IMG/VR virus record: IMGVR_UViG_3300045284_000065 | Coordinates: 1 to 64,000 of that record | Strand: one strand, 5' to 3' | DNA from: a virus | DNA: 64,000 nucleotides | Shown here: piece after piece, positions 1-64,000 of the stretch | Position numbering within the stretch: position 1 is the stretch's first letter | Layout: the number at the start of each line of letters is the position of its first letter | The notes under the pieces: model-generated | What the model was told of the DNA's origin: nothing | Databases searched by the model: none | Seen by the model: the letters and a program-made list of their open reading frames with translations, nothing else | Position numbers and translations under genes: made by a program

Positions 1-270
1 CGCCCGTCACAAGGCGGGCCGCACATCGCGGCCCTCCGCGCCGCGGAGCACGCAGTGCTCCGCGGCGCGGAGGGCGGTCGAGCGCTCGCGCGGGGCGCGC
101 AGCGCCCGGGGCGCGGCCCGGGGCGCGCGCCGCGCGCGCCGCAGGCGGGCGCGCTGGGCGGGCGCACCGCATCGTCGGCGGTGCGCCGCAGCGCCCAGGT
201 GGGCGGCGGGGGGACACCACCGGCACCGCCTGACCACGCTACGCGCTGGGCGCGCAGCGCCCCGGCGCGT
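1..270. repeat. Extremely GC-rich, palindrome-rich non-coding stretch (possible genome-end region)
   Basis: Near-pure G/C with recurring GCGCAGCGCCC / GCGCGCTGGGCG units in both orientations; no credible ORF. Confidence 0.55.
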
Positions 271-587
271 TAGATGGGGGCGGGCGCGTCGCCAGCCGTG
301 GCCCACAGGGGCGGCGAGGTGCTCACCATCGTCACCTCGCACTCGCAGGTGAGCAGGCCAGCCACGCGCCGCGCCTCCCACTCGGTGAACGGGCCAAGGA
401 TGGCCTGTGGTCGGTGGTCGCTCTCCACCGGACGACGCCACTCGTCAACGAACGCCGTGGCACTCCCGTCCCAGCACAGGATCACGTACGTGACGCGCGG
501 GGCCACGCGTGCGAGACGGTCGAGGCGTTCGATCGTCTCGGCGGCGTGCTCAAAGGGGTGCTGTTCCAAGGGGAAGTTGTCAGTCAT
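270..587 (-). CDS. Hypothetical phage protein
   Basis: MTDNFPLEQ... start; ATGA overlap with upstream ORF. Confidence 0.65.
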   Translation of the reverse strand: MTDNFPLEQHPFEHAAETIERLDRLARVAPRVTYVILCWDGSATAFVDEWRRPVESDHRPQAILGPFTEWEARRVAGLLTCECEVTMVSTSPPLWATAGDAPAPI

Positions 588-930
588 CGTGTCGTTCCAA
601 GCTGCTCGGTGGGTGGTAGTGGTTCCAAGGGTTCCAAGGGGCGTGGCTCCCACACTGCGACGTGAGCGTGGGCGATCTTGAAGGCTCGGCGGATGGCCTT
701 GATGAGTTCCAAGCGATCCACTTCCAAGGCATCCAGGGGTGCGTTCCACTCAGGCACTGGTGACTCGTTCCAAGACGGCGCGCACCTCGTCAAGCGTTAC
801 CACGTCACTCCACTCTTCATTGTTGACGCGGTGACTCCACAGCAGGGTGATCGCGATCGGGCAGACCAGTTCCAAGGGCTGCACGTCGGCCTCTTCGGCC
901 TGCTCGTACAGCGGCTCGGTCAGTTCCAAG
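563..930 (+). repeat. Cluster of 8 GTTCCAAG octamers
   Basis: Copies at 563, 594, 622, 631, 706, 767, 869 and 923, all in the same orientation. Confidence 0.9.
584..757 (-). CDS. Small hypothetical protein
   Basis: GTG start VPEWNAP..., overlapping or coupled to both neighbours. Confidence 0.5.
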   Translation of the reverse strand: MPEWNAPLDALEVDRLELIKAIRRAFKIAHAHVAVWEPRPLEPLEPLPPTEQLGTTR

Positions 931-1118
931 TGGTTGTCGGTGTCGATCAGCACGTCGAGCACGTCGTCCCAGCCAGCACCACGCCAATGTGGATTGACCA
1001 TGACGAAGTTCTGCAGTGCTGCGGCGCACTCGGTGGGCATGTTCTCGCGCACCCAACGCAGTTGGCCCGATGGGGATGATGCGTCCCACCCTGAGGAACG
1101 CTGTGTGTCACCGGTCAC
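750..1118 (-). CDS. Hypothetical protein
   Basis: AAGGAG RBS before GTG at 1118; acidic globular sequence. Confidence 0.6.
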   Translation of the reverse strand: MTGDTQRSSGWDASSPSGQLRWVRENMPTECAAALQNFVMVNPHWRGAGWDDVLDVLIDTDNHLELTEPLYEQAEEADVQPLELVCPIAITLLWSHRVNNEEWSDVVTLDEVRAVLERVTSA

Positions 1119-1275
1119 GGTCCATCTCCTTGCCGTCGAATCCGTCCTCGAAACCTGCCTTGAAGTCAGCGAACGTCCCGGCCTTGGCAGCGTCTGCGAA
1201 GTCCCAGCGCGGGTCATAGGTGTCGTCCTCGCGGCGAATCTGGCCGCAGGCGTAGCCAGCCGTGTAGTCGCTCAT
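1108..1275 (-). CDS. Small hypothetical protein (55 aa, MSDYTAGYACG...)
   Basis: Read by hand, below ORF-track cut-off; ATGA coupling with 1272-1541. Confidence 0.6.
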   Translation of the reverse strand: MSDYTAGYACGQIRREDDTYDPRWDFADAAKAGTFADFKAGFEDGFDGKEMDRDR

Positions 1276-1541
1276 GGCGTCACCACCGGAGTCTGCGTGC
1301 GGGTGCGGGCGAGCATCGCCGTGTAGGACTCACCACGGTTGCGGTGCATGTGCTGCTCGGCCGCTGCTTCCTCGGCTGCGTTGTCGGCCATGCACTCTGC
1401 GTACTCGTCCTCGTACTTCCACGGCTTCTCGACCATCAGGACGATGTTGCGAGCCGTTTCGTGGTGTTCCAGCATCCAGTAGGCGAGGCGCACCACCTCG
1501 TCGTGCTCGTTCCACCAGCGGTCTGGAAAGAAGTCAGTCAT
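1272..1541 (-). CDS. Hypothetical protein
   Basis: RBS AAGGAG, typical codon usage. Confidence 0.7.
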   Translation of the reverse strand: MTDFFPDRWWNEHDEVVRLAYWMLEHHETARNIVLMVEKPWKYEDEYAECMADNAAEEAAAEQHMHRNRGESYTAMLARTRTQTPVVTP

Positions 1542-1923
1542 GATCGAATATCTCCTTGGTCACGTTGATGCCAGTTCGGTAGATGGCAGTGATGGGGAGC
1601 ATTCCGATGCAGGAGAGCCAGAACACTCCGAAGCAGATCACGTAGGCCTTGAAGTCAGGCCAGGTCGCCATCGCAGCGAACAGGATGCGAAGGCTGATGA
1701 GGCATAGGGCGATAACGGATGACCACCACAGCCACGGGTGGGAGCCGCGCGCCCCGGCCACCCAGCGGCTGAACCGCCGCCAGGGGCTGGGACCACGGGG
1801 TGGTGCCGGTGGTGACGATGGGTAGATGGGCGGGGGCGGCGGTGCCGGGGTGCTGTACTGCACCACCGGCACCTCGGGCCGCGGCGTGGTCGTGAGGCTC
1901 TTGGCCTTGAAGGGCGTGGTCAT
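1534..1923 (-). CDS. Membrane protein, Pro-rich N-terminus plus 2 TM helices
   Basis: Two hydrophobic segments. Confidence 0.7.
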   Translation of the reverse strand: MTTPFKAKSLTTTPRPEVPVVQYSTPAPPPPPIYPSSPPAPPRGPSPWRRFSRWVAGARGSHPWLWWSSVIALCLISLRILFAAMATWPDFKAYVICFGVFWLSCIGMLPITAIYRTGINVTKEIFDHD

Positions 1924-2156
1924 GATGCATCCTCGCCAACGAGGCCAATCATGCCCTCAACCTCGTCGTCCTGTTGCTGACCTGTGTAGTCAGTGACGAC
2001 GTAGGAGTCGGAGTATTCGAACTCGTACTCGGTGAGCACGCCTTGGTTGTTGCGGGCGTAGTCGTTCGCCTCGTTGAAGCTGTCGAACATCGCACCCTCG
2101 TCGCCGTCGATGGTGACGGTCCACTTGTAGACGTTCATGATGCGCTGATCCACCAC
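1920..2156 (-). CDS. Hypothetical protein
   Basis: Operon coupling; acidic. Confidence 0.65.
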   Translation of the reverse strand: MVDQRIMNVYKWTVTIDGDEGAMFDSFNEANDYARNNQGVLTEYEFEYSDSYVVTDYTGQQQDDEVEGMIGLVGEDAS

Positions 2157-2905
2157 TCCTGGGCAGGCTCGCTCTCGCCCTCGTTGTAGCGCTCCACCTT
2201 GTACTCGGCCTGGTTGGCAGAGGCGAACACCCAGCCGACCATCATCTGGACCGCCTCGGCTGGGCTGGTGGCAGTGAACGTGTTGCGGATGACCACGTCG
2301 TACTCCTGCTCGTCATCCTCCCCTGAGGTGTCGAGTGTGTCATCGGACACGGTGTACTCGTCGCGGTCCTGGGTGTCGGTGTAGCTCTCACGGTCCTGGC
2401 CCTCGGTGCCTTCCAGCGGGACGCCATCGACCGTGGCGACTCCGTCGTCATCGATCATGAGCACGCTGCCCACTGGCGTCTCGCCCTTCGGCTGGTGGTC
2501 GCGGTGGGCGATGCCCCGGACGTAGTCCACGAACGCTCCACAAGTGGGGCAGGCGTCGAGCGAGGCGTCGAAGTAGTACGAGCAGTGGTCGCAGAACCAG
2601 CCGTCCTCGGGCAGCGGGCCGGTGATGGTCACCGTGCGGATGTCGCCTGCGTTGGGCAGTGCGACCACCTGGGTGCCTTCCTCGACGTTCATCGGGTTGG
2701 TGAGCCATTCGACGTACATGTCCCAGGCCTGCTGGCGATCGCTGGCAGCGAACGTGGCCGACGTGGTGAAGCTGTACTCGCGCTCGGGAGCGATCATCGC
2801 GTCCTGCGCTGCTCGCCACTCGTCAAAGCCGAGACGGGTGTCGCATGTCGCCACGGCACGCTGCCAGGTGGCGTATTCCTCGGTGACCATGTAGTACCCG
2901 CTCAT
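2135..2905 (-). CDS. Hypothetical protein with zinc ribbon
   Basis: WFCDHC...CPTCG; ATGA overlap at 2902-2905. Confidence 0.7.
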   Translation of the reverse strand: MSGYYMVTEEYATWQRAVATCDTRLGFDEWRAAQDAMIAPEREYSFTTSATFAASDRQQAWDMYVEWLTNPMNVEEGTQVVALPNAGDIRTVTITGPLPEDGWFCDHCSYYFDASLDACPTCGAFVDYVRGIAHRDHQPKGETPVGSVLMIDDDGVATVDGVPLEGTEGQDRESYTDTQDRDEYTVSDDTLDTSGEDDEQEYDVVIRNTFTATSPAEAVQMMVGWVFASANQAEYKVERYNEGESEPAQEWWISAS

Positions 2906-3237
2906 GACCAGGTCGCCTTGTGCCCGCCGAAGTCGACGTTCTTGTAGCACCCTGCCTGGTAGGCCACCTCGCCCACCTCGTCCATGTACACGTCGGTCTG
3001 CTCGCCCTTGACGAACACCTTGCTGCCCCGCACCATCTCACGGGTGACCGTGTAGGTGTCGTTGGCGGTGAGGCTGATCCGCACCCGGTAGCCGTGGCCG
3101 ACCGGCAGCAGCAGGTCGGGGTAGCGCTCGTCGTCCAACGACGGCACCATGATCGCCCGCATGCCGCTGATCGCCATCAGGTTGCCGACGCCGATCTGCT
3201 GCAGCGTCTGCTGCGGCACCATCTCTCGCTCGCTCAT
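2902..3237 (-). CDS. Hypothetical phage protein
   Basis: AAGGA RBS; extended -10-like TGCTAGCAT at 3286-3294. Confidence 0.75.
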   Translation of the reverse strand: MSEREMVPQQTLQQIGVGNLMAISGMRAIMVPSLDDERYPDLLLPVGHGYRVRISLTANDTYTVTREMVRGSKVFVKGEQTDVYMDEVGEVAYQAGCYKNVDFGGHKATWS

Positions 3238-3304
3238 TGTGGTTGGTCCTTCTCAGTAGTGGGCGTGTCGCCCGGTGTGTTACTCATGCTAGCACCCGTG
3301 GGCA

Positions 3305-3550
3305 CTAATGGGCACTGTCGTCGTCTGGAAAGTCGAGTGTGTCATCCGTCACCAGGCGGAACTGCGAGAGCAGCGAACCCAGCCACGCCTGCCCCTCGGT
3401 GAGTGGAGGCCAGGTGTCACCGCATAGGCAGATATGGGCATCACGGTGCCCAGCCACCCGTGAGCAGAGGTGGTGCCAGATCGTGGTCACCGGCTCGTCC
3501 TCGCTGCTGGGGATCACGGTCTGCCACTCGCAGTCACACTCGCTCATCAT
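3305..3550 (-). CDS. Small Cys/His-rich hypothetical protein
   Basis: CxC...C...H...HxCxC pattern; coupled start. Confidence 0.55.
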   Translation of the reverse strand: MMSECDCEWQTVIPSSEDEPVTTIWHHLCSRVAGHRDAHICLCGDTWPPLTEGQAWLGSLLSQFRLVTDDTLDFPDDDSAH

Positions 3551-3612
3551 CGCCGCACCACCGATACGAAGCAGACCACGATGAACGCCATGCATCCGAT
3601 GCCGAACCACAT
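3547..3612 (-). CDS. 21-aa hydrophobic micro-peptide (MWFGIGCMAFIVVCFVSVVRR)
   Basis: Fills the gap exactly, with TGATG and ATGA overlaps on either side. Confidence 0.45.
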   Translation of the reverse strand: MWFGIGCMAFIVVCFVSVVRR

Positions 3613-3761
3613 CACGCACGCTCCGCGTTGTACTCGGCACAGCGCTCGCGCGCCTCGTCCTCGAAAGCGAAGGCGTCGATGACCTCGCCGTCCAACAGAA
3701 TCAACCAGGGCACCTGGTAGCTCTCGTCGTACTTGACCACGTACTCAACTGCGCTGCTCAT
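3612..3761 (-). CDS. Small hypothetical protein (49 aa)
   Basis: MSSAVEYVVKYDESYQVPW..., read by hand; good codon usage. Confidence 0.6.
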   Translation of the reverse strand: MSSAVEYVVKYDESYQVPWLILLDGEVIDAFAFEDEARERCAEYNAERA

Positions 3762-3764
3762 GGC

Positions 3765-4430
3765 TCACCACCCCCACCAGGGAGTGTTGCGCTCTTGGTC
3801 GCGCACACGGCGGCACTCGGACTGGCACCACGAACCCTGCCACTGGCTGCGCTGGCCGTAGCGACGGTGCAGCGTGGTCATCTCGGGCAGGTTGTCCGGG
3901 CTGATGTGCGGCCAAATGTCGTGCCAGACCACATGCCAGCGGGTTCCCTTGGGCCACTTGATCGTCATCGCGTCTCCCTGGTGGATGGTGACCCGGTCGC
4001 CGTACTCCTGCACGAACCAGGCACCGATGGTGTCGATGATGCGCTGGTCGCTCTCGACCACGTCAACGTGAGTGAGCACGTCCAGCATCGCGCCGACCAC
4101 GCAGCCCATGCCCAGCCCATTGACCAGTCCGGTGGCCTCGGGGAGGTTGGTGCCGTACAGGTCGGAGGCTGCGACGGCCAGGAGGTGATCGTGGCGCTCT
4201 GCGGTGGTGTCACTCATCCACAGTGTGTCATCCACCACCAGCTTGGCGTACTCACCCGGAGCGCAGCCACGGCCGTGCATGGCGTATTCCAGGCTCGCCA
4301 TGAAGGTGCCGAACGACTCGTTCGGCCCTCCCACCGTGAAGCGTGCGACGCGCACGCCGTTGGTGTCGAACTCCGGGCCTCGGTAGGCCAGGCGCTCCAT
4401 CCGGTTCATCGTTGGTGCGGTGGTGGTCAT
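3765..4430 (-). CDS. Class I SAM-dependent transferase (spermidine synthase-like)
   Basis: VNGLGMG motif I, VDVVE acidic motif II, IHQGDA, WHVVWHDIW. Confidence 0.75.
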   Translation of the reverse strand: MTTTAPTMNRMERLAYRGPEFDTNGVRVARFTVGGPNESFGTFMASLEYAMHGRGCAPGEYAKLVVDDTLWMSDTTAERHDHLLAVAASDLYGTNLPEATGLVNGLGMGCVVGAMLDVLTHVDVVESDQRIIDTIGAWFVQEYGDRVTIHQGDAMTIKWPKGTRWHVVWHDIWPHISPDNLPEMTTLHRRYGQRSQWQGSWCQSECRRVRDQERNTPWWGW

Positions 4431-4621
4431 GACGCCCCTCCTGAGGTGTCGGGTGTGTCATTCGACACAACATTGTCGGGGAGTGGGAACGTCCAGCCCT
4501 TGGCAGCGTGTGCATCGCTGCACACTCGGCAATCCGGGTTGCGGGGCTGTTTGAGGATGATGCCCGTGACGGGCAGGCCACACAGGGTGGCCTGCCCGTC
4601 GTTGGAGAAGTGGCTCATCAC
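4427..4621 (-). CDS. Small zinc-binding hypothetical protein
   Basis: H...LCG...CRVC. Confidence 0.6.
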   Translation of the reverse strand: MMSHFSNDGQATLCGLPVTGIILKQPRNPDCRVCSDAHAAKGWTFPLPDNVVSNDTPDTSGGAS

Positions 4622-5424
4622 GCCGCCTTGCCCTTGCCCTTCTTGGCAGCGTCGATGGAGGCCTGGAAGGCGTCCATCAGGTTGTCGATGGCAGCGGGTG
4701 CCTGGACGGTCGCCTTGGGAGCGCCACCGGCCTTGGAGTCCACGTACGCCTGCACCACCGGAGCGGTGTCGTCGGTGACGATCGGAGCATCGATGCCGAT
4801 CGCTTCGATCAGGCTGGTCGCCATGCCGACCTCGGTCTTGGTGAACCGGAAGTCGTCATCCAGCGGGATGGGCTTGCGGATGGCATCGGCGGTGAGCACC
4901 ATGAGCAGGTCACCCTCGTAGGTGAGGATGGCGTACCGGGCCGGTCCACGCATCGCCAGCTGCAGGAGAGCGCCCACTTTGAGCGACTTCATCCCGGCGA
5001 ACAGGAGCGCGAGCGCCTGGGTGGCGGGGCGGCTGGGCTTGCCCTTCTCGACCTTGGGGCGCACCTGGTACAGCTTCTCGGTGAGGTACTGACCGAAGTC
5101 CTTCACCGGCACGAAGCTGATGATTTCCGCCACGCCCTTGGGGGACGTGCAGGCGGCAATCTCGTCGTCGTCCAGTGCGACCCAGGAGCCGTTGGTGGCC
5201 TGCGCCATGCGGACCACGTCGGTCTGATGGACGACCTGCTCGGTGTCCTTGCGGATCGGCGCACGGCCGATCGGGACGTTGGGGTCGCCGTTGTAGAACT
5301 CCTTGCGGACGACTCGCGTCTCTTCGGTGGCCGTGTACACGCCCAGCTGGATGTTGAGCATCCCAGCGGAGACGGTGATGCTGGTGGTCGCCCGGGTGGG
5401 CATTCCAGCGAGGGAGGTGAACAT
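4618..5424 (-). CDS. ku: Ku-like DNA end-binding protein
   Basis: N-terminal RATTSITVSAGMLNIQLGVYTATEE and C-terminal NLMDAFQASI match prokaryotic Ku; RBS GAAGGA. Confidence 0.8.
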   Translation of the reverse strand: MFTSLAGMPTRATTSITVSAGMLNIQLGVYTATEETRVVRKEFYNGDPNVPIGRAPIRKDTEQVVHQTDVVRMAQATNGSWVALDDDEIAACTSPKGVAEIISFVPVKDFGQYLTEKLYQVRPKVEKGKPSRPATQALALLFAGMKSLKVGALLQLAMRGPARYAILTYEGDLLMVLTADAIRKPIPLDDDFRFTKTEVGMATSLIEAIGIDAPIVTDDTAPVVQAYVDSKAGGAPKATVQAPAAIDNLMDAFQASIDAAKKGKGKAA

Positions 5425-5463
5425 TGGTTGGTCCTTCTTTCGGGTTGTCGGGGACATGCACAT

Positions 5464-5721
5464 TCAATCAGGTGTGGGCACGATTGGGCACTCTTCCCTG
5501 AGGTGTCCAGTGTGATACTCGTCACACACTCGGCACCGGTAGGCGACGAGCTTGCCGATGCGGTAGCGCATCTTGACGGTGCCAGCGTTGTAGGCATCGC
5601 AGAGAGCCTGCGCCGCCTCCTGGGTCAGGGGGCGCTTGGCGCGGCCACGGGTGGTGTAGTGGTCGCGTGGGGCGAACACCGGAGCCACCCGCCCTTCGCG
5701 GGTGGCTCCGATCATGGTCAC
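5464..5721 (-). CDS. Hypothetical protein with YxCxxCxxYHxG motif
   Basis: AYRCRVCDEYHTGH. Confidence 0.65.
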   Translation of the reverse strand: MTMIGATREGRVAPVFAPRDHYTTRGRAKRPLTQEAAQALCDAYNAGTVKMRYRIGKLVAYRCRVCDEYHTGHLREECPIVPTPD

Positions 5722-7040
5722 GGCGTGCCGCCCAGCGCCTGGGCCAACGGATCGTTGGGGTCGGGCATCGGTGCGAACTGCGCCGCCGCCGCCTCGGCGT
5801 TGTAGCGGGCCTGCTTCTCGTCTTCCAGCAGCGATGAGCGGATGGTCTGAGCGTTGAGAATCTCATCCGCCGTGATGCGGTGGCGCTCATCGAACATGCC
5901 CAGGAAGATTTCGAGCGCCATCTCCACGCCGTGGATGCCGATGTTGCGCTGGATGCGCTGCAGCAGGGCCGTGGACACCGGAATGTTGATCTTCCGGTTC
6001 TGATAGGCGGTACGGAACGCCTCGGCCAGGCGGTGCAGGTTCTCGTTCTTGATGAGCGTGTGCTCCACCACGGGGTCGTAGTCCCACAAGATGTGGTCGA
6101 AGCGCTGGTGAAGTGACTTGTTCATCTTCGCCATATCCTCGTATCCCTCGTTGTACGTGGTGATGACCCAGCAGTCTTCGTGCAGCCGCACGAACTCGGC
6201 CATGACCACGCCGCCCTTGACGATCGCCTTGCCACGGTTCGTGAACTCATGGCGGTGGTCGAGCACCGGGTTGAGGCTGATGGCGTAGCGGGGCGGGATG
6301 GCGTTGATCTCGTCCACGTAGAGGATGCCCCCGGTCTGCGCCCACATCTCGACAGTGCCGGGGAGGTGAACGATGCGATCGCGGCCCGTGCGCTCATCGA
6401 CCATCGACACCGGCTGACCGAAGAAGTCGTAGTCGGTGACACCGGCCGAACCGGACAGGGTGTAGATGGGCATCGGCTTGGGCAGTCCCCGTTCCTCGGA
6501 CAGCTTCTCGGCCAGCTTCTGGACGATGAGCGTCTTGCCCGACTGCGTCGGACCTTTGAGAGCGAACGAGACGGCGTAGCCCTCGTTCTCGCGGCGGTTC
6601 TCGTCACTGGCGTAGGCGAGCAGCGTCTCAATGTCCGACTTGCCGTTCTTCATGGTGCGGCTGATGTACCGGGCGACCTTGCTCCCACGGCCGCACAGCG
6701 GGCGCAGGTGGTCGAGGCGCTTGTCCATCGGGTCGGTGATCGGATCGGTCAGCGATGACTTCGCCACCTGCTGCATCAGCTGCTGGGCGGTCGATGCGTC
6801 GTCACCTGAGGTGTCGAGTGTGTCATCCGACACAGCCTCTTCGACAGGCTCGGGCAGGTCAGCCAGGACACGGGGCAGCACGTAGGCCACGCTGCCATCG
6901 AACTCGACAGTGATCTTGCGGCGGCGCGGATCGGAATCCGGGAACACCTTGCTGGTGATGACGGTGACGGTCTCCCCCATGAGGGGACCCGACACAACCC
7001 GGTACTTGAAACCGGGGAGGAGTGCTTCGGCTGCGGCCAT
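5718..7040 (-). CDS. MoxR/CobS/NorQ-like AAA+ ATPase
   Basis: Walker A GPTQSGKT, Walker B LYVDEIN, sensor TTYN, LHQRF. Confidence 0.85.
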   Translation of the reverse strand: MAAAEALLPGFKYRVVSGPLMGETVTVITSKVFPDSDPRRRKITVEFDGSVAYVLPRVLADLPEPVEEAVSDDTLDTSGDDASTAQQLMQQVAKSSLTDPITDPMDKRLDHLRPLCGRGSKVARYISRTMKNGKSDIETLLAYASDENRRENEGYAVSFALKGPTQSGKTLIVQKLAEKLSEERGLPKPMPIYTLSGSAGVTDYDFFGQPVSMVDERTGRDRIVHLPGTVEMWAQTGGILYVDEINAIPPRYAISLNPVLDHRHEFTNRGKAIVKGGVVMAEFVRLHEDCWVITTYNEGYEDMAKMNKSLHQRFDHILWDYDPVVEHTLIKNENLHRLAEAFRTAYQNRKINIPVSTALLQRIQRNIGIHGVEMALEIFLGMFDERHRITADEILNAQTIRSSLLEDEKQARYNAEAAAAQFAPMPDPNDPLAQALGGTP

Positions 7041-7144
7041 GACGTGCTTCCTTTCGGGAGGCGGTTGGGTTCGGTGAGAGAGACATTACACCCGTGGAGG
7101 GCGGGATCAACACCTGTGGGCAGAAACGTGCAGGAGCAGGGAGG

Positions 7145-7173
7145 TTGCATGCTGGTGCCCACGGGAGTACGAT
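7145..7173 (+). promoter_or_regulatory. Sigma70-type promoter, probably giving a leaderless transcript
   Basis: TTGCAT-N17-TACGAT ending 7 nt before GTG 7181; no RBS. Confidence 0.6.
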
Positions 7174-7180
7174 CCTTCCC

Positions 7181-9250
7181 GTGACCACACAACCCGCACC
7201 CAAGAAGACGCGCAAGCGCCTTCCACCAACCACCGAGATGGGCCGTCAGCTGATGAAGATGGGCCGCGAGAAGATGGCCGAAGAGGCCGCTCGCACCGCT
7301 GAGAGGATGCTCAACGAGCGCACCCAGCGCGAGGAAGCAGAGCTTGCTCTCCACAACCGCAGCCGCAACGTGTCCACCGCCGCCGCCGTGTCGCGAGGAC
7401 TGCTCGGCAGCATCGTTGGCTCACTCGCATCGGAGGACATAACCCCGTACATCGATGTGCAGCCGGTCGAACTGTTCAGCAGCCTGGAAGCGTGGACCGA
7501 CTTCCATCAGATCCACATTCGCTACCACCAGGACCCTGATCCCCGGATCATGGCGGCGGTGCTGCGTGGCCTGATGTACCACGAAGGTGGTCACATTCGG
7601 TGGACGATCCCGTTCGCTGAACTGCGAGAGATGGCGGGCGTATCTGCTCAGGGGACGGGCGAAGAGATGCGCCGCCTGCAGCGGGCCTGGAACGCTCTAG
7701 AGGATCAGCGCATGGAGACGGCAGTCGTCAGCGACTCACCGAACAAGGCTGGGTTCTTCGTCCCGATGGTGATGATGGAACTGCTCAACACGGTCGACAA
7801 GGCGACGATGAACTACCCGCTGCTGGTGTGGCGTCGGTACCTGCCGAAGCACATTCGCGACGCCTGCCGCGCCGCCTTCGTGGCGTTCCAGGGTGGCGAC
7901 GAGCACCTGACCCTGCAGATCGAACAGTGCGTGGACGACTACGTGAAGGCGACCACGGCCTGGCAGATGTGGGCAGCCGTGTGCTGGTTCGCTGAACTGA
8001 CCAACCTGCTGCAGATGACCCTGCCCCAGGCAGCCGAGACTCACTCCAAGCAGAAGTCAACGCGCCAGGGCGCTGATGGCGAGACGCAGCAGAGTGGTCC
8101 CGCCCCGGCCGAGAAGATGGAGATTCCCATCGACCCGACCCAGGACGCCAGCCCAGCCGGTGGTGGCGACGAGGACGAGCAGCCCGCCGAAGAGGCCGGT
8201 GGCGAGGCCGGTGGCGAGCAGGAAGGCGAAGGCGAGAGCGCCGCAGCGGGCGGCGAGGGTGGCGAGGAAGGCGACGGCGAGGGTGGTGACGAGGGTGCTG
8301 GCGACAGCCCCGACAGCGACGCCACCAGCGGCGAGAGCACGCAGGGAGCAGAGGGCAGCGGTGCCGGTGCTCGCAGCGAGGATGAGGCCAACCATGACCC
8401 GCTCTCCCAGGAGATGCTGAACGAGGCGATGGCCCAGGCAGAGGATGACCGGTACAACAGCCGCTCGCTGGATGCCGACGTGGACGCCTTCAACGACGCC
8501 CTGGATCGCCGCGGCTCCAAGCTGGGTGCGTACACGCTGCACCCCGAAGAGGACGTGGATCGCCTCATCGCCGCCGACGCGCTGGCTGATGACCTGGTCG
8601 GCTCGTTCAACCAGGCGACGATGGATCGCATCCCCTCCTGGGTCGAAGGACAGCGCTCGGGCCGACTGAACGTGGGCCGGTACATGACCCGCCAGCCGGG
8701 TGACATGGAGTACTTCACGCAGTGGATGGACGACGACGTGCCCGGCTACAACCTGGCCGTGTCGGTCCTGCTCGACTACAGCGGTTCCATGAGCCGCAGC
8801 GCCCAGGACTTGGCCCAGGCGGGCTACGCCGTCAAGACGGCCTGCCAGCGCCTCGACATTCCCTGCACCGTGGTGCTGTGGGATGACGACGCCAAGGTGC
8901 TGTGGGATGGCGAGGAAGAGGCCGACATGCTGCCCCGCATCGTCTGCACCGGCAACACCGACCCGACCTGGGCGCTCGCTGACCTGGACAACCAGCGGTT
9001 CAACAAGGTGCGCCACCTGGTGCTCATCATGACCGATGGCGTGTGGTCGGGCTATGGCGACCGGACCCTCGCCCCGTACTGCATCGACGGGCGCATGATG
9101 ATGGGCATCGGCTACGCCCTGGACGACGAGAAGAAGGCGCAGGGCCGTACGGCCAAGCTGATCGGCTACGGCTGCCCGGACGCCTTCCCGATCACCAACC
9201 TGCAGGAACTGCCCTGGCTCCTGGAGGAGTACCTCATCCGCATGGCCTGA
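7181..9250 (+). CDS. CobT-like VWA protein with HEXXH domain and acidic linker
   Basis: YHEGGH, NALEDQRME, long G/E/D linker, MIDAS LLDYSGSM, IMTDG. Confidence 0.85.
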   Translation: MTTQPAPKKTRKRLPPTTEMGRQLMKMGREKMAEEAARTAERMLNERTQREEAELALHNRSRNVSTAAAVSRGLLGSIVGSLASEDITPYIDVQPVELFSSLEAWTDFHQIHIRYHQDPDPRIMAAVLRGLMYHEGGHIRWTIPFAELREMAGVSAQGTGEEMRRLQRAWNALEDQRMETAVVSDSPNKAGFFVPMVMMELLNTVDKATMNYPLLVWRRYLPKHIRDACRAAFVAFQGGDEHLTLQIEQCVDDYVKATTAWQMWAAVCWFAELTNLLQMTLPQAAETHSKQKSTRQGADGETQQSGPAPAEKMEIPIDPTQDASPAGGGDEDEQPAEEAGGEAGGEQEGEGESAAAGGEGGEEGDGEGGDEGAGDSPDSDATSGESTQGAEGSGAGARSEDEANHDPLSQEMLNEAMAQAEDDRYNSRSLDADVDAFNDALDRRGSKLGAYTLHPEEDVDRLIAADALADDLVGSFNQATMDRIPSWVEGQRSGRLNVGRYMTRQPGDMEYFTQWMDDDVPGYNLAVSVLLDYSGSMSRSAQDLAQAGYAVKTACQRLDIPCTVVLWDDDAKVLWDGEEEADMLPRIVCTGNTDPTWALADLDNQRFNKVRHLVLIMTDGVWSGYGDRTLAPYCIDGRMMMGIGYALDDEKKAQGRTAKLIGYGCPDAFPITNLQELPWLLEEYLIRMA

Positions 9251-9274
9251 GTGGCCCACTGGATATGGCGATAT

Positions 9275-9317
9275 GCCCCCCGACCTTCCCCCCGCGAGTG
9301 GAGAAGGTCGGGGGGCA
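9275..9317 (+). terminator. Strong hairpin after VWA gene
   Basis: GCCCCCCGACCTTC...GAAGGTCGGGGGGC 14-bp stem; no U-tract. Confidence 0.5.
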
Positions 9318-9338
9318 TCGTCGCGTACCGTGTGAGCC

Positions 9339-9617
9339 GTGAGCGAGGACCGGATGGAGCAGCACCGCCGCGTGCTGCTGTGGCTCGCAGAGCGTGCCTC
9401 TGACGAACCCCTTGTGCCGTGCGGCACATGCCGTCATGACATTGACGACCACCTGGGTGGCCTGAGCATGTGCATGTTCCCGGCCACCATTGGCGCACCG
9501 GCCCGCCTATGCCGGTGCGAGGTGTTCGATCTATCGACGGAGCAGGATGACGACGAGGATGATGACGAGCACCAGCAGCAGGAACCCGCCGCCGATGTAG
9601 ATCCCGTCAGCGAGTAG
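9339..9617 (+). CDS. Small Cys/His zinc-binding protein
   Basis: CGTCRH...H...C...CRC; 3' end overlaps an antisense ORF. Confidence 0.5.
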   Translation: MSEDRMEQHRRVLLWLAERASDEPLVPCGTCRHDIDDHLGGLSMCMFPATIGAPARLCRCEVFDLSTEQDDDEDDDEHQQQEPAADVDPVSE

Positions 9618-9629
9618 CGCGGCGAGCAT
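9531..9629 (-). CDS. 32-aa single-TM membrane peptide
   Basis: MLAALLADGIYIGGGFLLLVLVIILVVILLRR; TGATG coupling. Confidence 0.65.
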   Translation of the reverse strand: MLAALLADGIYIGGGFLLLVLVIILVVILLRR

Positions 9630-9835
9630 CAATCCCCCGTGGTGAGAGCGAGCCACCCCAGGGACACGCAGGCGAGGCCAGCGACCACCAGGAGCCAATG
9701 GAACTCCCAGGTGGTGCTCGCGCGTGCCACCACCAGGCGCACGCATTCGATCACGAACAGGATGAAGGCGACCAAGAACATGACCTCGCCGAAACTGTTG
9801 GCAGTCATGATTTCGGCCACTAGGGCTGTCTTCAC
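9629..9835 (-). CDS. Small 2-TM membrane protein
   Basis: AAGGAG RBS; two hydrophobic helices. Confidence 0.7.
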   Translation of the reverse strand: MKTALVAEIMTANSFGEVMFLVAFILFVIECVRLVVARASTTWEFHWLLVVAGLACVSLGWLALTTGD

Positions 9836-9853
9836 GGGATATCTCCTTATGGG

Positions 9854-10768
9854 TTACCGGCCGAAGCCGCGTCCACCCGCATAGGTGCGGACAGGACCAA
9901 GCCTCGACGCACTCGGGCCGATGGCCGGAGGCATTGCTCCAAGGCCAGCGGATGTCGCCGGTCCCGTGCGATTCACGGTGCCACCTCCACCCCATCCGCC
10001 AGTTGTTCCAACGCCTCGACTCAGGCCGAAGGTGCGCTGTGGCTGGGCCGAAAGACTCGACGTAGAGAATCCACCGACCGAACTGCCCGGTGCTGTTCCA
10101 AGGGCCGGAATGGCGGTGCTCGGTGCAGTGGGTGATCCCGATGCCGAGGGGAGCGAGGGCATCTGCAGAGTGGAGCGCGCGGCGCTGTTGGGGGCGAACC
10201 CACCGGTCGGCGCAGCAGGCGTAGCTGCCGCCGCGGCCCGAGGTGCCGGTCGGTAGATCGTCATGTCCTTGGTGTTGTAGAGGCCGGTGGTACCCCGAGG
10301 CACGGCGGCGTTCTCGGGCGTGTCGGTGATCGTCCGCTGCGTCGCCGCCTTGTACTTGGGAGGGACGTAGGCCTTGTTCTTGATGACCGACCCTGTTCCA
10401 AGGGAGGGCTTCAACGTCTCCTTCGCCAGTTCGTACTTGGTGGTGGCGATAGGGGGAGCGCTCGGGCCTCCACCACCTCCACCGCCGCCGCCACCGCCGC
10501 CGCCGCCGCCGCCTCCACCGGAGCCACCACCGCCGCCGCCACCCGAGGAGCCACCGCCACCACCGGAGCTACCCGCCTTGAAGGGCAGCCCCTTGACGAC
10601 GAGCGGGTTGGTGGCGTGCGCCCCACCAGTCCCCCACACACTGCCGACCGTGAGCGTTCCCGTGGAGGGACCACCGCCCTTGGCCTTGTAGTCAGCCTTC
10701 TTGCTGCTGCTGGCAGTCTTCACCTTCGACTTCGCATTGGCGATGTAGGACTTTCCCCAAGAGGACAT
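9854..10768 (-). CDS. Basic Gly/Ser/Thr/Pro-rich low-complexity protein with poly-Gly tract
   Basis: Poly-G run encoded at about 10468-10565; very few acidic residues. Confidence 0.7.
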   Translation of the reverse strand: MSSWGKSYIANAKSKVKTASSSKKADYKAKGGGPSTGTLTVGSVWGTGGAHATNPLVVKGLPFKAGSSGGGGGSSGGGGGGGSGGGGGGGGGGGGGGGGGGPSAPPIATTKYELAKETLKPSLGTGSVIKNKAYVPPKYKAATQRTITDTPENAAVPRGTTGLYNTKDMTIYRPAPRAAAAATPAAPTGGFAPNSAARSTLQMPSLPSASGSPTAPSTAIPALGTAPGSSVGGFSTSSLSAQPQRTFGLSRGVGTTGGWGGGGTVNRTGPATSAGLGAMPPAIGPSASRLGPVRTYAGGRGFGR

Positions 10769-10780
10769 TGTTCCAAGCTC

Positions 10781-11059
10781 CTATCGCTTCGGCTTACCGA
10801 TGGGCTGCCCGCCCTTGCGGTGCTGCAGGAAGTGCTGACTGTGCCGTGACGGTGGGGTCACCGGCTTGCCCGCCTCGCGCCATCGCGGTCGGGGATCAGT
10901 TCCAAGCGTGGGCATGCACACAGCTGGGTGCATGCCACCAGCAGTGACGTGAGCGCCCTTCTCACCTGGGTCGCAGATGCCGCCGCCGCGGACGACGTTG
11001 AGCGGCTGAACAGGACGCCGCTTGGGGTCGTTGCCCCGATCGGGAGGGGATCCCTTCAC
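10781..11059 (-). CDS. Basic hypothetical protein
   Basis: ORF track; fits gene order. Confidence 0.5.
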   Translation of the reverse strand: MKGSPPDRGNDPKRRPVQPLNVVRGGGICDPGEKGAHVTAGGMHPAVCMPTLGTDPRPRWREAGKPVTPPSRHSQHFLQHRKGGQPIGKPKR

Positions 11060-11175
11060 AGCGCGCAGATTATCACCCGATGTTGTTCCAAGCAGGTGTT
11101 GCTGGACGCAATGTGTTACTTGATGGCGGTATGCTTAAACCACCACCAGTCACCACAAACCAAGGACCAACCGCC

Positions 11176-11826
11176 GTGACCTACAACAAGTTCGAGGACC
11201 CAACCTGGCAGGCAGAGCAGACCGCTGACTACAACCGCCGCCAGCAAGAGATGTGGCACAAGATGTGGCACCCAGAAGGGAGCGCCGCACCCCAGCAGCG
11301 CTACGGCAACGGGGCTGGTCAGACGCCCTACTTCACCCCCGGTGGGTTCAAGGCTCTCCGGGCGGCGATCTGGACAGCGATCTTCGGGCCGATCATGCTC
11401 CGCATCGGGCGGAACTGGTACGAGCACACGGGCGACTGGCAGTACGCCCTCGCCAAGGCGACGATCCTGTCGGCCATGTGGAAGGTGTGGGGCACGGCCG
11501 TGGTGTGGTGGATGGCCGTGAACTATTGCCTCAACAACCCGGACACCAACGTCTTCACCTCCCTCCGCGACAGCAACGGGATGCCGGTGCCCAACAACCC
11601 GACCGTCGTCGGCTGGTGCGCCTTCCTGCAGCTGTTCGTGGTCACGCCCGCCCTGGCTGTCGCCTACTGCCAGCTGGTCGACAAGAGCATGTTCAAGCAC
11701 CGCATCGCCTACCGGATCATCAGCCCGGTCCACAAGATGCTGGGCCGGTGCCCCTGGGTGGTGCTCATCTCCTTGGTGCTGCTGCCGATCTTCTTCTACA
11801 TTCAGATGACCGTCGTCCAGGTGTAA
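11176..11826 (+). CDS. Multi-pass membrane protein
   Basis: AAGGA RBS plus GTG; 4 hydrophobic segments; TATGCT -10-like at 11130. Confidence 0.75.
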   Translation: MTYNKFEDPTWQAEQTADYNRRQQEMWHKMWHPEGSAAPQQRYGNGAGQTPYFTPGGFKALRAAIWTAIFGPIMLRIGRNWYEHTGDWQYALAKATILSAMWKVWGTAVVWWMAVNYCLNNPDTNVFTSLRDSNGMPVPNNPTVVGWCAFLQLFVVTPALAVAYCQLVDKSMFKHRIAYRIISPVHKMLGRCPWVVLISLVLLPIFFYIQMTVVQV

Positions 11827-11879
11827 GTCATCAGATACCCTGTGACGGGTAACACACCACCCGCCCACTGAGGAGTGTC

Positions 11880-12329
11880 ATGGCTGAGAAGCTCAAAGAG
11901 TTCGACTTCGCGTCGTCTAGCCCGCGTCGAACCGATGGGAGCTACACCTACCCCTGGGATGACTGGTTCGACGGGGACATCTGGAAGCTCGACCAAGGGG
12001 TCGACTTCCCCGGTCACCCGCTGATGATGGAGCGCATCATCCGCACGCGTGCGACCAACCGCGACGCCAAGGTCAAGCTGCGCCACCTCGACAGCGACGT
12101 GATCTGCAAGAAGTGCGGACAACCCGGGCCGGGGTCGCTGGTCATCCAGCGCTACGACATTGTCGGTCCCAGCGAGGCCAAGAAGGCTGCGACCAAGGCG
12201 AAGCGCGCGGCCACCCGTGAAGCCGCCGCACCCAAGGTCGAGACGGCCAACGGTGACGATGCACCGGTCAACGGCAAGCTCGTCCACGCTCGCCGCGTCA
12301 AGCCGAAGCGCGTCGTCGCCAAGGCCTGA
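11880..12329 (+). CDS. Hypothetical protein with YPWDDWFDG motif and Lys/Ala-rich tail (possible DNA binding)
   Basis: GAGGAG RBS; histone-like AKKAATKAKR tail. Confidence 0.75.
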   Translation: MAEKLKEFDFASSSPRRTDGSYTYPWDDWFDGDIWKLDQGVDFPGHPLMMERIIRTRATNRDAKVKLRHLDSDVICKKCGQPGPGSLVIQRYDIVGPSEAKKAATKAKRAATREAAAPKVETANGDDAPVNGKLVHARRVKPKRVVAKA

Positions 12330-12528
12330 GCCTCTCCGCCCCGGCGGACATCGCGTTAGTAACTCGCCGTGGGATATGGGGATATGCCCCGGCGAGGGTG
12401 CAGGCGCGCCATTCGTTATGGTTGGTCATACCAGAGTATGAGGGCGTAAGCCCTAGTAGATAGGGATAAAGGGAACGTATGTTCGTCCACCCCGCGTGGG
12501 GTGGGACCCGTCAATCGGGGTACTGAAC

Positions 12529-13902
12529 TCAGTCGTCGGTCAGCTGCTCGATGATGTCGTTGGAGTCGATCGGCTCCTCCAACAGCAGAGCGTTCTGGCC
12601 CACCTGGGTGCCGAACAGCCGGGAGAGCACGCCGTTGGCCGCACGGGTGTCGCCCTTGGACTCCAAGGTCATCTTGATCGTGTCGCGGGTGTCTTCGATG
12701 GCGCGCCAGCGCTCGACCATGCTGAACAGGCGATCCATCTCCTTGCCCAGGTCCGGGTTGGGTTCACCCTGGATCTCCTCGGCAAAGCGGCCCATCAGCA
12801 CGCGCTGGGTCTGGATCTCGGCCACAGCCCGGAGCACGTTGACCAGTTGCACCTTGGTCTTGATCTCGACGGGGATCTGGTAGCTGCAGGCGGCTCCCGG
12901 GAAGTGGCTGGGACAGGTCAGAGCGAGGGCGCAGGTGTTGCACTGGCGCAGGCTCTCGGGCTTCACGTCGATCGTGTTGACCGTGTCCTCGAACTCGTTG
13001 CCGTCAGCGTCGTGGCCCGTTACGCCATGCCTGGTCATCCCGATCACTGGCAACACCAGGTGCCGGGTTTGGTCTATGTCGTTGGCAACTCCGTCAGGAG
13101 CCGTGACCGGGATAGGTCGCACTGACTGAGCACGCCCATTGGTAACTATCTGGTCAGGAACGACCGCCAGGGAGCGTGGAGAGGTGGTCAGGTGCTGTTC
13201 CAAGGCCTGCCATGAGCGCACCGCCAGAGTGACCGTTTCGGTCGGGTCATCCACAGCGATCTTGCCCATGTCGACGCCCATCGCTTCGATGGCCTCGGCA
13301 TAGCGGGCACGCTTGTTGACCTTGTCCTCGGCGTTGAGCCGCACCAGCCGGTTGGCTGCCCACACCTGCGTCTCGCCGTACTTCTGGACAGCCCACCAGG
13401 CGCTCGATACGAGGGTATCGAACCGCTCGATGCCCTTAGAGCGCCCGGTGAGAGCAGCCAGCTGACCGAGCCGCTTGATGCTGGCCCGGGCCTGTCGCAC
13501 AGCTACGGGGTTGTCAACCACGGAGTCGGGCAGTGTCACGCCATCGTAGTTCTCGGTGTAGTCACGGAGCACGGTGGGATCGGTGGCGTCCCAGATCGGC
13601 AGGAAGAGTAAGTCACTGTTAGCGAGCCAGGTCTGTTCATACCACGATATGGGTCCGGTGACGATCTCTGGTTGCACTTCAGCGCCCTTGAGGACCTCCA
13701 GCGCGGGGCCGACCGGGACCTGGGGGCCATCGGCGTAGAGCACCCACTCCAGCCCGCCGAGCCGCTCGCGCGTGGCCCAGTGCTCCAGGTCGTGCGTGGC
13801 GCGGACCAGGTTGGAGACGCTGACAGCGACGCGCTGGACGCCGCACTGGCGCAGCACGTTGAGATGCGAGGCCACCTCGGCCCCGGCGAAGAACAGCTGC
13901 AT
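12529..13902 (-). CDS. Phage protein, possibly degenerate TGT-like barrel plus C-terminal Cys4 zinc site
   Basis: MQLFFAGAE start; FDTLVSSAW...KYG; CNTC...C...C; function tentative. Confidence 0.6.
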   Translation of the reverse strand: MQLFFAGAEVASHLNVLRQCGVQRVAVSVSNLVRATHDLEHWATRERLGGLEWVLYADGPQVPVGPALEVLKGAEVQPEIVTGPISWYEQTWLANSDLLFLPIWDATDPTVLRDYTENYDGVTLPDSVVDNPVAVRQARASIKRLGQLAALTGRSKGIERFDTLVSSAWWAVQKYGETQVWAANRLVRLNAEDKVNKRARYAEAIEAMGVDMGKIAVDDPTETVTLAVRSWQALEQHLTTSPRSLAVVPDQIVTNGRAQSVRPIPVTAPDGVANDIDQTRHLVLPVIGMTRHGVTGHDADGNEFEDTVNTIDVKPESLRQCNTCALALTCPSHFPGAACSYQIPVEIKTKVQLVNVLRAVAEIQTQRVLMGRFAEEIQGEPNPDLGKEMDRLFSMVERWRAIEDTRDTIKMTLESKGDTRAANGVLSRLFGTQVGQNALLLEEPIDSNDIIEQLTDD

Positions 13903-14951
13903 CAGTATTCGAGAGGCTCGTCACCGTGGACCGATGGCATATCGGTCCCGGACTTGGCCCACGCAGCGTTGTACTTGGCCTTCTGCGCCTCACCGCGGCC
14001 GGTGCCCTCCAAGCGCGAGTCGACCAGCGGGATCTTGTTCTTGGGGTCGACAGCGAAGGCCACGCGCTTGCCCGCCGCCGCGGCCCACCGCATGTGCTCC
14101 GAGTCGTCGGGCGCATCCTCGGTGAGGTCAAGCACTGGCGACTTGTTGCCGTAGTTGCTGGGTGAGTCCCGAGCCGTGGTGTCGATCACTGGTCCCCTTC
14201 CGAGTGCTGGCGAACCGGTTCCAAGGGCACCGCGTGGACGTTGGCCGGTGAGCACGCGCGACTGGCCGGGAGAGCGCTGTTGGCCCCCCCAGGGCAGCCC
14301 CAGTTGCCCTGTGCCGAGCGCACCAGCCGTGGGGGTAGCTTGACCGCCCCCGGACGGCAGACCCGATCCTGGCTTGACGTGGAGCCAGTGGTGCTGCATC
14401 GGCTGGCCCTGCTGACCGCCACCTGCAGCGCCAGGGCCACCGCCGCCCCCTGCAGGAGATGCTGGTGCCTGCCGTGGAGGGAGTCCTGGCGGCATCACTG
14501 GGGGCGGCAGTGGCGAACCTTGGGCTTGAGCGGGCAGGCCCGAACTGCCCTTGGGCTTGCTGCCGATGCCGCTGACGGCACCGAGCACCTTGCCGGTGAG
14601 GAAGCCGACGTTGTTGGGCTGGCGCGCTGCCTGGGCGTGGTCGATCTTGGTCCAGCTGGCCTGGCCCTCGGCGGCATCGCGCTGGGTGCCGGTCCAGTCA
14701 TTGGGCCGATCCTCCCACCACCCCTTCTTGGCCCCAGGGCGGAACCGATACTCGTTGGTATCAGGGTCCCGAGCACCCCATATCGGGATACTGCCCTCGA
14801 ACTTCTGGCGCTCCGCTTGTTCCTTGCGCGCTTCCTTGCGCCCCGCCTTGCGGTTGGCCTGGTCGATGGAACGGCGAGCGGCATGGCCCTGGGTCTTGGC
14901 GCGCTCGCGCGCCCGCTGGATGTTGTAGGCCTGCTGTGGAGTCTGCGCCAT
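13902..14951 (-). CDS. Low-complexity G/P/Q/R-rich protein
   Basis: TGATG coupling on both sides. Confidence 0.7.
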   Translation of the reverse strand: MAQTPQQAYNIQRARERAKTQGHAARRSIDQANRKAGRKEARKEQAERQKFEGSIPIWGARDPDTNEYRFRPGAKKGWWEDRPNDWTGTQRDAAEGQASWTKIDHAQAARQPNNVGFLTGKVLGAVSGIGSKPKGSSGLPAQAQGSPLPPPVMPPGLPPRQAPASPAGGGGGPGAAGGGQQGQPMQHHWLHVKPGSGLPSGGGQATPTAGALGTGQLGLPWGGQQRSPGQSRVLTGQRPRGALGTGSPALGRGPVIDTTARDSPSNYGNKSPVLDLTEDAPDDSEHMRWAAAAGKRVAFAVDPKNKIPLVDSRLEGTGRGEAQKAKYNAAWAKSGTDMPSVHGDEPLEY

Positions 14952-16156
14952 CAGACACCAGCCGTCTGGTTCTCATCGGCATTGCTGCCGTACGTCTCGT
15001 TGGTCCCGTCGTAGAAGCTGCTGCGCCGACCCCTGGTCGGGGTCATGCTCATTTGCGATGACACGTCTTCACTGCCCTCGCCGGTCACGCGCGCATGACC
15101 ACCTCCACCAAGGGGCGCACCGACGGCCCCGCCGTCGGCGGCCGAGTACTTGGCGTAACCGCCGTCACCACCGGCCATATCGGTATATGACGACTGGCGC
15201 TTGGTCGGCTTCATCGCCTTCTTCATCGCTGCCTTCGTCCCCGCCTTCTCGGCCATACCGGCGAGGTCGTAGCCGTGCTCCTTGGCCTTGCGAAGGCCGA
15301 AGCCCAGTGGATTGGTGACAGCCTCAGTGATGTCACGGCCCTCCTGGCCGAGCTTGCTGATCGACCCGGCAGTGCCTTCGATGCGCTCCTTCTGGCGGTT
15401 CAGCCACATCACGTCGGAGACGCCCTGGCCGATGCGGCTGCCCTCGATGATCGGGCGGGCATTGCCGACGCTGATCGACTGAGAGGCGATCTGGCCGAAC
15501 ACCCCGCCCCTCTCAGCCACGTTCGCTGCGAGAGCGTTGCGCCCGCGGTTGATGAGGCCGAACTCGTTGCCGGTCACCGCCTCGCGCGCCTTCGCCCCTA
15601 TCCCGTTGCCGCCCAGGAGCCTGTCGGCCCGCTGCATGAAGCCCTCGACCCGGCCAGCCGAACGGGCGGCACTGGCACCAGCCTCGGCAGCCTCGGCCGC
15701 ACCGATGCCGCCTTCGACGGCCCGAGCACCGCTGGCGACCTCTTCGATGCCACGGACAGCGCGAACAGCTTCCACGCCCTCTCGGCCCCAGTTGGCGACC
15801 CGAGCGGCCAGCATGCCGGAAGCACCACCGGCCGTGGCAGCGCTCAACCCGATCATGCCTGCGTTGATGATGAGGTTCTTCGGATCCAGCAGTTGGTCCT
15901 TGACCATGTACCGGCCAATCTCGAAGCCGGTGTCCCAAATCTGGCCGGGGTGCTCACCGACGTACTCAGCAGTATTGCCGACGCCTCGGGCGATGTCGTC
16001 GTAGTGATGAGGGTTGACGGCCCAGGCACCGACGCGGGCCGCATCGTCCAGGTGAGTGGCAACAGTCCCGATGCCTTGGGCAACACCGCCAACCCAGCCA
16101 CCAACGGTGTGACCGACTGCCTCTGCTGCACCACCAAAGAAGTCACCTAGGCCCAT
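14951..16156 (-). CDS. Gly/Ala-rich protein with hydrophobic stretch (possible internal virion or ejection protein)
   Basis: MGLGDFFGG start; AGMIGLSAATAGG segment. Confidence 0.7.
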   Translation of the reverse strand: MGLGDFFGGAAEAVGHTVGGWVGGVAQGIGTVATHLDDAARVGAWAVNPHHYDDIARGVGNTAEYVGEHPGQIWDTGFEIGRYMVKDQLLDPKNLIINAGMIGLSAATAGGASGMLAARVANWGREGVEAVRAVRGIEEVASGARAVEGGIGAAEAAEAGASAARSAGRVEGFMQRADRLLGGNGIGAKAREAVTGNEFGLINRGRNALAANVAERGGVFGQIASQSISVGNARPIIEGSRIGQGVSDVMWLNRQKERIEGTAGSISKLGQEGRDITEAVTNPLGFGLRKAKEHGYDLAGMAEKAGTKAAMKKAMKPTKRQSSYTDMAGGDGGYAKYSAADGGAVGAPLGGGGHARVTGEGSEDVSSQMSMTPTRGRRSSFYDGTNETYGSNADENQTAGV

Positions 16157-16157
16157 G

Positions 16158-16616
16158 TCAACCTCCTAGCGGCTGTGCATCAACTGTAGTCACGATGTCC
16201 TCCCAGCTCCGGGGAACTCCGACCTCGCGCCACCCGGGGGGCATATGGGGATATGAGATACACAACCCTGGTACGCCGAGCGCCACGGCCTCCTCGACGA
16301 GATCGGGCGACCGGTCGACGAAGGCGAACACCTCCCAGCCTTCAGCGAGCAGGCCGCGCAGCTGATCCAGCTTCCAGGCCTCCCAGGTGAACGCCGTGGT
16401 AGCGGGATATGAGATCACTGAAGACCACTGGAGGAAGTACTCCCTCTTCAGCCACCACTTGGCGACCTCCTCGTTGGCCCGAGTCAGCCCGATCGTGTTG
16501 TGCTGGGAGCGCAGGCCGTCATAGAGCGCCTTGGCCTGTTTGGTCGGTTGGGCCTGTCGGAGGTCATCACCATGAGACAGCACGCCCTCGATGGTGATGA
16601 GGACGATGCCGGTCAC
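16158..16616 (-). CDS. HAD-fold protein with degenerate motif I
   Basis: LITIEGVL (vs DxDGVL), GLTR, FVDRSP. Confidence 0.6.
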   Translation of the reverse strand: MTGIVLITIEGVLSHGDDLRQAQPTKQAKALYDGLRSQHNTIGLTRANEEVAKWWLKREYFLQWSSVISYPATTAFTWEAWKLDQLRGLLAEGWEVFAFVDRSPDLVEEAVALGVPGLCISYPHMPPGWREVGVPRSWEDIVTTVDAQPLGG

Positions 16617-17542
16617 TTGTTGGCCGGATCGACCGTGAACTGGATGTTGTTGAGATTGCGGCGCTTGGCCTTGTTCACCTTGGGACCGGCAAACGTCTTG
16701 AAACCGCCAAACGACTGATCCAGCGGAAGCTGTGTGCTCCCGCTGCCTGGTTCCACCTTCGTGGAGGGGAACGCCACTGACCCAGCCGAGCGGTTCTCCA
16801 CGCGCTGGCGGGCGTAGTTGTGCGCCAACTCCGATGCGTGCGGATTGGCAAGCACGTCGTCCTCCCAGGTCCGCACCGACTTGCGGGGGACGAGGTGTGA
16901 CTCAGTCGGCCCCTCGGGATTCCGCTCGACATCGATGTTCTGATCGGATTCGACCGTATTGCGATATGGCAGTGCCTGACCTCGTTCCAAGGCCTTCGTC
17001 GCCGTCGTCTCGGGTAGCTCCTCATCAGGATTGCCGTACTTGACCTGCTCCTGGAGGTGGAACCCTGCTGTTCCAAGCGACTCCTTCACCGAGCGGCTGA
17101 CCTCCCAGTCCTCGGCCCCCTGGCGTATCTGGTGGAGGTAGTCGGCGTCGTTGACATCTTTGTCGCTCATCACGCTGGGGTGGACGCCACCTGACATGCG
17201 GAAGGCGTACACGCGGCCGGTGTGGGTCTGCGGTCCCTCTTCCTCGCCATCGTCGTCGTAGCCGTCCTCGGGCGTGCTGGCGTCGTAGTACGACTGGGCC
17301 TGGAGCGGCGAGTGCTTGATGGTGGTAGCGACTGCGTCGAGGCGGTACGAGGCCTGGCCGATCGTGCCGCTGTGGATGGTCGGGGCGTCGCGCCAGTCGT
17401 CACGGAAGGTGGCGTGGTGCTGCAGGGTGCCCGCGGCGGCGTGGTGCTCGTACCACTCGTTCGGCCCCTTCTCCTCAGGGGTGATCGCCCTCTTCGGACC
17501 TGGATCGAAGAGGCGAGGCTGAAGGTTGTCGCTGGCTGCCAT
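16613..17542 (-). CDS. Putative ADP-ribosyltransferase-like protein
   Basis: HHAT...IHSGT...GRVY...YRNTVE...SHLV pattern reminiscent of phage ART folds; tentative. Confidence 0.45.
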   Translation of the reverse strand: MAASDNLQPRLFDPGPKRAITPEEKGPNEWYEHHAAAGTLQHHATFRDDWRDAPTIHSGTIGQASYRLDAVATTIKHSPLQAQSYYDASTPEDGYDDDGEEEGPQTHTGRVYAFRMSGGVHPSVMSDKDVNDADYLHQIRQGAEDWEVSRSVKESLGTAGFHLQEQVKYGNPDEELPETTATKALERGQALPYRNTVESDQNIDVERNPEGPTESHLVPRKSVRTWEDDVLANPHASELAHNYARQRVENRSAGSVAFPSTKVEPGSGSTQLPLDQSFGGFKTFAGPKVNKAKRRNLNNIQFTVDPANK

Positions 17543-17545
17543 CGC

Positions 17546-18124
17546 TCACCGGTTGACTTCCTTGTAGCCGCCCGCCTTGCGCCGTATCTCCACCAGGACG
17601 TAGCTCTGGTAGTAGGGGCACAGGTGGCACAGGTACATCTGGTGGCGACGGGGGATCTGCCGCCGATGACCGTCGTCGTCTCGGTAGTGCGTCTCCCCGA
17701 TCCGCTTGGAGTCGTCCATGAAGTCGGGACAGCCCGTCTCGGTGGTCGGGTTGCCGTGGTCGTTGTAGCAGGCGGTCGCGCCCTCGCGATAGGTGTCGCG
17801 GTCCTCGTACCAACTGCCGGTCGTGTCGTGCAACTCACTGCTGATCTGCTTGACCACGTCCACGGCGTTCCAAGTGTCCTGGTCGATGTTCCAACACTGG
17901 ATCGCCCCGTTGATGAACAGGGCGTCGTCCAGGCCGTGCTGGTGCCGGGTGACGAAGTCTTCCAAGACGGGGTCGTAGGCCGGGACCATCACGGCCAGGT
18001 TGGTGTCGGGGTCCCGGTAGACGTAGTCAGCGCCGTCCTTCCACTCCAGGCGCGCCGGGATGTAGGGGACGCCCGTGGGCACGTCGGGCATCCGCTGCAA
18101 GACCTTGCAGACGTGGCACGTCAC
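17546..18124 (-). CDS. Cys-rich hypothetical phage protein
   Basis: CHVC, C...H...C, YLCHLCP. Confidence 0.7.
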   Translation of the reverse strand: MTCHVCKVLQRMPDVPTGVPYIPARLEWKDGADYVYRDPDTNLAVMVPAYDPVLEDFVTRHQHGLDDALFINGAIQCWNIDQDTWNAVDVVKQISSELHDTTGSWYEDRDTYREGATACYNDHGNPTTETGCPDFMDDSKRIGETHYRDDDGHRRQIPRRHQMYLCHLCPYYQSYVLVEIRRKAGGYKEVNR

Positions 18125-18345
18125 TAAGCGTGGGATGAGATACTCCTTCGGCGCATATGGTCGATCAAGGTGCTCCAGCCCTCGTCGGACACCGGGTTCA
18201 GGCCCGCCATCTTCGTGTAGTGGTCGCGGACGGAGGGGTGCATTCGTTCCAAGTGTTCTGGTGTGATCGACCGACTCTGGAAGTGGGTGACCAGGTGGAG
18301 CATCGCCCCGGAAGGATCGTAGGGGCCAAACTTGTCGGCCATCAC
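18124..18345 (-). CDS. Hypothetical protein
   Basis: Coupled ORF. Confidence 0.55.
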   Translation of the reverse strand: MMADKFGPYDPSGAMLHLVTHFQSRSITPEHLERMHPSVRDHYTKMAGLNPVSDEGWSTLIDHMRRRSISSHA

Positions 18346-18554
18346 CGCACCTTCGCGTAGGTGTTCTTCTGGCGCTTCAACTCGCCGTTCTTCTCGTAGT
18401 GGCCGGTGGAGCAGGTACGGCCCTCACCATCCTCACTACGCCGGAAGTTCTTGCGGCTGGCGGACTGATAGCCGCATTCAGCGCAGCAGAACGGCTCTGG
18501 AGGCTCAACACCCGACCCGATGAGGAAGGCGTCGAAGCGCCGCTTCTCGGTCAT
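18342..18554 (-). CDS. Small zinc-binding protein
   Basis: CAECG...C...H. Confidence 0.6.
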   Translation of the reverse strand: MTEKRRFDAFLIGSGVEPPEPFCCAECGYQSASRKNFRRSEDGEGRTCSTGHYEKNGELKRQKNTYAKVR

Positions 18555-18557
18555 GGC

Positions 18558-18809
18558 CTAGTAGCGGAGGTCGCCGCTGGGGTCCTGGTCGCCGTTGCGG
18601 GCCTCACGGGGCATACCGGCGCGAGCGAGGTGGGCTTCGATGAACGGCGGGTCGACATGCAACTCGACCTGCCGGAACGTCGGCCAGGTCATGCGGTCGC
18701 GCGGCGGGATCTCGACGTTGCCCCGATTGGGGACCAGGGCCTGGTAGGTGTTGTCGATGACCCCCTGGTGGAAGTCAGCGGTCATGCTGCGTTCGCTGTT
18801 GACGGCCAT
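18558..18809 (-). CDS. Hypothetical protein
   Basis: TAAGGAG RBS before MAVNSERS. Confidence 0.7.
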   Translation of the reverse strand: MAVNSERSMTADFHQGVIDNTYQALVPNRGNVEIPPRDRMTWPTFRQVELHVDPPFIEAHLARAGMPREARNGDQDPSGDLRY

Positions 18810-18820
18810 TGGATATCTCC

Positions 18821-19234
18821 TTATCCGGCGGGGTTGGGTGAAGCGGTGAAGCCTCGGAGCGTCCCCGACCACATGTCCTCGATGGTGTCGACGCGGCGCG
18901 GCTGGCGCGGGATGCCTGAGAACCAGCTGCGGTACTGGGGGGACCAGCGGTCGGTTTCGAGGACATCATCAATGGTCAGGGCCATGTGGTCAGTCAGCCC
19001 CTCGGTCTGCGGGAACAGCTGCTGTGGCACGACTGGCCTGATCATGCGGATCTCCTCGGCTGGTACAGCCATCAACCGCAGTGCCTCCGAGACGACGAAC
19101 TCGTTCTTGGTGGCGAAAGGGCGGGGTTGCCAAGGATTCTCTCGGACCCCGTCCTCGTAGACCTGGGCACCGGAGGCGTAGCCGCTCGCAACCGCGGTGG
19201 GGTCGAAGACCTCCCTATCGACGCGAACGGCCAC
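18821..19234 (-). CDS. Hypothetical protein
   Basis: ORF track; typical codon usage. Confidence 0.7.
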   Translation of the reverse strand: MAVRVDREVFDPTAVASGYASGAQVYEDGVRENPWQPRPFATKNEFVVSEALRLMAVPAEEIRMIRPVVPQQLFPQTEGLTDHMALTIDDVLETDRWSPQYRSWFSGIPRQPRRVDTIEDMWSGTLRGFTASPNPAG

Positions 19235-19248
19235 CCATCATCTCCGTC

Positions 19249-19458
19249 TCAGTCGTCGTCGCGAGGCGACGCCTCGCCGCTGCCGACCTCGTTGCCCTCG
19301 GCGTCGAAGGTGACGATCTCGCCATCGACTACGGCCTGCCCGCCCACCGAAGCTTCGTTGCCGGGAATGTAGCCCGCTGGGACGACGACGTTCTCTTCCT
19401 CGAAGTCCTCGTTGGTCGCAGCAGTGCCCTTGGCCTTGGTGTCATCGGTCTCGCTCAC
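19249..19458 (-). CDS. Small acidic protein
   Basis: AAAGGAG RBS. Confidence 0.65.
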   Translation of the reverse strand: MSETDDTKAKGTAATNEDFEEENVVVPAGYIPGNEASVGGQAVVDGEIVTFDAEGNEVGSGEASPRDDD

Positions 19459-19506
19459 GGAGACTCCTTTCGATCAGTTGGTCGAACGAACGGTATCACT
19501 CAGGCC

Positions 19507-19770
19507 CTAAGCGCCCTTGGCCTTCCCCTCCACATCGGTCACCTGCCGCTGCACCCGCCAGTTGAAGATGTTCTCGATGGGGAGCACGCCGACCATCACC
19601 ATGCCGACAGCGAGTTGACCGAGGCGTTCCTCGGGGTTGACGAGGGCGTTGCCGATGACCCAGCATCCGAGGCCGAACACGACGAATCGACGGACGAACG
19701 TGAAGACGATCTCAACAACACCGGCTGTGGTCAGCCGTTCAACAGGCTCGTCCACGTCTTCTGCCCGCAC
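19507..19770 (-). CDS. Holin-like 2-TM protein
   Basis: Two TM segments, directly downstream of endolysin. Confidence 0.55.
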   Translation of the reverse strand: MRAEDVDEPVERLTTAGVVEIVFTFVRRFVVFGLGCWVIGNALVNPEERLGQLAVGMVMVGVLPIENIFNWRVQRQVTDVEGKAKGA

Positions 19771-21467
19771 TGGCCGTCAGCAGTCAGCCCCTTAGCAGTC
19801 TGGAACTTCTTGAGCGCGCTCTCGGTACCACTACCGAACACCCCATCGAAGTTGGCCCGGTTGGAGGGGTCCATCTGGCCGTTGGCCGAGAGCATGCGCT
19901 GCATGCGCTGCACGTCCATGCCTGTGTTGCCCTTGACGAGGTTGGGGATGCCGTTGCCCGCCTCCATGAACCAGTCCCAGCAGTCGCGGTCGCACACGCC
20001 GTCCTGCTGGGCACCCTTGGTGGCGAGGAAGCGGTTGAGGGCGCTCTCGGTACCCGATCCGAAGACGCCGTCGAAGTTCCCCATGTTGGCCGGGTCCATC
20101 TGGCCCGACAGAGCGAGGAAGTGCTGCATCCGCTTGACCGGCACGCCCTGCGCGCCCTTCTTCAGCACGGGCATCTTGTTCATCAGGTCAGTGGCCCAGT
20201 TGGTGGTGGGTGGCGGTGTCGTGATCGGTGGCGGTGTCGTGACGGGAGGTGGAGTCGTGGTCGGGGGCGCTGGGAGCACCCACTTCTGCGGCGGCGGTGA
20301 CCCGGCCTTGATCCATGCGCTGACGCTGTGCGGGAACTCGGTGAACTGGAAGTGCCACACCTCCCCACCCCAGGTGGCCTGTTCGAGGCCGAACCGCTCA
20401 CAGTTGAGCGCCGCCCACTTCAGGTCACCGACCGCATCGACCGCAGCGGACCAGCCCTGGACGATGTTCTCATGGAAGGAGCGCAGCGGTGGTGCGGCGT
20501 GGGCCGCACCCTTCTTCAGCTGGTAGCGCTTGCCCTGCCAGATGCAGCAGCCCCCCGAGGTCACGGTGTAGTGACGGTCGAGGAACACCGCCTGCTGCTG
20601 GGCCGTGGAGCGACCCGCACCACCGATGCCGAGCTTGCCCTCGCTGGCGATCATCAGCGCCTGCCAGCGATTCTTGAACTCGGGGTGGAGCATCTTGACT
20701 GACGACCGAGCGAAGACCTCTTCGATGGTCCGCTGCGTTGGCGGGCTGTTGTATCCGTCCGGGTAGGTCGTCGCCACTGTCGTCTCCTTGTTCCAAAGGG
20801 TGAACCAGTTGCCGAGCACGGCGGGGTCACCGCGGTAGGCGTTCATGTCGAGTGCCTTGTTGCCCCAGGTGACCTGGCAGCTGAACTGCAGGAGCACCGG
20901 AGTGAGTCCTCCGTACGCCTTCCAGTCAGCGCTGGCGTCGCCGCCGCGAGCTTGGTACACCTGGCTGGCCGAGCCGGTGGGCCAGGGCTTGGCTCCGTAC
21001 TCCGCAGAGACGAGGTCGAAGCCCGACCCGGCCATGTTCGGCTTGCCCTGCTCTGCCCAATACCAGTCGGGTGCGTAGATCAGCTTCACCTTGTGCCCGA
21101 GGTTGCGGATCTCCGTCGTCACGGCGAGCACGTCGGCCCATGTCGGCACCTGGGGCTGGCCCGGTGGGTGGCAGTTGTCGTCGTTGTCCCGCTCCCAGTC
21201 GATCATGCAGTTGACCGACGAGTCAGCGCCGACACCCTCATGGAAGGCGACGGCCTGTGTCTTGGCCGGGTGAGAGTTGACGGGGTAGACGTAGTGATAC
21301 GCCGCTGTCGGGATGTCGTGGTCCCGATACCACTTGATGGCGGTCAGCGCCGTGGTGTCGATCATCTGACCGATGGAGGCCCGTGTGATACCGAACCCGA
21401 TGCCGTGAGGATCAGGTGGTACTAGGCCCTTCTGATACTGGGAGACATCGGGGCCGAAGACGGTCAT
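19731..21467 (-). CDS. Endolysin: GH25 muramidase + M15-type zinc peptidase + 2 peptidoglycan-binding domains
   Basis: GPDVSQYQ, IDWE, LDMN; GRS...SFH...AVD...EVWH; P/T linker; two (LxKG..G..V..MQ..L...FDGVFGSGTESAL) repeats. Confidence 0.85.
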   Translation of the reverse strand: MTVFGPDVSQYQKGLVPPDPHGIGFGITRASIGQMIDTTALTAIKWYRDHDIPTAAYHYVYPVNSHPAKTQAVAFHEGVGADSSVNCMIDWERDNDDNCHPPGQPQVPTWADVLAVTTEIRNLGHKVKLIYAPDWYWAEQGKPNMAGSGFDLVSAEYGAKPWPTGSASQVYQARGGDASADWKAYGGLTPVLLQFSCQVTWGNKALDMNAYRGDPAVLGNWFTLWNKETTVATTYPDGYNSPPTQRTIEEVFARSSVKMLHPEFKNRWQALMIASEGKLGIGGAGRSTAQQQAVFLDRHYTVTSGGCCIWQGKRYQLKKGAAHAAPPLRSFHENIVQGWSAAVDAVGDLKWAALNCERFGLEQATWGGEVWHFQFTEFPHSVSAWIKAGSPPPQKWVLPAPPTTTPPPVTTPPPITTPPPTTNWATDLMNKMPVLKKGAQGVPVKRMQHFLALSGQMDPANMGNFDGVFGSGTESALNRFLATKGAQQDGVCDRDCWDWFMEAGNGIPNLVKGNTGMDVQRMQRMLSANGQMDPSNRANFDGVFGSGTESALKKFQTAKGLTADGQCGQKTWTSLLNG

Positions 21468-21565
21468 CAGGACTCGTCGGGTTCCTCGGGGTCGTAGGGG
21501 TCGGTGACGTTCTCGTCGGGAACTTCACCCTCATCGACGGTGTCGCCGTCTGGTGCATCACTCAT
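21467..21565 (-). CDS. 32-aa acidic peptide
   Basis: MSDAPDGDTVDEGE...; TAAGGTG RBS; TGATG coupling to endolysin. Confidence 0.5.
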   Translation of the reverse strand: MSDAPDGDTVDEGEVPDENVTDPYDPEEPDES

Positions 21566-21574
21566 GGCCCCACC

Positions 21575-21772
21575 TTACGAGGTGGGTGCATCGGGGTGGC
21601 GGTATTGCTCCTGCTGACGCATGTTGCGGAGCATCCGGCTCTCCGGCGCAGGTGTGCCCTGCCCGTATCGCATACGGCGATATGAAACGTTCTCGGCTAC
21701 ACGACGCTCCGGTTCCCTCGACCAGTTCCGGGTCATAGCCCGGTGATGCTGGGGGTGGAGCGGGACGCTCAC
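21575..21772 (-). CDS. Hypothetical protein
   Basis: GTGA coupling. Confidence 0.5.
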   Translation of the reverse strand: MSVPLHPQHHRAMTRNWSREPERRVAENVSYRRMRYGQGTPAPESRMLRNMRQQEQYRHPDAPTS

Positions 21773-22398
21773 TTCTTGCGCGTCTTCGCCAGACCACTAC
21801 CGAGAGGTTGTCCCATCGGCATGGGCTTTAGCTGCCCCATCCCCGGCTGCAGCTTGCCCGGTGTCGGCAGCGTCGGCATCGGCAGCGGCTTGATCTGCTT
21901 GGGAGCGCTACCGAGCGGGTGCATGTTGGGACCACCGCCGATGGGCTGGAAGCCACCGCTCATGCCACCACCCTTGACGGGGCGGGGGTTCATGATGCCG
22001 CCACCGGAGTTCATCCCAGGAGTGGGCCGCGGGTTCATGATGCCGCCGCCTGGGTTGATCCCGCTGCCGTCGTACCCTCCTCGCGGCTGCTTCGGCACAC
22101 CACCGGGAGTGCCACCGTTACGTGGATATCCACCCGGTGGGATCATGCCACCGGGCTGACCGACACCGCCCTGGCCAACGGTGGGCATGTGCGACACGAA
22201 GCCACCACCTGGCTGAAGATCGCCGCCCATGCCGCCACCCTTCGGGGGCAGCTGACGCGGATCCATGATCGGCCCGCTGGGGCCAGGTGTCTGCATCGGC
22301 CCGCCCATCCGGGTGTTCGGTCGGCTCTGGAAGTGCTGGGTCGGATCCTGCTTGAACGTGGACTTCATCCCGTACGAAGCTCCGAGGCTCTCTGGCAT
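21769..22398 (-). CDS. G/P/M/Q-rich disordered protein
   Basis: Repeated GGGIMNPRP; GGAGG RBS. Confidence 0.7.
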   Translation of the reverse strand: MPESLGASYGMKSTFKQDPTQHFQSRPNTRMGGPMQTPGPSGPIMDPRQLPPKGGGMGGDLQPGGGFVSHMPTVGQGGVGQPGGMIPPGGYPRNGGTPGGVPKQPRGGYDGSGINPGGGIMNPRPTPGMNSGGGIMNPRPVKGGGMSGGFQPIGGGPNMHPLGSAPKQIKPLPMPTLPTPGKLQPGMGQLKPMPMGQPLGSGLAKTRKK

Positions 22399-22401
22399 GG
22401 C

Positions 22402-22962
22402 TTACCTCCCTGGATATGGCACGGCCATACCTGGATTAGAACGGATGCCCCACGGTGGGGCTTGAGAGAGCAGAGCGGGCCGACGATCGGGACCGCCAGG
22501 TGCGCCACCAGTGGCCGCATTGCGGTTGCCGGTCGGAACACTACGAGGACCGACGTTGCGTCGATCGGTGGGGTAGCGCTCGTCCTGGAGGAACTGGCCG
22601 ATGCCAGGCGGGAAGAACTTGATGCCCGCCGCCTGGTACTGCAGCCCGGTCCACAGGTTGAACTCGGCGGGCCACTGGTAGTCGGTCGGGTCGATGCGCT
22701 CGCCCTTGTGGACACCACGCGTGTAGGGCTTGTTGGTGCGGGCCTTCAGCCCATCCATCAACCGATCGCCGCGCCTCGACGGCACGGTACCGAGATATCC
22801 ATCCGGGTAGGTGGCCTCTGGCGTGCGCCGCCAGTACATGCGGAGGTTGTCGAGTTCGTCGTGCCCGCGCGGTGCAGGCCCGAACGTCTCAGCGACGCGG
22901 AAGGGTGCCGTGCCTCCTGGGTACTGGTTGTTCCGGTACCAGTCTTGGTAGGACTGGGTCAC
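22402..22962 (-). CDS. Hypothetical phage protein
   Basis: YPDGYLGT...RGVHKGERID core. Confidence 0.75.
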   Translation of the reverse strand: MTQSYQDWYRNNQYPGGTAPFRVAETFGPAPRGHDELDNLRMYWRRTPEATYPDGYLGTVPSRRGDRLMDGLKARTNKPYTRGVHKGERIDPTDYQWPAEFNLWTGLQYQAAGIKFFPPGIGQFLQDERYPTDRRNVGPRSVPTGNRNAATGGAPGGPDRRPALLSQAPPWGIRSNPGMAVPYPGR

Positions 22963-23690
22963 CGCGTCTGCGGCAGCGACTGGTCACTGCCCAGGTTCAG
23001 CTGCTGACCCGGCATGATCAGGTTCGGATCGCCGCCGATCACGCCCTGGTTGGCGTCGTAGATCTGATGCCAGTTCTGCCCACTGCCCGTCGTCCGTTCA
23101 GCGATGTCCCACAGTGTGTCACCGGCTTGAACGGTGTACGGGGCGAACTGAGCGGGCTGTGTTGCCATGGGAGCACCTCCGGGTGGTAGCGATGAGGGAG
23201 CGTTCGCGGATGACTTGGGTGCTCCAGCCGAAACGGTGTACGGAGCGGAGGTGTTCGTCGCCCCGCCTGTCCCCCGCACTCCGCCAGCCGTGAGAGGTGG
23301 GGTGGCGTGGCCTGGGGTGGCCCTGGTGCCGTTGCCAAGGCCGTTGGGCGTACCGGCACCGAACATGCCGTTCGAGCCGCCCTTGCCACCACCGAGGCCG
23401 CTCGCACTGCCAGCAGCAGCGCCACCCCACCCAGGTATCCCGGCCTGGCCGACAGAACGAGGGCTGGAGGCCATAGCACCACCCGTACCGGACAGGCCCC
23501 CGATGTACGCCCCCCGCATGTCGGGGGAGGTCGGCCGACCCGACGCCATGAACGACGCCAGGTCCTCTGGCGAGTTCATGTCACCAGGAGGTGGGCCGGG
23601 AGGGCGAGGGTTCCCTGCGCCCTTCGGGAATGCTCCGCGACTGACCTGCCGATTGGGATGGTAGGCGGTGTTCAATCCTCGGGCCATCAC
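22959..23690 (-). CDS. Disordered Gly-rich protein with C-terminal LysM domain
   Basis: YTVQAGDTLWDIAER...IYDAN...PNLIMPGQQLNL. Confidence 0.85.
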   Translation of the reverse strand: MMARGLNTAYHPNRQVSRGAFPKGAGNPRPPGPPPGDMNSPEDLASFMASGRPTSPDMRGAYIGGLSGTGGAMASSPRSVGQAGIPGWGGAAAGSASGLGGGKGGSNGMFGAGTPNGLGNGTRATPGHATPPLTAGGVRGTGGATNTSAPYTVSAGAPKSSANAPSSLPPGGAPMATQPAQFAPYTVQAGDTLWDIAERTTGSGQNWHQIYDANQGVIGGDPNLIMPGQQLNLGSDQSLPQTR

Positions 23691-24025
23691 TCCTCTTTCC
23701 TACGTCGTGGGAGTCGCCCACCAACACTACGCGCCCAGGCATCACCCGAATCTGTGCGATCGGCTGAGTGGGCAGGCTTGACGATGCTGGGGTTCTCCGC
23801 AGCCAGGCGATGTCCTTCGTTCCATAGCGCCGTACCGATACCCCGACGAGGTTCCAAGGACTGGATGTAGTGGACGCCCTTGTGACTCCAGGACATGTGG
23901 CCGACCTCGCTGCCGCCGCGGGTGGCTGTCACCTTGTGCTGATCGAATGAGATACCGCTCTCTGAGGGTGGGTAGTGCTTGTACTCGAACTGCACATCAC
24001 TCAGGCTCTCATGAGCGGCCATCAC
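23687..24025 (-). CDS. GNAT-family acetyltransferase-like protein
   Basis: Motif A RRGIGTALW; HS..RTDSGDAWA. Confidence 0.65.
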   Translation of the reverse strand: MMAAHESLSDVQFEYKHYPPSESGISFDQHKVTATRGGSEVGHMSWSHKGVHYIQSLEPRRGIGTALWNEGHRLAAENPSIVKPAHSADRTDSGDAWARSVGGRLPRRRKEE

Positions 24026-24261
24026 TACGAGGTTACGTCAGCCAGTACCTCCGGGTGGGGTACCTCCCCGTTGGACTCGGGGCGCACCTGCTGGGCATCA
24101 GCCTGGAGTTCCTGCACGATCGCCAGCAACTCCAGGTTCTCCCCGAGCAGGGTGATGATGCGCTGACTCATCTGGTCCTTGACGAACTGGCCGCGCTTGA
24201 TGAAGCGGATGAGGTCTTCCTTGCTGAAGTCCTCCAGCTGCTGCTGTTGCGTGTCACTCAC
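24025..24261 (-). CDS. Small coiled-coil protein
   Basis: GAGGAG RBS. Confidence 0.65.
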   Translation of the reverse strand: MSDTQQQQLEDFSKEDLIRFIKRGQFVKDQMSQRIITLLGENLELLAIVQELQADAQQVRPESNGEVPHPEVLADVTS

Positions 24262-24533
24262 GGGTTCTCCTCTGCGCTGATGGCCTGCACCGCTGACAGG
24301 ATCTGAGCGTCGGTGATCACAGCGGGGTCGTTGCCGGGACGCTCGACGTTGTTGGCGAGAGCGTAGGTGTAGGCGTCAGCGAAGCCGGGAGCCGCTGCGA
24401 TCCACCAGATGTGCTCCGCAGCCCACGTCATGGGCTGATGGGTGTGCGGTATCTCCACCGCAGCGCACGCTGCGACGCGGTCGCGGAAGTCGGTATCGGC
24501 AGCGAGGAGAGCTTGCGCTGAGTAACTCATCAC
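24258..24533 (-). CDS. Hypothetical protein (tail-associated)
   Basis: AAGGA RBS; ITDAQILSAVQ; follows fibre genes. Confidence 0.7.
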   Translation of the reverse strand: MMSYSAQALLAADTDFRDRVAACAAVEIPHTHQPMTWAAEHIWWIAAAPGFADAYTYALANNVERPGNDPAVITDAQILSAVQAISAEENP

Positions 24534-24540
24534 AGTCCTT

Positions 24541-25251
24541 TCATGGTGGTGGAACGAGGGTGAGGACGGGTGAGCTAGCGGTGAGGACGTTCACCGTGTG
24601 TCCCGAGGTGGTGACGAACGACGTGGCAGTAGCAAGGACGCCCTTCAGGTCAGCCTCGGTGTGCATCTCAAATAGCGTGGTCGTGGCGTTCTGGATCTTC
24701 AGGTCACTGATCAACCCATTGAGTCCAAGCGCCGAACCAAAGTAGCGGTTACCGACACCCAGGGCAGCGGACCCGGCATCAACTGTCGTGACCCCTCCCG
24801 TAGTGATCGTCTCGAAAGCTGTCCAGGTCTGCCCATCCACCGATGTCTCATGGATGACGGCGTTCTGGCTGGAGCCGTTGTCCACGTCGAGCGTCGTGCG
24901 GAGCCAGCCCCACGCACCCGAGCCGAAGGGCCAGGCAGCGACCGTGGTCTTGGTGATCGTCACCGCTGCCGACGACCAGATCAACACGACGTGAGCAGTG
25001 GCGTCGAAGCGCCAGATGAATCGGTTGGTACCACCACCGGACACCACCCAGCGCTCGCAGATCTCTCGGGTACCCGAACCAGGCACGGTGTTGAGGGCGA
25101 CGCGTGCGGTGAGGATCAGGTCGTTGATGACGGGGTTGTCATCAGGCACCTGACGCAGTGCGTTCGATGCGATCGCCGGGACGCTGATCCATCCGAGTGG
25201 CGCACCTCTACGGGTCTGCGCCGAGGCCATGACTCCAAGCGGCACCGGCAT
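24541..25251 (-). CDS. Single LamG/ConA-like beta-sandwich tail protein
   Basis: PLGVMAS start; resembles the repeats of the 2046-aa protein. Confidence 0.65.
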   Translation of the reverse strand: MPVPLGVMASAQTRRGAPLGWISVPAIASNALRQVPDDNPVINDLILTARVALNTVPGSGTREICERWVVSGGGTNRFIWRFDATAHVVLIWSSAAVTITKTTVAAWPFGSGAWGWLRTTLDVDNGSSQNAVIHETSVDGQTWTAFETITTGGVTTVDAGSAALGVGNRYFGSALGLNGLISDLKIQNATTTLFEMHTEADLKGVLATATSFVTTSGHTVNVLTASSPVLTLVPPP

Positions 25252-26453
25252 CAGGTGAGGTCACCGGCCAGGAGCCACCGATCGGTGCCGACCTTGGTCA
25301 GTGACGCCGCCGAGCCGACAGCCCGAAGGATGGCCGAAGGTGAGGCGATGATCGTCGTCGTGCCTGGGGTAACAGCGGCGACGGTGATCTTCCCCGCCCC
25401 CGACTGGAAGAAGTCGGTGCGGTAGCCGACAGGGACGGGCAGGGTGGCGTTGGTCGGCACCGAGATGGCGATGGCTGTTGCTGCCGTGTACTCGGTGAGC
25501 TTGCTCTCATCAGCGAGAGCGATGGTGTAGCTCGTCGCCGCCGAGGGCGCTGCGATGACCTGACGCAGTGGTGAGTACAGCGTGTCAGCGGTGGCCTGAT
25601 TGAGACCGCCGAGCGTGGTGAGCATCGCTGCCACCGTCGTGTCATCGAGCACGGTGCGCGCTGCGGCGGTGATCGTGGCTGTCTCGGGCACGCCGGTCGA
25701 AGCGGTTACCCGACCTATGAACTGGTCCTGGGTGAGGTTGGCCATCTTGGCCAACGTGATGGTGCCTGCGTCCACCGTCGCCACACCAGAGGCCACGGTG
25801 AAGTCACCGAAGTCAGCGTTGGCGAGCATCGCTGCGGTGATGGTGCCCGCCCCTGGTGTCGTCGTCACGGTGGCCCAAGTGCCGTCGTCCTTCAGGTACT
25901 TGCCGGTGGCCGTGGTCGGTGGCGGAACGAGTCCCTTCAGGGTGGCTGTGAACAGGTCGAGGGTGGCGGTGAGTTGGGTGGGCGTACGTGATGCCCACGC
26001 CGAGCCGACCGACTGGATCACGTTGTTGGTGGTGGCCGTCAGGCTGGCGATGGTGGTCAGGTCGGTGTCAAGAGGCTGATACCCCGATACCACCGACACG
26101 TTGTCGACGTTGCCGAGGCCCACGTCGGCCTTGACGAGAGCGAGCAGCGTCTTCACCGAAGCGGCGGTGAGGTCGGTCGGTGCAGCGGTGGCTCCAGTGG
26201 CGTTGCCCTTCATGGTGAGGGTCGGCATCGTCGCCAACTTGACGTTGGTGATGGAGCCATCGGCCACCGTCGCAGTGCCCGGAGTGACCCACTGCGTGTT
26301 GTAGTTGGTGGCGTCGATCTTGGAGAGCACCTGGTTGGCGGTGCCACCGACCGGCACGCCCTGTCCTGGTGGCCCGGTCGACCCGGTCATCACCACGTCG
26401 GTGAACGTGGCGACGCTGCCAACGATGGAGGTGCAGCGCTTGATGCTAGGCAT
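25251..26453 (-). CDS. Tail fibre protein
   Basis: GGTANQVLSK, KADVGLGNVDN, C-terminal LTKVGTDRWLLAGDL. Confidence 0.8.
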   Translation of the reverse strand: MPSIKRCTSIVGSVATFTDVVMTGSTGPPGQGVPVGGTANQVLSKIDATNYNTQWVTPGTATVADGSITNVKLATMPTLTMKGNATGATAAPTDLTAASVKTLLALVKADVGLGNVDNVSVVSGYQPLDTDLTTIASLTATTNNVIQSVGSAWASRTPTQLTATLDLFTATLKGLVPPPTTATGKYLKDDGTWATVTTTPGAGTITAAMLANADFGDFTVASGVATVDAGTITLAKMANLTQDQFIGRVTASTGVPETATITAAARTVLDDTTVAAMLTTLGGLNQATADTLYSPLRQVIAAPSAATSYTIALADESKLTEYTAATAIAISVPTNATLPVPVGYRTDFFQSGAGKITVAAVTPGTTTIIASPSAILRAVGSAASLTKVGTDRWLLAGDLT

Positions 26454-26456
26454 GCG

Positions 26457-29400
26457 TCACCCCCAGTGAGCGATCTCTAGCCGCCCGGTGTTGGCGTCCT
26501 CGGAGAGGTTGGCGAGGGTCATGTAGTTGGTGGTCCCATCGGCAGTGCTCTTGTAGATGGCCAAGCCCTTGTACGTGTCGCCGCTGACGAGTTGATCCGC
26601 CCATCCCGCAGGCAGGGTGATCAACACGGCGGCACCGTTCCAAGGGAGGTTGGCGTCGATGTCCACCCCGGCGAACAATGCTGGAGCACCAGCGGGCACC
26701 GAGGTGTACTGGTGCTTCCATAGCGTGATATCCCGATCAACACCGTCGCCACCGTCCATGCGCTTCAACCAGATCTTCCCCGACACGATCGTGCGCCGCC
26801 CGCCGTAGTACAGGGTGGAGTTGGGCTTGGTGCCGTAGAACCAGCAGCCGGTGGCGTTGTAGGCCGTGTTGGAGTAGTAGCCCTGGATCGGACGGCTGTT
26901 GCCGATGGCATTCCATGTGCCGTTGGCTCGGTAGTGGTTGGTGGACGAGGCTGTGATGTAGGTGGGCGATGCGATGAGGGTGTACGCCGTGGCGTTGGTG
27001 TACGTGCTGTTGAGCGCCGCATCACGGGCATAGACCCGGCAGTAGATCGTGCCCGAGGAGTAGGTGCCGACGAGGATGTCGGTCTTGGCTCCGCTCCCCG
27101 CCGTCCAGTTCACGACGGTGGCCCAGGTGGCACCATCGGTGGAGCGATCGACCCTGTAGGCCGCTGTGCCGGTGCCGAGTGTGAAGTCGATGGTCATGCG
27201 CCCGTAGGAGACATCGGGTGCGAACCGCTGGATCGTCGGCGCTGGGGGTGGGGTGGTGTCGGGGGGAGCAGCGGTCGTGGCAGTCGCCGTGCGCTGCGGC
27301 GAGTACAGCAGGCCGGTGTCCCTCGTTCTGACCCCGAAGGTGTACGGGGTCGAAGCAGCGAGGCCGGTGAAGGTGTACGTCAGCGCAGTGGTGAACCCCT
27401 TGGACGTGGCACCGAGGAAGACCTCGTAGTCCTTCTGGTCCGAGGAGGTGGAGTCAGGCCAGGTACCAACGGCCGAGTCGTAGTCGACGGCGCTCATCGT
27501 GAGAGAGGCTGGCTGCACCGGGGCAGCGTTGAGGCTGGTGGTCGAGTCGCTGACAGTGGTGCCGAAGAGGCCAGACGTTCCCTTGGACCTGATGCCGAAG
27601 GTGACCGGCGTGTTCTCGGTGACCGCCGCCGCTGTGTATGTCACCCCGGCCTGGGTCGTCTTCAGGACACCGTTGACATACACCTCGTACTGGTAGCCGC
27701 TGCCACCAGTAGCCGCCGTCCATGCCACATGGGCATCCGTTGACGACGACGACGCTGCGTTCACCCCGGTGACATCGGCGGGCTTGGTCACGATGCTCAC
27801 AATGGCTGAGTACGGTCCACTACCCGCTGGTGTGCCACTAGCCGATCCGTTGACGCCCTTGATGCGGTACCAGTAGGTCGTGTTGGCAGTGAGGCCTGAG
27901 TCGGTGTACGTGGTGAGGCCAACAGTGGTGGTCAGAATGGTCGGCCAGGTCGTCCCGTTGGTCGAGCGCTCCAAGGAGATACCGGTCAGCGCTTCTGCTG
28001 CTGTCCACGCAGGCCAGGTGAGCACCACGGCGTAGCCGGTGGAAGCGTTGGCTGCGGTCAGCACCTTCGCCGTCGGTGGCTGCAAGAGGATCTGGGTAGT
28101 CTCGAACCAGAGGTCACCAACAGCGACGCCGTTCGCCACCGTGGGCTGCTGGTCACCGATCCAGATATCAGCAGAGACGGCACCGTCAGTGGCGTGTACC
28201 TCCAGGATCTCGGGGTGGCTGTGCCCAAGGGCTGCGTAGGCAATGTCACCCTCGGTCGGGGTGAGATACTGGGGGTGCGGGTCTGGCTGGGCAACGTGGA
28301 GGGCGACCGCCCCGAGCTTCTCGTAGAGGAGATCGTGGTTGTGGACGATGGGGGCGTAGAGATCATCCGCTTCGTCCTCGGTGAGGTAGAGGCCTGCTGC
28401 TTCATCTGCGTCGAGGTACTGGGAGTGAGGATCGTTGTAGACCTGCCCCGCCGCTGCCAGGGTGACCGGCACGGTGTATCCGGGCGGTGCCGTCGTGCCA
28501 TAGGTGATGCTGATCAGCGTGGGGTCTGTCTCGGTGTCGAGCACCGGCCACTTCTTGTTGAGGGCAGGGTCAACGTTGGTCAGGTTGATGTAGCTGTTCG
28601 GCAGGATGCTGTGCCGTGGGTCCACCGTCAGGGTGAGCACACCGTTCGGGTTCCACGACCAGCCGCTCACCGCCCAAGAGTCCTGGATCTGGTGGTTGAT
28701 GACCTGCTGACGGATCTCGGCCTGGTGGTTGTGGACGAGGGGTGCGTACTTCACCACCTCACCGCTGTCGTCGTACTCCTCCAGGAAGTACTGCGGGTGC
28801 GGATCAGCAGCGGCGAGGTGATCCAGCATCACGTTCTTGACGTACGTCTCGGACGAGAAGGGGATGTACTGGAAGACCATGTCGGCCAACGTCAGGTCAG
28901 TGCCCGCATCGTGGGCCGGGTTCGTCGGGTTGAAGAGGGGGTCGATGGCGATGATCCAGTCGCCGTTCGCAAGCTCTGCCTGCTTGTCGGTGCCCACGTC
29001 GTAACGACCTGACGCATCGCTGTCGATGAAGTCGAGGACACCGCCCGAACTGCACACCCAGTACATGCCGTGGCGATAGACGGTGGGGCCAAGCTCCCAG
29101 GAGGGGGCGGGCTTGGCGTGCGTGGTCCGGTATGCCTCGGCGTCGTACGTACCGACGTAGAGGAGGTCACCGAGCAGTGCCTCCAACCCCGCCTGAGTGG
29201 CGAAGAAGGTGGCGTGGTAGGTGTCGAGCATGTCGGCGTTGATGCCGCTGCTATCGACGGTATGACCCTGGTTGCCCTGGTGCCAGACCTTGCTCGTCTT
29301 GTACTTCAGGTTGGTGGCGTCAAGCGACATCAGGGCCGTGCCACCAGCACCGGCAAGCCCAGCGACGTTGTCGTGAGCACCACCCTGGTACCAGTAGAAG

Positions 29401-32057
29401 GCGGTGTTGGCGCGGGAGTACAGCGTGTCCTGTCCTGCACCGCCTGTGCCCTGAATGCCGAAGCCATGCGTGGTGCTGGCGAGGAGCAGGTGCTGACCCT
29501 GGCGAGAGCCGAAGGTGAGTTGGGCACCCGTCCCGGTGATGTTCAGGCTGCCCGGAGTGATCGTGCCGCCCGTCAGTTGGAGGTACCCGGCGACGACTGC
29601 CGCTGGCGTGACGGCCACGGTGGCGAGCGGTGAGGCAGCGATGGCCTCGGCCAAGGTCGACAGGCGAGCGACACCGACGACTGCAGTCGTGGCTGCGGCC
29701 ACGGTCAGTGATCGGTTGGCCGTCAGGTCACCACCTCCTGCGAGTGGTGCCGTCGTGCTGATGGTGATCGTCTTGTCGGCCTTGCCGTTGGTCAGGGTGC
29801 TGAGATCAGTGACGAGGTTGGTGACATCGGCCTCGACGATGTTGGCGAAGGAACCGGGGACGCTGGACCCTGCCGACTTGAGGAACTGACCAGTAGTGCC
29901 TGGGCTGATCGTCACCTCGGCCGCTGTGACCGTGGCACCGGCAGCGATGATCCCGTTGGCAATGCTGGTGGTGCTCCGCCCGGTGCCACCGTCAGCCACC
30001 GCCACATCCACGCCGCCCGTGGTGTAGAAGTCCGAGTCGGAGTTGGCAATGTTGAACTGGCTCGCCGTCCCGACGAGGGTGTTACTCGTCAGGTTGATCG
30101 TCTTACCGGTGAGCGTCTCGGTACCGGCGAGGGTGGCGAAATCATTATCGGTGAGGGCGGTGTTGAACTGACTGGTAGTACCAGTCAGCGTGTTGGTGGC
30201 GAGGCTGATCGACTTGGCGGTCAGCGTCTCGGTGCCAGCCAAGGTGGCGAAGTCGTTGTCACTGAGCGCCGTGTTGAACTGAGCGGTGGTGCCCGACAGC
30301 GTGTTCGACAGCAGGTTGAGCGTCTTGTTGGTCAGGGTCTGGATGCCAGCCAACGTGACGAGCAGCGAGGTGTCAGCGATGCCGTGGACCGTCGTCGTAG
30401 CCCCGGTGTGGGCGGTGAAGGAAGCAACCGAGGTGAGGTCGGCGTCAGTCACCGCCGTGTTGAACTGAGCGAGCGTGCCGCTGACGGTGTTGCTGCCAAG
30501 AGCGATCGTCTTGTTGGTCAGCGTCTCGATGCCCGCCAACGTGGCGAAGTCATCACCAACGAGCGCCGTGTTGAACTGCCCCGTCGTCCCAGTGAGGGTG
30601 TTGCTCGTCAGATCGATGGTCTTGTTGGTCAGCGTCGCCACCGCTGAGTTCTTGGCAGCGTCAGATGTGTTGTCGACATTGCCCAGGCCTACGTCACCCT
30701 TGACGAGGGCGAGCATGGTCTTCACCGTGGCCGGGGCGAGGTCCTCGGGGTCACCGGTACCAGCTGTGTTACGACCCCGGATCGTCTGCGTCGCCATGTC
30801 AGCGAGCTTGGCGAGGGTGACCGAGTTGTCCACGATGTCAGCGGTGGTGACCGAGGACTTGGTGGCGAGCGCACCGAGACCGCTGACATCGAGGTTGGTG
30901 ATCCCGGCGAAGGCAGCGAGTGCAGCAGCACCACCCGACTTCAGAAACTGACCCGTAGTCCCTGGCCCGATCGTCTGCTGCGCGCCAGTTGCCGTGGTGC
31001 CCGCGGCGATAAGGCCATATGCCGTGGTGCTGGTGGCCCGACCGGTACCACCCTGAACCACGGTGACCGGGATGCTCAGGCCGAGGGCGGTGAGCAGGTT
31101 GGCGACGGTCACGTCGGTCGGTGCTGCCACACCGGCCGTGTTGTTCATCTTCACGGTGTTGGCTGGCATCGTCGCCAGGTCGGCGTTGGCGATGGTGCCG
31201 TCCGTGATGTCGGCCGAGACGATGGTGCTCTTGAGAGCCAGCGATCCGAGGCCTGCCACCTTGGCGTTGGGCAGCAGGCTGGCCCCCGTGTACTCACCGA
31301 GGTCGAGCACCGCCGTGGCCTCGACACCGACAGCGGTCACGTCGATCCCGTTGCCGAACACCAGCGAGGTGAAGGCCGTGCCGAGGGAGGTGGTGTCCTC
31401 CTTGACGGTGATGCCAGAGATGCCACCACCGGCACCAGGTGGCGAGGCCCAGTTGCCATCGGCCCGCAGGAAGTTGGAGGCACCACCACCCGAGGCGGGC
31501 ACCACACCCGACGAGGCTGCGCCGAACGTGCTGACGGCGATGGTCCGGTTCGCTGAGATGTCACCGCCACCAGTGAGTGGTGCAGTGACGCTGATCGCCG
31601 TCGTCTTGTCGGCCTTGGCGTTGAGCGCTGTGCTCGTAGCCCCGGAGATGGGCTTGCTGGCGTCGGCGGTGTTGTCGACGTTGCCGAGGCCGAGGGTGGT
31701 CCTCATCTCAGACGTGGTGGCATCGTCCAGCACCGTCTTGGCCACGGGCGTGACCACGGTGGGATCGAGGAGCCATGACGTGCCGGTCCCCGACACGATG
31801 ATGTCGCCCTTGTCGCCGTCCGTTACCCCAGTGCCGCCGTTCGTCCCGCCACCACCGCTCTCGCCGTGCCACACGGGGAACGCTGGGTCACCAGCGCGGA
31901 AGGTGACCCACCCCATGCCGACGCTGGTCGGCATGCCACCGACGAAGTCGGTGACGGTGACCGTGGCCTCGCCATAGACCTGAGGGATCTGAGCGGTCAG
32001 CGAGACCGTGTCGAGCTTGACCGCCTTCGCACGGTAGAGACCTGGGAAGGTCGCCAT
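26457..32057 (-). CDS. Baseplate spike (gp5/GpV OB-fold) fused to long fibre with FN3 domains, 1866 aa
   Basis: N-terminal GLYRAK...QIPQV...WVTFRAGDPAFPVWHG; fibre repeats; DPHPQY/HxH repeats; FN3 GLTANTTYWYRIKG. Confidence 0.8.
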   Translation of the reverse strand: MATFPGLYRAKAVKLDTVSLTAQIPQVYGEATVTVTDFVGGMPTSVGMGWVTFRAGDPAFPVWHGESGGGGTNGGTGVTDGDKGDIIVSGTGTSWLLDPTVVTPVAKTVLDDATTSEMRTTLGLGNVDNTADASKPISGATSTALNAKADKTTAISVTAPLTGGGDISANRTIAVSTFGAASSGVVPASGGGASNFLRADGNWASPPGAGGGISGITVKEDTTSLGTAFTSLVFGNGIDVTAVGVEATAVLDLGEYTGASLLPNAKVAGLGSLALKSTIVSADITDGTIANADLATMPANTVKMNNTAGVAAPTDVTVANLLTALGLSIPVTVVQGGTGRATSTTAYGLIAAGTTATGAQQTIGPGTTGQFLKSGGAAALAAFAGITNLDVSGLGALATKSSVTTADIVDNSVTLAKLADMATQTIRGRNTAGTGDPEDLAPATVKTMLALVKGDVGLGNVDNTSDAAKNSAVATLTNKTIDLTSNTLTGTTGQFNTALVGDDFATLAGIETLTNKTIALGSNTVSGTLAQFNTAVTDADLTSVASFTAHTGATTTVHGIADTSLLVTLAGIQTLTNKTLNLLSNTLSGTTAQFNTALSDNDFATLAGTETLTAKSISLATNTLTGTTSQFNTALTDNDFATLAGTETLTGKTINLTSNTLVGTASQFNIANSDSDFYTTGGVDVAVADGGTGRSTTSIANGIIAAGATVTAAEVTISPGTTGQFLKSAGSSVPGSFANIVEADVTNLVTDLSTLTNGKADKTITISTTAPLAGGGDLTANRSLTVAAATTAVVGVARLSTLAEAIAASPLATVAVTPAAVVAGYLQLTGGTITPGSLNITGTGAQLTFGSRQGQHLLLASTTHGFGIQGTGGAGQDTLYSRANTAFYWYQGGAHDNVAGLAGAGGTALMSLDATNLKYKTSKVWHQGNQGHTVDSSGINADMLDTYHATFFATQAGLEALLGDLLYVGTYDAEAYRTTHAKPAPSWELGPTVYRHGMYWVCSSGGVLDFIDSDASGRYDVGTDKQAELANGDWIIAIDPLFNPTNPAHDAGTDLTLADMVFQYIPFSSETYVKNVMLDHLAAADPHPQYFLEEYDDSGEVVKYAPLVHNHQAEIRQQVINHQIQDSWAVSGWSWNPNGVLTLTVDPRHSILPNSYINLTNVDPALNKKWPVLDTETDPTLISITYGTTAPPGYTVPVTLAAAGQVYNDPHSQYLDADEAAGLYLTEDEADDLYAPIVHNHDLLYEKLGAVALHVAQPDPHPQYLTPTEGDIAYAALGHSHPEILEVHATDGAVSADIWIGDQQPTVANGVAVGDLWFETTQILLQPPTAKVLTAANASTGYAVVLTWPAWTAAEALTGISLERSTNGTTWPTILTTTVGLTTYTDSGLTANTTYWYRIKGVNGSASGTPAGSGPYSAIVSIVTKPADVTGVNAASSSSTDAHVAWTAATGGSGYQYEVYVNGVLKTTQAGVTYTAAAVTENTPVTFGIRSKGTSGLFGTTVSDSTTSLNAAPVQPASLTMSAVDYDSAVGTWPDSTSSDQKDYEVFLGATSKGFTTALTYTFTGLAASTPYTFGVRTRDTGLLYSPQRTATATTAAPPDTTPPPAPTIQRFAPDVSYGRMTIDFTLGTGTAAYRVDRSTDGATWATVVNWTAGSGAKTDILVGTYSSGTIYCRVYARDAALNSTYTNATAYTLIASPTYITASSTNHYRANGTWNAIGNSRPIQGYYSNTAYNATGCWFYGTKPNSTLYYGGRRTIVSGKIWLKRMDGGDGVDRDITLWKHQYTSVPAGAPALFAGVDIDANLPWNGAAVLITLPAGWADQLVSGDTYKGLAIYKSTADGTTNYMTLANLSEDANTGRLEIAHWG
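30030..30640 (-). repeat. Tandem ~37-aa coding repeats (TLTNKTIxLxSNTLxGTxxQFNTALxDxDFATLAGxE)
   Basis: About 5 units visible in DNA and protein. Confidence 0.85.
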
Positions 32058-32058
32058 G

Positions 32059-32466
32059 TCACCGCATGAAGAGGCGGAACGTCTGCGCCGAGATCTCCCC
32101 GCCGTCGTCACCGGGCACGTTGTCGAACCCAATGGCGCAGCCGAGGTCGACACCACGCACTGCGACGTAGCCCCTGGCGATAGCGATGGCCTTGCACGAC
32201 TGAGCCACGGCACCAGCACCGATGGCCCGGATGGTGGGCATCTTGAGGTCGTTGAAGATGTAGCCCTGGATGGCGAAGGCGAGCGACTGCGGTGTGGTCG
32301 TGCCCTTGACCATGATCAGACCCTCAGTCTCCTCGTCAGGGTCGAGGCGCGAGAACATCACGCGCTCGGCTGGGCCTGTCTCGGAGTGGGGTCGACGGCG
32401 ACGGTGATTCGGGGGGGCCACTGCTGGCGTGACCAGGTTCCAGCGATCCAGGACTGGATCATCCAC
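32059..32466 (-). CDS. spoVS: SpoVS-family protein
   Basis: IRAIGAGAVAQSCKAIAIARGYVAVRGVDL matches the SpoVS core (QAIGAGALNQAVKAVAIARGF); start uncertain. Confidence 0.85.
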   Translation of the reverse strand: MDDPVLDRWNLVTPAVAPPNHRRRRPHSETGPAERVMFSRLDPDEETEGLIMVKGTTTPQSLAFAIQGYIFNDLKMPTIRAIGAGAVAQSCKAIAIARGYVAVRGVDLGCAIGFDNVPGDDGGEISAQTFRLFMR

Positions 32467-32507
32467 GGCAAGTGCTCCTCAGGTCGTTGACCTGGGATCA
32501 GACCGTA

Positions 32508-33029
32508 TCAGTCGGCCCCGATCAGGGTGGGCTTCTTCGTGCGCGGCACACGGTTCTCGCTGATCCAGTAGGCCGTCATCAGGCAGGCCTCGGCGCGGCC
32601 ATCATGCTTGACCATCTTGAAGCTCTCGGACCACTCGGGCCAGCGCTCGGTCGCACGCTGACGCGAGAGGGCCTTGTCCTGGTTCAGGTGCATCTTGGTC
32701 TTCCAATGCCCCGCTGGCATGTGGACGATCGGGATGTCGAGAGCAGCGAGGACACCGAGGATCTTGCCGTAGCCGACGCCGTAGGTGAACACCCCGGCCA
32801 CGCCCTGCTTGGGCATCGAGTGGGCCTGCTCGACCACCGCTGTGTGGACCGGTCCATATCCCTGTATCAAGCGGGTGAGCATGTGAGCGTTCACCTCCTT
32901 GCCGATGCAGGGCATGTCCTCCAGGTCAGAGATGCTGGCGTCCTGTAACCGGAGGAACGCCAGCGCCCCCTTCTGACCGGGGTCGATGCCCAGGATGATG
33001 ACGGCGTTGCGACCCACGCTGGGACTCAT
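32508..33029 (-). CDS. ruvC: RuvC-like Holliday junction resolvase
   Basis: ILGIDPG, VVEQ, FTYGVGYG, HDGRAEA. Confidence 0.85.
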   Translation of the reverse strand: MSPSVGRNAVIILGIDPGQKGALAFLRLQDASISDLEDMPCIGKEVNAHMLTRLIQGYGPVHTAVVEQAHSMPKQGVAGVFTYGVGYGKILGVLAALDIPIVHMPAGHWKTKMHLNQDKALSRQRATERWPEWSESFKMVKHDGRAEACLMTAYWISENRVPRTKKPTLIGAD

Positions 33030-33517
33030 GGAGACCAACGCATGTTCCTTCGCTCCACCGGGTCACGTCCGAGACGACGGCTCAACTCACGCGAGATCAG
33101 CTGGGCGCAGCGCTCGCAGTTGCCATAGACCACAGCCGTCAGCTTGCGCTTGGCGTAGGCGACGAGCAAGTCCTGCTTGGCCCGGTCGACCTGGGGATCC
33201 ATCGCCTGCTGTGCGCGCGAGAGGGTCACCTTGTCCTTGGCCGCACCCCAGTTGAGCACCATGTGCTCGGCCTCCAGCCGCTTGACGTTGGCCTCGGCCT
33301 TCTCCTCTTCGACCTCGGCCTCTGCGAACTGGTAGGCGGCGTAGTTCTGCCACTGCACGAACTGGCTGAACAGCGCCATCATCGTGGTGTCATCGACACC
33401 GGTCAGGTCCCCGGGGATCTCCGGGATATCAAACTGCGGGCGTCCGAAGAGAGGCTCGACGTTTGCCAGGCTTGGCCCGCTGGACCCGGGGGGTGGGGGT
33501 GGGCGCTTCGATCTCAT
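33026..33517 (-). CDS. Helical hypothetical protein
   Basis: GGAGG RBS; coiled-coil character. Confidence 0.7.
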   Translation of the reverse strand: MRSKRPPPPPGSSGPSLANVEPLFGRPQFDIPEIPGDLTGVDDTTMMALFSQFVQWQNYAAYQFAEAEVEEEKAEANVKRLEAEHMVLNWGAAKDKVTLSRAQQAMDPQVDRAKQDLLVAYAKRKLTAVVYGNCERCAQLISRELSRRLGRDPVERRNMRWSP

Positions 33518-34424
33518 GGTTCTCCTCCAGGTCCCAACAGGTGCTCCGGTAGACGCATGAGGCACAGACCTTGTCGCCGGGACGGGTAGCCCATATCGGC
33601 CTATCCGGTGCGATCCCTGCTCGTACCCCTTGAGCTACATCCTTCGCCATCTCCAGTACAGGAGCGATGAATGACTTATTGTAGCTCACCACGAACTCCT
33701 TGGTCGCCTGGGTGAACTTGCTCTCGTACACGAAGATGATCTGCTCGTACGCAGGCCAGGCCATCCACAGGTACAGCTGACCCTGACGCATGTGGGAGCC
33801 GAAGGGATGTGATATCGAGAACCAGATGTCCTCGGCCGACTTGCCGTCGAGGTACTGCTGGTAGAGGCGGGGTGCCTCGAAGCGCAGGGTGCCCAGGCCG
33901 ATGGACTTGATCTCCACCAGCGCCCGCTCGGGGAGGTGGACGGCGGCGTCAGCGTGGCCCTCCACCATGAAGTTGTTGTGTCGGAGGGGGTACTCCTTGT
34001 ACTCCAGCCGCTCGCTCTGACAGAACTGGCAGGCCTGAGGAGACATGTCGTACCACTGGTGGCCGCACTCCCTGCAGTGCCACATGCCGACGAGGATGCC
34101 CATCTCCCAGAACCAGGTCTGCCACTTGGCGTGGATGGCGTGGCCCTCGGAGAAGACGTTGCTCATCCTGAAGCTGGGGTTGGCCTTGGACACCCGGCCG
34201 ATCGGTGCCCCGGTGATGGAGTAGTAGTCGTGCCGCCCGCACCAGTCGGTCTTCGCCATGTCGGAGGGGTGCATGTGCTTGGCCGAGTGGTCGTCGGGAC
34301 GCCCACCCGTCGCCGTCTTCATGACGTGGCGCTCCACCTGGGGCAGCAGCAGGCCACTGGTGGACTTGAACGTGCCCTTCAGTCGCTGGAGTGCGGAGTC
34401 ACGGAGAGGGCGGGGCAAAGTCAC
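33429..34424 (-). CDS. Cas4/PD-(D/E)XK exonuclease
   Basis: HPS...C, GHAIH, GHAD, VEIKS, QGQLY, CASCVYRSTC. Confidence 0.8.
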   Translation of the reverse strand: MTLPRPLRDSALQRLKGTFKSTSGLLLPQVERHVMKTATGGRPDDHSAKHMHPSDMAKTDWCGRHDYYSITGAPIGRVSKANPSFRMSNVFSEGHAIHAKWQTWFWEMGILVGMWHCRECGHQWYDMSPQACQFCQSERLEYKEYPLRHNNFMVEGHADAAVHLPERALVEIKSIGLGTLRFEAPRLYQQYLDGKSAEDIWFSISHPFGSHMRQGQLYLWMAWPAYEQIIFVYESKFTQATKEFVVSYNKSFIAPVLEMAKDVAQGVRAGIAPDRPIWATRPGDKVCASCVYRSTCWDLEENHEIEAPTPTPRVQRAKPGKRRASLRTPAV

Positions 34425-34692
34425 CCTCCTCGATCAGGACCAGGCGGCGCTTGTTCTTGCCCAGGGTGATGTGCAGTGCTGGGATCCGACCGTCCATCAG
34501 GGCGTGCTTGCGGAGGTCTTCCCACACGTCCTCCTTGATCGTGAACTGTCGGTTGCCGGTGGTCTTCTGCTCCCACAAGACGCCCGACTCGCGCACGTCG
34601 TTGCGCTTGGACCATCCGCTGCCGCTGCCTGGCTGACGGACACCGCCACGGCGCTTGGCCAGGCGGTGCTCCTCCTTCTCCCACTCCTTCAC
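34399..34692 (-). CDS. PD-(D/E)XK Holliday junction resolvase-like endonuclease
   Basis: E...PGSG...D...EQK. Confidence 0.7.
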   Translation of the reverse strand: MKEWEKEEHRLAKRRGGVRQPGSGSGWSKRNDVRESGVLWEQKTTGNRQFTIKEDVWEDLRKHALMDGRIPALHITLGKNKRRLVLIEEGDFAPPSP

Positions 34693-34946
34693 TCGTCTCC
34701 CGTGTCCACATCCAGCCAGACGATCTCTGTCTGCCCACCGTGACCGTGGACGTGTTCGATCGACTCCATGCCACGGTCGTAGTGGACGACAGACGAGGGC
34801 CACTGGCTGATCCAGTGGAGGGTGGCGACACCATCGGAGTACACGACCCCCTCGGCCACGATGCCGGTCCCCGAGACTCCGGTCGGGTCAACGTCACGAC
34901 GGAGTACGAACCTACGGTGTGTCATCTTCGCTCCAGTAGCCGTCAC
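34689..34946 (-). CDS. Hypothetical phage protein
   Basis: RRFVLRRDVDPTGVSGTGIVAEG...HGHGG. Confidence 0.75.
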   Translation of the reverse strand: MTATGAKMTHRRFVLRRDVDPTGVSGTGIVAEGVVYSDGVATLHWISQWPSSVVHYDRGMESIEHVHGHGGQTEIVWLDVDTGDE

Positions 34947-35064
34947 CTGGATCGGTGCCGTCGATACCGTGGACAGGGCAGGTCAGGTCAGCGATGCGGT
35001 AGCCGCCTGTGTCACCGAACCACGGACAGGTGCATCCTTCGGGACGGGGGTCATCATCCATCAT
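34912..35064 (-). CDS. 50-aa CxC...CPVH peptide
   Basis: Read by hand; ATGA coupling with recA. Confidence 0.5.
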   Translation of the reverse strand: MMDDDPRPEGCTCPWFGDTGGYRIADLTCPVHGIDGTDPGDGYWSEDDTP

Positions 35065-36119
35065 GTCTTCCTCACCTTCTTGGTCTTGGTGGGCAGGGGT
35101 GGGGGTGGAGGTGGTGCTTCACCGAGCACCAGCTTGCGGACCTCGGCTTCGATCTGGACCTGGAGGTCGATGTCCTCGCGCATGGAGGCCAGCACTGGCT
35201 CCTTGCCGTTCCACTTCTGCCCGCCGTAGTGGTACCAGGCACCCTGCCGGGTGATGATGTCGTAGGTCAGGGCGATGGCCCACAGCTGGGACACCACGTC
35301 GTAGTCACCCTTCTGGAAGGGTCCGTAGTTGGTGAAGTAGAAGGGCGTGACGCCCACCCGCATCGGCGGGGCCGTCTTGTTCTTCATCACCAGCGTCTTG
35401 ATGACGAGGCCGACCTTGTTCTTCCCGGCGTCCAGCAGCCACTCGTCACGCACCACCTCGACGCGGATGAAGTAGCTGAAGTTCTTGCCCTTGCCGCCCG
35501 GGGTGGTGCGAGGGTCGCCGTACATCACACCGATGCGGTCACGCCACTGGTTGATGATGAGGCAGAGGCAGTCACGCTCATCCACGGTGCGGCGCTGGGC
35601 CTTGGGTGACTTCCGCATCAGCTTGTTGGTGAGACGGGCACCCAGGCCTGGCTGCCAGTCGGTCATCTCACCCTCGCCCTCACCGCTGGGGATGAGGGCC
35701 GGGTAGGAGTCCAGCACGATGGCGTCCACCGACTGGCTGTCGAGAGCGTCCAGCATGATGGTGTAGGCCTCCTCCATCACGTTGGTCAGGGCCAGCACCA
35801 CACGGGTGGTGTCGATGCCAAGCTCCTCGGCCCACTCCTTGTTGAAGTCCTCCGATGCCACCCACAGCACCTGGTAGTCCGGGTTCGCCATCATGTTGGC
35901 GGCGATGGTCTTCAGTGCCATGACCGTCTTGCCGTGGGACTCCAGGCCGATGATCTCGTTCCAAACGTTCAGCGGCCAGCCCCCACCGAGGGCCAGGTCG
36001 AACGAGAGCGAGCCAGTGGTGGCTCGGCGGAAGGTCGGGATCTCGCTGGCGTACACCAGCACCTCGGCCTTCATCTCCTTGTTGATCTGAGCGATCAGTG
36101 CGTCCACGGCGGTGGTCAT
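35061..36119 (-). CDS. recA: RecA/UvsX recombinase
   Basis: TGSLSFDLALGGG, GLESHGKT, VLDS, INQWRDRIGVMYGDPRTTPGG, KNKTAPP. Confidence 0.95.
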   Translation of the reverse strand: MTTAVDALIAQINKEMKAEVLVYASEIPTFRRATTGSLSFDLALGGGWPLNVWNEIIGLESHGKTVMALKTIAANMMANPDYQVLWVASEDFNKEWAEELGIDTTRVVLALTNVMEEAYTIMLDALDSQSVDAIVLDSYPALIPSGEGEGEMTDWQPGLGARLTNKLMRKSPKAQRRTVDERDCLCLIINQWRDRIGVMYGDPRTTPGGKGKNFSYFIRVEVVRDEWLLDAGKNKVGLVIKTLVMKNKTAPPMRVGVTPFYFTNYGPFQKGDYDVVSQLWAIALTYDIITRQGAWYHYGGQKWNGKEPVLASMREDIDLQVQIEAEVRKLVLGEAPPPPPPLPTKTKKVRKT

Positions 36120-36239
36120 GTGTCCCCCAACAGAAAGGACGGGTGAAGGAGGAGCTTCCGCCGCTGCTCTCCCTCACCCGTCTTCGGTGCCAAAGTTATC
36201 GAGGCGTAGGCGGATACGCAACTCACGGAGTGTGTTATT

Positions 36240-36596
36240 TCAGCCGGGTTGCCAGGACGAGGCCATCCCCTGCTGGAACATGCCGTTGAACCCACAGTCG
36301 AAGCAGTGCGGAGCAGGAGGGGGGCCACGTCGGACACCCTCCCCCGACCTGCTGTAGTAGCGGGTGCTCCCGCACTCCGGGCACGGATCGGGGTCGATCT
36401 TGTGGGCCTTGCCACCGTGCCAGGTGGTCATGGCCCCCCACAGGTTGTCGATCGTCACCTTGGGCGGGGCCTGCTGGACCTGGGGCTGCATCTGCTGCTG
36501 GGGGATGTACCCAGGCGGTGGCCGCATCTGCTGGGGCTGGGGCTGCTGACGCTGCCCGCCGAACTTGCGGGCGTACCACCCGGAGGAGTCGCTCAT
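36240..36596 (-). CDS. Q/P-rich zinc-ribbon protein
   Basis: CPECGS...CFDCG. Confidence 0.75.
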   Translation of the reverse strand: MSDSSGWYARKFGGQRQQPQPQQMRPPPGYIPQQQMQPQVQQAPPKVTIDNLWGAMTTWHGGKAHKIDPDPCPECGSTRYYSRSGEGVRRGPPPAPHCFDCGFNGMFQQGMASSWQPG

Positions 36597-36790
36597 GCCA
36601 GAGCAGTGGCGACTGCAGCGAGCGCCATGGCATCGGAGAGGAAGGTCAGCATCGCTCCCGACACGCGCTCTTGCAGATCCTGCAGACTCAGGTCTGCAGG
36701 ATTGAGCGCCGTCGAGATGATCGAGCGGGCGTAGTCGTCGGCCAGGCCGATGATCTGATCAGCCACGGCCACTTGCACCTGTGCTGGCAT
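36593..36790 (-). CDS. Hypothetical protein
   Basis: ATGA coupling. Confidence 0.55.
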   Translation of the reverse strand: MPAQVQVAVADQIIGLADDYARSIISTALNPADLSLQDLQERVSGAMLTFLSDAMALAAVATALA

Positions 36791-36805
36791 GGTGTGGATA
36801 GTAAC

Positions 36806-38797
36806 TCACTTCTTCTTCGCTGCCGCCCAGGAGTACCCGATCTTGGAAGACACGATAAGCGGGATCTCCCCGAGGATGGGGGACCCGGAGAGGTCGGTGA
36901 CGCCAGTCATGGTGTCGGACACCAGCGCGAGCACCTCTTCAGCGTAGGCCTCCTCGCAGCGCACGATGATCTCGTCGTGGACCTGAAGCACCATCTGCGC
37001 TGGATATGCCGATATGCGTTGGTACAGGTTGAGCATGGCGATCTTCGTGATGTAGCTGGCGAAGCCCTGGACCAAGGCGTTGATGGCCTGGCGCTCGGCC
37101 CGCCAGCGCATCCACTCCTCCTCCTTGTGGTACTTCATCAGGTCCGGGAGACGACGGAGCCTGCCGATGGGAGGGATGATGATCGTCGGCGGGTCAGTCG
37201 AGGGGCTGGCCGGGTCGCACCGGTCCCGGGCCTCGGCCAGCACCCGCTTCTTCCAGGGTTCAAGCCCGCCGAACATCTCGTAGTAACCATCGATGAGCTT
37301 CTGCGCCCGACGCTTGGAGCACTTGGCTACGTATGCAATCTTGTTCACCCCAGCGCCGTAGATGATGGCGAAGTTCTGCGTCTTGCCGACCGCCCGCTGC
37401 TCCTCGGTGACCTTGTCGAGGGGGATGTTCCACATGGCTGCCGCCGCCTGGCGGTGGACATCGTCACCACGCTTGAACACGGTCAGCATGTTGGGGTCGC
37501 CCGACTCGTAGCCAGCACACCGCAACTCCACCTGGTCGTAGTCGGCCACGATGAGGACGTGGCCTGGCCCAGCGATGAACAGTTCACGAATGACCGAGGA
37601 CTTGGGGATCTGGTGGAGGTTGGGCTTCTCCGCTGAGAACCTGCCGGTGACGGTGCCGTGCTGCTTGAAGCTGGTGTGCAGCCGGGGTAGGCCGGAGTCG
37701 CGCTTGCTCAGGTACTTGTCGAAGCCAACGACGAAGGTGCCGCGCAGCTTCTCGTAGGCCGACCACTCCAGGAACAGGCGGGCTACCTCGTTGCTGCTGG
37801 CGTAGCGCTCCAGGAGCGCCTTGTTCAGCTGGGCGGCGTCGGTCTTGGCCGTGCGGTTGAGGGGGGTGAGGCCCTGGGGCTTCAGTGGGTGGCCGCTGGT
37901 GCCGACTGGTATCTCCTTGCCCTTCTCCACCTCACCGAACAGCACGTAGCGCTTGACCGAGAGGTTCGACATCGGGATCTCGTCCCCGACCAACTGGCCC
38001 ACGTCCTTCTCGATCTGAGCGATGGAGGTGGTCAACTCCTCGCCCACCTTCTCCATCGCTGACAGGTCGATGGGGAACCCGGCCGACTCCATGTCCATGA
38101 GCACCGGATACATGCTCATCTCGAAGTCGTAGACGGCCTTCAGTCCCCGCTTGATGAGCTTGGGCCACAGCCTCTTGTAGAGGTACCGGGTGTAGACGAG
38201 GTCCTTGTTGAGGTACGAGGCGATCTCGTCCAGCCCGAAGTTCTCGACGCCCTTGGTCCCGAGCGAGGGGTACCACTTCTTGCGGTCGGCCGGTCGGAAC
38301 CAGTCGATCGACAACTCCTTCAACCCGTACATGGGGAGTGACTCATCGATGACGTGCTGCAGGACGAGGGTGTCGTGGTAGGGGCCGGGTGGGATCCGAC
38401 CGCCGAAGTACTTGGCGATGGTCTGCAGGTCGAACTTCAGATGGTGGTTGAGCTTGGCCCGGTCGCTGAACAGCAGCGGTTCGATCAACTCGGCCACCTG
38501 GTAGGGGTACAGCTGGCGCGGCGGCGGGGCGTAGGTCGCTGGCACCAGGTGCTCCACCATCCGCATCGACGGCTTGCCGGTAGGAGTCAGGCCGCGCTCG
38601 TCGCTCCAGAGCAACGAGGCTGGCGTCTTCTCCTTCTTCTGCACCGTGAGCCGGTGCCCCTTGGGGTGGCCGCAGGGGATCAGGAAGGTGTGGGCCGTGC
38701 AACCGAGGCCGCACCACAGCATCTCGTTGGTCTGCGTGTCGAGTCCGTTCGTCTCCAGGTCGATGACGAACGTGTCCTCACGGAGAAGCAGGTCCAC
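36806..38797 (-). CDS. polA: Family A DNA polymerase (3'-5' exonuclease + polymerase)
   Basis: DLETNG, KFD, YLNKD; TGRFS, ADYDQVELR, RAVGKTQNFAIIYG, QVHDEI. Confidence 0.95.
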   Translation of the reverse strand: MDLLLREDTFVIDLETNGLDTQTNEMLWCGLGCTAHTFLIPCGHPKGHRLTVQKKEKTPASLLWSDERGLTPTGKPSMRMVEHLVPATYAPPPRQLYPYQVAELIEPLLFSDRAKLNHHLKFDLQTIAKYFGGRIPPGPYHDTLVLQHVIDESLPMYGLKELSIDWFRPADRKKWYPSLGTKGVENFGLDEIASYLNKDLVYTRYLYKRLWPKLIKRGLKAVYDFEMSMYPVLMDMESAGFPIDLSAMEKVGEELTTSIAQIEKDVGQLVGDEIPMSNLSVKRYVLFGEVEKGKEIPVGTSGHPLKPQGLTPLNRTAKTDAAQLNKALLERYASSNEVARLFLEWSAYEKLRGTFVVGFDKYLSKRDSGLPRLHTSFKQHGTVTGRFSAEKPNLHQIPKSSVIRELFIAGPGHVLIVADYDQVELRCAGYESGDPNMLTVFKRGDDVHRQAAAAMWNIPLDKVTEEQRAVGKTQNFAIIYGAGVNKIAYVAKCSKRRAQKLIDGYYEMFGGLEPWKKRVLAEARDRCDPASPSTDPPTIIIPPIGRLRRLPDLMKYHKEEEWMRWRAERQAINALVQGFASYITKIAMLNLYQRISAYPAQMVLQVHDEIIVRCEEAYAEEVLALVSDTMTGVTDLSGSPILGEIPLIVSSKIGYSWAAAKKK

Positions 38798-38840
38798 GGC
38801 CCCCCGTACCTGCTCCCCCGTGAGGAGGACTCGCGGGTGC

Positions 38841-39560
38841 CTACTCGTAGTCGTCCGTCATCTCGTCCGCGATCTCGCGCAACTCCTTGGGGAGAGGAAT
38901 CTGCAGGATCTCGGGGTCGTACAGGTGGAACTGCTTCAACCGATCCTCGTCGGGGATCGGCGTGTCGTAGTCCTCGGTCAGCGCCGTGCGCTTGATGGGG
39001 CTGACGTTGTACTGGGTCGACGCCTTCTGGCCCGTCTTGCTCACCAGGAAGAAGCCCTTGGTCAGCGGCCCGATCTTCGGGTCGTTGGCGTAGGACTTCA
39101 GCACCTGGAACAGGCGAGCACCCACGTCCCAGGACTTCAACGACACGTCGCCGTTGGGGTCGAGGACGAAGACGTTGAAGGCCGACACGGCCTGGGGACG
39201 CACGCCCACCTCGCACAGCGGGCAGTCCTTGCCCACCGACTGCAGGCACACGTAGGAGCGGGTCTGCTTGCCGTCCTTGGTCTGGCGGTCGACCCAGTGG
39301 CGGCGGTACCCCACGTAGGGACCCTCCTCCGCGAAGGCGATGATCTGGCTGCGCTCCTCGGGACGGAAGCCCTGCGCCCATGAGGACGTGGAGTCCATCA
39401 CCTCCTGGGAGCCACCCCAGCCGCCGCGTGGCGCGCTGCCTCCGTTGGTGGAGGGAGGGCGGGGAGCCGAACGGTCCTTGCTACGCGGCGGCGGCGAATC
39501 GTTCTCGCCGTCTTCGTCGGGCGGCTCCGCGGCAGGAGGTGCTGGTCGCTTGCTTGGCAT
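38841..39560 (-). CDS. gp32-like ssDNA-binding protein
   Basis: HWV...YVCL...CPLC; acidic C-terminus; adjacent to polymerase. Confidence 0.7.
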   Translation of the reverse strand: MPSKRPAPPAAEPPDEDGENDSPPPRSKDRSAPRPPSTNGGSAPRGGWGGSQEVMDSTSSWAQGFRPEERSQIIAFAEEGPYVGYRRHWVDRQTKDGKQTRSYVCLQSVGKDCPLCEVGVRPQAVSAFNVFVLDPNGDVSLKSWDVGARLFQVLKSYANDPKIGPLTKGFFLVSKTGQKASTQYNVSPIKRTALTEDYDTPIPDEDRLKQFHLYDPEILQIPLPKELREIADEMTDDYE

Positions 39561-39579
39561 GTGAACCTCGATTTCGGTG

Positions 39580-40023
39580 TCAGTGATCGGCTTGAAGCGC
39601 TGCGAACGCTTTGCCTACATCCAGTGCGAACGAGCGGGTCGGTGGTTGCCGGTTGAGGATCACCTTGTGCTTGTCAGCAAGCGAAAGGATACATTCGATC
39701 TGCTCCCGTGTCCACAACCGACGCCCCTTCGTGGGGTGCTTCGCACCCGGCTTGGCGTTGGTCGGCTGGGACCGGTAGGGGGAGCGGGGCAGCAGGCCCT
39801 GCGTCTCCCACAGGCGGATCGAGTTCTGGCTGTAGCCGATGGCCTTGGCGAGCGCCGAGATGGGGAAGAACTGGACGACCTTGCCGTTGACGACGCCATC
39901 GGTCGGGCGTGCATCCCATATCGGCTTATCAGGAGGGGGACCCTCCTTCTTGTCTCGGTTGACCGGCTTGCGTCGGCCGGGGTAGTCCAGGTCACCGAAG
40001 AGTCGATCGACCGAGTCACTCAC
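39580..40023 (-). CDS. MerR-like HTH DNA-binding protein
   Basis: ISALAKAIGYSQNSIRLWETQGLLP...GRRLWT. Confidence 0.8.
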   Translation of the reverse strand: MSDSVDRLFGDLDYPGRRKPVNRDKKEGPPPDKPIWDARPTDGVVNGKVVQFFPISALAKAIGYSQNSIRLWETQGLLPRSPYRSQPTNAKPGAKHPTKGRRLWTREQIECILSLADKHKVILNRQPPTRSFALDVGKAFAALQADH

Positions 40024-40453
40024 CCTGCAGATGGTCCAGCATCTCTTGAGTGGCCTCACGCCACTGCACCAGGGGGGTGACGGCCCACACCGGCATCTGC
40101 CCACCGGGGTACAAGGTCTGCACCACCGACTGGAAGATGGCATCGACACTCATGCCTCGGTCGACGGCTGCGCGCGGTGGCCGACCGATCCGACCCGGCA
40201 CCTTGGGTGTCGTGGACTGGTTCTTCCGGTAGGCCGGGACGACACCGTGCATCTGAGAACGGTGACGGGCCTGAGCGTTGGCCGACTTGAAGTCGTCGCG
40301 GCCACACTCGGGGCACGCCTCGGCAGGGATGTGGGACATGACGTGCCCGGACAGGGCCTGGGCGTTGGGGTACACCTTGCTGCACTCCGGGCAGACGAAG
40401 GTGCTGTCGGGGATCAGGTCGGGATCTTCTCGGATCATGTCTTCGGCCATCAT
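40016..40453 (-). CDS. Tandem C2H2 zinc-finger protein with AT-hook-like motif
   Basis: FVCPECSKVYPNAQALSGHVMSH; CPECGRDDFKSANAQARHRSQMH; GRIGRPPR. Confidence 0.8.
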   Translation of the reverse strand: MMAEDMIREDPDLIPDSTFVCPECSKVYPNAQALSGHVMSHIPAEACPECGRDDFKSANAQARHRSQMHGVVPAYRKNQSTTPKVPGRIGRPPRAAVDRGMSVDAIFQSVVQTLYPGGQMPVWAVTPLVQWREATQEMLDHLQGE

Positions 40454-40794
40454 CAGCGGCGCGCCTTCGCAGCGAGGATGCGCTCGGTCAGCAGCATGAT
40501 GCGGAACTCGTCGCGCGTCGGGCGGCTGCCCTTGGGGTACTGGTAGTTCGGGGGACGGAAGTAGTGGCGTGCCAGCAACGTCCCGAAGGTGTTGATGGTG
40601 TCTCGCCGCTCCATCCCGCACCGCTCGCAGCGCAGGGTCAGGGGGACGCCGAACTGAGGGGTCCAGGTGCTGTCGTAGTCGAACCAGGAGTGGCCCAACG
40701 TGTTGCAGCGGAGGTAGCCCTGGCGCTCATGGTCGACAGTGCTCTGGTAGCCCTCCCCTAGGAGGGCTTCCAGGTCAGAGATCGTCTCGGTCAC
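40453..40794 (-). CDS. Zinc-binding hypothetical protein
   Basis: C...GH.W...CERC; GAGG RBS. Confidence 0.7.
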   Translation of the reverse strand: MTETISDLEALLGEGYQSTVDHERQGYLRCNTLGHSWFDYDSTWTPQFGVPLTLRCERCGMERRDTINTFGTLLARHYFRPPNYQYPKGSRPTRDEFRIMLLTERILAAKARR

Positions 40795-40808
40795 AATGTG
40801 TTACCTCG

Positions 40809-40845
40809 GTGTGTAGTGGTCACGGTGGAGTGTGACACTACACAC
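40809..40845. promoter_or_regulatory. Intergenic inverted repeat (operator or hairpin)
   Basis: GTGTGTAGTG(G)TCAC...GTGACACTACACAC. Confidence 0.6.
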
Positions 40846-40853
40846 GTTAGTAA

Positions 40854-41033
40854 CTAGACGGCAACCAAGTCCTTCTCCCAAGCGTCGAGCGCAGTCTCCA
40901 GGGCGCGCTCAACCAGGAGGGTCTTGGAGACGACGCGGCGATCCGCTTCGCGGTCCAAACGAGCCAGCAGTTCGTCAGACAGACGGAACTGTGCTTGGGT
41001 CCGGGGGTTGACCACAGTCTTTGGACGTGGCAT
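40854..41033 (-). CDS. Ribbon-helix-helix (CopG/Arc-like) DNA-binding protein
   Basis: TQAQFRLSDELLARLDREADRRVVSKTLLVERAL; GGAGG RBS. Confidence 0.75.
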   Translation of the reverse strand: MPRPKTVVNPRTQAQFRLSDELLARLDREADRRVVSKTLLVERALETALDAWEKDLVAV

Positions 41034-41079
41034 GGGGTTTCCTCCCTTCTTGGTGGGGGTGGTGGTAGTGGGCTTGCGG

Positions 41080-41565
41080 CTAGGCATCGTCGTCCTCCTT
41101 GTCAGCGTCGATGATGAAGAAAGCGAAGTTCTCGCTCTCCTCGTAAAGGGCCTGCAGTTCTGCGTCGGTGAGCTTGCCCTCGAAAGCAGCAGCGAGGAGG
41201 GCGTCCTCGTCCAGCACCACCTCGGTGCGCGTGCACTGTTCCAACAGCTTCTTGCGCTTCAACAGGGCCATGGCTGCTGCTTCGTTGAGCCGCTGGCTGG
41301 TGCGTCGAACACGGCGGATGGCCCCGACCTCGCGGCCCTTGGCCTTGCCGCCCTTGTACTCGGCGTAGGGGATCGGCTCCATCAACCTGATGATCCGATG
41401 CCCACCCTCCTGTAGCTCACCGACACGCTCCAACGTGTCCATGAGCGACTCCTTGTCCTTCTTCTCGCGGTACTCCGAGCGCTCGCGCATCGACCGGTTC
41501 TGCAGGTAGTCCTGCACCACCAGTTCGAGTTGGAGCGTTGAAGGCTTCGGTCGCTTTGTCGGCAT
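41080..41565 (-). CDS. Hypothetical phage protein
   Basis: Helical; typical codon usage. Confidence 0.7.
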   Translation of the reverse strand: MPTKRPKPSTLQLELVVQDYLQNRSMRERSEYREKKDKESLMDTLERVGELQEGGHRIIRLMEPIPYAEYKGGKAKGREVGAIRRVRRTSQRLNEAAAMALLKRKKLLEQCTRTEVVLDEDALLAAAFEGKLTDAELQALYEESENFAFFIIDADKEDDDA

Positions 41566-41596
41566 ACCACCAGTGTAGGGCACAGGTGGGCACTTA

Positions 41597-43150
41597 TCAA
41601 CTCGGGCCGTCTAGGAACTCCCGCAGTGACTGGAGGTCCAGTTTCAGGACCCCGCCCTTGTCGAACTCGCCGTCCACGAAGGCGCGCGCCACCTTGGCCT
41701 TCTGCTGGAGCATCTCGTACATGCGCTGCTCGATCGTCTGGTGGCCGTACATGTAGACGATGCGGATCTGCTTGAAGGCTGAGTCGGTGCGGTCGATGCG
41801 GGCCACGCGCTGGGCCAGAGCACCGGCCGACCACGGGAGGTCGTAGCTGATGAGGTGGCTCCCCTTGCCGAGGCTGATGCCGTAGGCCCCGGCGTCGGAG
41901 GACAGGAAGACCTTGCACGCCGGGTCGTTGTTGAACCGTTCGATGCGGCGGTCCCTCTCCTGGGCCGAGGTGATGTCACCGGTCAGGGTGGTGAAGGGGA
42001 TCTTCAGCTTCAAGAAGGCCTGGCCGATCATGGCGATCATCGGCTTGAAGAAGGAGAAGATCACCACCTTGTGGTCGGGGGCTTCGTTGAGGATCTCGAC
42101 CGCCGTCTCCACCAGGGCGTCCAGCTTGGCGTTCTCCAAGGGCAGGGCGTCGAGGAGGCCCGCCTCCTTCATCTCGGCGGCGTACTGCGACCCGGCCTTG
42201 GTCAGGGGAGAGTCGAAGTCGTCGGCCGACGCGCGCAGCAGGCGAGGGTGGGACGACAGCATCCGCATGGCGAGCAGGCGGGACATCACCGCACCCAGGG
42301 CAGCGCTCGTCTCGGTGGGGGCGTGGCCGTAGTGAGCGGTGACATCGAAGTACCCGCCGATGCCAGCGGCGATGGCCTTGTCGAGAGCGTCGCTCAGGTC
42401 ACGGCGCACGATGTCGTGGAGGCGCATGGTGATCTTGTCGAGGACGACCGGCATCTCCACGTCGATCTTCTCGGGCAGCCACTCAGCGATGTCCTCCCGG
42501 CTCTTGCGGAACATCGCTGGGCCGAGGCGGTTCTGGATCAGGTGGAGGTTGCGGTAGCGCAGGGGCCTCCCCCAGCCATCGCGCACGATGAACGTGCGAT
42601 CGAAGAGGCCGAAGCGACCGAGCACCTCGGGGTCAACGAACTCCATGATGCTGAACAGTTCCTCGGGCCGGTTCTCCACAGGTTGTCCCGAGAGTCCGAG
42701 ACGCACCTGTGCATGACGAGCGAGGAGCTTGGCCCGCTTGGAAGTCTTGGTGTTGAACCCCTTCAGTGCTGATACCTCGTCCGCGATGATGAAGTCGACC
42801 GGCAGCATCGCCTTGATCTCCTCCCAGTCATGCACAAGGCACTGGTAGTGGAGGATCGTGTAGTTGAACAGGTGCGCGCGTCGATATCCCGATATCCGAT
42901 GGCGCTTGTCACCCTCGATCACCTGGACGCTTGCTCGGGGGTCGACCTTGGCGATCTCCCGGACCCACTGGTACTTCGTGGACTTGAGCGCGAACACTGC
43001 ACCATTGGTGACGACGCGGCGCTGACGCAGGCGACGGACAGCGGCAGCCGAGGTGACCGTCTTGCCGCTGCCCATCACCATTGCCAGGAGCAGACTGTGC
43101 CGCTCCAGGATTCGCTCTACCCCGTCGATCTGGTAGGGGCGTAGCTCCAT
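41597..43150 (-). CDS. SNF2-family SF2 helicase
   Basis: LRPYQ, MGSGKT, IADEV, LSGQP, GISL, QRVARIDR. Confidence 0.9.
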   Translation of the reverse strand: MELRPYQIDGVERILERHSLLLAMVMGSGKTVTSAAAVRRLRQRRVVTNGAVFALKSTKYQWVREIAKVDPRASVQVIEGDKRHRISGYRRAHLFNYTILHYQCLVHDWEEIKAMLPVDFIIADEVSALKGFNTKTSKRAKLLARHAQVRLGLSGQPVENRPEELFSIMEFVDPEVLGRFGLFDRTFIVRDGWGRPLRYRNLHLIQNRLGPAMFRKSREDIAEWLPEKIDVEMPVVLDKITMRLHDIVRRDLSDALDKAIAAGIGGYFDVTAHYGHAPTETSAALGAVMSRLLAMRMLSSHPRLLRASADDFDSPLTKAGSQYAAEMKEAGLLDALPLENAKLDALVETAVEILNEAPDHKVVIFSFFKPMIAMIGQAFLKLKIPFTTLTGDITSAQERDRRIERFNNDPACKVFLSSDAGAYGISLGKGSHLISYDLPWSAGALAQRVARIDRTDSAFKQIRIVYMYGHQTIEQRMYEMLQQKAKVARAFVDGEFDKGGVLKLDLQSLREFLDGPS

Positions 43151-43154
43151 CGCT

Positions 43155-43415
43155 CTAGCCTGCCCGACGCTGGCCGACCTTCTTGGCGGGGACCCGCTTG
43201 GCCGGGGTGACCACAGGCTCGGGCTTGACGTGAGCTACGCCGTTGATGGACTTGGCGTTGGTGTGCTTCCGCACCGCCTCCCGCAGGACCGAGTCGTCGT
43301 AGGGGGCGTGAACATCGATGGTGCGGCCGTCGTCCAGGAGGAAGCGGTGGATGACCCACTCGTAGACCGCTGTGTACGTGCCGTCGTCGTTCTGCTCCAA
43401 CTTGGTGATGACCAT
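43155..43415 (-). CDS. Hypothetical protein
   Basis: ORF track. Confidence 0.6.
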   Translation of the reverse strand: MVITKLEQNDDGTYTAVYEWVIHRFLLDDGRTIDVHAPYDDSVLREAVRKHTNAKSINGVAHVKPEPVVTPAKRVPAKKVGQRRAG

Positions 43416-43419
43416 TGTG

Positions 43420-43839
43420 TCACTCTACTGGGCGGTAGATAAGCGAGCGCCACACAGGACCGTGAGCGCAGTGCCCCTTGGCCCGAGGACGTGTCTCGCC
43501 TGTCCTCACGATGTATCCCTGGCGAGCAAGGCTAAGAACGACTGGCCCAAGTGCGCGTGGCTGGCGTGGCTCCTCCAGACCTTGGTCCCATAACTCATCG
43601 GTGAACATCTCCGGGTGGCGCTGGAGGTAGTGGATCAGGAAGTCCCGGGCATATGCCTTCCACTCATCATCAGCATGAGCCTCGACCCGGGCCATCCCGA
43701 TGTCGCGACCGAGGGCTGCATCATTCAGGTGTCGCTGCCGACGACAGAAGGTGCAGTCCACCCAGCGGTATCGAGCGATGCCGTCGACATCAATGCGTCG
43801 AAGCCGCCGTCTCCCCGTCCCGCCGCAGACGCAACTCAC
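43420..43839 (-). CDS. Hypothetical protein with N-terminal Zn knuckle
   Basis: CVCGGTG...CTFC; RALGPV...VWRSL. Confidence 0.65.
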   Translation of the reverse strand: MSCVCGGTGRRRLRRIDVDGIARYRWVDCTFCRRQRHLNDAALGRDIGMARVEAHADDEWKAYARDFLIHYLQRHPEMFTDELWDQGLEEPRQPRALGPVVLSLARQGYIVRTGETRPRAKGHCAHGPVWRSLIYRPVE

Positions 43840-44771
43840 ATCCCGAGTCTACGTGTACTGGCCCATGACGCCAGCAATAACTCATCGTCGGCAACATCGC
43901 CTACGTCCTTCGCTGCAGCACCATCCTCATCAACCAGGCCGTCGTAGCGCCAGGGGACCACAGCGCAGCCGCCGCGGCGCAGCATCGGAGCCAGAATCTC
44001 GGCTCCGTCGTGACCGGCCTTGTCGTTGTCGAGGGCCAGGTAGACGGTGGAGAAGGCCAGAGCGAGAAGACGCGCCTGGTCCTTCGACACCCAGGCTCCA
44101 AGTGCAGCGACGGCTGGGATGCCCAGCCCGAAGAGACGCACCGCATCGAGGGGTGATTCAACGAGTACTGCCTGGTCATGGCTCTCGATGAGAGAGTAAC
44201 CGAACAGAGTCGTGGACTTGGGGACCCCCTCGGGGAGGGTTAACACACTGCCCGCCTGTCGGTACTGGGCACCGAGCAACTCACCGTCCGGTGTCCTGAT
44301 GGGCAGGATCACCTGCTTGGTGTCGGGTGAGTACCTCACTCCATATGCGTCTATGGCTTCTCGTCGTAGAAACCGACGCTCCAGGAACCTCCGGGGCACG
44401 TCCTTGAAGACGTTGAAGAGGGTGAAGTCGGTCAGCCGGTGGAGGAGGGGGGCCACCACCTTGATCGGATCGGCGCGGGCCTCGTCCCAGCGGCGCACCA
44501 GCGACTGGTGCTTGAGATCCATCTCCAGGTCCTCGGGGGCATATCCCAATATGTCAGTGTGCAGGCCGGTGAGGGTGCCCGAGTAGCCGCAGGCGAAGCA
44601 GTGGTGCAGGAACGTGTGCTTGTTGATCGACCAGGAGGGGTGAACGTCTGGCTTGCCCGTGCGTTCCTCATGCATCGGGCACGCGCCCGATATCTCCTTC
44701 GTCCCATCGCGTAGGCGTTGGACTCCCAGGTCTTCCAGGACTTGGAACAGGTCAATATCAGTTGAGTTCAT
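43836..44771 (-). CDS. dnaG: DnaG-type primase (CHC2 zinc finger + TOPRIM)
   Basis: CPMH...CFAC; LVESPLDA; LALDNDKAG; KDVGD. Confidence 0.9.
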   Translation of the reverse strand: MNSTDIDLFQVLEDLGVQRLRDGTKEISGACPMHEERTGKPDVHPSWSINKHTFLHHCFACGYSGTLTGLHTDILGYAPEDLEMDLKHQSLVRRWDEARADPIKVVAPLLHRLTDFTLFNVFKDVPRRFLERRFLRREAIDAYGVRYSPDTKQVILPIRTPDGELLGAQYRQAGSVLTLPEGVPKSTTLFGYSLIESHDQAVLVESPLDAVRLFGLGIPAVAALGAWVSKDQARLLALAFSTVYLALDNDKAGHDGAEILAPMLRRGGCAVVPWRYDGLVDEDGAAAKDVGDVADDELLLASWASTRRLGM

Positions 44772-46023
44772 GCTGCAAGTCCTTGGACTCGGGGAGGATC
44801 TCGTCAACACGGCCCTTCGACCAGTTCCAGCGGAGGATCGTCTCGGCGCGGGGGCCGGAACGAGAGGCGAGCACCTTCATGCGGATGGTGACGGCACCAT
44901 GATCAGACTCCTCGGGGTCGTCGCGCTCGACCCCGAGCAGGACATCGGCTGACTGGCCGAAGGCCTGTGTGTACATCGGGGAGAACATCGTCAGCCCTCC
45001 CTTGGAACGTGTCATCGTGGCCTGGGTGGTCCCGATGATCGGGATGGACTGGGACTGCGCCAGTTCCTTCAACCCGCGTGCAATCTCGGTCAGCGCCTGG
45101 GCTGACCCCTGTTCGATCTTCGGTGTCTCGGAGCGCATGAGGTAGAGCGCATCAACGAGCACCACGTCGGGGCGGTAGTCCATGATCTTGGCCTGCAACC
45201 CGGAGATGGTCATGCCCGACAGGTCAGCCGAGGTGATGAACGAGCGGCCCGACTCCAGCCGCCGCAGGGCCTTGTCGATCTGGAGGTACTCACGGTTGTT
45301 GATCGTCCCGTTGAGGATGCCGGTGAGTGACACCTCGCCATAGAGCGCCATCAAGCGGTCGTGCTGCTCCTGGTTGGACATCTCGAAGCCGATGAACAGA
45401 GGCACGCGACCGGAGGAGTGGATGTTCTTCGCCATCGCCAGCAGGGTGGCGCTCTTGAACGCCTTGGGCAGGCCGATCATCACGATGAACTGCTCGGGCT
45501 GCAGCCCACCCGTGACGTAGTCGATGCCGTTGAAGCCAGTCGGGATGCCACGCAGAAAGCCGGGGTCGGAGCGGCGATCCTCCACCACATCCATCAGGCT
45601 GGTGCGCTGGGTGGTGAGGTCGGAGTCGAGGGCCGGGTTCGTCTCGCGGGCCACCTGCATCAAGCCGTGCTTGATCACGTCGAACATGGCGTCGAGCGAG
45701 TCGGGGGAATCCGTGGTGTTGAGCAGGGTGATGGCCTCGGTCAGCATCTCGGTGCCGAGAGAGCGCTTGCGGCGCTGACGCAGACCATCGAGGAAGAAGG
45801 CCAGGGGCAGGGGAGAGACGGGCCACTCGAAGGAGGGGAACTTGTCGCGCATCACCTCCAGGTCGGCGGGCTGGCCGTACGTTCGCCAATGCTCGGTGAG
45901 ATATTCGTAGACCCGGCGATACCTGTCGTCGGTGAAGAACTCCGGGGTGATCTTGCCCGCCACGGCCACGGCGATGGCCTGTTCGTGGATGATCTTCGCC
46001 AACAGCCCCCGCTGTACGTCCAT
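44758..46023 (-). CDS. dnaB: DnaB-like replicative helicase
   Basis: GIPTGF..ID..TGGLQ, FEM, LVDALYLM, LKELA, QSAD; atypical Walker A GLPKAFKS. Confidence 0.85.
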   Translation of the reverse strand: MDVQRGLLAKIIHEQAIAVAVAGKITPEFFTDDRYRRVYEYLTEHWRTYGQPADLEVMRDKFPSFEWPVSPLPLAFFLDGLRQRRKRSLGTEMLTEAITLLNTTDSPDSLDAMFDVIKHGLMQVARETNPALDSDLTTQRTSLMDVVEDRRSDPGFLRGIPTGFNGIDYVTGGLQPEQFIVMIGLPKAFKSATLLAMAKNIHSSGRVPLFIGFEMSNQEQHDRLMALYGEVSLTGILNGTINNREYLQIDKALRRLESGRSFITSADLSGMTISGLQAKIMDYRPDVVLVDALYLMRSETPKIEQGSAQALTEIARGLKELAQSQSIPIIGTTQATMTRSKGGLTMFSPMYTQAFGQSADVLLGVERDDPEESDHGAVTIRMKVLASRSGPRAETILRWNWSKGRVDEILPESKDLQHELN

Positions 46024-46024
46024 G

Positions 46025-46450
46025 TCAGGTGTAGTCCTCTCCCCGGATCACTTCACGACCAAGCTGGCCGTAGCGATCAAGGCGTTGTGGGTCGGAGTCG
46101 TAAACGACCTGCAGACCTTCTCGATACGGCAGCAAGGAGCAGAACTGATCGAGAGAAACGTACTGCAGTGAGTCGTAGGGCAAGGGCATGGCGTCGAGGA
46201 ACGCAGCTGCCTGGTCGGCAGCCTCGTCGCTGATGAACGTGACGATCTCGGCCCCGAAGTCGGGGAAGCGCCGCTTGTTGGTGGCGAGGCGGCGCAGTGG
46301 CACATCAAGCCAGTGCCAGTGGGAGGTGAAGTGGGGGTGGCTCCAGCGGTGACGCTTGTCGCCCTCCACCGTCTCGACGGTGACGAGCACGCCCTCCAGA
46401 ACGACGATGTAGTGCGGCCTCACCGAGACCGCTAAGTCACCGTGCTCCAT
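46025..46450 (-). CDS. Degenerate HAD-fold-like hypothetical protein
   Basis: IVVLEGVL...IVTF...VYDSDP. Confidence 0.55.
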   Translation of the reverse strand: MEHGDLAVSVRPHYIVVLEGVLVTVETVEGDKRHRWSHPHFTSHWHWLDVPLRRLATNKRRFPDFGAEIVTFISDEAADQAAAFLDAMPLPYDSLQYVSLDQFCSLLPYREGLQVVYDSDPQRLDRYGQLGREVIRGEDYT

Positions 46451-46622
46451 GGCGAACGCGTAGAAGGGTCATCGGCAGCTGCTCCCATAGCTTGATTGGA
46501 TTGTGCCCCAGTCCGTCCCCCCGATGAGGTTCCGCTTCAGCGAAGCCTCATCGGTACCCCCCACCGGGGGGCCGAGCTATGGGACTCGGAACCGTAATAC
46601 ATCGCGCGTGCGGGCGCAACCA

Positions 46623-47675
46623 TCAACCATGCTTGCGGTTCCAGGGCAGCGTCCATCCGGCCACGCGGTAGTCCTCGGGGTCACCGATCTCGCCCTCAGG
46701 CAGGGCTTCAATGCGGGCGCGCGCTGCGTCGATCAGGGGCTGCTCGGCAGCCAGCTTCGACTCCAACCGGTCCACGATGCGCTGGTTCTCCTCGCGCCGC
46801 GCCCGGTCGATCGCCGGGTCAGCGACCGCCGTGCTGCCCCACCACCCGGTGAACAGCTGCCACGGGGTCTGGCCCTCGCGCAGGTCCAAGGTTGAGCCGG
46901 GTGCCATCAAGTCCTCGAAGAAGGCGTCGAAGTAGGCCTCGACGTACTCGGGGCTGTAGCCCTTGGCGAGGAACTGGCTGCGGATGTACCCGATCGCTGG
47001 GCCGCGGTGCATCACCCGGTGCTCGCGCCAGTGCGGGTACTGGGCGAGGATCTCCGTGAACCACAGCGTCTCGAACCGGGTCGCCAGCTGGGTGGCCGGG
47101 TCGGTGGTGACCGTGGCGGTCCCCTGGGCTGCGGTGGGATCGTCCCCGATCACCCCGGAGGGGTTCAAGTCCCCTTGATGTTCGCGTTCGTACTTCAAGT
47201 TGGGCCTCCCCTGATCGCACTCGCGGTGGACTGGAAGCTTGCCGTGGAGCCAGCCCTCCTTGGGCTGGACGGGGAAGGTGCAGACACAACAGGGTCCTGA
47301 CCAGCGGTTGGGCTTCCTGAGGGCCGGAGGCCCATACGACGACGAGTTCTTCTCCGTAGGAGAAGAACGTTTCTTTTCAGTCTCATTTGAGACACCTTCT
47401 GAGACACCCAGCAGCAGGTAGGAGTAGCTGTTCTGGCCCCGGCTGGTGACCCTCGGGGTGCGGCTGATCAGGCCTGCGGACTCGGCTCGGACCAGCAGGC
47501 GCGCCACCGTGGGCACAGGGATCTGAGTGCGACGCGCTAGCTCCCGGATCGACGGGTAGGGGTCGGGCAGGTACTTCGCCAGCGCCCGCAGGATGGTCTG
47601 CATGCGCTTCCAGGTCTGCGCCGGTATCTCACTCGGTCGCTTGATGCTGCTGATCTGGACTGCTACTGTTGCCAC
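46623..47675 (-). CDS. N-terminal winged-HTH protein, replication-initiator-like
   Basis: YPSIRELARRTQIPVPTVARLL...GLI.R...NSY; upstream of dnaB/dnaG. Confidence 0.65.
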   Translation of the reverse strand: MATVAVQISSIKRPSEIPAQTWKRMQTILRALAKYLPDPYPSIRELARRTQIPVPTVARLLVRAESAGLISRTPRVTSRGQNSYSYLLLGVSEGVSNETEKKRSSPTEKNSSSYGPPALRKPNRWSGPCCVCTFPVQPKEGWLHGKLPVHRECDQGRPNLKYEREHQGDLNPSGVIGDDPTAAQGTATVTTDPATQLATRFETLWFTEILAQYPHWREHRVMHRGPAIGYIRSQFLAKGYSPEYVEAYFDAFFEDLMAPGSTLDLREGQTPWQLFTGWWGSTAVADPAIDRARREENQRIVDRLESKLAAEQPLIDAARARIEALPEGEIGDPEDYRVAGWTLPWNRKHG

Positions 47676-47721
47676 GGCGTAACCCCTCTCGACGCTCCAA
47701 CGACCGAGAGTAGTACACGCG

Positions 47722-47749
47722 AAGAGGCCCCCCGGAAGGGGGGCCTCTT
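47722..47749 (-). terminator. Intrinsic terminator-like hairpin
   Basis: AAGAGGCCCCCC-GGAA-GGGGGGCCTCTT 12-bp stem. Confidence 0.7.
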
Positions 47750-47766
47750 GACGTTGGGGGGATGAA

Positions 47767-47994
47767 CTACCCCCAGCGCTCCTGATGCTTCGCCAGGCGC
47801 ATCTGCAGCCGGTAGGCGATGGAGTCGTTCCAGCCCGACAGGTGGTCGACCAGCTTGGCCAGATCGTCGGCGCTGAACGCCACTCGGATCATCGGCTCGC
47901 CGTCGTCACCGTTGGTGGACGGAGGGGGTGGTGCCGGTGCCGGGACCTTCTTGGCGATGGTCTTGGAAGGGGCCTTCTTGGTTGCTGTTGGCAT
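47767..47994 (-). CDS. Hypothetical protein
   Basis: K/P-rich N-terminus plus small domain. Confidence 0.65.
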   Translation of the reverse strand: MPTATKKAPSKTIAKKVPAPAPPPPSTNGDDGEPMIRVAFSADDLAKLVDHLSGWNDSIAYRLQMRLAKHQERWG

Positions 47995-47995
47995 A

Positions 47996-48466
47996 TCAGG
48001 ATATCCTAGCCACCACTGGCCTTGCCGTCACCCGCTCCAAGAAGGCAGCGAGGCACTCATCGAAGCGCTCTGCATCATCCCGGCTGAACCGCTGTTGTGT
48101 CCGACTCCCCCGCAGCGGCCCCCGCTCACAGCACAGCGTGAACCCGCCCGAGATAGGCCAGGCGTGGATGCCCTCGCTGACCTCACACAGCCAGTGGTCA
48201 CCGCCCTTGATGTCCTTGGACTGCAGGAACTCGCCCATCTGTTCGGTCAGGGCGCTATCCCAGGCGAAGAGATCCAGGCAGTACTGGATGAACCCAGCGA
48301 TGAGCTTCAACTCCTTCGCAGGCCGGACAACGATGTCCTTGATGGGCCACTTCGCCCAGGGCAACCCCAAGCACACCTTGCAGTCCACCTTCGCGAAGTC
48401 AGTGGTGACATTGGTGCTTCCGTTGCACAGTGACTGGCGAACGCCGATGTGAGTCCTTGTACTCAC
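47996..48466 (-). CDS. Hypothetical protein
   Basis: GTGA coupling; H...LC...VDCKVC. Confidence 0.55.
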   Translation of the reverse strand: MSTRTHIGVRQSLCNGSTNVTTDFAKVDCKVCLGLPWAKWPIKDIVVRPAKELKLIAGFIQYCLDLFAWDSALTEQMGEFLQSKDIKGGDHWLCEVSEGIHAWPISGGFTLCCERGPLRGSRTQQRFSRDDAERFDECLAAFLERVTARPVVARIS

Positions 48467-48588
48467 TCGTCGTCCCACATCTCGTCGTCGTCGGCCATCT
48501 CCTGGGCCTTGGTCGCCAGCCACTCGTAGTCGCTACGGGTGGCGTCCGGTCCCATCATGTCGATGATGTCGAATCCGTTCTTGATCAT
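48463..48588 (-). CDS. 41-aa acidic peptide
   Basis: MIKNGFDIIDMMG..., AAGGGA RBS; read by hand. Confidence 0.55.
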   Translation of the reverse strand: MIKNGFDIIDMMGPDATRSDYEWLATKAQEMADDDEMWDDE

Positions 48589-48658
48589 TGCTGGTCCCTT
48601 TCAGGGGTTCGGTGGGTGGTAAGTGGCGGCGGGTCGCCAGCGCGACCCGCCACCTGAG

Positions 48659-49237
48659 CTAGATGGTCTGGAGGGTGTTCCGCATCAGGTTGATGCGATT
48701 GATGAAGGTCACGACCGCCGCGTCGAGCGAGCGGACCACGGAGCGCAGGGCCACCGGACGGATCCCGGCGATGTCGCTGCGATAGCGGGTCAGCATCGTG
48801 AAGTACCCGTCCAGCTGGCTGATCTTGGGCTGGATCATCGTGCGGTTCATGCGGTTGGCGCGGATCCCCGGGATGAACTCGGTGACGATGTTGCGGAGCA
48901 TCGGCTTGATGTCCTCATGCAGCGTCGACAGGATGCAGTGGGCGATGTAGATGCCCGAGGCCAGCTGGCGCTGTGCGACCGTCATGGTCGGCCAGGTGGC
49001 GATGCTCCACACCGAGCCACGGCCGCGCTGCCATGTGCCGATGGTGTACAGGGCTGTCTCCGGGGTGACCCCCGAGGCAACCGTCCGATACTCCTGCAGC
49101 CAGCCCGACGCCGTGGGGGTGTCGACCCCGGCGTAGACGGCCAACTCCGATGCTGTGAACTCCAGCTTCAACGGCGTCTGCGTGACGCAATCCAACAGGA
49201 AGCCTTCGACGTTCGATGTAGCCTGTCGATAACTCAT
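48659..49237 (-). CDS. Hypothetical protein with HTH-like N-terminus
   Basis: FTASELAVYAGVDTPTASGWLQ; GGAG RBS. Confidence 0.6.
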   Translation of the reverse strand: MSYRQATSNVEGFLLDCVTQTPLKLEFTASELAVYAGVDTPTASGWLQEYRTVASGVTPETALYTIGTWQRGRGSVWSIATWPTMTVAQRQLASGIYIAHCILSTLHEDIKPMLRNIVTEFIPGIRANRMNRTMIQPKISQLDGYFTMLTRYRSDIAGIRPVALRSVVRSLDAAVVTFINRINLMRNTLQTI

Positions 49238-49274
49238 TACAACTGCTTTCTCCGGTCCCCCGGTGTTTGGTGGT

Positions 49275-49309
49275 GAACAGGGCGGGGGTTGCAGCCCCCG
49301 CCCTTGTTC
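49275..49309 (-). terminator. Hairpin downstream of 49314-50315
   Basis: GGGCGGGGG-TTGCAG-CCCCCGCCC flanked by GAACA/TGTTC. Confidence 0.55.
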
Positions 49310-49313
49310 GTGG

Positions 49314-50315
49314 TCAGCCCGCCTGGGACAGGAAGGCTTGGATCTCCGCGTCGGTCGCGGTGGGTGTGCGGAGCAGCCGGATGAACTCCACCCGCTGCTG
49401 GATGTTGTCGACGCGGCCGTCGACCGCCTCGCCCTCGCCCGGCGCGAAGCCGAACTTGCGGTAGTACGAGGACGCTGCACCGAGGGTGCGATCGACATCA
49501 GCGAGCAACTCCAGACCGGGGGTCGGAGTGAACGGGCTGGCGACATCCTGGGCCAGGGCATCGACGGCCTTGGCCGTGTTGGTCAGCTGGTCCATCGAAG
49601 CGTTGAACGCAGCGACCTCCTCGGGGGTGTCGTTGTCGTGCTGGGCGTTGTGGAGGTCACGCAGCTGCTGCTTGCGGCTCTCCAGGTAGGCGTTCTCCAG
49701 CGTCTTGGGGTCGACCCCGGCCGCGATCTCGGTGGGCGAGGAAGCAGCGAGGGCACCCTTGCGGTCGGCCGCGGTCGGCTCACGACCGGGGACGTTCGGC
49801 TGGCGCTTCAACGCCATGCGGACATCGTTGGCCGCGACGAGGAAGCCCTTGGTGCGGGACTCCACGCGGGTGACCGCCTTGGCCCACGCATCGGCATCGA
49901 TGCCACGCGGCTTGGACGCAGCCTCGCCGCGGGCGATTGCCGCCAGCGCCGCCAGCACCTTGCCTCCCTCGGTCTTGGGGCTGCCCGCCTCCTGGTGGGT
50001 GCGGTACGCCGCCTCGTTGAAGCGGTCGGAGGGTGCCCACGCCACAGCGGTGTCCCGCAGATGGCGCAGAGAGTCCTGGGAGTACTGCTCACCCACGGGG
50101 GTGGTCACCCCCTCCTTGCCCAACCGCTTGGCGAGAGCGGAGAGACGCTCAGGAACCGAGCCACCTTCTCCACTCGCGGGGAGAAGGTCTGAGCGCTTGC
50201 CGCTCTGCTCCTCGGGCACATGGGCGAGCACGGCGTCAGCCAGTCCCCAGGTGTCCTTCGTGTCGTCGGTGACGAGCCGGGTGGCGGCTCGCACGACTTG
50301 GTCATAGGTGGTCAT
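49314..50315 (-). CDS. Hypothetical helical protein
   Basis: AAGGAG RBS before MTTYDQVV. Confidence 0.75.
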   Translation of the reverse strand: MTTYDQVVRAATRLVTDDTKDTWGLADAVLAHVPEEQSGKRSDLLPASGEGGSVPERLSALAKRLGKEGVTTPVGEQYSQDSLRHLRDTAVAWAPSDRFNEAAYRTHQEAGSPKTEGGKVLAALAAIARGEAASKPRGIDADAWAKAVTRVESRTKGFLVAANDVRMALKRQPNVPGREPTAADRKGALAASSPTEIAAGVDPKTLENAYLESRKQQLRDLHNAQHDNDTPEEVAAFNASMDQLTNTAKAVDALAQDVASPFTPTPGLELLADVDRTLGAASSYYRKFGFAPGEGEAVDGRVDNIQQRVEFIRLLRTPTATDAEIQAFLSQAG

Positions 50316-50346
50316 TGGTCGGTGTCTCCTTGGTTGAGAGGGATGG

Positions 50347-50553
50347 TCAGAAGTGGCGTTGGATGTAGGTGTCGAGGCGACGGCGGCAGATGCGGAGCGT
50401 CTTCTCCAGGTCCAGGTCCCGGTGCTTGCGGCCTTTGAGGACATCGAGCGAGTTCACGATCTGCGCCAGGGTGATGTCGAGGATGTTGAGGGTCAGCTGA
50501 TCCTCCACGCTCTCGATCGCCGGGGCGAAGTCGTCCTCGTCTGCCGATGTCAT
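50347..50553 (-). CDS. Hypothetical protein
   Basis: TGATG coupling. Confidence 0.6.
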   Translation of the reverse strand: MTSADEDDFAPAIESVEDQLTLNILDITLAQIVNSLDVLKGRKHRDLDLEKTLRICRRRLDTYIQRHF

Positions 50554-50729
50554 CAGACCTTCTTCGCCCGCTTGGTGTTCGTGGCGAGGGTCGCCTTGCT
50601 CAACTGCTTGCCCTGCCAGTCGGTGTAGCGCGCCCGGAACTTGAAGGTGATCGGGTCCTGCTCAGGGAGCAGGTTCAGTAGGTGCAGCACGTCCTCCTCG
50701 GTCAAGGCCATCCGAATGTATTGGTCCAT
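50553..50729 (-). CDS. 58-aa protein, apparent paralog of 47767-47994
   Basis: YIRMALTEEDVLHLLNLL vs MIRVAFSADDLAKLVDHL. Confidence 0.55.
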   Translation of the reverse strand: MDQYIRMALTEEDVLHLLNLLPEQDPITFKFRARYTDWQGKQLSKATLATNTKRAKKV

Positions 50730-50812
50730 GGATGAGAACCCTATCGGATCTCAACACGGGATGCAACCAACAACTTGTGATTTCTTCGTTGAGGTGTGCT
50801 AGACCCATAGAC

Positions 50813-51079
50813 ATGTATGCCCTCGGTGTTACCTCGGTTTGGCTCGCTGTCGTTCTCGCTGAGAACTGGATCGAGGTGCCAAGTTGGGCCTGGCGTGCCA
50901 TCGCTGGCGTCCTAGGAGTCGGCTGGATATGCCTATATGACCCCAGCCACTGGTGGTTGGGGGTCGGGATCGGAGGTGCCGCCGTCGTCTTGGCCATGGC
51001 TACTGACTTACTGATGGTGCTCACCGACTGGGTTAGAGTGCAGGTCCTCAACCGAACCGGGCCAAGGAGGCCATTGTGA
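50813..51079 (+). CDS. Small membrane protein
   Basis: Three hydrophobic segments; coupled to next gene. Confidence 0.6.
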   Translation: MYALGVTSVWLAVVLAENWIEVPSWAWRAIAGVLGVGWICLYDPSHWWLGVGIGGAAVVLAMATDLLMVLTDWVRVQVLNRTGPRRPL

Positions 51080-51915
51080 CCATGCACGTAGTACTAGGGA
51101 ACGGCGAGATGCCGACCCGTGAGTTGACCGCCTCGCTGGAGGACCTGAAGGCCTCGGCGCAGCAGGAGCAGGACAACTTCTGGTTTCTGATCCAGGCCAA
51201 GAGCGAGCCGAACGCCACCGACCGGGCGCTGGTCAACTGGCTCATCAAGAACGAGGCCTGGTACGCCATCATCTCGGACGGCACCGATGTCGACCCGATG
51301 TACCTGGCCGAGTCCCAGGAGACGCACACCGCCAAGCGCATGGCCCCCAAGGTCGTGGAGTTGATGAATGCGGGACCGGAAGAGGGCGAGGGTGCCCAGC
51401 TGCTGGCCCTGTTCGTCAGCGACGACTTCTCCGACCCGGCCGACGCCTGGCTCAACGACGTGGGCGCTGCTGTACAGGAGGCTGGCTTCGAGGTGCGCGC
51501 GCTGAACGACGGCCTCGTCGTGGTCGACATGAGCGATGTCGAGCCTGACGAGGTGGTCGACGAGGACGAGGAGGAGTTGGAGGCCGAGGAGCAGTCCCTG
51601 GCCGAGCAGCTGGACGAGATGAACCGCGAGGAACTGATCGCCTTCGCTCAGTCCAAGGGCGTCACCTTCCCGCCGCGGACCCGCATCCCCACGATGATCG
51701 CCACCCTGCTCGCCAAGACGGACGGTGCCGCCGCGGTCGAGGAACCGCTGGAGGATGAGACGGCACCAGAGACGCCAGCGCTGGCCTCAGTGAGCACCCT
51801 GGCCCCCTCGGTGCCAGGCCTGTCGGCCCCGGCAATGGTCATCGTCATCATGAACGGGACGGTCACGGCGCGGATCGCCACGCCTGAGATGGCCGAGGCT
51901 CTGATCAACGCCTGA
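51076..51915 (+). CDS. Acidic protein with Rossmann-like N-terminus and Rho-N/SAP-like helical motif
   Basis: HVVLGNG; LDEMNREELIAFAQSKGV...MIATL. Confidence 0.7.
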   Translation: MTMHVVLGNGEMPTRELTASLEDLKASAQQEQDNFWFLIQAKSEPNATDRALVNWLIKNEAWYAIISDGTDVDPMYLAESQETHTAKRMAPKVVELMNAGPEEGEGAQLLALFVSDDFSDPADAWLNDVGAAVQEAGFEVRALNDGLVVVDMSDVEPDEVVDEDEEELEAEEQSLAEQLDEMNREELIAFAQSKGVTFPPRTRIPTMIATLLAKTDGAAAVEEPLEDETAPETPALASVSTLAPSVPGLSAPAMVIVIMNGTVTARIATPEMAEALINA

Positions 51916-52031
51916 CGTTGACACATTCTGTAGAGTGAGTGCCACCAGTCAAACGGCTGGCGGCGAGGGAGAGATTCCGCCCTCTTCCTCCGGGGTGGGG
52001 AGGTTGGTCCGCCGCTGACCTCCCCACCTGC

Positions 52032-53507
52032 TCACGGCCAGGGCGAGATGACGTTCTGAGTGCTGGGTGCTGCTGCCGTGAGGTACGGCAGGACAGTCGG
52101 GGTGGGGGACCAGGGCACCAGGGGCCGAGACTCGTTCCACATCGGGTCCTCCGGGTAGAGCACGTCGAGGTGGCCGTGGACCGGGATCCCAGCCGGGACC
52201 CACTGGTAGGCCAGCCCCTGCAGCGCCGCCTCGTCGTCGGTCAGCGGCGACGAGGCGTCGACCTTCCAGGCGAACAGCCGACCGAAGGTGGAGTTGCGGA
52301 GGTTGTACCAGCAGCTGTAGCTGGCGTGGCGGTTGGACGTGCCGCCGTACCAGCTGAAGTCCTCGCGCGCCCCGTACGTGGTGTCGCCGTCGAAGTAGGG
52401 CCAGTCGTTGCCGTTGTCGGGCAGGTTCCCCGGCTCCACGCACACCTGGTCGATGTCGAAGACCCCGGTGGTCAGGGTGGCGTCATACGGCTCGTACTCC
52501 AGGCGCAGCATCCCCGACACCGCCTCGCCAGGATCGCGCATGGTGCGGATGTGGGTGAAGCCTGCGCCGATCAGCCACGACGGAGTCGTCTCACCGTCGC
52601 GCAGCGTCTCGTAGCCCCAGTTGGCCATTGACACCCGGTAGTCGTCGTCCCAGGTGATCAGGCCCAGCTTCAGGACACCAGCGCCGCGCACCTGCATCTG
52701 GATCGTCAGGCCTGGTTCGCGGCGACGGCGGTAGGTCAGCGGGAAGACGTTGCTCTCCAGGATCAGGGGGGTGCCTCCGGTGACACGACCGCAGTTGTTG
52801 CCCGCCCCCGGAGGGGGGTCACCGACGAGAGCGATCGACCCATTGGTGCGCCAGAAGTTCGTCGTCAACTCGAAGCTCGGGTTGGCGATCAGGTTGAGCC
52901 GCTGCGGGTAGATCCAGACGTGCTGGGTGCGCGCCGTCTCGAAGGGGATCGGCGTCCGCTCGATCAGCAGCGTGCCCTCGACAGCGTTGGGCATGGTCCC
53001 GGCGTCAGCACCGGCAGACACGTCATCCCAGTAGAACAGCACCCGCTTGTTCGACAGGGTGGCGTCGACAGCCGGGACCACGCCATCGTTGGCGTGCATC
53101 AGGGGGTTGCCGAGGAACGTGCTGTCGGTGACGAACATCAGGTCGTCCAGCGACGATGATCCCTTGTCGAGAGCGAAGCCGACTGCGGCCACTGGTGTCG
53201 TCGGCGTCCCCGGAGGGATCACGAAGCGGGAGGAGACGGCGATCTCGGCCACGTTGCGGGTCGTCCCGGCAGCCTTGGTGATCGTCACCGGCAGGGACGG
53301 ACCCACGACGTAGGTGCTGCCCCAGCCCAGCATGTTCTTCAGCGTGTCGACCTTGTTGATACCGGCATATGCCGTAGTCGTCGGGAGGTTCTCGCCCTCG
53401 CCCGAGATCAGCGCCGGAGCCTGTGGAAACAGGTACAGCTGGACACTGGCCCCGGCCCACCCGGCCTTGAGAGTGGAGAGGAACTGCGAGGTGAAGTAGT
53501 AACTCAC
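52032..53507 (-). CDS. Virion structural (minor tail/baseplate) protein with carbohydrate-binding-like domain
   Basis: RLNLIANPSFE; PYFDG; last gene of baseplate operon. Confidence 0.7.
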   Translation of the reverse strand: MSYYFTSQFLSTLKAGWAGASVQLYLFPQAPALISGEGENLPTTTAYAGINKVDTLKNMLGWGSTYVVGPSLPVTITKAAGTTRNVAEIAVSSRFVIPPGTPTTPVAAVGFALDKGSSSLDDLMFVTDSTFLGNPLMHANDGVVPAVDATLSNKRVLFYWDDVSAGADAGTMPNAVEGTLLIERTPIPFETARTQHVWIYPQRLNLIANPSFELTTNFWRTNGSIALVGDPPPGAGNNCGRVTGGTPLILESNVFPLTYRRRREPGLTIQMQVRGAGVLKLGLITWDDDYRVSMANWGYETLRDGETTPSWLIGAGFTHIRTMRDPGEAVSGMLRLEYEPYDATLTTGVFDIDQVCVEPGNLPDNGNDWPYFDGDTTYGAREDFSWYGGTSNRHASYSCWYNLRNSTFGRLFAWKVDASSPLTDDEAALQGLAYQWVPAGIPVHGHLDVLYPEDPMWNESRPLVPWSPTPTVLPYLTAAAPSTQNVISPWP

Positions 53508-56500
53508 TCCTGCTCCTCTCCGATGAAGAAGGGATCGAACACACCTGGGTCCAGCGGGCCGATCTTCTCGGCACCGGTATCGGTGGGTCCACCAGGATGC
53601 CCTGCCGCTGGGCCGGTCAGGGTGAGGGTCTTGACGAACACGTCCGAGGTGACCTGCGACGAGTTGCCGACGTAGTAGAGCGAGGCCCCGGAGAAGTGGA
53701 CGTAGGGCGAGCGACTGGTGTTGGACCCAGCCGCCCGACTGACCACAGCGATCGCTGGCACGACGTAGGCCCCGTTGGCCGGGACGGTGCCGGATACCGA
53801 GGTCGGTGCCCAGTTGCCGACTGTCGGGGTCACCGCCCCCAGCGCCGCCGCCAGGCTGATGAAGTCATCAGGCCTGCCACCATCCCCGAAGAAGAACAGG
53901 AAGGCCTGCATCGACCCGACGCCGAACTCGCTGGCGCAGGAGATGGTGAAGGTGTACACGTCACCGGGCTTGCACGGTGTGCCCACATCGAAGGGGAGGA
54001 TCTCCAGTGGTGGATCAGGTGCGATCTGGGTCTGCTTGCCGTCGCCGCAAGTGATCAGCAGATCGGCCAGAGCATCGGCTGGACCGGTGTAGACGTGCAT
54101 CATCCCCTTGCCGCTGGTCGGCCCGGGGTTGTATCCGTAGGTCCCTGAACTGAAGCCGATCCTGTCGTAGCTCAATGGACTGGCCGGGATGCCAGAGCCG
54201 GTGGGCTTGGGGTAGGTGAGGTCGTGGATCCCTGCCCAGTTGCCGGTGCCGTTCATGAACTCAGAGTCATCGGGGAGCAGTAACACATTGGGGGACGAGG
54301 TGACATCGCAGTCGCACTTGGCCGCTGCATTGACCAGTGACTTCATTCCACCGACCGTGCCCCGACCACGGTAGAGGTAGCCGATCGTGCCGACCAGCGC
54401 GCGGTAGGAGTAGTCGCCCAGCCCCGGCTCGTACTTCACCCCGAAGTTCTCACCGATGCGCTGCAGCAGGGAGAGGGGGGTGAAGTCGGTGTGGTACATG
54501 TCGAGCGACGACTCGGCGTACTCACGGGTGAGGTCGAACTGGTAGCCGAAGATCTGCAGCCAGCGCTTCAGGTCGCCGTCGTTGGCCCCGCCGCGCATGT
54601 TGTCGTCCAGGTAGCGGTAGTACGGCGGCAGGGCATTCCACAGGTGCTCGGCGTGATGGTGGTTGCGCGGCAGCAGGCAGCAGTGGATGGCGGAACGCAC
54701 CCAGTCGAAGCCGACGCGGAAGAACAGGGCGTAGTAGTACCAGCGACCGGGGGTCAGGCCTGTGGCGGCCGATGTCTCGGGGGAATGAGGGTCGAACTGG
54801 TTGGGGGTGAGGATCTCATGGCTGGTGGCGTCGTAGCGATAGCCGGTGGGGTACAGCTGCGCCTTGGTCTGCCGCATGATCGCCTGACCGTCGTTGACCG
54901 TGGACGGGTAGCCCATAGCGGCGCGGATGATCGTCACCTCGCTCCAGGTGATGTCGGCCAGCGTGGAGGGCGTCTCCCAGGAGATCGCAAACTGCTCGGG
55001 GACGTTCCACTCGATCTCGATGGTGTCGTAGTTGATCGGCTGGGAGTAGAGAGTGCCCTTGCCGACACCAGCAGGCGTCCACCCCGGCAGGGTCGTCGGA
55101 TATCGGATGGCCGTCTGCTGGGTGCGGGCATTGGTCGAGCCACGGACGTAGTCGCCACCTGAAACGGTGGTATCGATGACGCGCTGCACGGTGAAGGCGG
55201 GCTGGTCCCACCACTTCGACGTGTCGTCCGTCTCGGTACCGGGCCACCACGGACGGTTGAGGGAGGGCGGCGAAAGCTCCGTCACCGGCCCGACCGGTGC
55301 CGGAGTGAGCACAGTCGACGGCCCGTCCTCGCCGCGCACCAGGGTGGTAGTCGGCCCCTGGGGTGACGGGAGGATGGTGGTCGTAGGACCAGGCAGTGAC
55401 GGCTCCAGGTCCGAGGTGGGGCCAGGAGCGGACGGCTGGACCTTCATGGTGCGGCTCGCGCCGACCGGCTCTAGCACCACGTTCTCTCCGGTGAAGGCGG
55501 TGAAGGCACCCGAGTCGGCTGCGATCCCGGCGAAGGAGTTGATGTTCCAGCCGAACTTCTCGGTCCCACCGGGGACGTTGTTGGCCCCGATGCCGTTGGT
55601 GATCGACACGTTGGAGAGCCAGCCCCGCATGGACAGCGTGCCGTCCTCGGCCCCACCGAAGGTCACCTGCTCGGTGTCCATGTACAGGGCGGTGACGTTC
55701 TCGAAGACGAGGGGGTCGCCCTGGGCCACCCAATCGGTCGGCAGCGGGACCAGCGGGGTGCCCACCGGGGTGAGCGCCTCGGGTGCGGTGAAGAAGGTCA
55801 CCGTGGCGTCCGTGGTGGAGTAGTTCGTCGTGATCGCCAGCCAGCCCCAGTCGACGTTGTCGTCGTCCCACACATCAGCGAGCACAGCGTTGATGTCGTC
55901 GGTCATCCCATCCGAGGAGGCGTGGAAGCTGAACTCAGTGCCCTTACGACGCAGCGAGAAGCTGCGCCCGAGTGGGGTGACATCACCGGTCGATGCTGTC
56001 GAGGCGACGTTGGCGTTGATCTTGGCGTAGGTGAACGTCGTCGTGGTCGGAACTGTCGTGATCGTGACAGTCCCGTCGAAGGGAGCGCCGACGCCGGTCA
56101 CGATGACGGCGTTGCCGACCGCCAGCTTGTGGGGGTCCTTCGTGGTGATGGTCGCCACGTTCGTGGTCAGCTGCTTGTTCAGCACCTTCGACGCTGGCGT
56201 GGTGTTCCACTTCTGGACGAGCACCTGCTCAGTGGTGAGCAGCTTGCCCGTGAAGTTCACCCTGACCATGAGGGTGAAGTCGCTGGTCACGGTCGAGAGG
56301 TTGGGGACCGTGGCCCGGCAGTACTCGCCACTTACGCCATCGAACGATACATATCCCGATATGGTCGGCGTGCTCGACTGATGCAGCGTGATGGTCTTGC
56401 CCCACTGCTCGTTGAACACCGTCGTGGCGGTCGGGACCCGCAGGGACTCCTGGTCCATGCGGAACATCTCGATGTTGGTGGCGTCGTTGTAGATCCTCAG

Positions 56501-59500
56501 GTTGGCGATGCGCCCACCGAACCAAGAGGTGTCACCCTCGGTCGCACCGATCCAGAACGGCCCGTTGCCCTGCACCAGACCCGAGGTGGGGTAGTTGGTC
56601 ACGATCGGCTGGCCGATAGCGACCCAGCTGTCGCCGTAGTCGAGCGTCTCGAAGAGGCGCAGGCTCTGCTGATTGGGCACCGTCATGTCCACTGCCAGCC
56701 TGAGGTAGCGGTACTCCCCATTGACCGGGCCAGCGATGGGCCGGGTGGTCGAGGTGTATTCGATGGAGCCAGACGAGTTGGTCCAGGTGAACAGCAACTC
56801 ACCGTTGGGCGACAGGCGCACCAGGTAGGAGTGGTTGTTGCCCGCCGACCAGCGTCCGAAGAGAGTCTGAGCCGGTCCCTCGGAGTGGGATGTCGGCGGG
56901 TCCTCCGAGTCCACTACCAGCTGACCGGTCCAGCGATCGGCGGCGAGTCGGATGTCGATGGTCATCGACCCGGCGATGGCAGGGAAGCCGCCAGCCGGGA
57001 CGGTGGCGTAGTTGCCGAGGGTCCCGGGGAAGTAGAGGTAGCCGGGGTTGGGCGATGTCTCGATGGCGGTCTGCGTCTTCACGATGGTGACGGTCTGACC
57101 GGTCACGGCCTTGAAGCTGGTCGCCGCTGGGTCGATGGCCAAGCAGGTCTGGTCGATCAGCAGCGCCTCAGTGTTCTGGATCGGCACGCCACCCGGATCG
57201 AACGAAGTGCGGAACGAGACGTTGCTGATCGCCCCGTCGAAGAAGTTGCCGATGACCAGCGTCGCTATCGAAGCGAACATTGGACCGGAGGTGGGCGTCT
57301 CGGAGAGTCGGGTCCAGGTCCGGTTGTCATCGGAGGTCCAGAAGCGGACGTAGTTGCTGGTTCCGGCCTCGAAGGAGACGGCCACCCGCTTGGCTGCCTG
57401 GGCCTGCAGCCCCAGCGCCGGGGACTCCACGACGTTGTCGTAGTTGTTGCCGTTCGATGACCAGTAGAACAGCAGGGTCCCCCGGCTGGAGAGCAGGAAG
57501 GACCAGCCGACGAGGCCAGCGCTGCCCGACTTGGTCATGATCGCCCGGTTGCGCCGCGGCGGCGTCCAGTCGTTGGCGATCAGGCGGGCCTCCACCACGA
57601 ACGAGGTGTTGTCCTGGAAGGCCGTCTCGTTGGGGACAGTGAGGAAGTTGCTCTCGGTCCCCGGCAGCACGATGTAGCCGAAGTCGACCGGGACGTAGTC
57701 ACGCCGCACCGTCGCCGTGCCACCCTGCAGAGCGAGCGTGCCAGCCTGAGGGTTGGCCGGGATGTGCTCGGAGGCCAGGCGCAGCATCTCCAGGGAGGTC
57801 GACTGAGTCGACCCGTAGATGGACAGCCCGTAGAGACGCCCGTCGTACTGCGCCCCGATGACCAGTGGCGATGTCGAGTTGAAGACGGTGCCAGTCAGGC
57901 CACTCTGGCGCGTCCCCAGCGGTGCCCAGGTGACGCCGCTGTCGGGGGAGAGCCAGAAGTCCACGACCCGGACACCGCCGACGATGTCAGTGTCGATCCG
58001 CACCACCTGGCGGCTGGTGCTCGCTGGCACCGGCTGGGTGCAGGTCAGCGTGTAGAAGACCGTGCCGTCGATGGAGTAGAGGAACTGCAGACACCCGTTG
58101 ATGTCCATCATCACGGCGTAGCCACGCTGGCCCGCCGCTGCCCACTTCGAGATGATGGTCTGAGCGGTGTAGGGCAGCCAGGAGCGCGGGAGGATGCCGA
58201 AGACGAATGAGGTGGGGCCGGTGATCTCCAGGGTCGCAGCGTCGGCAATCACCAGGTCGTTGCCGAGCGTCCCGGGGAACAGGATGTAGCCGGTGCCCTT
58301 CGGTGCCGGGTTGCGGTAGACGGTGATGGCCTGGCCGGTCGCCGCTGTCAGAGCAGTGCTGGTCGATGTGACGGCGTTTCCCTGAGCGTCGTTGATGAAG
58401 TTGTCGGCGTTGAGGCCAAACACCTCGGTGCCCTCCACCGGCAGCGCTCCGGTCCCCGTGCGGATAGAGACATATCCAATGTCCCCGTCGATCGACGGCC
58501 CAGTGGGGACCGACCCCGAGGTCCAGCCCGAGCCGATCCGCAGCGGGTTAGTGCTGTTGCCGATCGCAGAAGCACCCACGGTGACGCTGAAGCTCGCCGT
58601 CCACGACGCTGCCGCAGGAGGGGTGAGGCTGTCGGTCAGCGAGTACCACACCTTGTGGTTCACCACCCCGGTGGGGTCGTAGAAGATGCTGTACCAGACC
58701 CACTGCTCGTTGGCGTCGATGGTGGTGCGGCTAGTAGCCCTGAAGTAGGAGGAGTCGTTGGGACCCCAGGAGAACAACAGGCCATATGGGCCAGTCACCA
58801 CCCGATAGACCAACCCCTTGCCGACCGGGACGCTGAAGTGGTTGGGCACCGTGTCCCGCTGACGCATCCGCAGGATGATGTACATCGGCGTGATCACGTC
58901 GAGAGCGGTGGCGTCGGGCGTCTCCATGTAGTTGCCGGTCGTGCCGGGGAAGGTGGCGTACCCCTGCCCGATCGCCTTGGGCGTGCGGACGACGGTCACG
59001 ACGGTGTTGACCGGCCCCACCGAGGGAGCGAATGACGTGGCATCGGGGACCACCCCAGCCAGGTCCTGATTCCCGTCGAAACGAATCGCCTCGACGCCGC
59101 TGTCCGCTTCGGACATGTAGTACACGCGCCCGACGAAGGGAGAGAGGCCGCTCGTCGTGTTGTTGCCGATGAGTACCTGGCCCGACTGGGTGAGCAGAGG
59201 GGTGGTCCCGGCATTGGCCCCGGTGACCGGGGTCCCCAGCTGGATCCAGGTGGCCTTCAGCGGGTCGATCTCGTTGTCGAAGGAGTACCAGTAGGTGCAG
59301 ACCGCCGAGGAGATCACGACCTGGCCCCGGATCCAGATGTCCTTGTCGATGGCGATGCCGGGGATATCAGCGTTGGCAGCGACGCCACCGATCGGTGCCA
59401 CCGAGGTGTTGAGGACGCCGACAACAGGCCGGTTGGTGGACTGGATGCTGAGATAGGCGTGGGTGCTGTTCCACCCGCAGATCGGTCGGTTCAGGCTGCT

Positions 59501-59644
59501 CAGAGCACTGAAGCGGACCCGCACGGTGAACTGGAGCGAAGTGGGTGGCGACGCCAGGTTGGCGCGATCGATCCTCGCGTAGTTGCCGACCTGACCTGGG
59601 AAGTACAGGTAGCCGGGAGCGTCGACAGGGAAGGCGAGAGGCAT
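53504..59644 (-). CDS. 2046-aa baseplate wedge/tail protein: six LamG-like repeats plus P2 gpI-like domain
   Basis: Six GY.xFPG..GNY-initiated ~210-aa units; LWNALPPYY...LYRGRGT. Confidence 0.75.
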   Translation of the reverse strand: MPLAFPVDAPGYLYFPGQVGNYARIDRANLASPPTSLQFTVRVRFSALSSLNRPICGWNSTHAYLSIQSTNRPVVGVLNTSVAPIGGVAANADIPGIAIDKDIWIRGQVVISSAVCTYWYSFDNEIDPLKATWIQLGTPVTGANAGTTPLLTQSGQVLIGNNTTSGLSPFVGRVYYMSEADSGVEAIRFDGNQDLAGVVPDATSFAPSVGPVNTVVTVVRTPKAIGQGYATFPGTTGNYMETPDATALDVITPMYIILRMRQRDTVPNHFSVPVGKGLVYRVVTGPYGLLFSWGPNDSSYFRATSRTTIDANEQWVWYSIFYDPTGVVNHKVWYSLTDSLTPPAAASWTASFSVTVGASAIGNSTNPLRIGSGWTSGSVPTGPSIDGDIGYVSIRTGTGALPVEGTEVFGLNADNFINDAQGNAVTSTSTALTAATGQAITVYRNPAPKGTGYILFPGTLGNDLVIADAATLEITGPTSFVFGILPRSWLPYTAQTIISKWAAAGQRGYAVMMDINGCLQFLYSIDGTVFYTLTCTQPVPASTSRQVVRIDTDIVGGVRVVDFWLSPDSGVTWAPLGTRQSGLTGTVFNSTSPLVIGAQYDGRLYGLSIYGSTQSTSLEMLRLASEHIPANPQAGTLALQGGTATVRRDYVPVDFGYIVLPGTESNFLTVPNETAFQDNTSFVVEARLIANDWTPPRRNRAIMTKSGSAGLVGWSFLLSSRGTLLFYWSSNGNNYDNVVESPALGLQAQAAKRVAVSFEAGTSNYVRFWTSDDNRTWTRLSETPTSGPMFASIATLVIGNFFDGAISNVSFRTSFDPGGVPIQNTEALLIDQTCLAIDPAATSFKAVTGQTVTIVKTQTAIETSPNPGYLYFPGTLGNYATVPAGGFPAIAGSMTIDIRLAADRWTGQLVVDSEDPPTSHSEGPAQTLFGRWSAGNNHSYLVRLSPNGELLFTWTNSSGSIEYTSTTRPIAGPVNGEYRYLRLAVDMTVPNQQSLRLFETLDYGDSWVAIGQPIVTNYPTSGLVQGNGPFWIGATEGDTSWFGGRIANLRIYNDATNIEMFRMDQESLRVPTATTVFNEQWGKTITLHQSSTPTISGYVSFDGVSGEYCRATVPNLSTVTSDFTLMVRVNFTGKLLTTEQVLVQKWNTTPASKVLNKQLTTNVATITTKDPHKLAVGNAVIVTGVGAPFDGTVTITTVPTTTTFTYAKINANVASTASTGDVTPLGRSFSLRRKGTEFSFHASSDGMTDDINAVLADVWDDDNVDWGWLAITTNYSTTDATVTFFTAPEALTPVGTPLVPLPTDWVAQGDPLVFENVTALYMDTEQVTFGGAEDGTLSMRGWLSNVSITNGIGANNVPGGTEKFGWNINSFAGIAADSGAFTAFTGENVVLEPVGASRTMKVQPSAPGPTSDLEPSLPGPTTTILPSPQGPTTTLVRGEDGPSTVLTPAPVGPVTELSPPSLNRPWWPGTETDDTSKWWDQPAFTVQRVIDTTVSGGDYVRGSTNARTQQTAIRYPTTLPGWTPAGVGKGTLYSQPINYDTIEIEWNVPEQFAISWETPSTLADITWSEVTIIRAAMGYPSTVNDGQAIMRQTKAQLYPTGYRYDATSHEILTPNQFDPHSPETSAATGLTPGRWYYYALFFRVGFDWVRSAIHCCLLPRNHHHAEHLWNALPPYYRYLDDNMRGGANDGDLKRWLQIFGYQFDLTREYAESSLDMYHTDFTPLSLLQRIGENFGVKYEPGLGDYSYRALVGTIGYLYRGRGTVGGMKSLVNAAAKCDCDVTSSPNVLLLPDDSEFMNGTGNWAGIHDLTYPKPTGSGIPASPLSYDRIGFSSGTYGYNPGPTSGKGMMHVYTGPADALADLLITCGDGKQTQIAPDPPLEILPFDVGTPCKPGDVYTFTISCASEFGVGSMQAFLFFFGDGGRPDDFISLAAALGAVTPTVGNWAPTSVSGTVPANGAYVVPAIAVVSRAAGSNTSRSPYVHFSGASLYYVGNSSQVTSDVFVKTLTLTGPAAGHPGGPTDTGAEKIGPLDPGVFDPFFIGEEQE

Positions 59645-61743
59645 CAGGTGTTCGCCAAGCCCCCGTCAGCGGTCACCCACAGGCCGTCGTGGATGAACTC
59701 GTCGTCGGTGTAGTAGGGCGGGTAGCTGGCCGACGACGCCGACTCGTCGTACTTGACCGGGTCGATGCGTGGGATGTGCAGGTCGTCCACGATGATGTCC
59801 CCCACCTCGCCCACCGTGACCGGCGTCGGGGAGTAGCGCACGAAGGTGAAGTCGATCGAGGTGCTGGCGGCAGGCGTGGTGTTGGGCGACGACTTGCGGG
59901 CGATGACCACGTCCCAGTCGGCGTACCCCGGCGTTGACGGGACGCCGGTACCACCGTGGAGAGTGGCGTTGGAGCGCACGACGTAGTCCCACCACGATCC
60001 GTTGGCCGGGTTGCTCAACACGATGTGGTCGCCCACGTCGACACGGCCCAGGTCCGCCGTGCGGTTGTCACTCCCGGCAGAGGGCGACGTGGTATCCCGA
60101 TATGAAATGGCGATGTGCAGGAAGTCGGGGTCGGTCGAGGTCGTGTCGTCGTAGAGCCGGTAGAACGTGGCGGTCGGCTCGGGCGGGCTGGCCCCGGCCT
60201 CGAACTTCCACTGGCTGGTGAACATCGTCTCCACCGGCTGGGTGGGAGGCCCGAGCACCAGAGGGTCGACCACCACGGTGCCGCTCTCGGAGGGCGGGCG
60301 TGAGGTGGTCAGCCAGTTGACCTCGGCCCAGTCCACGCCCTGCACAGTGAGCACGGCTCGGTAGACATCACCGAGGGTGATGCGGGTGCCGAAGTCGACC
60401 ATGTCGAAGTCGAGCAGCGTGTGGAGCGTGGAGTCGACCTTGTTGCGAACGTCGAGACGGTTGAACACCTCGGCCACCTGGATGTTGATCCTGATGAAGA
60501 CGTTGGTCCACAGGTCCATGCAGTGCAGCGGGCCAGCCACGACGGTGGAGCCGATGAGGATCTTGTCCTGCATCGTCTGCTCGACAGAGGTACACAGCCG
60601 CTGCATCTGAGCATCGGTGCATTCGTCAGCGCTGGAGGACAGGGTCGGAGCGACCCACACCTTGACGGCGGTGTACACCGTGCCATAGGCGACGCTCTTG
60701 GCCACTCCTGGCGTCTGCATCGCCAGGTCGGCGTAGTCGTTGAGGGTGACAGCGCGGCTGCGGATGCGGGCACCGGCCCGGGGGACCGAGAAGCGCATCG
60801 ATGCCACCGACTCGGCATCGGCTCCACCAGAGGGAGAAGCCGGGTTGGACACCGTCACCTGCCATGCCTCGAAGAAGCCAGCAATCGGGACGATGGTGGA
60901 GATCATCTTGGCCGGGACATCATTGGCCGCTGCGCCGACGCCGTAGCGGTAGGTGGCGAACAGCTGGGCGTTAGCAGACGGGATCCGGCCCGACGTGTTG
61001 TCCCCGAAGCAGATGTGGGTGAAGCCCTGGTCGTCCAGGTAGGTGGTGAACACCGACTGGGTCGGGCGCGCCGTTGCCAGATCGGTGGTGTAGGTCCACA
61101 CGACCTGCTGGTAGCCCTCGCTCGACACGATGCGGAGCGACCCGGCGATGATGCCCTTCTGCGGCAGGGTGAACTCGGTGTTGGCGATACCGAAGGCCAC
61201 GCCGATCGGCGTGTCCCGCACTGTCACGCCCTCCTGGGCAAGCAGCGTGAACGGATCGTCACCAGGGTGGAACGTCACTGCGTTGACAGTCTCGAAGACG
61301 ATGGTGTCCCCGGCGTTATCCGAAGAGGAGTAGCACCGGGTGCCTGCTGGAATGGTGAGCGGGTCCTTGGGGTCGGTGGGATCGGGGGTGTAGGGGGTGA
61401 TGGTCAGGTCCACCGATGCCGCCGCCTGTCCAGTCGGCTTGTAGCCGAGCATGTCGGCGATGTAGTACACCGACTGGGGCCGAATGGCAGTGGCGAGGAA
61501 TGACTCACTGGCCGTGCGGTCGATGTAGAAGTTGAGGATGTCACCGAGGTAGGCGAACAGTTCCAGGATCACCGTGCCGAAGTCGGAGGACTCCCCGGCC
61601 GTCGTCCACTCGGGCATGATCGTGTTGGCGAGACGGACCAACTCGGCCCGGAGCGACGTGAAGTCACGACTGGTGTAGTCGAGGATCAGCTTGTTCTTGA
61701 GGCCTTCGTCGTCCAGTGAGACGAGCACGCCGATGTCAGACAC
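59644..61743 (-). CDS. Baseplate wedge J-like (T4 gp6/P2 gpJ) protein
   Basis: DYTSRDF, PEWT...SDFG, FGD...GRIP, YRYG.G, GGADAES, RAVTLNDY. Confidence 0.9.
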   Translation of the reverse strand: MSDIGVLVSLDDEGLKNKLILDYTSRDFTSLRAELVRLANTIMPEWTTAGESSDFGTVILELFAYLGDILNFYIDRTASESFLATAIRPQSVYYIADMLGYKPTGQAAASVDLTITPYTPDPTDPKDPLTIPAGTRCYSSSDNAGDTIVFETVNAVTFHPGDDPFTLLAQEGVTVRDTPIGVAFGIANTEFTLPQKGIIAGSLRIVSSEGYQQVVWTYTTDLATARPTQSVFTTYLDDQGFTHICFGDNTSGRIPSANAQLFATYRYGVGAAANDVPAKMISTIVPIAGFFEAWQVTVSNPASPSGGADAESVASMRFSVPRAGARIRSRAVTLNDYADLAMQTPGVAKSVAYGTVYTAVKVWVAPTLSSSADECTDAQMQRLCTSVEQTMQDKILIGSTVVAGPLHCMDLWTNVFIRINIQVAEVFNRLDVRNKVDSTLHTLLDFDMVDFGTRITLGDVYRAVLTVQGVDWAEVNWLTTSRPPSESGTVVVDPLVLGPPTQPVETMFTSQWKFEAGASPPEPTATFYRLYDDTTSTDPDFLHIAISYRDTTSPSAGSDNRTADLGRVDVGDHIVLSNPANGSWWDYVVRSNATLHGGTGVPSTPGYADWDVVIARKSSPNTTPAASTSIDFTFVRYSPTPVTVGEVGDIIVDDLHIPRIDPVKYDESASSASYPPYYTDDEFIHDGLWVTADGGLANT

Positions 61744-61751
61744 AGTGACTC

Positions 61752-62213
61752 CTAGAGGGGTGCGGGCGGAACGGCGTCGTGCAGCGCCTCGATGTGACCC
61801 GGCAGGGTCCGACCGAAGAACTCCGACGACGGCAGCGGAATGGTCAACGTGCTCTCGCCGCCCACCGACGAGGACTGGTAGCTGATCTTCACGTCCACTT
61901 CAGCTTCGGGCACACCCGAGGTTTCGATGATGACGTAGCGGATGGAGGCGCGAAGCAGGACGCGCCCATCGGGACCGGTGTTGGCATTGGCCAAGCGCGT
62001 GCGGACGATGGAGGCGGCGTCCTGTCGCTCCAGTTCGTCACGGGGATCGAACAGCGCCGACTGCAGGTCGCACCCGTAGTGGGGCCGGAAGACACGCTCG
62101 CCCTGGTTGGTCATCAGGGCGTCGATCACCTGGCCGCGCACGATCTCGTCGTAGTTGGTGGTGGTGCCGACCTTGCCGCCCTGCACGCGGAAGGGGACCT
62201 GGAGCGCTCTCAT
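61752..62213 (-). CDS. gp25/GpW-like baseplate protein
   Basis: LMTNQGERVFRPHYGCDL. Confidence 0.9.
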   Translation of the reverse strand: MRALQVPFRVQGGKVGTTTNYDEIVRGQVIDALMTNQGERVFRPHYGCDLQSALFDPRDELERQDAASIVRTRLANANTGPDGRVLLRASIRYVIIETSGVPEAEVDVKISYQSSSVGGESTLTIPLPSSEFFGRTLPGHIEALHDAVPPAPL

Positions 62214-63409
62214 ACCAGGCCTCGCAGTCGGGGGTTGTTCCAGGAGGAGACCCAGCGCTTGTTCTCGTCCAGGCTCAACGAGGGGCGTCCCTGGGGCGGG
62301 TCCTGCCGCTCCCAGAAGGGCTTGTAGGGCACCTCGGTGTAGCCAGGAGTGGCCTCTTTGGTCGGCCGGGTGAGGAACAGCATCGTCTGGTACTGCTGAT
62401 CGTTGGCGTTGTGACCAACCGCGCGGACGAACCACTTGCCGTCGCCCTCGGGCTTGAAGTACTTGCTCGACGCCGTGACCACATCGACGCATGACCCCGG
62501 CCAGATGTCGGCATCGCCCCATATGCGCGCCACACCCGACTCGGCCCACCCATCTGCCCTCGTCTGCCAGGCATCGACGTAGACCTGGGCCTCCACCTGG
62601 TCGCGGATCAGCTGGGTCGACTCGAAGACGAACCCGGCGAAGTCACCGTCCTGGGTGATCGTCTGAGCCTCGTTGCCAGTGGTGAAGAAGCCGAACTTGA
62701 TGCCGAGGTTGTTCTTGAGCATCTCGGAGGTGGCCTGGCTGGAGAAGTCGATCAGGGTGCGGTCGGTGGTCCCGACGCCGATGCTGCTCTGGCCCGACAC
62801 CAGGCTGGTGTAGGAACCAGTCTCTCGGTAGGTCTTCAGTGGGTCGATGACCTGGACCACGCCATAGCGGGTGTACACCGACCAGCCGATCCGCTTGGCG
62901 AGGTCAGTGACCATCGTCCAGTCGCTCTCGTCGGTCTGAGCGAGTGCCTCCCATATGTGGGTATGCGATTGCCCTCCCGACCCCAGGCCGCTGTTGTTGA
63001 CCAGATCACTGATCACCCCGGTCGCCGTGCGGTTGACGAAGAAGCGCGGCTTGCCCTCGAACATCACCTTGGAGGGACCGAGGATGCTCATCGTGAACGA
63101 CAACTGGCTGGTCGCCTTCTGCTCGTTGGTGATCTCGGCCACGTAGCCCTGGAACAACTCCGTGCGCGGCGGTGCCCCGTAGTAGAAGGAGATGGGCTGG
63201 TCGATGATGCCATCAGTCGTCGTCAGCGTGGTGGAGATCACCGACAGCGTCGCCCCATCGTGCTGGCCCTCGGACACGATCATCTGCAGTTCCTTGGGCA
63301 CCACGTCGAACGCCGCCCCCTTCAGCTGGGGGCTGAAGACCGGGACCCGGCCGCGCATCGACCGACCACCGGAGCCTCCCGCAGAGGGGTTGAGGTCAGT
63401 CATCGTCAT
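62210..63409 (-). CDS. Baseplate hub (gp27/GpD/gp44-like)
   Basis: QTDESDW...LAKRIG; GDADIWPG...GKWFV. Confidence 0.75.
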   Translation of the reverse strand: MTMTDLNPSAGGSGGRSMRGRVPVFSPQLKGAAFDVVPKELQMIVSEGQHDGATLSVISTTLTTTDGIIDQPISFYYGAPPRTELFQGYVAEITNEQKATSQLSFTMSILGPSKVMFEGKPRFFVNRTATGVISDLVNNSGLGSGGQSHTHIWEALAQTDESDWTMVTDLAKRIGWSVYTRYGVVQVIDPLKTYRETGSYTSLVSGQSSIGVGTTDRTLIDFSSQATSEMLKNNLGIKFGFFTTGNEAQTITQDGDFAGFVFESTQLIRDQVEAQVYVDAWQTRADGWAESGVARIWGDADIWPGSCVDVVTASSKYFKPEGDGKWFVRAVGHNANDQQYQTMLFLTRPTKEATPGYTEVPYKPFWERQDPPQGRPSLSLDENKRWVSSWNNPRLRGLV

Positions 63410-63753
63410 CAGGTCACCGGCAACCTGAGGTATGCGCCCGGCATGATGTCCAGCGGGTACCAGATCTGCGGGTTCATCTCGGCCAGCACATGCCACTGGT
63501 TGGGGTCATCGAGGATCTTGAACCCGAGGAAGGGCAGGTTCTCCGTCTCCTTGGCGTAGTAGGCCGTTGTGGCCCCCGGGATATCTGGCTCGGTCGTGAC
63601 GCGGTACAGCGCCTCGCGCAGATCGATGCGGATATGCAGCGATGTCTTACCCACATCCCCGGACAGCAACGGGTAGCCCCGAGTGCTGTAGGAGTGGGAG
63701 AAGGTGGCCAATCGGTCAGCGACCTCGTAGCGGGAACCTGGGGGAACAGCCAT
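63409..63753 (-). CDS. LysM/gpX-like baseplate protein
   Basis: W..LAEMNPQI.YPLDI.PG..LRLP. Confidence 0.75.
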   Translation of the reverse strand: MAVPPGSRYEVADRLATFSHSYSTRGYPLLSGDVGKTSLHIRIDLREALYRVTTEPDIPGATTAYYAKETENLPFLGFKILDDPNQWHVLAEMNPQIWYPLDIMPGAYLRLPVT

Positions 63754-64000
63754 CAGTGCAACGGGGGGAGAGGAGTGTCGGGAGTGGTGTCGGTGAAGTG
63801 GCTGCCGTTCGTGGTGTACACCCGAACGCAGTAGTTGTACTGCAGGGAGTTGCCCGAGTAGGTGGAGATGGTGACATCCTGATCGTGCGAAGCGGCATGG
63901 AGGACCGAGAAGGAGTCAGTGGTCTTCGTCCAGAGGTAGGCCACATGGTTGGTCCCGGGTCGATCGGGGTGGTTATAGCGCATGAGGAGGTCGCCCCTGA
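63753..64000 (-). CDS. Hypothetical protein upstream of the baseplate genes (possibly truncated by window edge)
   Basis: TGATG coupling; start uncertain. Confidence 0.45.
   Translation of the reverse strand, partial: RGDLLMRYNHPDRPGTNHVAYLWTKTTDSFSVLHAASHDQDVTISTYSGNSLQYNYCVRVYTTNGSHFTDTTPDTPLPPLH

Follow-up and report, generated by a model that had tools for sequence, protein, structure and literature searches.

The window analysed here is a stretch of 64,000 nucleotides, positions 1-64,000 of the IMG/VR record IMGVR_UViG_3300045284_000065 (G000), whose whole length is 91,554 bp. The phage belongs to a lineage of large soil myoviruses of about 115 kb, probably with an actinobacterium as host. 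Genes for Ku and for a RecA/UvsX-like protein are both present, as an earlier note on this DNA had stated. MerR-like and C2H2 zinc-finger genes are found as well, and a replication-initiator-like gene (46623-47675) lies about 46 kb from the sites of the octamer GTTCCAAG. The left arm contains the following features.

1..270, no strand: GC-rich (~85%) hairpin element, non-coding, at the boundary of the domain
563..930, plus strand: dense cluster of eight exact copies of GTTCCAAG (563, 594, 622, 631, 706, 767, 869, 923)
10095..11092, plus strand: five copies (10095, 10395, 10770, 10899, 11085), within gene 9854-10768 and across the divergent region as far as a plus-strand membrane-protein gene
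13197..13204, plus strand: copy within a TGT/DpdA-like gene (12529-13902)
14218..14225, plus strand: copy in gene 13902-14951, conserved in relative R
16984..17077, plus strand: two copies (16984, 17070) in gene 16613-17542, both conserved in R
17867..17874, plus strand: copy in gene 17546-18124
18246..18253, plus strand: copy 2 nt before a candidate ATG, in a weakly scoring ORF (18124-18345)
23851..23858, plus strand: copy in an uncalled stretch (23676-24024), conserved in R
26637..26644, plus strand: rightmost copy, close to the 3' end of a 1866-aa fibre-like gene, in a region that cannot be aligned with R
10005..20797, plus strand: possible weak sites one base off, namely GTTCCAAC at 10005 and 17888, CTTCCAAG at 17959 (also 721) and GTTCCAAA at 20790

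All 21 plus-strand copies listed in the earlier note are present at their coordinates and span 563-26644. The two reverse copies (44741 and 45001) are also there, and the rest of the 91,554-bp record holds no further one. Both minus-strand copies are missing from the close relative R and therefore look like chance occurrences. Dinucleotide shuffling gives 0.96 copies over the two strands combined and never more than 4. The word is strict, as each of its one-mismatch variants occurs only 0-2 times in G000. The flanks of the copies show no longer consensus, no second element and no information content outside the octamer. GTTCCAAG is found in all three frames (L-E, L-G-T, W-N) and in non-coding DNA, as had been claimed; eight of the 21 copies fall into the ~11% of the left arm that a codon model does not call as genes, and three (594, 10770, 18246) lie just upstream of start codons. 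Across most of the domain the sense strand reads the word as CTTGGAAC. The dense cluster extends over a pair of small minus-strand genes, 750-1052 and 270-587, as well as the uncalled DNA that separates them, with spacings of 31, 28, 9, 75, 61, 102 and 54 bp. The PLEPLEP stretch (622-638), given earlier as a coding example, lies in DNA that the codon model leaves uncalled and thus may not be translated.

Within the hairpin element, positions 31-75 form a perfect stem of 21 bp closed by a GCA loop, and three further hairpins are of the GGGCGC-GCA-GCGCCC type. Neither Rfam nor tRNA scanning of the window gave a match. The element is conserved in R, where the DNA runs on past it. Sequencing-run data are available as assembled Logan contigs of three soil runs (X1, X2 and X3). 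Contigs of run X1 abut within the element, and in the likely source run the DNA extends beyond position 1. The copies are indeed densest at the GC-rich window end, but the assembly breaks there, and the position should not be taken for a genome end. This weakens the proposed polarity from a DNA end, as does the assembly of the relative G313, which closes into a circle over 97 bp of overlap. The hairpin element may be linked to the octamer. As a separate observation, contig cover is lower over 560-1030 in runs X2 and X3, which concerns assembled contigs only and is not usable as evidence.

The enrichment is not a by-product of codon or dipeptide usage. Codon shuffling within the left-arm genes yields 0.29 copies against 12 observed, and synonymous resampling yields 0.56 ± 0.72 (maximum 4) against 13 observed in genes, so that the codon or dipeptide null raised in the earlier note does not account for the word. 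Of the Leu-Glu pairs, TTG-GAA encodes 8 of 33 within the domain and 1 of 74 elsewhere, with 1.3% expected.

Conservation among relatives indicates that GTTCCAAG is under purifying selection. In R (L133), with ~80% nucleotide identity, 18 of the 20 alignable sites are identical, compared to 35% of background 8-mers. R carries 18 copies on one strand and none on the other, each with a counterpart in G000, and it keeps all eight copies of the cluster. Sites 10095, 10770 and 11085 are conserved islands in R within poor flanks (local 8-mer conservation 0.04-0.27), and the R equivalent of site 10899 reads GTTCCAAC. More distant relatives keep the strand and the syntenic region but show turnover of sites: the counts on the two strands are 12 and 1 in G002 (capsid identity 79%), 8 and 1 in G308 (78%), and 8 and 0 in G313 (59%). 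A homologous TGT/DpdA-like gene carries a copy at about the same offset in R, G002 (75953) and G308 (3919), and the G002 homologue of the giant fibre-like gene carries two. The G000 weak site 17959 has an exact counterpart of the octamer in G002, which also carries eight further copies of GTTCCAA followed by a base other than G, every one within the domain. At the place syntenic to the G000 cluster, G002 has four copies (64266-64539) in unrelated genes. G308 and G313 have dispersed copies and lack the dense cluster, so the cluster is not essential to the system. The enrichment is absent in relatives at ~50% capsid identity and in Streptomyces phages with the closest DNA polymerase. Megablast against cultured phages found no relatives. 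Pattern scans met only tandem repeats, which were unrelated and low in GC for a double word in IMG/VR, and a triple word in bacterial genomes likewise hit nothing but tandem repeats. A literature search for the octamer as a word found no paper.

Orientation is tied to the DNA strand. In plus-strand transcription units, six copies keep the plus orientation and none is flipped:

G313, 108583 and 108616: inside a plus-strand gene, plus orientation kept
G313, 109609 and 109656: between plus-strand genes, plus orientation kept
G308, 1701: inside a plus-strand gene, plus orientation kept
G000, 11085: in a plus-strand transcription unit, plus orientation kept

The signal is therefore read on DNA, not on RNA and not relative to transcription. 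The core idea of a polar, frame-independent DNA signal thus stands, and the signal is in addition selected. On these comparative grounds, GTTCCAAG with its strict core GTTCCAA is a cis-acting signal with strand-specific reading on double-stranded DNA, enriched in and confined to one syntenic third of the genome.

The results speak against a promoter and an RNA motif, and a host word of the Chi/KOPS type finds no support in the Actinomycetota genomes sampled. That it works as CUUGGAAC in mRNA or as a GGAAC-type -35 element is hardly credible. Sense-strand CTTGGAAC does contain GGAAC and three copies abut start codons. An ECF-type promoter, however, joins a -35 GGAAC to a -10 partner 16-18 nt downstream and to a matching sigma factor; we find neither a partner at fixed distance nor, in a Sigma70_r4 search, a region-4 domain. 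One conserved copy fills the spacer between RBS and ATG and is thus incompatible with a promoter for that gene. RNA from plus-strand genes would read GUUCCAAG, and the orientation test already largely refutes this explanation. The start-associated sequences of cluster K mycobacteriophages, which lie a few bases upstream of start codons, are no match with only 3 of 21 copies near start codons. Evasion of type III restriction, for which T7 has all sites in one orientation, could give a strand bias but not the 20-fold enrichment or the conserved positions. An origin of the word in the tRNA T-loop is rejected because T-loop position 57 is a purine.

On host chromosomes, Chi and KOPS/SRS words occur often and with a skew, and a moving enzyme reads them there. 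GTTCCAAG shares with them the format of a strict oriented octamer, but it stays at background in the sampled Actinomycetota genomes and lies on one side of one boundary only. The comparison covers 306 such genomes (5 + 301, with 11 of the 301 unpublished) and holds for these alone: in none of them does the word exceed its reversed-word control, and it reaches at most ~55 per Mb, compared to 780 per Mb in the phage arm. As it is not over-represented there, the earlier proposal of a host Chi or KOPS word is unsupported. A KOPS/SRS function is also at odds with the missing orientation switch or mirror set and with a search for FtsK/SpoIIIE-type genes (PF01580) in the phages, which gave nothing above the family cut-off. 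We consider it very unlikely that the word acts as a Chi-like decoy or shields the DNA from a host helicase-nuclease. Such a role would suit a phage that carries Ku and RecA-like genes, and, should the hairpin element be a physical terminus, the strand with its 3' end there would carry CTTGGAAC in the orientation in which Chi is active. Yet no fixed DNA end is shown, given the circular G313 and the assembly break at the window end, and the 9-11 kb beside the cluster are without an exact copy in G000, R and G002.

Binding by a phage regulator that blocks or tunes transcription of this gene block, in the manner of stoperators, appears rather improbable. The stoperators of cluster A mycobacteriophages (L5 gp71 sites) are likewise asymmetric, highly conserved and dispersed over tens of kilobases. 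Such operators would fit the raised share of non-coding sites (8 of 21), the three copies in the divergent control region, the three just upstream of start codons, and the MerR-like and zinc-finger genes. Stoperators, however, are oriented along transcription and sit mostly between genes of temperate phages. GTTCCAAG ignores transcription (6 to 0), is mostly intragenic (10 of 12 copies deep inside genes in G002) and lacks the degenerate variants usual in operator families; a search of G000 and G002 for a tyrosine integrase (PF00589) gave no match, and no other lysogeny sign and no repressor were identified. Packaging, with the cluster as a pac-like site for the small terminase and the dispersed copies as secondary sites, is quite improbable. 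Pac sites of the P1 and P22 type consist of short repeats spanning small genes, which four to eight repeats in 270-370 bp across small genes resemble, and circular assemblies or permuted contigs are compatible with headful packaging. The large terminase gene of the complete relative G002 (44200-45822) nevertheless lies ~18 kb from its cluster, G308 and G313 have dispersed copies but no cluster, and the dispersed conserved copies are left without a role. The small protein at the cluster is predicted with five helices (mean pLDDT 79.5) and finds no fold match in the PDB. Iterons, also proposed earlier, are tandem direct repeats of ~17-22 bp with regular spacing beside an initiator gene. The cluster shares with iterons and P1-type pac sites several short direct repeats in a few hundred bp overlapping small genes, but its units are 8 bp long and irregularly spaced, it is far from terminase and initiator, and 13 further conserved copies extend over 26 kb, so that the word spreads over 27 kb. 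Neither packaging initiation nor iterons fit well.

Also unlikely is a polar role in replication or DNA translocation, in which protein bound at the copies would form a barrier or guide that stops at the cluster and hairpin element, for instance a one-sided fork trap resembling Tus/Ter or a guide for a phage motor. In its favour, the sites are asymmetric, strict and co-oriented over a ~30-kb domain independent of the direction of transcription. Copies are densest at a major intergenic boundary, where G002 has two tandem perfect DnaA boxes. The DnaA boxes are, however, absent from R and G000, no mirror-image site set is found across the boundary, the GC-skew profile of G002 has no inflection, no FtsK/SpoIIIE or ParB domain scores above the cut-off, and G308 and G313 lack the cluster. 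Taken furthest, and just as unlikely, this reading makes GTTCCAAG no nick site but the word by which a polar DNA system of the phage itself, such as that fork barrier or motor guide, recognizes and delimits a ~30-kb chromosomal domain; we know of no described phage system of this kind.

The best-fitting reading, which the earlier proposals omitted, is that of programmed strand-specific nick sites. Such motifs have been known for 50 years from T5 and a few Pseudomonas phages. To our knowledge, neither a nickase for the T5/tf/phiKMV-type motifs nor their function in T5 and the Pseudomonas phages is known to date. The tf and Rembedalsseter motif (TACTRTGMC / WACTRTGAC) is a strict 9-mer with 9-14 copies compared to 0.7 expected, on one strand only, favouring one part of the genome and lying both in and outside genes; it is conserved across 61 phages of little nucleotide similarity (PMC3517423, PMC11780129). 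GTTCCAAG resembles the motifs of tf, Rembedalsseter, phiKMV-like phages and T5 in being strict, short and asymmetric, many-fold above chance and on one strand whatever the gene direction. It is also uneven along the genome, found in and outside genes and kept across diverged relatives. This likeness is statistical only. Unlike the tf-type case, the word and the lineage are different, the sites are confined to ~30% of the genome, and the cluster of eight copies in 370 bp has no counterpart.

By analogy, we tentatively propose that each copy of GTTCCAAG is a site for a phage nickase, at which nicks are predicted. The enzyme would cut one strand at each copy in the mature or replicating genome, leaving localized single-strand interruptions as in T5, phiKMV-like and tf/LUZ24-like phages. 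Nicks would then be especially numerous in the dense cluster next to the GC-rich hairpin element, a spot that would serve replication, recombination or packaging. The reader of GTTCCAAG is probably a protein of this phage lineage. A search for nuclease candidates gave no HNH or HNH_3 match. Phylogenetic profiling, with motif-poor relatives that are too distant (41-47% GC), lists twenty candidates mostly without a family match; one is a 97-aa protein with a sub-threshold Hjc-like match, and no reader protein emerged from these searches.

If GTTCCAAG is a nick site, a further lineage, large soil myoviruses probably of actinobacteria, would carry the genomic signature of nick motifs, in a form sharper than the known cases, with one domain and a dense cluster beside a hairpin element. 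Such a case would broaden the phenomenon and provide a new system in which both enzyme and function could be sought. If it is not a nick site, it would be an undescribed polar DNA signal that the phage writes into its own genes, with rare codons as the cost.

The earlier note listed 21 plus-strand and 2 minus-strand copies of the octamer GTTCCAAG, and all of these coordinates are exact. Dinucleotide-shuffled sequences contain 0.96 copies on average, counting both strands, and never more than 4. The window covers the first 64 kb of the record (G000; 91,554 bp, rated linear and 79% complete in IMG/VR), whose remaining 27.5 kb contains zero copies. GTTCCAAG ranks first among the 8-mers of the whole record, and no word better distinguishes the left 27 kb from the remaining sequence (21 vs 0 copies). 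The word is strict. Single-mismatch variants occur 0-2 times each, and TTCCAA on the plus strand of this left arm lies nearly always within the full octamer. The flanks carry only a weak CC before CTTGGAAC, other positions being without information, and no second element was found at a fixed distance.

Octamer copies in G000
563-930, plus strand, group of 8 copies
10095-11092, plus strand, group of 5 copies
16984-18253, plus strand, group of 4 copies
13197, 14218, 23851 and 26637, plus strand, single copies

No copy is present in 931-10094. All three reading frames are used, and 8 of the 21 are located in the ~11% of the arm without a coding call. Strand bias alone is uninformative, because nearly all genes throughout the record are on the minus strand; unlike strand bias, the restriction to the left arm is informative. 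The octamer as a by-product of codon or dipeptide usage, the null raised in the earlier note, is ruled out and does not account for the enrichment: codon shuffling within genes predicts 0.29 copies against 12 observed, and synonymous codon resampling 0.56 +/- 0.72 against 13. The TTG-GAA spelling of Leu-Glu is used in 8/33 cases inside the domain and 1/74 outside; the rate predicted from codon usage is 1.3%. The enrichment is real.

The octamer is found in four further genome sets.

Relatives carrying the octamer (copies on dominant/other strand)
R (close relative, G001 plus L133), ~80% nucleotide identity to G000, 18/0
G002, 115.7 kb, capsid 79%, 12/1, all 12 within 64.3-97.6 kb
G308, 109.8 kb, capsid 78%, 8/1, 7/8 in the syntenic block
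G313, 117.4 kb, capsid 59%, 8/0, all in the syntenic block

Each copy in R has its counterpart in G000, and all 8 copies of the cluster at 563-930 are among these. Of the alignable G000 sites, 18/20 are identical in R vs 35% for background 8-mers, and several conserved sites form islands amid poorly conserved flanks. In G002, 4 copies cluster at the syntenic place within unrelated genes, another 8 words of the form GTTCCAA[not G] are likewise confined to the domain, and the 27 kb missing from G000 has no copy. A dense cluster is absent from G308 and G313. The site in the TGT-like gene is common to four genomes, and other sites have turned over. The capsid protein identifies 537 relatives, a sample of which was examined. 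No enrichment is seen in relatives with ~50% capsid identity (41-47% GC), nor in the Streptomyces phages whose DNA polymerase is closest. The octamer is therefore kept by selection in one lineage, the copies being maintained as a set and not at fixed places.

The earlier note placed the highest density next to a GC-rich window end. The GC-richness holds (~85% in the left 270 bp), but a genome end is not demonstrated here, as R and a contig of the probable source run continue past it. Window 1-270, like L133 11300-11700, is non-coding with 85-92% GC. It contains three hairpins of GGGCGC-GCA-GCGCCC type and, at 31-75, a perfect 21-bp stem whose loop is GCA. The element is conserved in R, and the assemblies break inside it. 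It resembles the GCA-loop palindromes of Streptomyces telomeres. The sequence of R extends >3.3 kb past the element, and its contig has another 14.5 kb, with genes on the same strand; in the probable source run of G000, a 3.5-kb contig abuts positions 1-49. G002 (98% complete) is collinear with G000 but permuted, and G313 (100% complete) has a 97-bp end overlap, so its assembly is circular. The cluster is therefore placed where a gene block ends on its downstream side, facing a large intergenic boundary; beyond this come small genes over ~18 kb, followed by the terminase gene. The G000, G002, G308 and G313 genomes are of ~110-117 kb with about 90-95% of genes on one strand, and their assemblies are circularly permuted relative to one another. 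G002 has two perfect DnaA boxes in tandem, TTATCCACA and TTGTCCACA, 12 bp apart at 63653-63673 (3653-3673 of its stretch L139), in the 650-bp intergenic boundary adjoining the octamer cluster; these boxes are absent from G000 and R.

Replication genes occupy 33-50 kb of G000 and contractile-tail structural genes 52-91 kb.

Genes in the octamer domain
3765-4430, minus strand, methyltransferase
5718-7040, minus strand, AAA_5 (CobS/MoxR-like) ATPase, divergent from the CobT-like gene
7181-9250, plus strand, CobT-like protein, divergent from the ATPase gene
12529-13902, minus strand, TGT/DpdA-like protein (queuine tRNA-ribosyltransferase PHROG)
Plus strand, membrane-protein gene
Giant fibre-like gene, after a SpoVS-like gene
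Minor-tail-like and lysin genes
Ku gene

Given the TGT/DpdA-like protein and methyltransferase genes, modification of the phage DNA with 7-deazaguanine or methyl groups is possible. MerR-like (39580-40023) and C2H2 (40016-40453) domains are confirmed among the DNA-binding genes, and no FtsK/SpoIIIE, ParB, integrase or HNH domain scores above cut-off in the phages. A 97-aa protein (34399-34692, minus strand), whose gene adjoins the RecA/UvsX-like gene, is kept in all octamer-bearing genomes; its G002 homologue gives a sub-threshold match to the Holliday-junction resolvase Hjc, and it is possibly a nuclease.

The divergent region taken as intergenic holds a small ORF (10781-11059, minus strand), which is probably a genuine gene, given its retention in G002 (70%), G308 and G313. 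It matches no known family, includes the octamer copy at 10899 and adjoins a perfect 9-bp hairpin at 10911-10937. The protein encoded at 750-1052 (minus strand) belongs to a small five-helix family with 7 members in public data and no fold match, sharing an invariant ELTEPLYE flanked by H(L/I) and (Q/E/A); in G000 the octamer spells three of its Leu-Glu pairs. No nickase or reader protein of the octamer was found; candidate readers are the C2H2 and MerR-like proteins, the product of the small ORF at 10781-11059, the Hjc-like protein and the proteins encoded at 270-587 and 750-1052. The most over-represented 10-mers of the window include the AT-rich palindromes ATATCCCGAT and TATCCCGATA (ATATCCCGATAT-type 10-12-mers).

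The few plus-strand transcription units within the domain of G000/R, G308 and G313 separate DNA strand from transcription. In G313, two copies lie inside the plus-strand CobT-like gene, in a duplicated acidic GSKDSD peptide, and two between plus-strand genes. One copy in G308 lies inside a plus-strand gene homologous to the G000 membrane-protein gene, and in G000 and R copy 11085 is at the start of that gene. GTTCCAAG stays on the plus strand in 6/6 such copies with none flipped, where chance predicts ~0.2 sense-strand copies in such genes. The polarity is therefore a property of the DNA strand, independent of transcription, which makes stoperator-like roadblocks, RNA motifs and promoters less likely. 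A promoter is further disfavoured by a conserved copy that fills the spacer between ribosome-binding site and ATG of gene 9854-10768, and neither a -10 partner element nor a sigma domain was found. We regard RNA or promoter signals as the most improbable reading, and operator-type regulation as improbable. Chi-like protection, part of the earlier Chi/KOPS proposal, is very unlikely. The closest cultured phages infect Streptomyces (32% DNA-polymerase identity), and we checked five actinobacterial genomes and 301 others drawn evenly across the phylum. The octamer exceeds the reversed-word control in none of these 5 + 301 genomes, a result that rests partly on 11 unpublished genomes among the 301 (G127, G008, G181, G233, G055, G246, G025, G155, G089, G275, G095). 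The phage arm carries 780 copies per Mb, and the densest of the sampled genomes ~55 per Mb.

A pac-like site is slightly less likely than operator-type regulation, and a polar fork barrier or motor guide is unlikely, if less so. The same signature as that of the octamer is known from nick-associated motifs. Phage tf has a strict 9-mer that occurs 14 times, always on the top strand, with sites shared with relatives (PMC3517423). In Rembedalsseter and 60 related phages, a motif with ~9 net copies vs 0.7 expected occurs on one strand only, concentrated in one genome part, inside and outside genes, and is conserved despite little nucleotide similarity (PMC11780129). The domain restriction and the eight-copy cluster exceed these known cases. 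Because the octamer matches this signature, we tentatively favour programmed strand-specific nicking, which by analogy with the tf and Rembedalsseter motifs would be the most likely mechanism in these phages.

Follow-up and report, generated by a model that had tools for sequence, protein, structure and literature searches.

Repeated sequences at the junctions of small phage genes are known from several systems. The SAS and ESAS repeats of Cluster K mycobacteriophages, described in 2011 (PMC3203893), are asymmetric, lineage-specific sequences found in 6–19 copies, in one orientation and among non-structural genes only. Each contains a Shine-Dalgarno core a few nucleotides before a start codon, the stop codon of the upstream gene may fall inside the repeat, an imperfect inverted repeat lies upstream for which RNA pairing is unsupported, and the conserved positions exceed what pairing with rRNA explains. 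These repeats were proposed to tune expression at gene junctions, and their function was still untested in 2025 (PMC12699233). T4-type phages carry PeSLs, cassettes of an early promoter plus a stem-loop (Arbiol et al. 2010, PMC2839356; Comeau et al. 2014, PMC4122927), short regulatory repeats that sit where small non-essential genes of a hyperplastic region adjoin; close relatives differ there by indels and replacements whose ends fall at the repeats. The stoperators of Cluster A mycobacteriophages (the gp71 sites of phage L5; cited in PMC3203893) are 13-bp sites bound by the immunity repressor, with 20–30 sites in both arms of a temperate genome.

We describe here a 29-bp repeat from an uncultured soil phage, which looks like a large lytic-type, actinophage-like myovirus and is represented by a viral contig of 91,554 bp (91.5 kb; 79% complete). 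The window, meaning the whole stretch of DNA analysed, comprises the first 64,000 nucleotides. At a probability of roughly one half, we take the repeats to be a lineage-specific bipartite gene-junction element that serves, in cis, a leftward operon made up of small accessory genes and doubles as a cassette boundary. On our best reading, the closest known kinds are SAS/ESAS and the T4 PeSLs. The element shares each of the SAS/ESAS features listed above but is unrelated in sequence (SAS is GGGATAGGAGCCC). It also differs in being embedded in coding sequence, whereas SAS is nearly always intergenic and beside a start, in having two of its six copies deep in ORFs with no start after them, and in that its copies demonstrably bound cassette indels. 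The last property is shared with PeSLs, and in both cases variation ending at repeats implies recombination between copies. PeSLs, however, are intergenic and possess a sigma-70 promoter and a terminator hairpin; the present element has neither and is translated.

Copy Number and Placement

A first-pass annotation of the sequence had reported six co-oriented 29-bp elements, and all six were recovered, with starts at 1090, 2322, 3324, 4440, 5497, and 6805 (E1 to E6) and gaps of 1232, 1002, 1116, 1057, and 1308 bp. A search with the 6805 copy, allowing up to three mismatches, found 3 copies against 0.00 expected from 100 shuffles, while the pattern of the 16-nt core gave five exact copies and a weak minus-strand site at 11842 (0.21 expected). 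A weight matrix derived from all six was run over the whole 91,554-bp contig; the copies scored 34–46 bits and the next best site only 14. The family therefore has exactly six members. All lie on one strand and are confined to the leftward block (1–7040), whose accessory genes (750–7040, minus strand) encode an AAA_5 ATPase, a zinc-ribbon ORF, Ku, a 64-aa ORF, a methyltransferase, and small ORFs without assigned function; the block leaves the contig end at base 1. Because these genes are on the minus strand, the functional reading of the element is the reverse complement of the plus-strand sequences originally given, which were correct as letters. The spacing of about 1.1 kb is likewise real but is no period, since gene size sets it; in a relative 80–81% identical to the window the copies are 1290, 1056, 613, and 1548 bp apart.

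All copies do lie within ORFs, a description that hides their position. Three fall in the last 13–20 codons, one supplies the stop codon of the upstream gene, and two occupy inter-module linkers. Counted over seven independent loci, five are at gene ends and two in linkers; in other phages, the protein modules that these linkers connect occur separately or in other combinations. The same seven loci are read in frame a (five) or frame c (two) and never in frame b, a preference that could also hint at a useful peptide.

The two linker copies encode the identical VSDDTLDTSG in two unrelated proteins, as had been noted. E6 (6805–6833, minus strand), the consensus copy, is read in frame a as codons 70–79 of the AAA_5 ATPase and occupies the one hypervariable linker of that protein, between its N-domain and the PITDPMDPRLDHLRP motif, where it forms a conserved island across five relatives. 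E2 (2322–2350, minus strand) is an in-frame insert of 10 codons (201–210 of ORF 2135–2950); on one side of it lies a shared acidic linker, on the other a C-terminal module that other phages have as a stand-alone small protein (P0145, P0138, P0146). Neither copy is followed by a gene start, yet both are conserved. Two further frame-a copies lie in gene tails. E4 (4440–4468, minus strand) ends the 64-aa zinc-ribbon ORF (4427–4621), with its AGGAGG 6 nt before the methyltransferase ATG (4430), which the upstream TGA overlaps. E3 (3324–3352, minus strand) lies in the tail of the MMSECDC ORF (3305–3550).

The remaining copies are read in frame c. The variant copy E5 (5497–5525, minus strand) was correctly reported to encode CDEYHTGHLR, which forms part of the conserved zinc-ribbon motif of ORF 5464–5721; it carries GTATCACAC where other copies have GATGACACAC and has therefore lost the TGA. 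E1 (1090–1118, minus strand) is a type II copy whose TGA (1110–1108) stops ORF 1108–1275. Its first codon, GTG (1118), lies 7 nt past AAGGAG (1131–1126) and is likely the start of the downstream gene reaching 750.

Anatomy and Nucleotide-Level Constraint

On the gene strand the element is bipartite. Its 5′ half is the 16-nt core GTGWCSRRTGACACAC; its 3′ half is CGACACCTCAGG, continuing A/T-GG, so that the end reads CCTCAGG(A/T)GG. This end had been noted as a CCTNAGG palindrome, which is present but not unusual (19 genome sites against ∼31 expected). What had been missed is that, on the other strand, it is the predicted Shine-Dalgarno site of the next gene wherever a gene follows. At E4 and at the copies L3477, L2864, and L1316, an ATG lies 8–9 nt past the element and AGGAGG, AGGTGG, or AGGAGA stands 5–6 nt before it, with the upstream TGA overlapping the ATG in three of the four. 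The 3′ half is perfect at E4, where a start follows, and decayed (GACTTTCCAGA) at E3 of the window, where the core is intact and the following gene is absent; in three relatives the 3′ half of E3 is canonical. When window copies are compared with their orthologues in the relative, 63 of 64 positions agree in the 5′ 16 nt (background 81%; P = 2e-5) and 40 of 52, the background level, in the 3′ 13 nt. Flanks of the element are not conserved.

The GTG-N8-CAC dyad described earlier is real but weak. Within the core it reads GTGTC-N4-GACAC, and type I copies have a third GACAC one turn away that type II copies lack. Three of its pairs are invariant, 5 of 11 copies depart from perfect dyad symmetry, and the single variable pair is broken in three. 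Covariation of the 5-bp dyad is not significant (80 of 500 shuffles do as well), so an RNA hairpin is unsupported. The predicted fold of the element has 5 pairs (−4.9 kcal/mol) and no conserved structure, and the element has no Rfam match. The sequence was found in no RNA run.

Selection acts on the nucleotides of the element whatever the frame, as the first-pass annotation had proposed: copies are read in frame c as well as in frame a, their rare codons do not vary, and conservation of the core exceeds background. The invariant rare codons of the frame-a copies are ACA (5% of Thr) and TCA (7% of Ser). E5 uses five rare codons (TGT, TAT, ACT, GGA, and AGG) with a joint usage of ∼5e-6; its motif, C-D-x-[YW]-H-T-x-H-L, is also found in Mycobacterium phage Phabba.

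Cassette Boundaries and Concerted Evolution

Copies of the element are recombination boundaries, and among the roles first suggested, recombination points for early-gene cassettes are the only one with direct comparative support. DNA-level comparison covered one relative lineage, the 80–81% identical one. There, a two-gene cassette of 584 bp is flanked by two copies at the site where the window has only E4, and E4 is a hybrid, its 5′ part from the left flanking copy of the relative and its 3′ flank from the right one. A second cassette in the relative (478 bp) begins directly after L1316. The relative thus differs from the window by whole genes present or absent exactly at copies, and a translocated MSDY gene adjoins E1. 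Proteins point the same way: P0128, a homologue of ORF 2135–2950, is shorter by exactly the 10 residues that the element encodes, and P0122 fits the same loss. The copies also evolve in concert, with paralogues more alike than orthologues: E6 matches its paralogue E2 at 28 of 29 positions and its own orthologue at 24 of 29, and the E6 locus carries the other element subtype in four relatives.

More distant relatives have their own repeated junction modules in the same operon. In one group (L033) the module is a hairpin with GTGTC/GACAC outer arms, followed by a leader and CCTGAGGAGG, and cassette indels are likewise bounded by repeats. The promoter cassettes of L025/L028 and the hairpin-plus-leader modules of L033/L038 look more PeSL-like than the elements of the window.

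Proposed Mode of Action

In our proposal, the 3′ half would provide a Shine-Dalgarno context for the next cistron, and its longer form, ending in the overlapping TGA/ATG, would couple upstream termination to the next start. Ribosome binding is not the whole function, because E6 and E2 are conserved without a downstream start. The core would be a sequence-specific signal under strong purifying selection in any frame, most likely the recognition site, in RNA or DNA, of a putative phage or host factor tuning junction expression; such a role would parallel that proposed for the Cluster K repeats. Since the element is open in frame a and its own TGA stops frame c, it fits into a linker or into the final codons of whatever gene lies upstream. 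The phage encodes RecA, and with the same 29 bp in one orientation at successive junctions, the copies are also portable homology for recombination. Such homology could allow the genes between copies to be lost, gained, or relocated as cassettes and one copy to convert another, with RecA as the putative recombinase.

Alternative Explanations

A possible but rather unlikely alternative is that the repeats are operator or roadblock sites, with a phage protein binding the 16-nt core on DNA along the operon for a stoperator-like shut-off. The gene-tail and linker sites would then merely tolerate a fixed 29 bp, and the overlap with ribosome-binding sites would be secondary. All copies are co-oriented with transcription, the core is kept irrespective of frame even in E6 and E2, and the dyad with its third half-site also counts in favour, though its imperfections and the lack of that half-site in type II copies argue the other way. 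Promoters of relatives are spanned by operator-like inverted repeats of related words (GTATCACAC / GTGTGATAC), the former being the E5 word, and −10-like hexamers lie 26–29 nt downstream of the ends of E3 and E5. The genome encodes MerR-like, C2H2 zinc-finger, RHH-like, and winged-HTH proteins; no copy, however, adjoins any regulator gene, and a dyad after the RHH gene resembles the element only loosely. Neither an integrase nor an immunity repressor was seen in this lytic-looking phage, and an operator does not account for the retention of the 3′ half solely at copies with a gene start after them. Cluster A stoperators (cited in PMC3203893) are comparable in being asymmetric, transcription-oriented sites repeated through operons, frequently at gene ends; the present element is unrelated in sequence, with six 29-bp copies in one operon and no signs of lysogeny. 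Of the earlier stoperator analogy only co-orientation stands; length, sequence, copy number, and genome-wide spread all differ, and no repressor is linked to the sites.

A selfish mini-insertion compatible with coding is an improbable reading of the repeat. On this view a unit of 30 bp, equal to 10 codons and open in frame a, would spread after GTG into gene tails and linkers, either through a mechanism of its own or through recombination, and any role in expression would be incidental. Rickettsia palindromic elements offer a precedent, being palindromic bacterial sequences of 100–150 bp that occur genome-wide and in frame in protein genes. They too are hydrophilic inserts tolerated in ORFs and present or absent between homologues; the phage unit is much smaller, with a 5-bp dyad only. 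P0128, a homologue of ORF 2135–2950 known as protein, is without exactly the 10 element-coded residues and keeps the V at the empty site, and P0122, also known as protein, is consistent with the same loss. The encoded peptide is hydrophilic and placed in tails and linkers, and the copies are embedded in seven or more unrelated sequences. On the other hand, the empty sites are read at the protein level, and neither a transposase nor a homing endonuclease nor a target-site duplication was seen. The copies number just six, in a single operon and orientation, and their core is under purifying selection between relatives.

Internal promoters of a phage-specific transcription system, analogous to the repeated 23-bp promoters of T7-like phages, are very unlikely. 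In favour, the copies share one orientation, are long and highly conserved, and lie ∼1 kb apart, and the repeated elements of distant relatives in this operon are promoter cassettes. The element itself contains no −35 or −10 and has no conserved flanks, and at E4 the ribosome-binding site lies inside it with the ATG 9 nt on, leaving almost no room for a leader. Neither a single-subunit RNA polymerase (PF00940) nor sigma-70 region 2 was detected in the 91.5 kb of this 79% complete contig; the PF00940 control matched nowhere either.

We give equally little credence to selection for the peptide V-[ST]-x-D-T-x-D-T-S-G as a short linear motif (docking, degradation tag, or polyprotein-like cleavage site). 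It is encoded in the same frame at five of seven independent loci, forms the tail of five proteins, and is invariant in homologues 57–73% identical overall; ORF 2135–2950 and its homologues also resemble module fusions via shared acidic linkers. Against this, E5 and E1 are read in another frame, rare codons are invariant, close homologues do without the peptide, and paralogous copies are nearly identical as DNA. Nut- or put-like antitermination or RNA-processing signals on the polycistronic transcript are scarcely credible: the copies are co-oriented in a transcribed region and recur at ∼1 kb, as do the RNase III sites of the T7 early operon, but they have no boxA/boxB-like anatomy, conserved hairpin, or Rfam match, and no terminators needing override are predicted in the block.

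Promoter-Like Regions Nearby

Three promoter-like regions on the minus strand accompany the repeats. P1 (7083–7110; TTGATC, 16 nt, TAATGT) is a candidate sigma-A-like promoter for the leftward block; it was not among the predictions of a strict promoter scan, and its −10 hexamer and leader are kept in the relative. P2 (5462–5491), between E5 and the true Ku start (ATG 5424), has a direct repeat GTGCCCA-N3-GTGCCCA followed by TGATTGAAT (5470–5462), which begins 26 nt downstream of the E5 end, and may act as a promoter. The same direct repeat recurs in the putative promoter P3 (3274–3315), together with an extended −10-like TGCTAGCAT and the leader GAGTAACACACC, which is similar to the leaders of the promoter cassettes of relatives.

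A 29-bp Repeat Confined to the Leftward Block

The six copies of a 29-bp repeat in this phage are real and not an artefact, and they are best described as a new form of the phage gene-junction repeat class. All six sequences reported by the first-pass annotation were found in place: E6 (6805–6833), E5 (5497–5525), E4 (4440–4468), E3 (3324–3352), E2 (2322–2350), and E1 (1090–1118). A motif scan, run as a weight matrix over the 91.5 kb contig, scored them at 34–46 bits with no other site above 14, and shuffled sequence yielded no copies. All lie on the plus strand within 1–7040 and are therefore co-oriented with the minus-strand genes, which bears out the single shared orientation claimed for them; the other 84 kb, structural genes included, holds no copy.

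The source contig (91,554 bp, linear, IMG/VR viral, about 79% complete, GC content 65%; its bases 1–64000 form the window) encodes RecA, a family-A DNA polymerase, DnaB, a primase, an SNF2 helicase, Ku, an endolysin, and baseplate proteins. The RecA/DnaB/SNF2/endolysin/baseplate gene set therefore indicates a large myovirus of the actinophage type. The nearest cultured matches are Gordonia, Brevibacterium, and Mycobacterium phages, with protein identities of only 27–33%. Megablast of window 1–8000 against 50,697 phage records found no match among cultured phages, and tblastn returned distant ones only: the AAA ATPase at ~27% identity (Gordonia and Brevibacterium phages) and the zinc-ribbon ORF at 33% identity to Phabba. 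Among the scanned proteins, which represent part of the ORFs, no integrase or repressor was seen.

Nearly all genes lie on the minus strand, and the block running from 7040 to 1 is set apart from the remaining ones by a plus-strand block (~7149–12329). This leftward block (7040–1, minus strand) comprises an AAA_5 (MoxR/CobS-like) ATPase, a small zinc-ribbon ORF, Ku, a 64-aa ORF (4427–4621), a methyltransferase, and small ORFs without known relatives. The ATPase gene (5718–7040, minus) forms a divergent pair with that of a 700-aa protein (~7149–9250, plus) weakly similar to phage "cobalamin biosynthesis" (CobT-like) families. More than 150 metagenomic relatives of the ATPase, many on contigs of 107–130 kb, suggest a large uncultured soil-phage group with genomes of perhaps ~115–120 kb. 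A 3.5-kb contig of the probable source metagenome overlaps window bases 1–49 and extends leftward; the operon therefore continues past the contig end, possibly with more copies of the element. The Ku gene (4618–5463, minus) starts at 5463 by ORF logic, while its true start is most likely ATG 5424 (MFTSLAGMP), which a GAAGGA ribosome-binding site precedes and which the relative also uses. Ku is known from phages Corndog and Omega; its occurrence together with RecA in one phage is unusual.

Two Halves under Different Constraints

Eleven copies, six from the window and five from the relative (one phage of ~80–81% identity readable as DNA), were aligned to define the anatomy of the element. Invariant positions are G-T-G-n-C-n-n-n-T-r-w-C-A-C-A within the first 16 nt, joined by C-A-G close to the 3′ end. 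Copies of type I go on with CGACACCTCAGG; in those of type II, E1 and the relative's E6 orthologue, just TCCTCAGG remains. The bipartite structure originally proposed, a CCTNAGG palindrome plus a GTG-N8-CAC dyad, stands in part. A dyad, GTGTC-N4-GACAC, is present in the 5′ half, with three invariant pairs and one pair displaying a single compensatory change and three breaks; its covariation is not significant, since 80 of 500 shuffles score as well. Given the breaks and this result, neither an RNA hairpin, which would amount to just a 5-bp dyad of −4.9 kcal/mol, nor a strict palindromic operator is supported. CCTNAGG is not unusual in the genome, being neither avoided nor enriched, and was discarded as a restriction-type target.

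Selection on the nucleic acid, as the first-pass annotation had argued, is well supported by sequence comparison. Translated in frame a, the element gives V-[ST]-x-D-T-x-D-T-S-G; in frame c it runs into its own TGA, and frame b is open but never used, so that two frames (a and c) serve across the copies. In frame-a copies two codons seldom used for their residues are fixed, ACA (5.1% for Thr) and TCA (7.0% for Ser), and the third codon ends in T whatever the residue (GAT, AAT, GGT). E5, where the TGA has been lost and frame c stays open up to a stop immediately ahead of the Ku leader, encodes C-D-E-Y-H-T-G-H-L-R in that frame. This peptide matches C-D-Y-W-H-T-T-H-L-K in a protein of Mycobacterium phage Phabba and so has a function of its own. 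Even so, its codons are TGT, TAT, ACT, GGA, and AGG (product of usages ~5e-6), the spellings that match the element, making E5 the strongest case for nucleotide-level selection.

Across four orthologous pairs from the window and the relative, the first 16 nt are identical at 63 of 64 positions (P = 2e-5) against a block background of 81%, whereas the last 13 nt are identical at 40 of 52, the background level. The copies are conserved in the relative at their core nucleotides, with cassette boundaries falling at them, and not only as a peptide. At E4, which a start codon follows, the 3′ half is perfect; in the window's E3, which lacks the following gene, it has decayed. The canonical E3 tail persists in three relatives, and in the relative read as DNA a gene starts 8 nt after it. 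Both the unequal identities and this tracking of start codons imply that the two halves are under different constraints. The 3′ half behaves as a putative ribosome-binding site, an expression role supported by its anatomy, and the 5′ core would have another, sequence-specific role, as a candidate recognition site.

Placement Relative to Genes

A start codon follows the element at 4 of the 11 copies in the two phages, ahead of three different downstream genes, with the ATG 8–9 nt after the element and 5–6 nt after AGGAGG-like bases. The 64-aa ORF has E4 as its tail, and the 3′-terminal AGGAGG of this copy precedes the methyltransferase ATG by 6 nt; the upstream TGA overlaps that ATG. Three further junction copies in the relative are built like E4, their ATG again 8–9 nt after the element. 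This arrangement is absent at E6, E2, E5, and E3. E3 forms the tail of the MMSECDC ORF (3305–3550), and E1 holds the stop of ORF 1108–1275 and opens with a GTG, 7 nt after AAGGAG, that is likely the start of the next gene.

The two remaining copies considered here, E6 and E2, are internal to long ORFs. When 14 ATPase homologues are aligned, the site of E6 is their sole hypervariable linker, and only the five closest relatives (71–81% identity) carry the element peptide at that site. The ORF holding E2 (2135–2950) is modular: residues 211–271 match stand-alone 65–99-aa proteins of other phages and N-terminal parts match other small proteins, so that E2, at the module joint, lies at what is a gene boundary in other phages.

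Just upstream of E2 (2351–2413, minus), the same ORF contains an acidic linker, EGTEGQDRESYTD-TQDRDEYTV, with an internal 8-residue tandem. At least eight metagenomic proteins that are otherwise unrelated share this linker in near-identical form (P0128, P0130, P0131, P0133, P0142, P0144, P0149, and the window's ORF), where it occupies N-termini, C-termini, or positions between modules. Its DNA contains the element-like CGACACC-CAGG, and no repeat of that DNA was present in the sequence searched. It looks like a second, more widespread in-frame junction module.

Evidence of Recombination at the Copies

The suggestion that relatives might differ by gene blocks bounded by the copies was borne out in the only relative lineage readable as DNA, an IMG/VR contig of 48.7 kb and three JGI soil contigs that represent one phage. 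There the order is zinc-ribbon ORF, element, gene A, gene B, element, methyltransferase; in the window it is zinc-ribbon ORF, element, methyltransferase. The two-gene cassette measures 584 bp between its two copies, and the window has a single hybrid copy in its place, E4, with a 5′ part that is that of the relative's left copy and a 3′ flank that is the right copy's, exactly the product that a crossover within the shared last 13 nt would yield. A second insert of the relative, of 478 bp, starts directly after the E3 orthologue. Furthermore, a 55-aa gene located before the MMSECDC gene in the relative is found elsewhere in the window, its 3′ end abutting E1.

Presence or absence of the element itself was also encountered. 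The metagenomic protein P0128 aligns across the joint of ORF 2135–2950 with a clean 10-residue gap corresponding exactly to the element-coded residues. P0122, 81% identical to the 64-aa ORF and known from protein only, ends NVVAS where the window has NVV, 10 residues, and AS, which fits a 30-nt presence/absence. E6 is identical to its paralogue E2 at 28 of 29 positions and to its own orthologue at 24 of 29, and the other four close relatives carry a type II peptide at the E6 locus; the closer match to the paralogue points to gene conversion among copies within a genome. Taken from comparison of the two phages, recombination at the copies is well supported.

Apart from this same relative, a scan of IMG/VR with P0005 or the ATPase profile found no close relative above 46% identity. 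A metagenome pattern scan returned 16 loci; the three with several copies all belong to the IMG/VR relative's phage, and the 13 single-copy loci, with unrelated 5′ halves and GC of 0.43–0.71, were treated as chance. Among sequencing runs, three of soil DNA and none of RNA were listed as carrying the stretch. The contigs of those three showed no joints at the copies, and low cover near E4 was not taken as evidence.

A bolder reading, which we consider improbable, would make the element an adaptor for any two genes: a 30-bp coding-compatible unit, actively spreading, inserted after GTG into gene tails and linkers by a phage function, such that an upstream gene arriving in frame a or c would find a proper stop every time and its successor would never lack a ribosome-binding site. 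If this were true, no mobile junction element known would be smaller, and soil phages would have what looks like a device designed for plug-and-play exchange of genes.

As a junction repeat, the element matters because phage accessory regions hold most unknown genes and anti-host functions, and their rapid rebuilding is only partly understood. The locus is a compact, well-delimited case of one short sequence with three jobs: translated protein tail or linker, translation signal for the next gene, and homology for gene swaps. Comparison with the relative catches such a swap, with one hybrid copy in the window versus two copies flanking a cassette. The practical uses are modest: the copies can guide the prediction of where cassettes end in phage genomes from metagenomes and, possibly, supply a portable junction for phage engineering.

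Regulatory Alternatives

Three promoter-like regions of the family type occur in the window, P1 (7110–7083), P2 (5470–5462), and P3 (3294–3274); the −10-like hexamers of P2 and P3 lie 26–29 nt downstream of the ends of E5 and E3. The element itself has no −35/−10, and a strict consensus promoter scan calls none of P1, P2, or P3 and finds no promoter-like site in 1–12500, the copies included. A search for a single-subunit RNA polymerase (PF00940), of the kind that serves T7-like promoters, gave no match in the contig, which is 79% complete, with a control that matched no genome; sigma region 2 likewise gave no match in this 79% complete contig.

Stoperators, sites of Cluster A mycobacteriophages bound by the immunity repressor of a temperate phage (PMC3203893), resemble the element in that orientation is tied to transcription direction, all six copies being co-oriented with the minus-strand genes. 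The proposed kinship fails on size, number, and distribution: 29 bp and six copies in one operon versus 13–14 bp and at least 20 copies genome-wide. Candidate DNA-binding proteins of the phage that might read the core are encoded by a MerR-like gene (39580–40149), a C2H2 gene (40016–40453), an RHH-like gene just upstream of ~40853, and a winged-HTH gene (46623–47675). An antitermination signal like lambda nut, with boxA and a boxB hairpin, or the two-stem put RNA of HK022 is disfavored, as the copies share no conserved hairpin beyond three invariant pairs and match no Rfam family. A scan found no terminator at the copies.

The direct repeat GTGCCCA-N3-GTGCCC(A) occurs three times, always on the minus strand (3299–3315, 5475–5491, and 41577–41593). 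Two of these lie just after E3 and E5 and just before the −10-like hexamers, and the third sits in the spacer of a strong TTGATA-N17-TACACT promoter-like site (41600–41572). The repeat may be an operator for a regulator of host-polymerase promoters.

Relation to Known Junction Repeats

The SAS/ESAS repeats of Cluster K mycobacteriophages are the closest analogues in function, and PeSL (promoter and stem-loop) cassettes of T4-type phages the closest in evolutionary behavior. SAS/ESAS are asymmetric, one-oriented, and restricted to non-structural genes, with a Shine-Dalgarno core inside and a position 3–8 nt upstream of start codons; the stop of the preceding gene can fall within them, and RNA pairing of the imperfect inverted repeat found upstream is unsupported (PMC3203893). 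Their role was still untested in 2025 (PMC12699233). The element is likewise one-oriented and confined to non-structural genes (six copies, one strand, 1–7040). Its consensus is unlike the SAS consensus GGGATAGGAGCCC, and its dyad arms measure 5–6 bp compared with the 17-bp inverted repeats of ESAS (PMC3203893); the different consensus and short dyad therefore make it an analogue, not a member. The question of the factor involved has been open for SAS/ESAS since 2011, and a core 63/64 identical amid 81% surroundings, together with rare codons over a conserved zinc-ribbon motif, therefore makes the element a clean target for finding the factor that reads such sequences.

In PeSL cassettes, recombination shuffles ORFs and forms mini-circles (PMC2839356, PMC4122927), and indels between close relatives are here similarly bounded by copies (the 584-bp and 478-bp cassettes). 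Unlike PeSL, whose repeat includes a strong sigma-70-like early promoter, the element has no −35/−10 and no conserved flanks, and its 5-bp dyad (−4.9 kcal/mol), lacking a T tract, provides no terminating stem-loop. It differs from both systems in being translated, partly deep inside ORFs, with in-frame presence/absence of 10 codons, and belongs to neither family.

Junction Repeats in Distant Lineages

An ATPase profile search retrieved 14 further IMG/VR contigs (37–46% identity), nearly all of them with repeat families of their own in the corresponding operon, downstream of the ATPase. Lineages with dispersed repeats of their own include L025, L027, L028, L029, L032, L033/L034/L038, and L036 (37–46% ATPase identity), the repeats being promoter cassettes, operator-like inverted repeats, or long hairpins. 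L025 and L028 carry sigma-A-type promoter cassettes (TTGTGA, 17 nt, TACACT, then a GGTATCACACC leader and ribosome-binding site), and L027 has leaderless promoters overlapped by inverted GTATCACAC words. In L033, L034, and L038, a stop codon is followed by a long hairpin with GTGTC/GACAC outer arms, a CA-rich leader, and CCTGAGGAGG before the ATG. The hairpin displays compensatory changes between L033 and L038, and L033 and L034 differ by cassettes bounded by repeats of the CA-rich leader. The region is hyperplastic, and its junction signals are specific to each lineage. Judging from short similarities, the window's element looks like a compacted form of the junction typical of the family, combining a short dyad with the CCTNAGGAGG ribosome-binding context of that family and small enough to be taken up into coding sequence. 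The promoter word TTGTGATACC of the distant relatives is not a repeat family in this genome.

Two other sites in the window were recorded. After an RHH-like gene, an intergenic perfect inverted repeat (40809–40848, minus) with 10-bp arms, GTGTGTAGTG / CACTACACAC, has genes of the MerR-like, C2H2 zinc-finger, and RHH-like types clustered next to it; it may act in termination or as an operator for autoregulation, and was rejected as a relative of the 29-bp element, which it resembles just loosely. Upstream of ATG 11880, a leader-like sequence (11842–11870, plus), GGGTAACACACC, followed by GAGGAG and the ATG, is a weak seventh match of the core pattern and resembles the leaders of the relatives' promoter cassettes.

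Follow-up and report, generated by a model that had tools for sequence, protein, structure and literature searches.

Exact ATA-N6-TAT palindromes dispersed along the chromosomes of soil myoviruses: putative docking sites for a dimeric DNA-binding protein

Invariant palindromes dispersed over a whole phage chromosome have been described since 2015, when a 17-bp dyad repeat, 5'-TGTTCGGNNNCCGAACA, was reported in the Cluster O mycobacteriophages (Corndog and its relatives) in more than 30 invariant palindromic copies genome-wide, about a third of them within genes (Cresawn et al. 2015, PMC4351075). This repeat is absent from host genomes and lies mostly away from promoters (PMC4351075). The phages that carry it have no integrase or parAB, are not obviously temperate, and encode a Ku-like protein and an AAA ATPase (PMC4351075). 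The authors inferred a dimeric DNA-binding protein with a role other than transcription initiation (PMC4351075). In the literature searched we found no later paper explaining the Cluster O repeats, and searches on the motif string reported below and on dispersed phage palindromes returned nothing specific.

Several other systems rely on scattered or bipartite sites. The stoperators of Cluster A phages, bound by the L5 gp71 repressor, are asymmetric, oriented with transcription, mostly intergenic and bound by a monomer, and they act in lysogenic silencing. The sopC sites of N15 and the KorB OB sites of RK2 comprise 13-16 contiguous bases and are few, on plasmids or plasmid-prophages. A format of 3+N6+3 is found in the recognition sites of BcgI (CGA-N6-TGC), AlfI (GCA-N6-TGC) and BstXI (CCA-N6-TGG). 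Here we describe a motif, ATA-N6-TAT, in a window of 64,000 nucleotides (the whole stretch of viral DNA analysed, to which all coordinates refer), which is part of a contig designated G000.

Exactness and conservation of the motif

An initial annotation of the window had listed 28 copies of a palindrome, SATA-N6-TATS, and had estimated that fewer than one copy per 64 kb would occur by chance. All 28 start positions are exact, and dinucleotide shuffles gave a mean of 0.27 copies with a maximum of 3, so that the observation is genuine and the enrichment stronger than first stated. The window contains 28 copies of the core, ATA-N6-TAT, and the full 91,554-bp contig 39, against an expectation of ~0.3; the core is the highest-ranked bipartite trinucleotide pair of the genome (Poisson P=4e-62). 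Copy number peaks at the expected spacer length, with 39 copies at k=6 and 0-2 at each other k from 0 to 15 (contig), and a codon-preserving null gives the same answer: 26 sites are in CDS, whereas 200 synonymous-codon shuffles averaged 1.54 and never exceeded 5. It is the core that is enriched, whereas the S flanks are background; they accompany 39/39 copies, but 88% of the remaining ATA triplets are also preceded by G/C. A preference for T at spacer position 1 (ATAT; 63% versus 25% background) is confined to this lineage and is missing in distant relatives. The specified bases thus amount to 2 x 3 bp only; most lineages show hardly any preference in spacer or flanks, and the flanks are symmetric and without direction.

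Enrichment is confined to exact copies. Pooled over eight genomes, exact copies number 241 versus 3 for a reversed control (80-fold), while one-mismatch copies number 424 versus 427 (in the window, 19 versus 15 expected). The four near-copies that the initial annotation had listed therefore carry no evidential weight.

The phage has no megablast match (20 kb) among deposited phages, and its best polA match among isolated phages is 32%. Its genes include RecA, Ku and SNF2 helicases. Our comparison genomes were taken from IMG/VR together with one GTDB-binned contig; many 115-136-kb ENA relatives, found by protein search, lie outside this comparison. Among these genomes the motif is present throughout an N6 clade of soil myoviruses of roughly 107-118 kb, in which polA identity falls to ~45%, and four complete or near-complete members hold 18-41 sites each versus 0-1 for the reversed control. 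A sister clade carries ATA-N4/N5-TAT instead (28+26 sites in 110 kb), and two sister lineages (G008; G009/G016) are without the motif. An enriched ATACCG hexamer in G008 was rejected as a DNA motif, being a codon/peptide effect in repeat-rich fibre genes.

Conservation in relatives, which the initial annotation had proposed as a check, is strong: at 82% DNA identity 20 of 23 aligned sites are kept, and substitutions affect 3.6% of core, 11.6% of spacer and 22.3% of flank positions (Fisher P=5e-8), a pattern of purifying selection on the core triplets. The conservation footprint measures ~16 bp, reaching into spacer and flanks, as expected for a bound protein. Over longer distances the positions of sites turn over across orthologues while their number is maintained, and some sites arose by synonymous and amino-acid changes relative to orthologues. 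The sequencing data listed for the phage are Logan contigs (assembled contigs) of three soil metagenomes; two of these, when compared, are identical in sequence, with no variant in any core; a contig that starts exactly on a site (L029) is a single case and is treated as chance. Across 276 sites there was no complementary covariation between flanks and spacer, which argues against a hairpin and favours a duplex read from both sides.

In five actinobacterial genomes, which carry related capsid genes and may not include the host of the phage, we counted 7-94 sites per 5-12 Mb (~3 per Mb), equal to the control. The density in the phage is roughly 130 times that of Streptomyces-type chromosomes, and given the ~3 sites per Mb in Streptomyces-like genomes the motif appears to tag phage DNA.

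Distribution of sites along the chromosome

The sites of the window are as follows; being symmetric they are listed without strand, the sign in brackets is the strand of the gene, and kept or lost describes the state in the relatives named.

3424-3435: ATA-N6-TAT site ATAGGCAGATAT, in a weakly called small ORF, 3305-3550; kept in G002
6133-6144: site within the AAA_5 ATPase gene 5718-7040 (-); kept in G002; orthologous position in G007
9263-9274: non-coding site, 12 nt past the stop of gene 7181-9250 (+); kept in G002
9839-9850: site 3 nt ahead of the GTG of 9629-9835 (-), its spacer containing the Shine-Dalgarno AAGGAG
12374-12385: one of a pair of sites in the convergent gap that follows gene 11880-12329 (+); kept in G002
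12428-12439: other member of this pair, at a distance of 54 bp; a single core change has removed it in G002
13407-13418: site in gene 12529-13902 (-); lost in G002; orthologous position occupied in G004
13639-13650: site in gene 12529-13902 (-); kept in G002
15177-15188: site in gene 14951-16156 (-); kept in G002 with 4 spacer changes; present in G005
16243-16254: site in gene 16158-16616 (-); kept in G002; present in G005
18813-18824: site 3 nt ahead of the ATG of 18558-18809 (-), its spacer containing the Shine-Dalgarno AAGGAG; kept in G002
21672-21683: site upstream of the GH25/PG-binding lysin gene 19731-21467 (-), within a gap of 301 bp
26720-26731: site in the 1866-aa gene 26457-32057 (-)
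31009-31020: site in the same 1866-aa gene 26457-32057 (-)
32856-32867: site in gene 32508-33017 (-); kept in G001 and G002
33593-33604: site in gene 33429-34418 (-); kept in G001 and G002; same context in L022, L026 and L038
37004-37015: site within the gene for family A DNA polymerase, 36806-38797 (-); G001 and G002 keep it with a changed spacer; absent from G004-G009
39918-39929: site inside the MerR-like gene, 39580-40023 (-); G001 and G002 keep it; present in G005
42884-42895: site within the gene for an SNF2 helicase, 41597-43150 (-); G001 and G002 keep it
44343-44354: site within the gene for a DnaG-type primase, 43836-44771 (-); lost in G001 and G002; G004 and G006 have a site at the orthologous position
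44541-44552: second site in the primase gene 43836-44771 (-); kept in G001 and G002
47993-48004: site over a gene junction, its end overlapped by the ATG of 47767-47994 (-)
50807-50818: one of a pair of sites in a divergent gap of 364 bp, 50711-51076; TTGTGA 24 nt upstream on the + strand
50927-50938: other member of this pair, at a distance of 120 bp; G001 and G002 keep it
53359-53370: site in gene 52032-53507 (-); kept in G001 and G002
56351-56362: site in the 2046-aa gene 53504-59644 (-); kept in G001
58464-58475: site in the same 2046-aa gene 53504-59644 (-); kept in G001
62953-62964: site in the baseplate-cluster gene 62210-63409 (-); kept in G001; orthologous in G004, G005 and G006 as ATACCCACCTAT

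Of the 39 sites of the contig, 25 lie wholly within coding sequence (46-64% across genomes, at all relative positions in the gene), and they occur in all three phases (8/7/10) of genes for unrelated proteins. Non-coding DNA is nevertheless favoured, since 36-54% of sites are not fully in coding sequence versus 7-12% of the DNA. Some of these sites accommodate translation signals, and the arrangement with the Shine-Dalgarno sequence in the spacer before 9629-9835 recurs before its orthologue in G006 (77577). The use of rare codons, pointed out in the initial annotation, is confirmed: 53% of the codons touched by a core are rare versus 6.5% overall, and 14 of the 43 ATA codons of the contig fall in sites.

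On average there is one site about every 2 kb of chromosome. The spacing had been described as quasi-periodic; its evenness stands, but a true period does not, as the best Rayleigh periods, 1020 and 2980 bp, have P=0.24-0.32. The sites are spread more evenly than a Poisson process would place them (CV 0.59 and a longest gap of 5,048 bp, both with P about 2e-4), yet without a period. In six dense genomes from both spacer clades CVs are 0.46-0.70 and evenness significantly exceeds Poisson, and in five of these genomes the longest gap is 3.7-5.8 kb; genes of 5.6-6.1 kb contain one or two internal sites apiece. In the sparse lineages G004-G007 spacing is Poisson-like or clustered, and the long non-coding stretches of G005 and G007 hold clusters of sites.

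Proposed docking sites and alternative explanations

On balance we favour, with moderate confidence, a reading in which the motif forms a lattice of docking sites for a putative dimeric DNA-binding protein. The basis for it is the purifying selection on the triplets, the family-wide conservation, the lack of hairpin covariation, the enrichment in non-coding DNA and the lineage-specific changes of spacer and flanks. The proposal in the initial annotation of a dimeric protein acting chromosome-wide thus remains the best reading, in which the protein and its binding are what we infer from the sites.

According to this model, ATA-N6-TAT would be a high-specificity double-stranded DNA docking site for a symmetric, most likely homodimeric protein, probably encoded by the phage, each half of which would read one ATA triplet, the triplet centres being 9 bp apart, near one helical turn. 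As ATA and TAT are rare in these GC-rich genomes, the site is far denser in the phage and could serve as an address tag, which would restrict the protein to phage DNA, over its full length. Sites would be placed at least cost, at gene junctions, the free spacer often accommodating the ribosome-binding site; in regions distant from any junction they would be put inside genes by means of rare codons, which would keep every part of the chromosome close to a site. The minority of sites that overlap promoters probably regulate them. As to purpose, we lean towards genome-wide transcription control, or protection or compaction of phage DNA in lytic growth. Two roles offered in the initial annotation received no support: stoperator-type lysogenic silencing, as no tyrosine or serine recombinase (Phage_integrase, Resolvase) scored over cut-off in G000 and six relatives, and parS/matS-type partition, as a six-frame search of G000 and six complete or near-complete relatives gave nothing over cut-off for ParB_N (PF02195).

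Phyletic profiling of all G000 and G006 proteins, with G004-G007, G011, G012, G014 and G033 as motif-bearing and G008 and G009 as motif-free genomes, yielded no gene present in all of the former yet absent from all of the latter. Six proteins (g73312, g86657, G006_68846 (= g34399), G006_4179, G006_56692 and G006_80398) were rejected as readers, since they are either structural proteins detectable in G008/G009 via another query or lacking in G000. Of the candidates named in the initial annotation, the MerR-like gene (39580-40023) is conserved in all clades, motif-free relatives included, and its recognition helix reads YSVQS/YSQNS in the N6 clade versus RQPVT in the N4/N5 clade, a difference that does not support it as reader, as both clades use ATA/TAT. 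No homologue of the C2H2 gene could be detected in the remaining genomes searched, although proteins with a C2H2 pattern are encoded close to the MerR-like gene in G006 and also in motif-free G008; the RHH gene is patchily distributed. Judged by distribution, the most interesting of them is the following:

11880-12329 (+): putative candidate reader, 149 aa, with a conserved N-domain and a Lys/Ala-rich basic tail

Every motif-bearing genome has it, those of the N4/N5 clade included, and G008 lacks it, but it also occurs in motif-free G009/G016. It has no Pfam or PHROG match and no PDB sequence match, and its Atlas matches are only unnamed viral clusters. Its AlphaFold model (pLDDT 76.6) gave nothing at E<=0.001 in Foldseek and a top VIA-align Z of 5.4, with an uninformative mixture of winged-helix, SpoVS and Alba rows; the homodimer prediction score, 0.29, was indecisive. 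That no reader gene was found, the differing MerR-like helix and the remoteness of most sites from promoters count against the docking reading. The contig is only ~79% complete by CheckV, and a reader gene could therefore lie off it.

One may speculate, tentatively, that this lytic soil myovirus clade marks its own chromosome with a bipartite ATA tag in an N6 or N4/N5 'dialect', read by a new kind of protein acting within a few kb, the even lattice being selected despite its rare codons as a means of sequence-based self-recognition. Such a tag, if real, would do for a phage with unmodified DNA what base modification does for T4.

Also counting against the docking reading are the all-or-none strictness and the bare 3+N6+3 format, more typical of restriction/modification enzymes than of transcription factors. 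The sites could instead be the recognition sequence of a phage or host methyltransferase, nickase or endonuclease in the style of Type I, Type IIB or interrupted-palindrome Type II systems, and the phage would use the mark or cut in replication, recombination, packaging or self/non-self discrimination. The 80-fold excess of exact copies with none of one-mismatch copies, the free spacer, an even spacing that fits a distance-limited process, and the phage-encoded RecA, Ku and SNF2 helicases are all in keeping with such an enzyme. We nevertheless consider it unlikely. No N6_Mtase, N6_N4_Mtase or Methylase_S (HsdS) domain scored over cut-off when G000 and six complete or near-complete relatives were searched in six frames (PF02384 and PF01420 had no match, PF01555 only 15 bits in one relative), and Pfam scans of ~85 proteins found no methylase-type domain, although the enzyme could still be one of the host. 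Moreover, the sister clade uses N4 and N5 in equal numbers where such enzymes have one fixed spacer, the conservation footprint extends into spacer and flanks, phages normally lose rather than gain host restriction sites, and host-type genomes neither avoid nor enrich the site.

The even spread could also mean that coverage of the chromosome, and not local regulation, is what is selected, the sites being a distance-limited control signal for a DNA-tracking machine such as a Chi-like helicase-nuclease stop, a loading site for a sliding clamp or condensin-like factor, or a ratchet for genome entry or packaging. The evenness beyond Poisson of six dense genomes from both spacer clades, internal sites in genes of 5.6-6.1 kb, turnover of positions at a steady number, and a palindrome readable from either end of a linear genome would all suit this idea. 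Yet Chi is contiguous, asymmetric and enriched in the host, while ATA-N6-TAT is bipartite, symmetric and unenriched in the actinobacteria tested; no ParB/KorB-type clamp domain was found; and spacing in G004-G007 is Poisson-like or clustered. This explanation also overlaps the docking reading and still requires a docking protein. We regard it as rather doubtful.

That the motif is a promoter element for a phage-redirected RNA polymerase, in the manner of a MotA box or a late-promoter box replacing the -35, seems very improbable. A conserved site 3' of the portal gene does lie 15 nt upstream of a -10-like hexamer in G000, G004, G005 and G006, TANNNT is in excess within 20 nt downstream of sites in the sense direction (13 versus 3 expected, with 3 on the opposite side), and five sites of G004 each overlap an early-type promoter, TTGTGA-N17-TACACT/TATCAT. 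However, a -10-like hexamer is near only ~8% of sites, 46-64% of sites are wholly inside genes in all phases, the motif is symmetric with no directional flank, and at the early promoters of G004 the site covers the spacer or the -10, which is the position of a repressor. The view of the initial annotation that these are not ordinary promoter operators thus holds for most sites, which are remote from promoter-like elements, but not for those that overlap promoters. Promoter overlap as in G004 is not a rule in the window, and a generic sigma-70 scan of positions 1-20000 gave 0 promoters.

Finally, that the motif is a by-product of a repeated peptide, codon bias, a mobile element footprint, an RNA/DNA hairpin or chance, for which only the rarity of ATA/TAT speaks, by making any pairing conspicuous, is refuted by the use of three phases in unrelated proteins, the rejection of both codon-shuffle and dinucleotide-shuffle nulls, the absence of the reversed control pattern, and triplets kept by purifying selection without stem covariation.

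Comparison with known systems

The motif makes the question of what dispersed palindromes do testable, as it is minimal (2 x 3 bp) and occurs in a deep and well-sampled clade. Its natural variants (N6, N4/N5, none, ATAT versus ATAC) would allow a reader to be sought by co-variation and provide ready specificity controls; per-site purifying selection, turnover at constant number and even spacing in dense lineages are also new material. If a reader acts at limited distance on phage DNA only, this would be a new way for a virus to discriminate between its own and the host chromosome, and a compact orthogonal pair of DNA tag and reader for GC-rich bacteria.

In its format of two 3-bp halves, a free 6-bp spacer and no mismatch tolerance, the site resembles those of Type I, Type IIB and interrupted Type II enzymes; unlike restriction-modification sites it is accumulated rather than avoided by the phage, and the sister clade takes two spacer lengths. 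Chi is a contiguous word without symmetry, over-represented in the host chromosome and oriented there, whereas the present site is symmetric and bipartite. It shares with ParB and KorB sites the exact scattered palindromes, which in those systems are loading points for one dimeric protein acting at a distance, but only 2 x 3 bp are specified here instead of a contiguous palindrome. Like Cluster A stoperators, the sites are dozens of near-invariant short sequences genome-wide; unlike stoperators they are symmetric, and 46-64% are inside genes. Stoperators are bound by one phage protein, a few of them at an early promoter and the majority elsewhere; here, overlap with early-type promoters is seen in G004 but is not a rule in the window.

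The dyad repeat of Cluster O is the closest published case, and the interpretation given by its authors is a precedent for the docking reading. In both, tens of invariant palindromes lie both between and within genes and mostly off promoters, and the present phage, in which no integrase, resolvase or ParB_N was detected, also encodes Ku and an AAA ATPase. Neither the repeat nor the phage is homologous, however. The Cluster O repeat has contiguous arms (7+3+7) as opposed to the bare 3+6+3 here, and its carriers are siphoviruses of ~70 kb as opposed to myoviruses of ~107-118 kb. Relative to the Cluster O repeat, ATA-N6-TAT spans a deep clade, shifts its spacer length between clades, and is evenly spaced.

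A strict two-triplet signal

The initial annotation reported 28 copies of SATA-N6-TATS in the window. Every one of these is exact, where 0.27 copies would be expected. In the whole contig, ATA-N6-TAT occurs 39 times, and the predicted peak at a spacer of six is sharp, with all other spacer lengths giving 0-2 copies. Among all trinucleotide pairs at spacings of 0-12, ATA...TAT at N6 is an extreme outlier (P=4e-62). The S flanks do not hold as specified bases: a G or C lies on both sides of all 39 copies, yet 88% of other ATA triplets are flanked likewise, which reduces the specified core to 2 x 3 bp.

Coding sequence pays for these sites. When synonymous codons were shuffled within each gene, a mean of 1.5 and a maximum of 5 CDS sites were obtained, against the 26 observed. 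All three reading phases are used (8/7/10), and the proteins in which the sites lie are unrelated. The rare-codon cost noticed at the outset is borne out, since 53% of the codons touching the core are rare compared with 6.5% overall; one third of the contig's ATA codons lie within sites. One-mismatch copies, four of which were listed at the outset, are at background level in the window (19 vs 15 expected). Pooled over eight genomes, one-mismatch copies number 424 for the motif and 427 for the reversed control TAT-N6-ATA, while exact copies in the same genomes number 241 and 3. ATA-N6-TAT is all-or-none: there is a perfect site or no site.

Across ten genomes (276 distinct sites), flank and spacer complementarity was not above that predicted from base frequencies, indicating that the signal is no hairpin but consists of two triplets on duplex DNA with their centres 9 bp apart. 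The central spacer dinucleotide is self-complementary in 59 of the 276 sites, fewer than the 91 expected (z=-4.1), and a perfect full-length palindrome seems, judging by the spacer centre, to be avoided.

The contig (91,554 bp, 64.7% G+C, ~79% complete by CheckV; the window is its first 64 kb) carries nearly all of its genes on the minus strand. The modules recognised by Pfam are one for a contractile tail (sheath, tube, T4-type baseplate, gp25, Baseplate_J), with portal and capsid protein, and one for replication and recombination (family A polymerase, SNF2 helicase, DnaG-type primase, DnaB, RecA, SSB, winged-helix replication initiator); Pfam also finds, in the window, a GH25 lysin. Another gene in the window is:

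32059-32358 (-): SpoVS-family protein (PF04232, E=3e-15), directly downstream of a 1866-aa fibre-like gene

Deposited phages gave no DNA-level match to this phage, whose DNA is contained in soil metagenomes. The best polA match among isolates is 32%, to Streptomyces phages, and capsid relatives occur in chromosomes of Streptomyces, Nonomuraea, Actinomadura and Terracoccus as well as in mis-binned 110-115-kb contigs, so that Streptomyces-like actinomycetes are the lead for its host. Protein search points to 100 or more complete relatives of 110-136 kb. Five actinobacterial genomes of 5-12 Mb that carry related capsid genes hold 7-94 sites each, neither above nor below control; with 0.43 sites per kb, the phage is ~130 times as dense. 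AT-rich tetramers are nearly purged from the 64-kb window (AAAA 0, AATT 0, TTTT 1, TTTA 1, TTAA 2, TAAT 2, TATA 3, where base composition predicts 47-80 copies each), with the same depletion in close relatives; evasion of some host factor or nuclease that seeks out AT is one possible reason.

Distribution, turnover and spacing among related phages

Whole-record counts of ATA-N6-TAT and of the reversed control in related genomes
Genome; class; motif/control; record
G004; motif-bearing; 35/0; 116 kb
G005; motif-bearing; 23/0; 110 kb
G006; motif-bearing; 41/1; 118 kb, terminal repeats
G007; motif-bearing; 18/0; 107 kb
G011; motif-bearing; 24/2
G012; motif-bearing; 26/0
G014; motif-bearing; 35/0
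G008; sister genome, complete; 4/3
G009; sister genome, complete; 0/0
G016, G017; sister genomes; motif 0

A sister clade, comprising the 110-kb contig G033 (stretches L160-L165) and the contigs behind stretches L045, L136 and L137, uses other spacers: G033 has 28 copies of ATA-N4-TAT and 26 of ATA-N5-TAT (0.33 expected for each) and none at N6. A preference for T after ATA (63% vs a background of 25%) is confined, within the N6 clade, to the lineage of the window itself, the spacers of other lineages being at background. These clade-specific spacer lengths and the lineage-specific ATAT preference show that the signal evolves with the phage lineage. The motif-free genome G009 (stretches L108-L113) has another dispersed word, TGTTGTGACA/TGTCACAACA-like, with 67 copies of TGT-N4-ACA against 15 expected; it resembles GTGTTGTGA, the -35 side of early-type promoters in G004.

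Two IMG/VR contigs close to the window phage (87% polA identity, 82% DNA identity over 31-39 kb) hold 16 sites in 36 kb and 20 sites in 48.7 kb, with no control copies. Conservation in related phages was found as anticipated: 20 of the 23 alignable window-lineage sites are kept, often with altered spacers, and one kept site carries four spacer changes. Substitutions affect 3.6% of core, 11.6% of spacer and 22.3% of 20-nt flank positions (P=5e-8), with the low-substitution zone spanning roughly -2 to +13 (a ~16-bp footprint). At ~50% polA identity the orthologous position holds a site for only ~20% of CDS sites, and in two motif-free genomes a site was found at none of 28 tested positions. Sites thus turn over with their number maintained. 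Some were evidently created by synonymous changes to rare codons together with an amino-acid change, as where relatives read ATC CTG CGC TTC and the window phage ATA TTG CGA TAT.

The sites had been called quasi-periodic. No single period is significant in the window's contig, but spacing is more even than random (gap CV 0.59, largest gap 5,048 bp; P ~2e-4 for each against random placement), so that "evenly spread" is the better description. Gap CVs are 0.46-0.70 in G001, G011, G012, G014 and G033 (0.63 in the last); in the sparser genomes G004-G007 spacing is Poisson-like or clustered.

Placement of the sites and search for a cognate protein

Sites not fully within CDS make up 36%-54% of the total, compared with 7-12% of the DNA being non-coding. 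In one of three recurrent classes, represented in orthologous late genes of several genomes and by four to five cases in the window's contig, the free spacer holds the Shine-Dalgarno sequence 3-4 nt before the start codon (ATAC-GGAGG-TAT-cacaATG). In G004 (stretch L087, 60.5-62.3 kb), five consecutive short early-type genes each follow a promoter, TTGTGA-N17-TACACT/TATCAT, whose spacer or -10 carries an overlapping site. Downstream of the portal gene, four genomes have a site with a -10-like hexamer 15 nt further down; overall, a TANNNT hexamer lies in the 20 nt downstream of only ~8% of sites. Long non-coding stretches hold site clusters. In G005, for instance, a 1-kb non-coding stretch (L118, 96.4-97.4 kb) packs four sites into 155 bp, two of them overlapping (ATAGCCGCCTATAGGCGGCTAT), along with related imperfect dyads; it resembles an iteron cluster of the origin or centromere type, and the window's contig has no region matching it.

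A protein that would read the motif was sought by six-frame domain searches of the window's contig and six complete or near-complete relatives, which revealed no tyrosine recombinase, serine recombinase or ParB_N, and by phyletic profiling, in which no gene was confined to motif-bearing genomes. Two genes of the window figure in this search:

11880-12329 (+): conserved 100-aa domain with a Lys/Ala-rich basic tail, on the minority strand
40016-40453 (-): phage protein with two eukaryote-type C2H2 zinc fingers

The MerR-like protein is not supported, being universal, motif-free genomes included, and having a recognition helix that differs between the two motif-bearing clades; the C2H2 and RHH proteins have a patchy distribution. 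C2H2 proteins near the MerR-like gene also occur in G006 and in motif-free G008. The most suggestive candidate, as a lead only, is the product of 11880-12329. Its orphan family comprises 194 proteins, all within this phage group, with a conserved N-domain of the form YPWDxWFDGxIW...HPLMMERIIRTRA and a Lys/Ala/Pro tail resembling that of histone H1; Pfam and PHROG gave no match, and fold comparison nothing clear. Two sites lie just downstream of the gene here, and sites lie just upstream of its counterpart in G004 and G006. A homologue is present in every motif-bearing genome, including G033, and not in G008, yet also in the motif-free G009/G016 lineage. It is also possible that the reader is a host protein, or is encoded on the missing fifth of the contig.

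Possible roles and known systems

Taken together, the symmetry, the footprint, the lack of hairpin covariation, the tendency of sites to lie where they cost little, the overlaps with promoters in a relative and the lineage "dialects" lead us to favour, with some reserve, the view that the sites are docking sites for a symmetric DNA-binding protein co-evolving with the phage. Even coverage combined with turnover suggests that what matters is that no point be more than a few kilobases from a site, pointing to action along the DNA rather than classical operator control. The docked protein might act as a roadblock or in silencing, protect or compact the DNA, or load a tracking factor.

The main rival, that the sites are an enzyme's recognition sequence, would fit the all-or-none specificity and the bare 3+6+3 format. 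However, the six-frame searches of the same seven genomes found no methylase or specificity gene (no N6_Mtase or HsdS, and no N6_N4_Mtase over cut-off), and the sister clade spaces its triplets by both N4 and N5; we consider this explanation unlikely. That the sites serve a factor moving along the DNA, the tracking-machine version, seems to us quite improbable.

Among described systems, none of stoperators, ParB/KorB sites, restriction sites or Chi agrees with the sites in every defining feature that was tested. Of published cases, the ATA-N6-TAT lattice comes closest to the 17-bp dyad repeat found in Cluster O mycobacteriophages. Corndog carries 34 invariant copies of that repeat, one third of which lie within genes; host genomes lack it, it has no tie to promoters and its function is unknown (PMC4351075). 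Cluster O phages have no integrase or parAB, and encode Ku and an AAA ATPase (PMC4351075), a pair which they share with the window phage:

4618-5424 and 5718-7040 (-): adjoining genes for a Ku homologue and an AAA_5 (MoxR-type) ATPase (Pfam)
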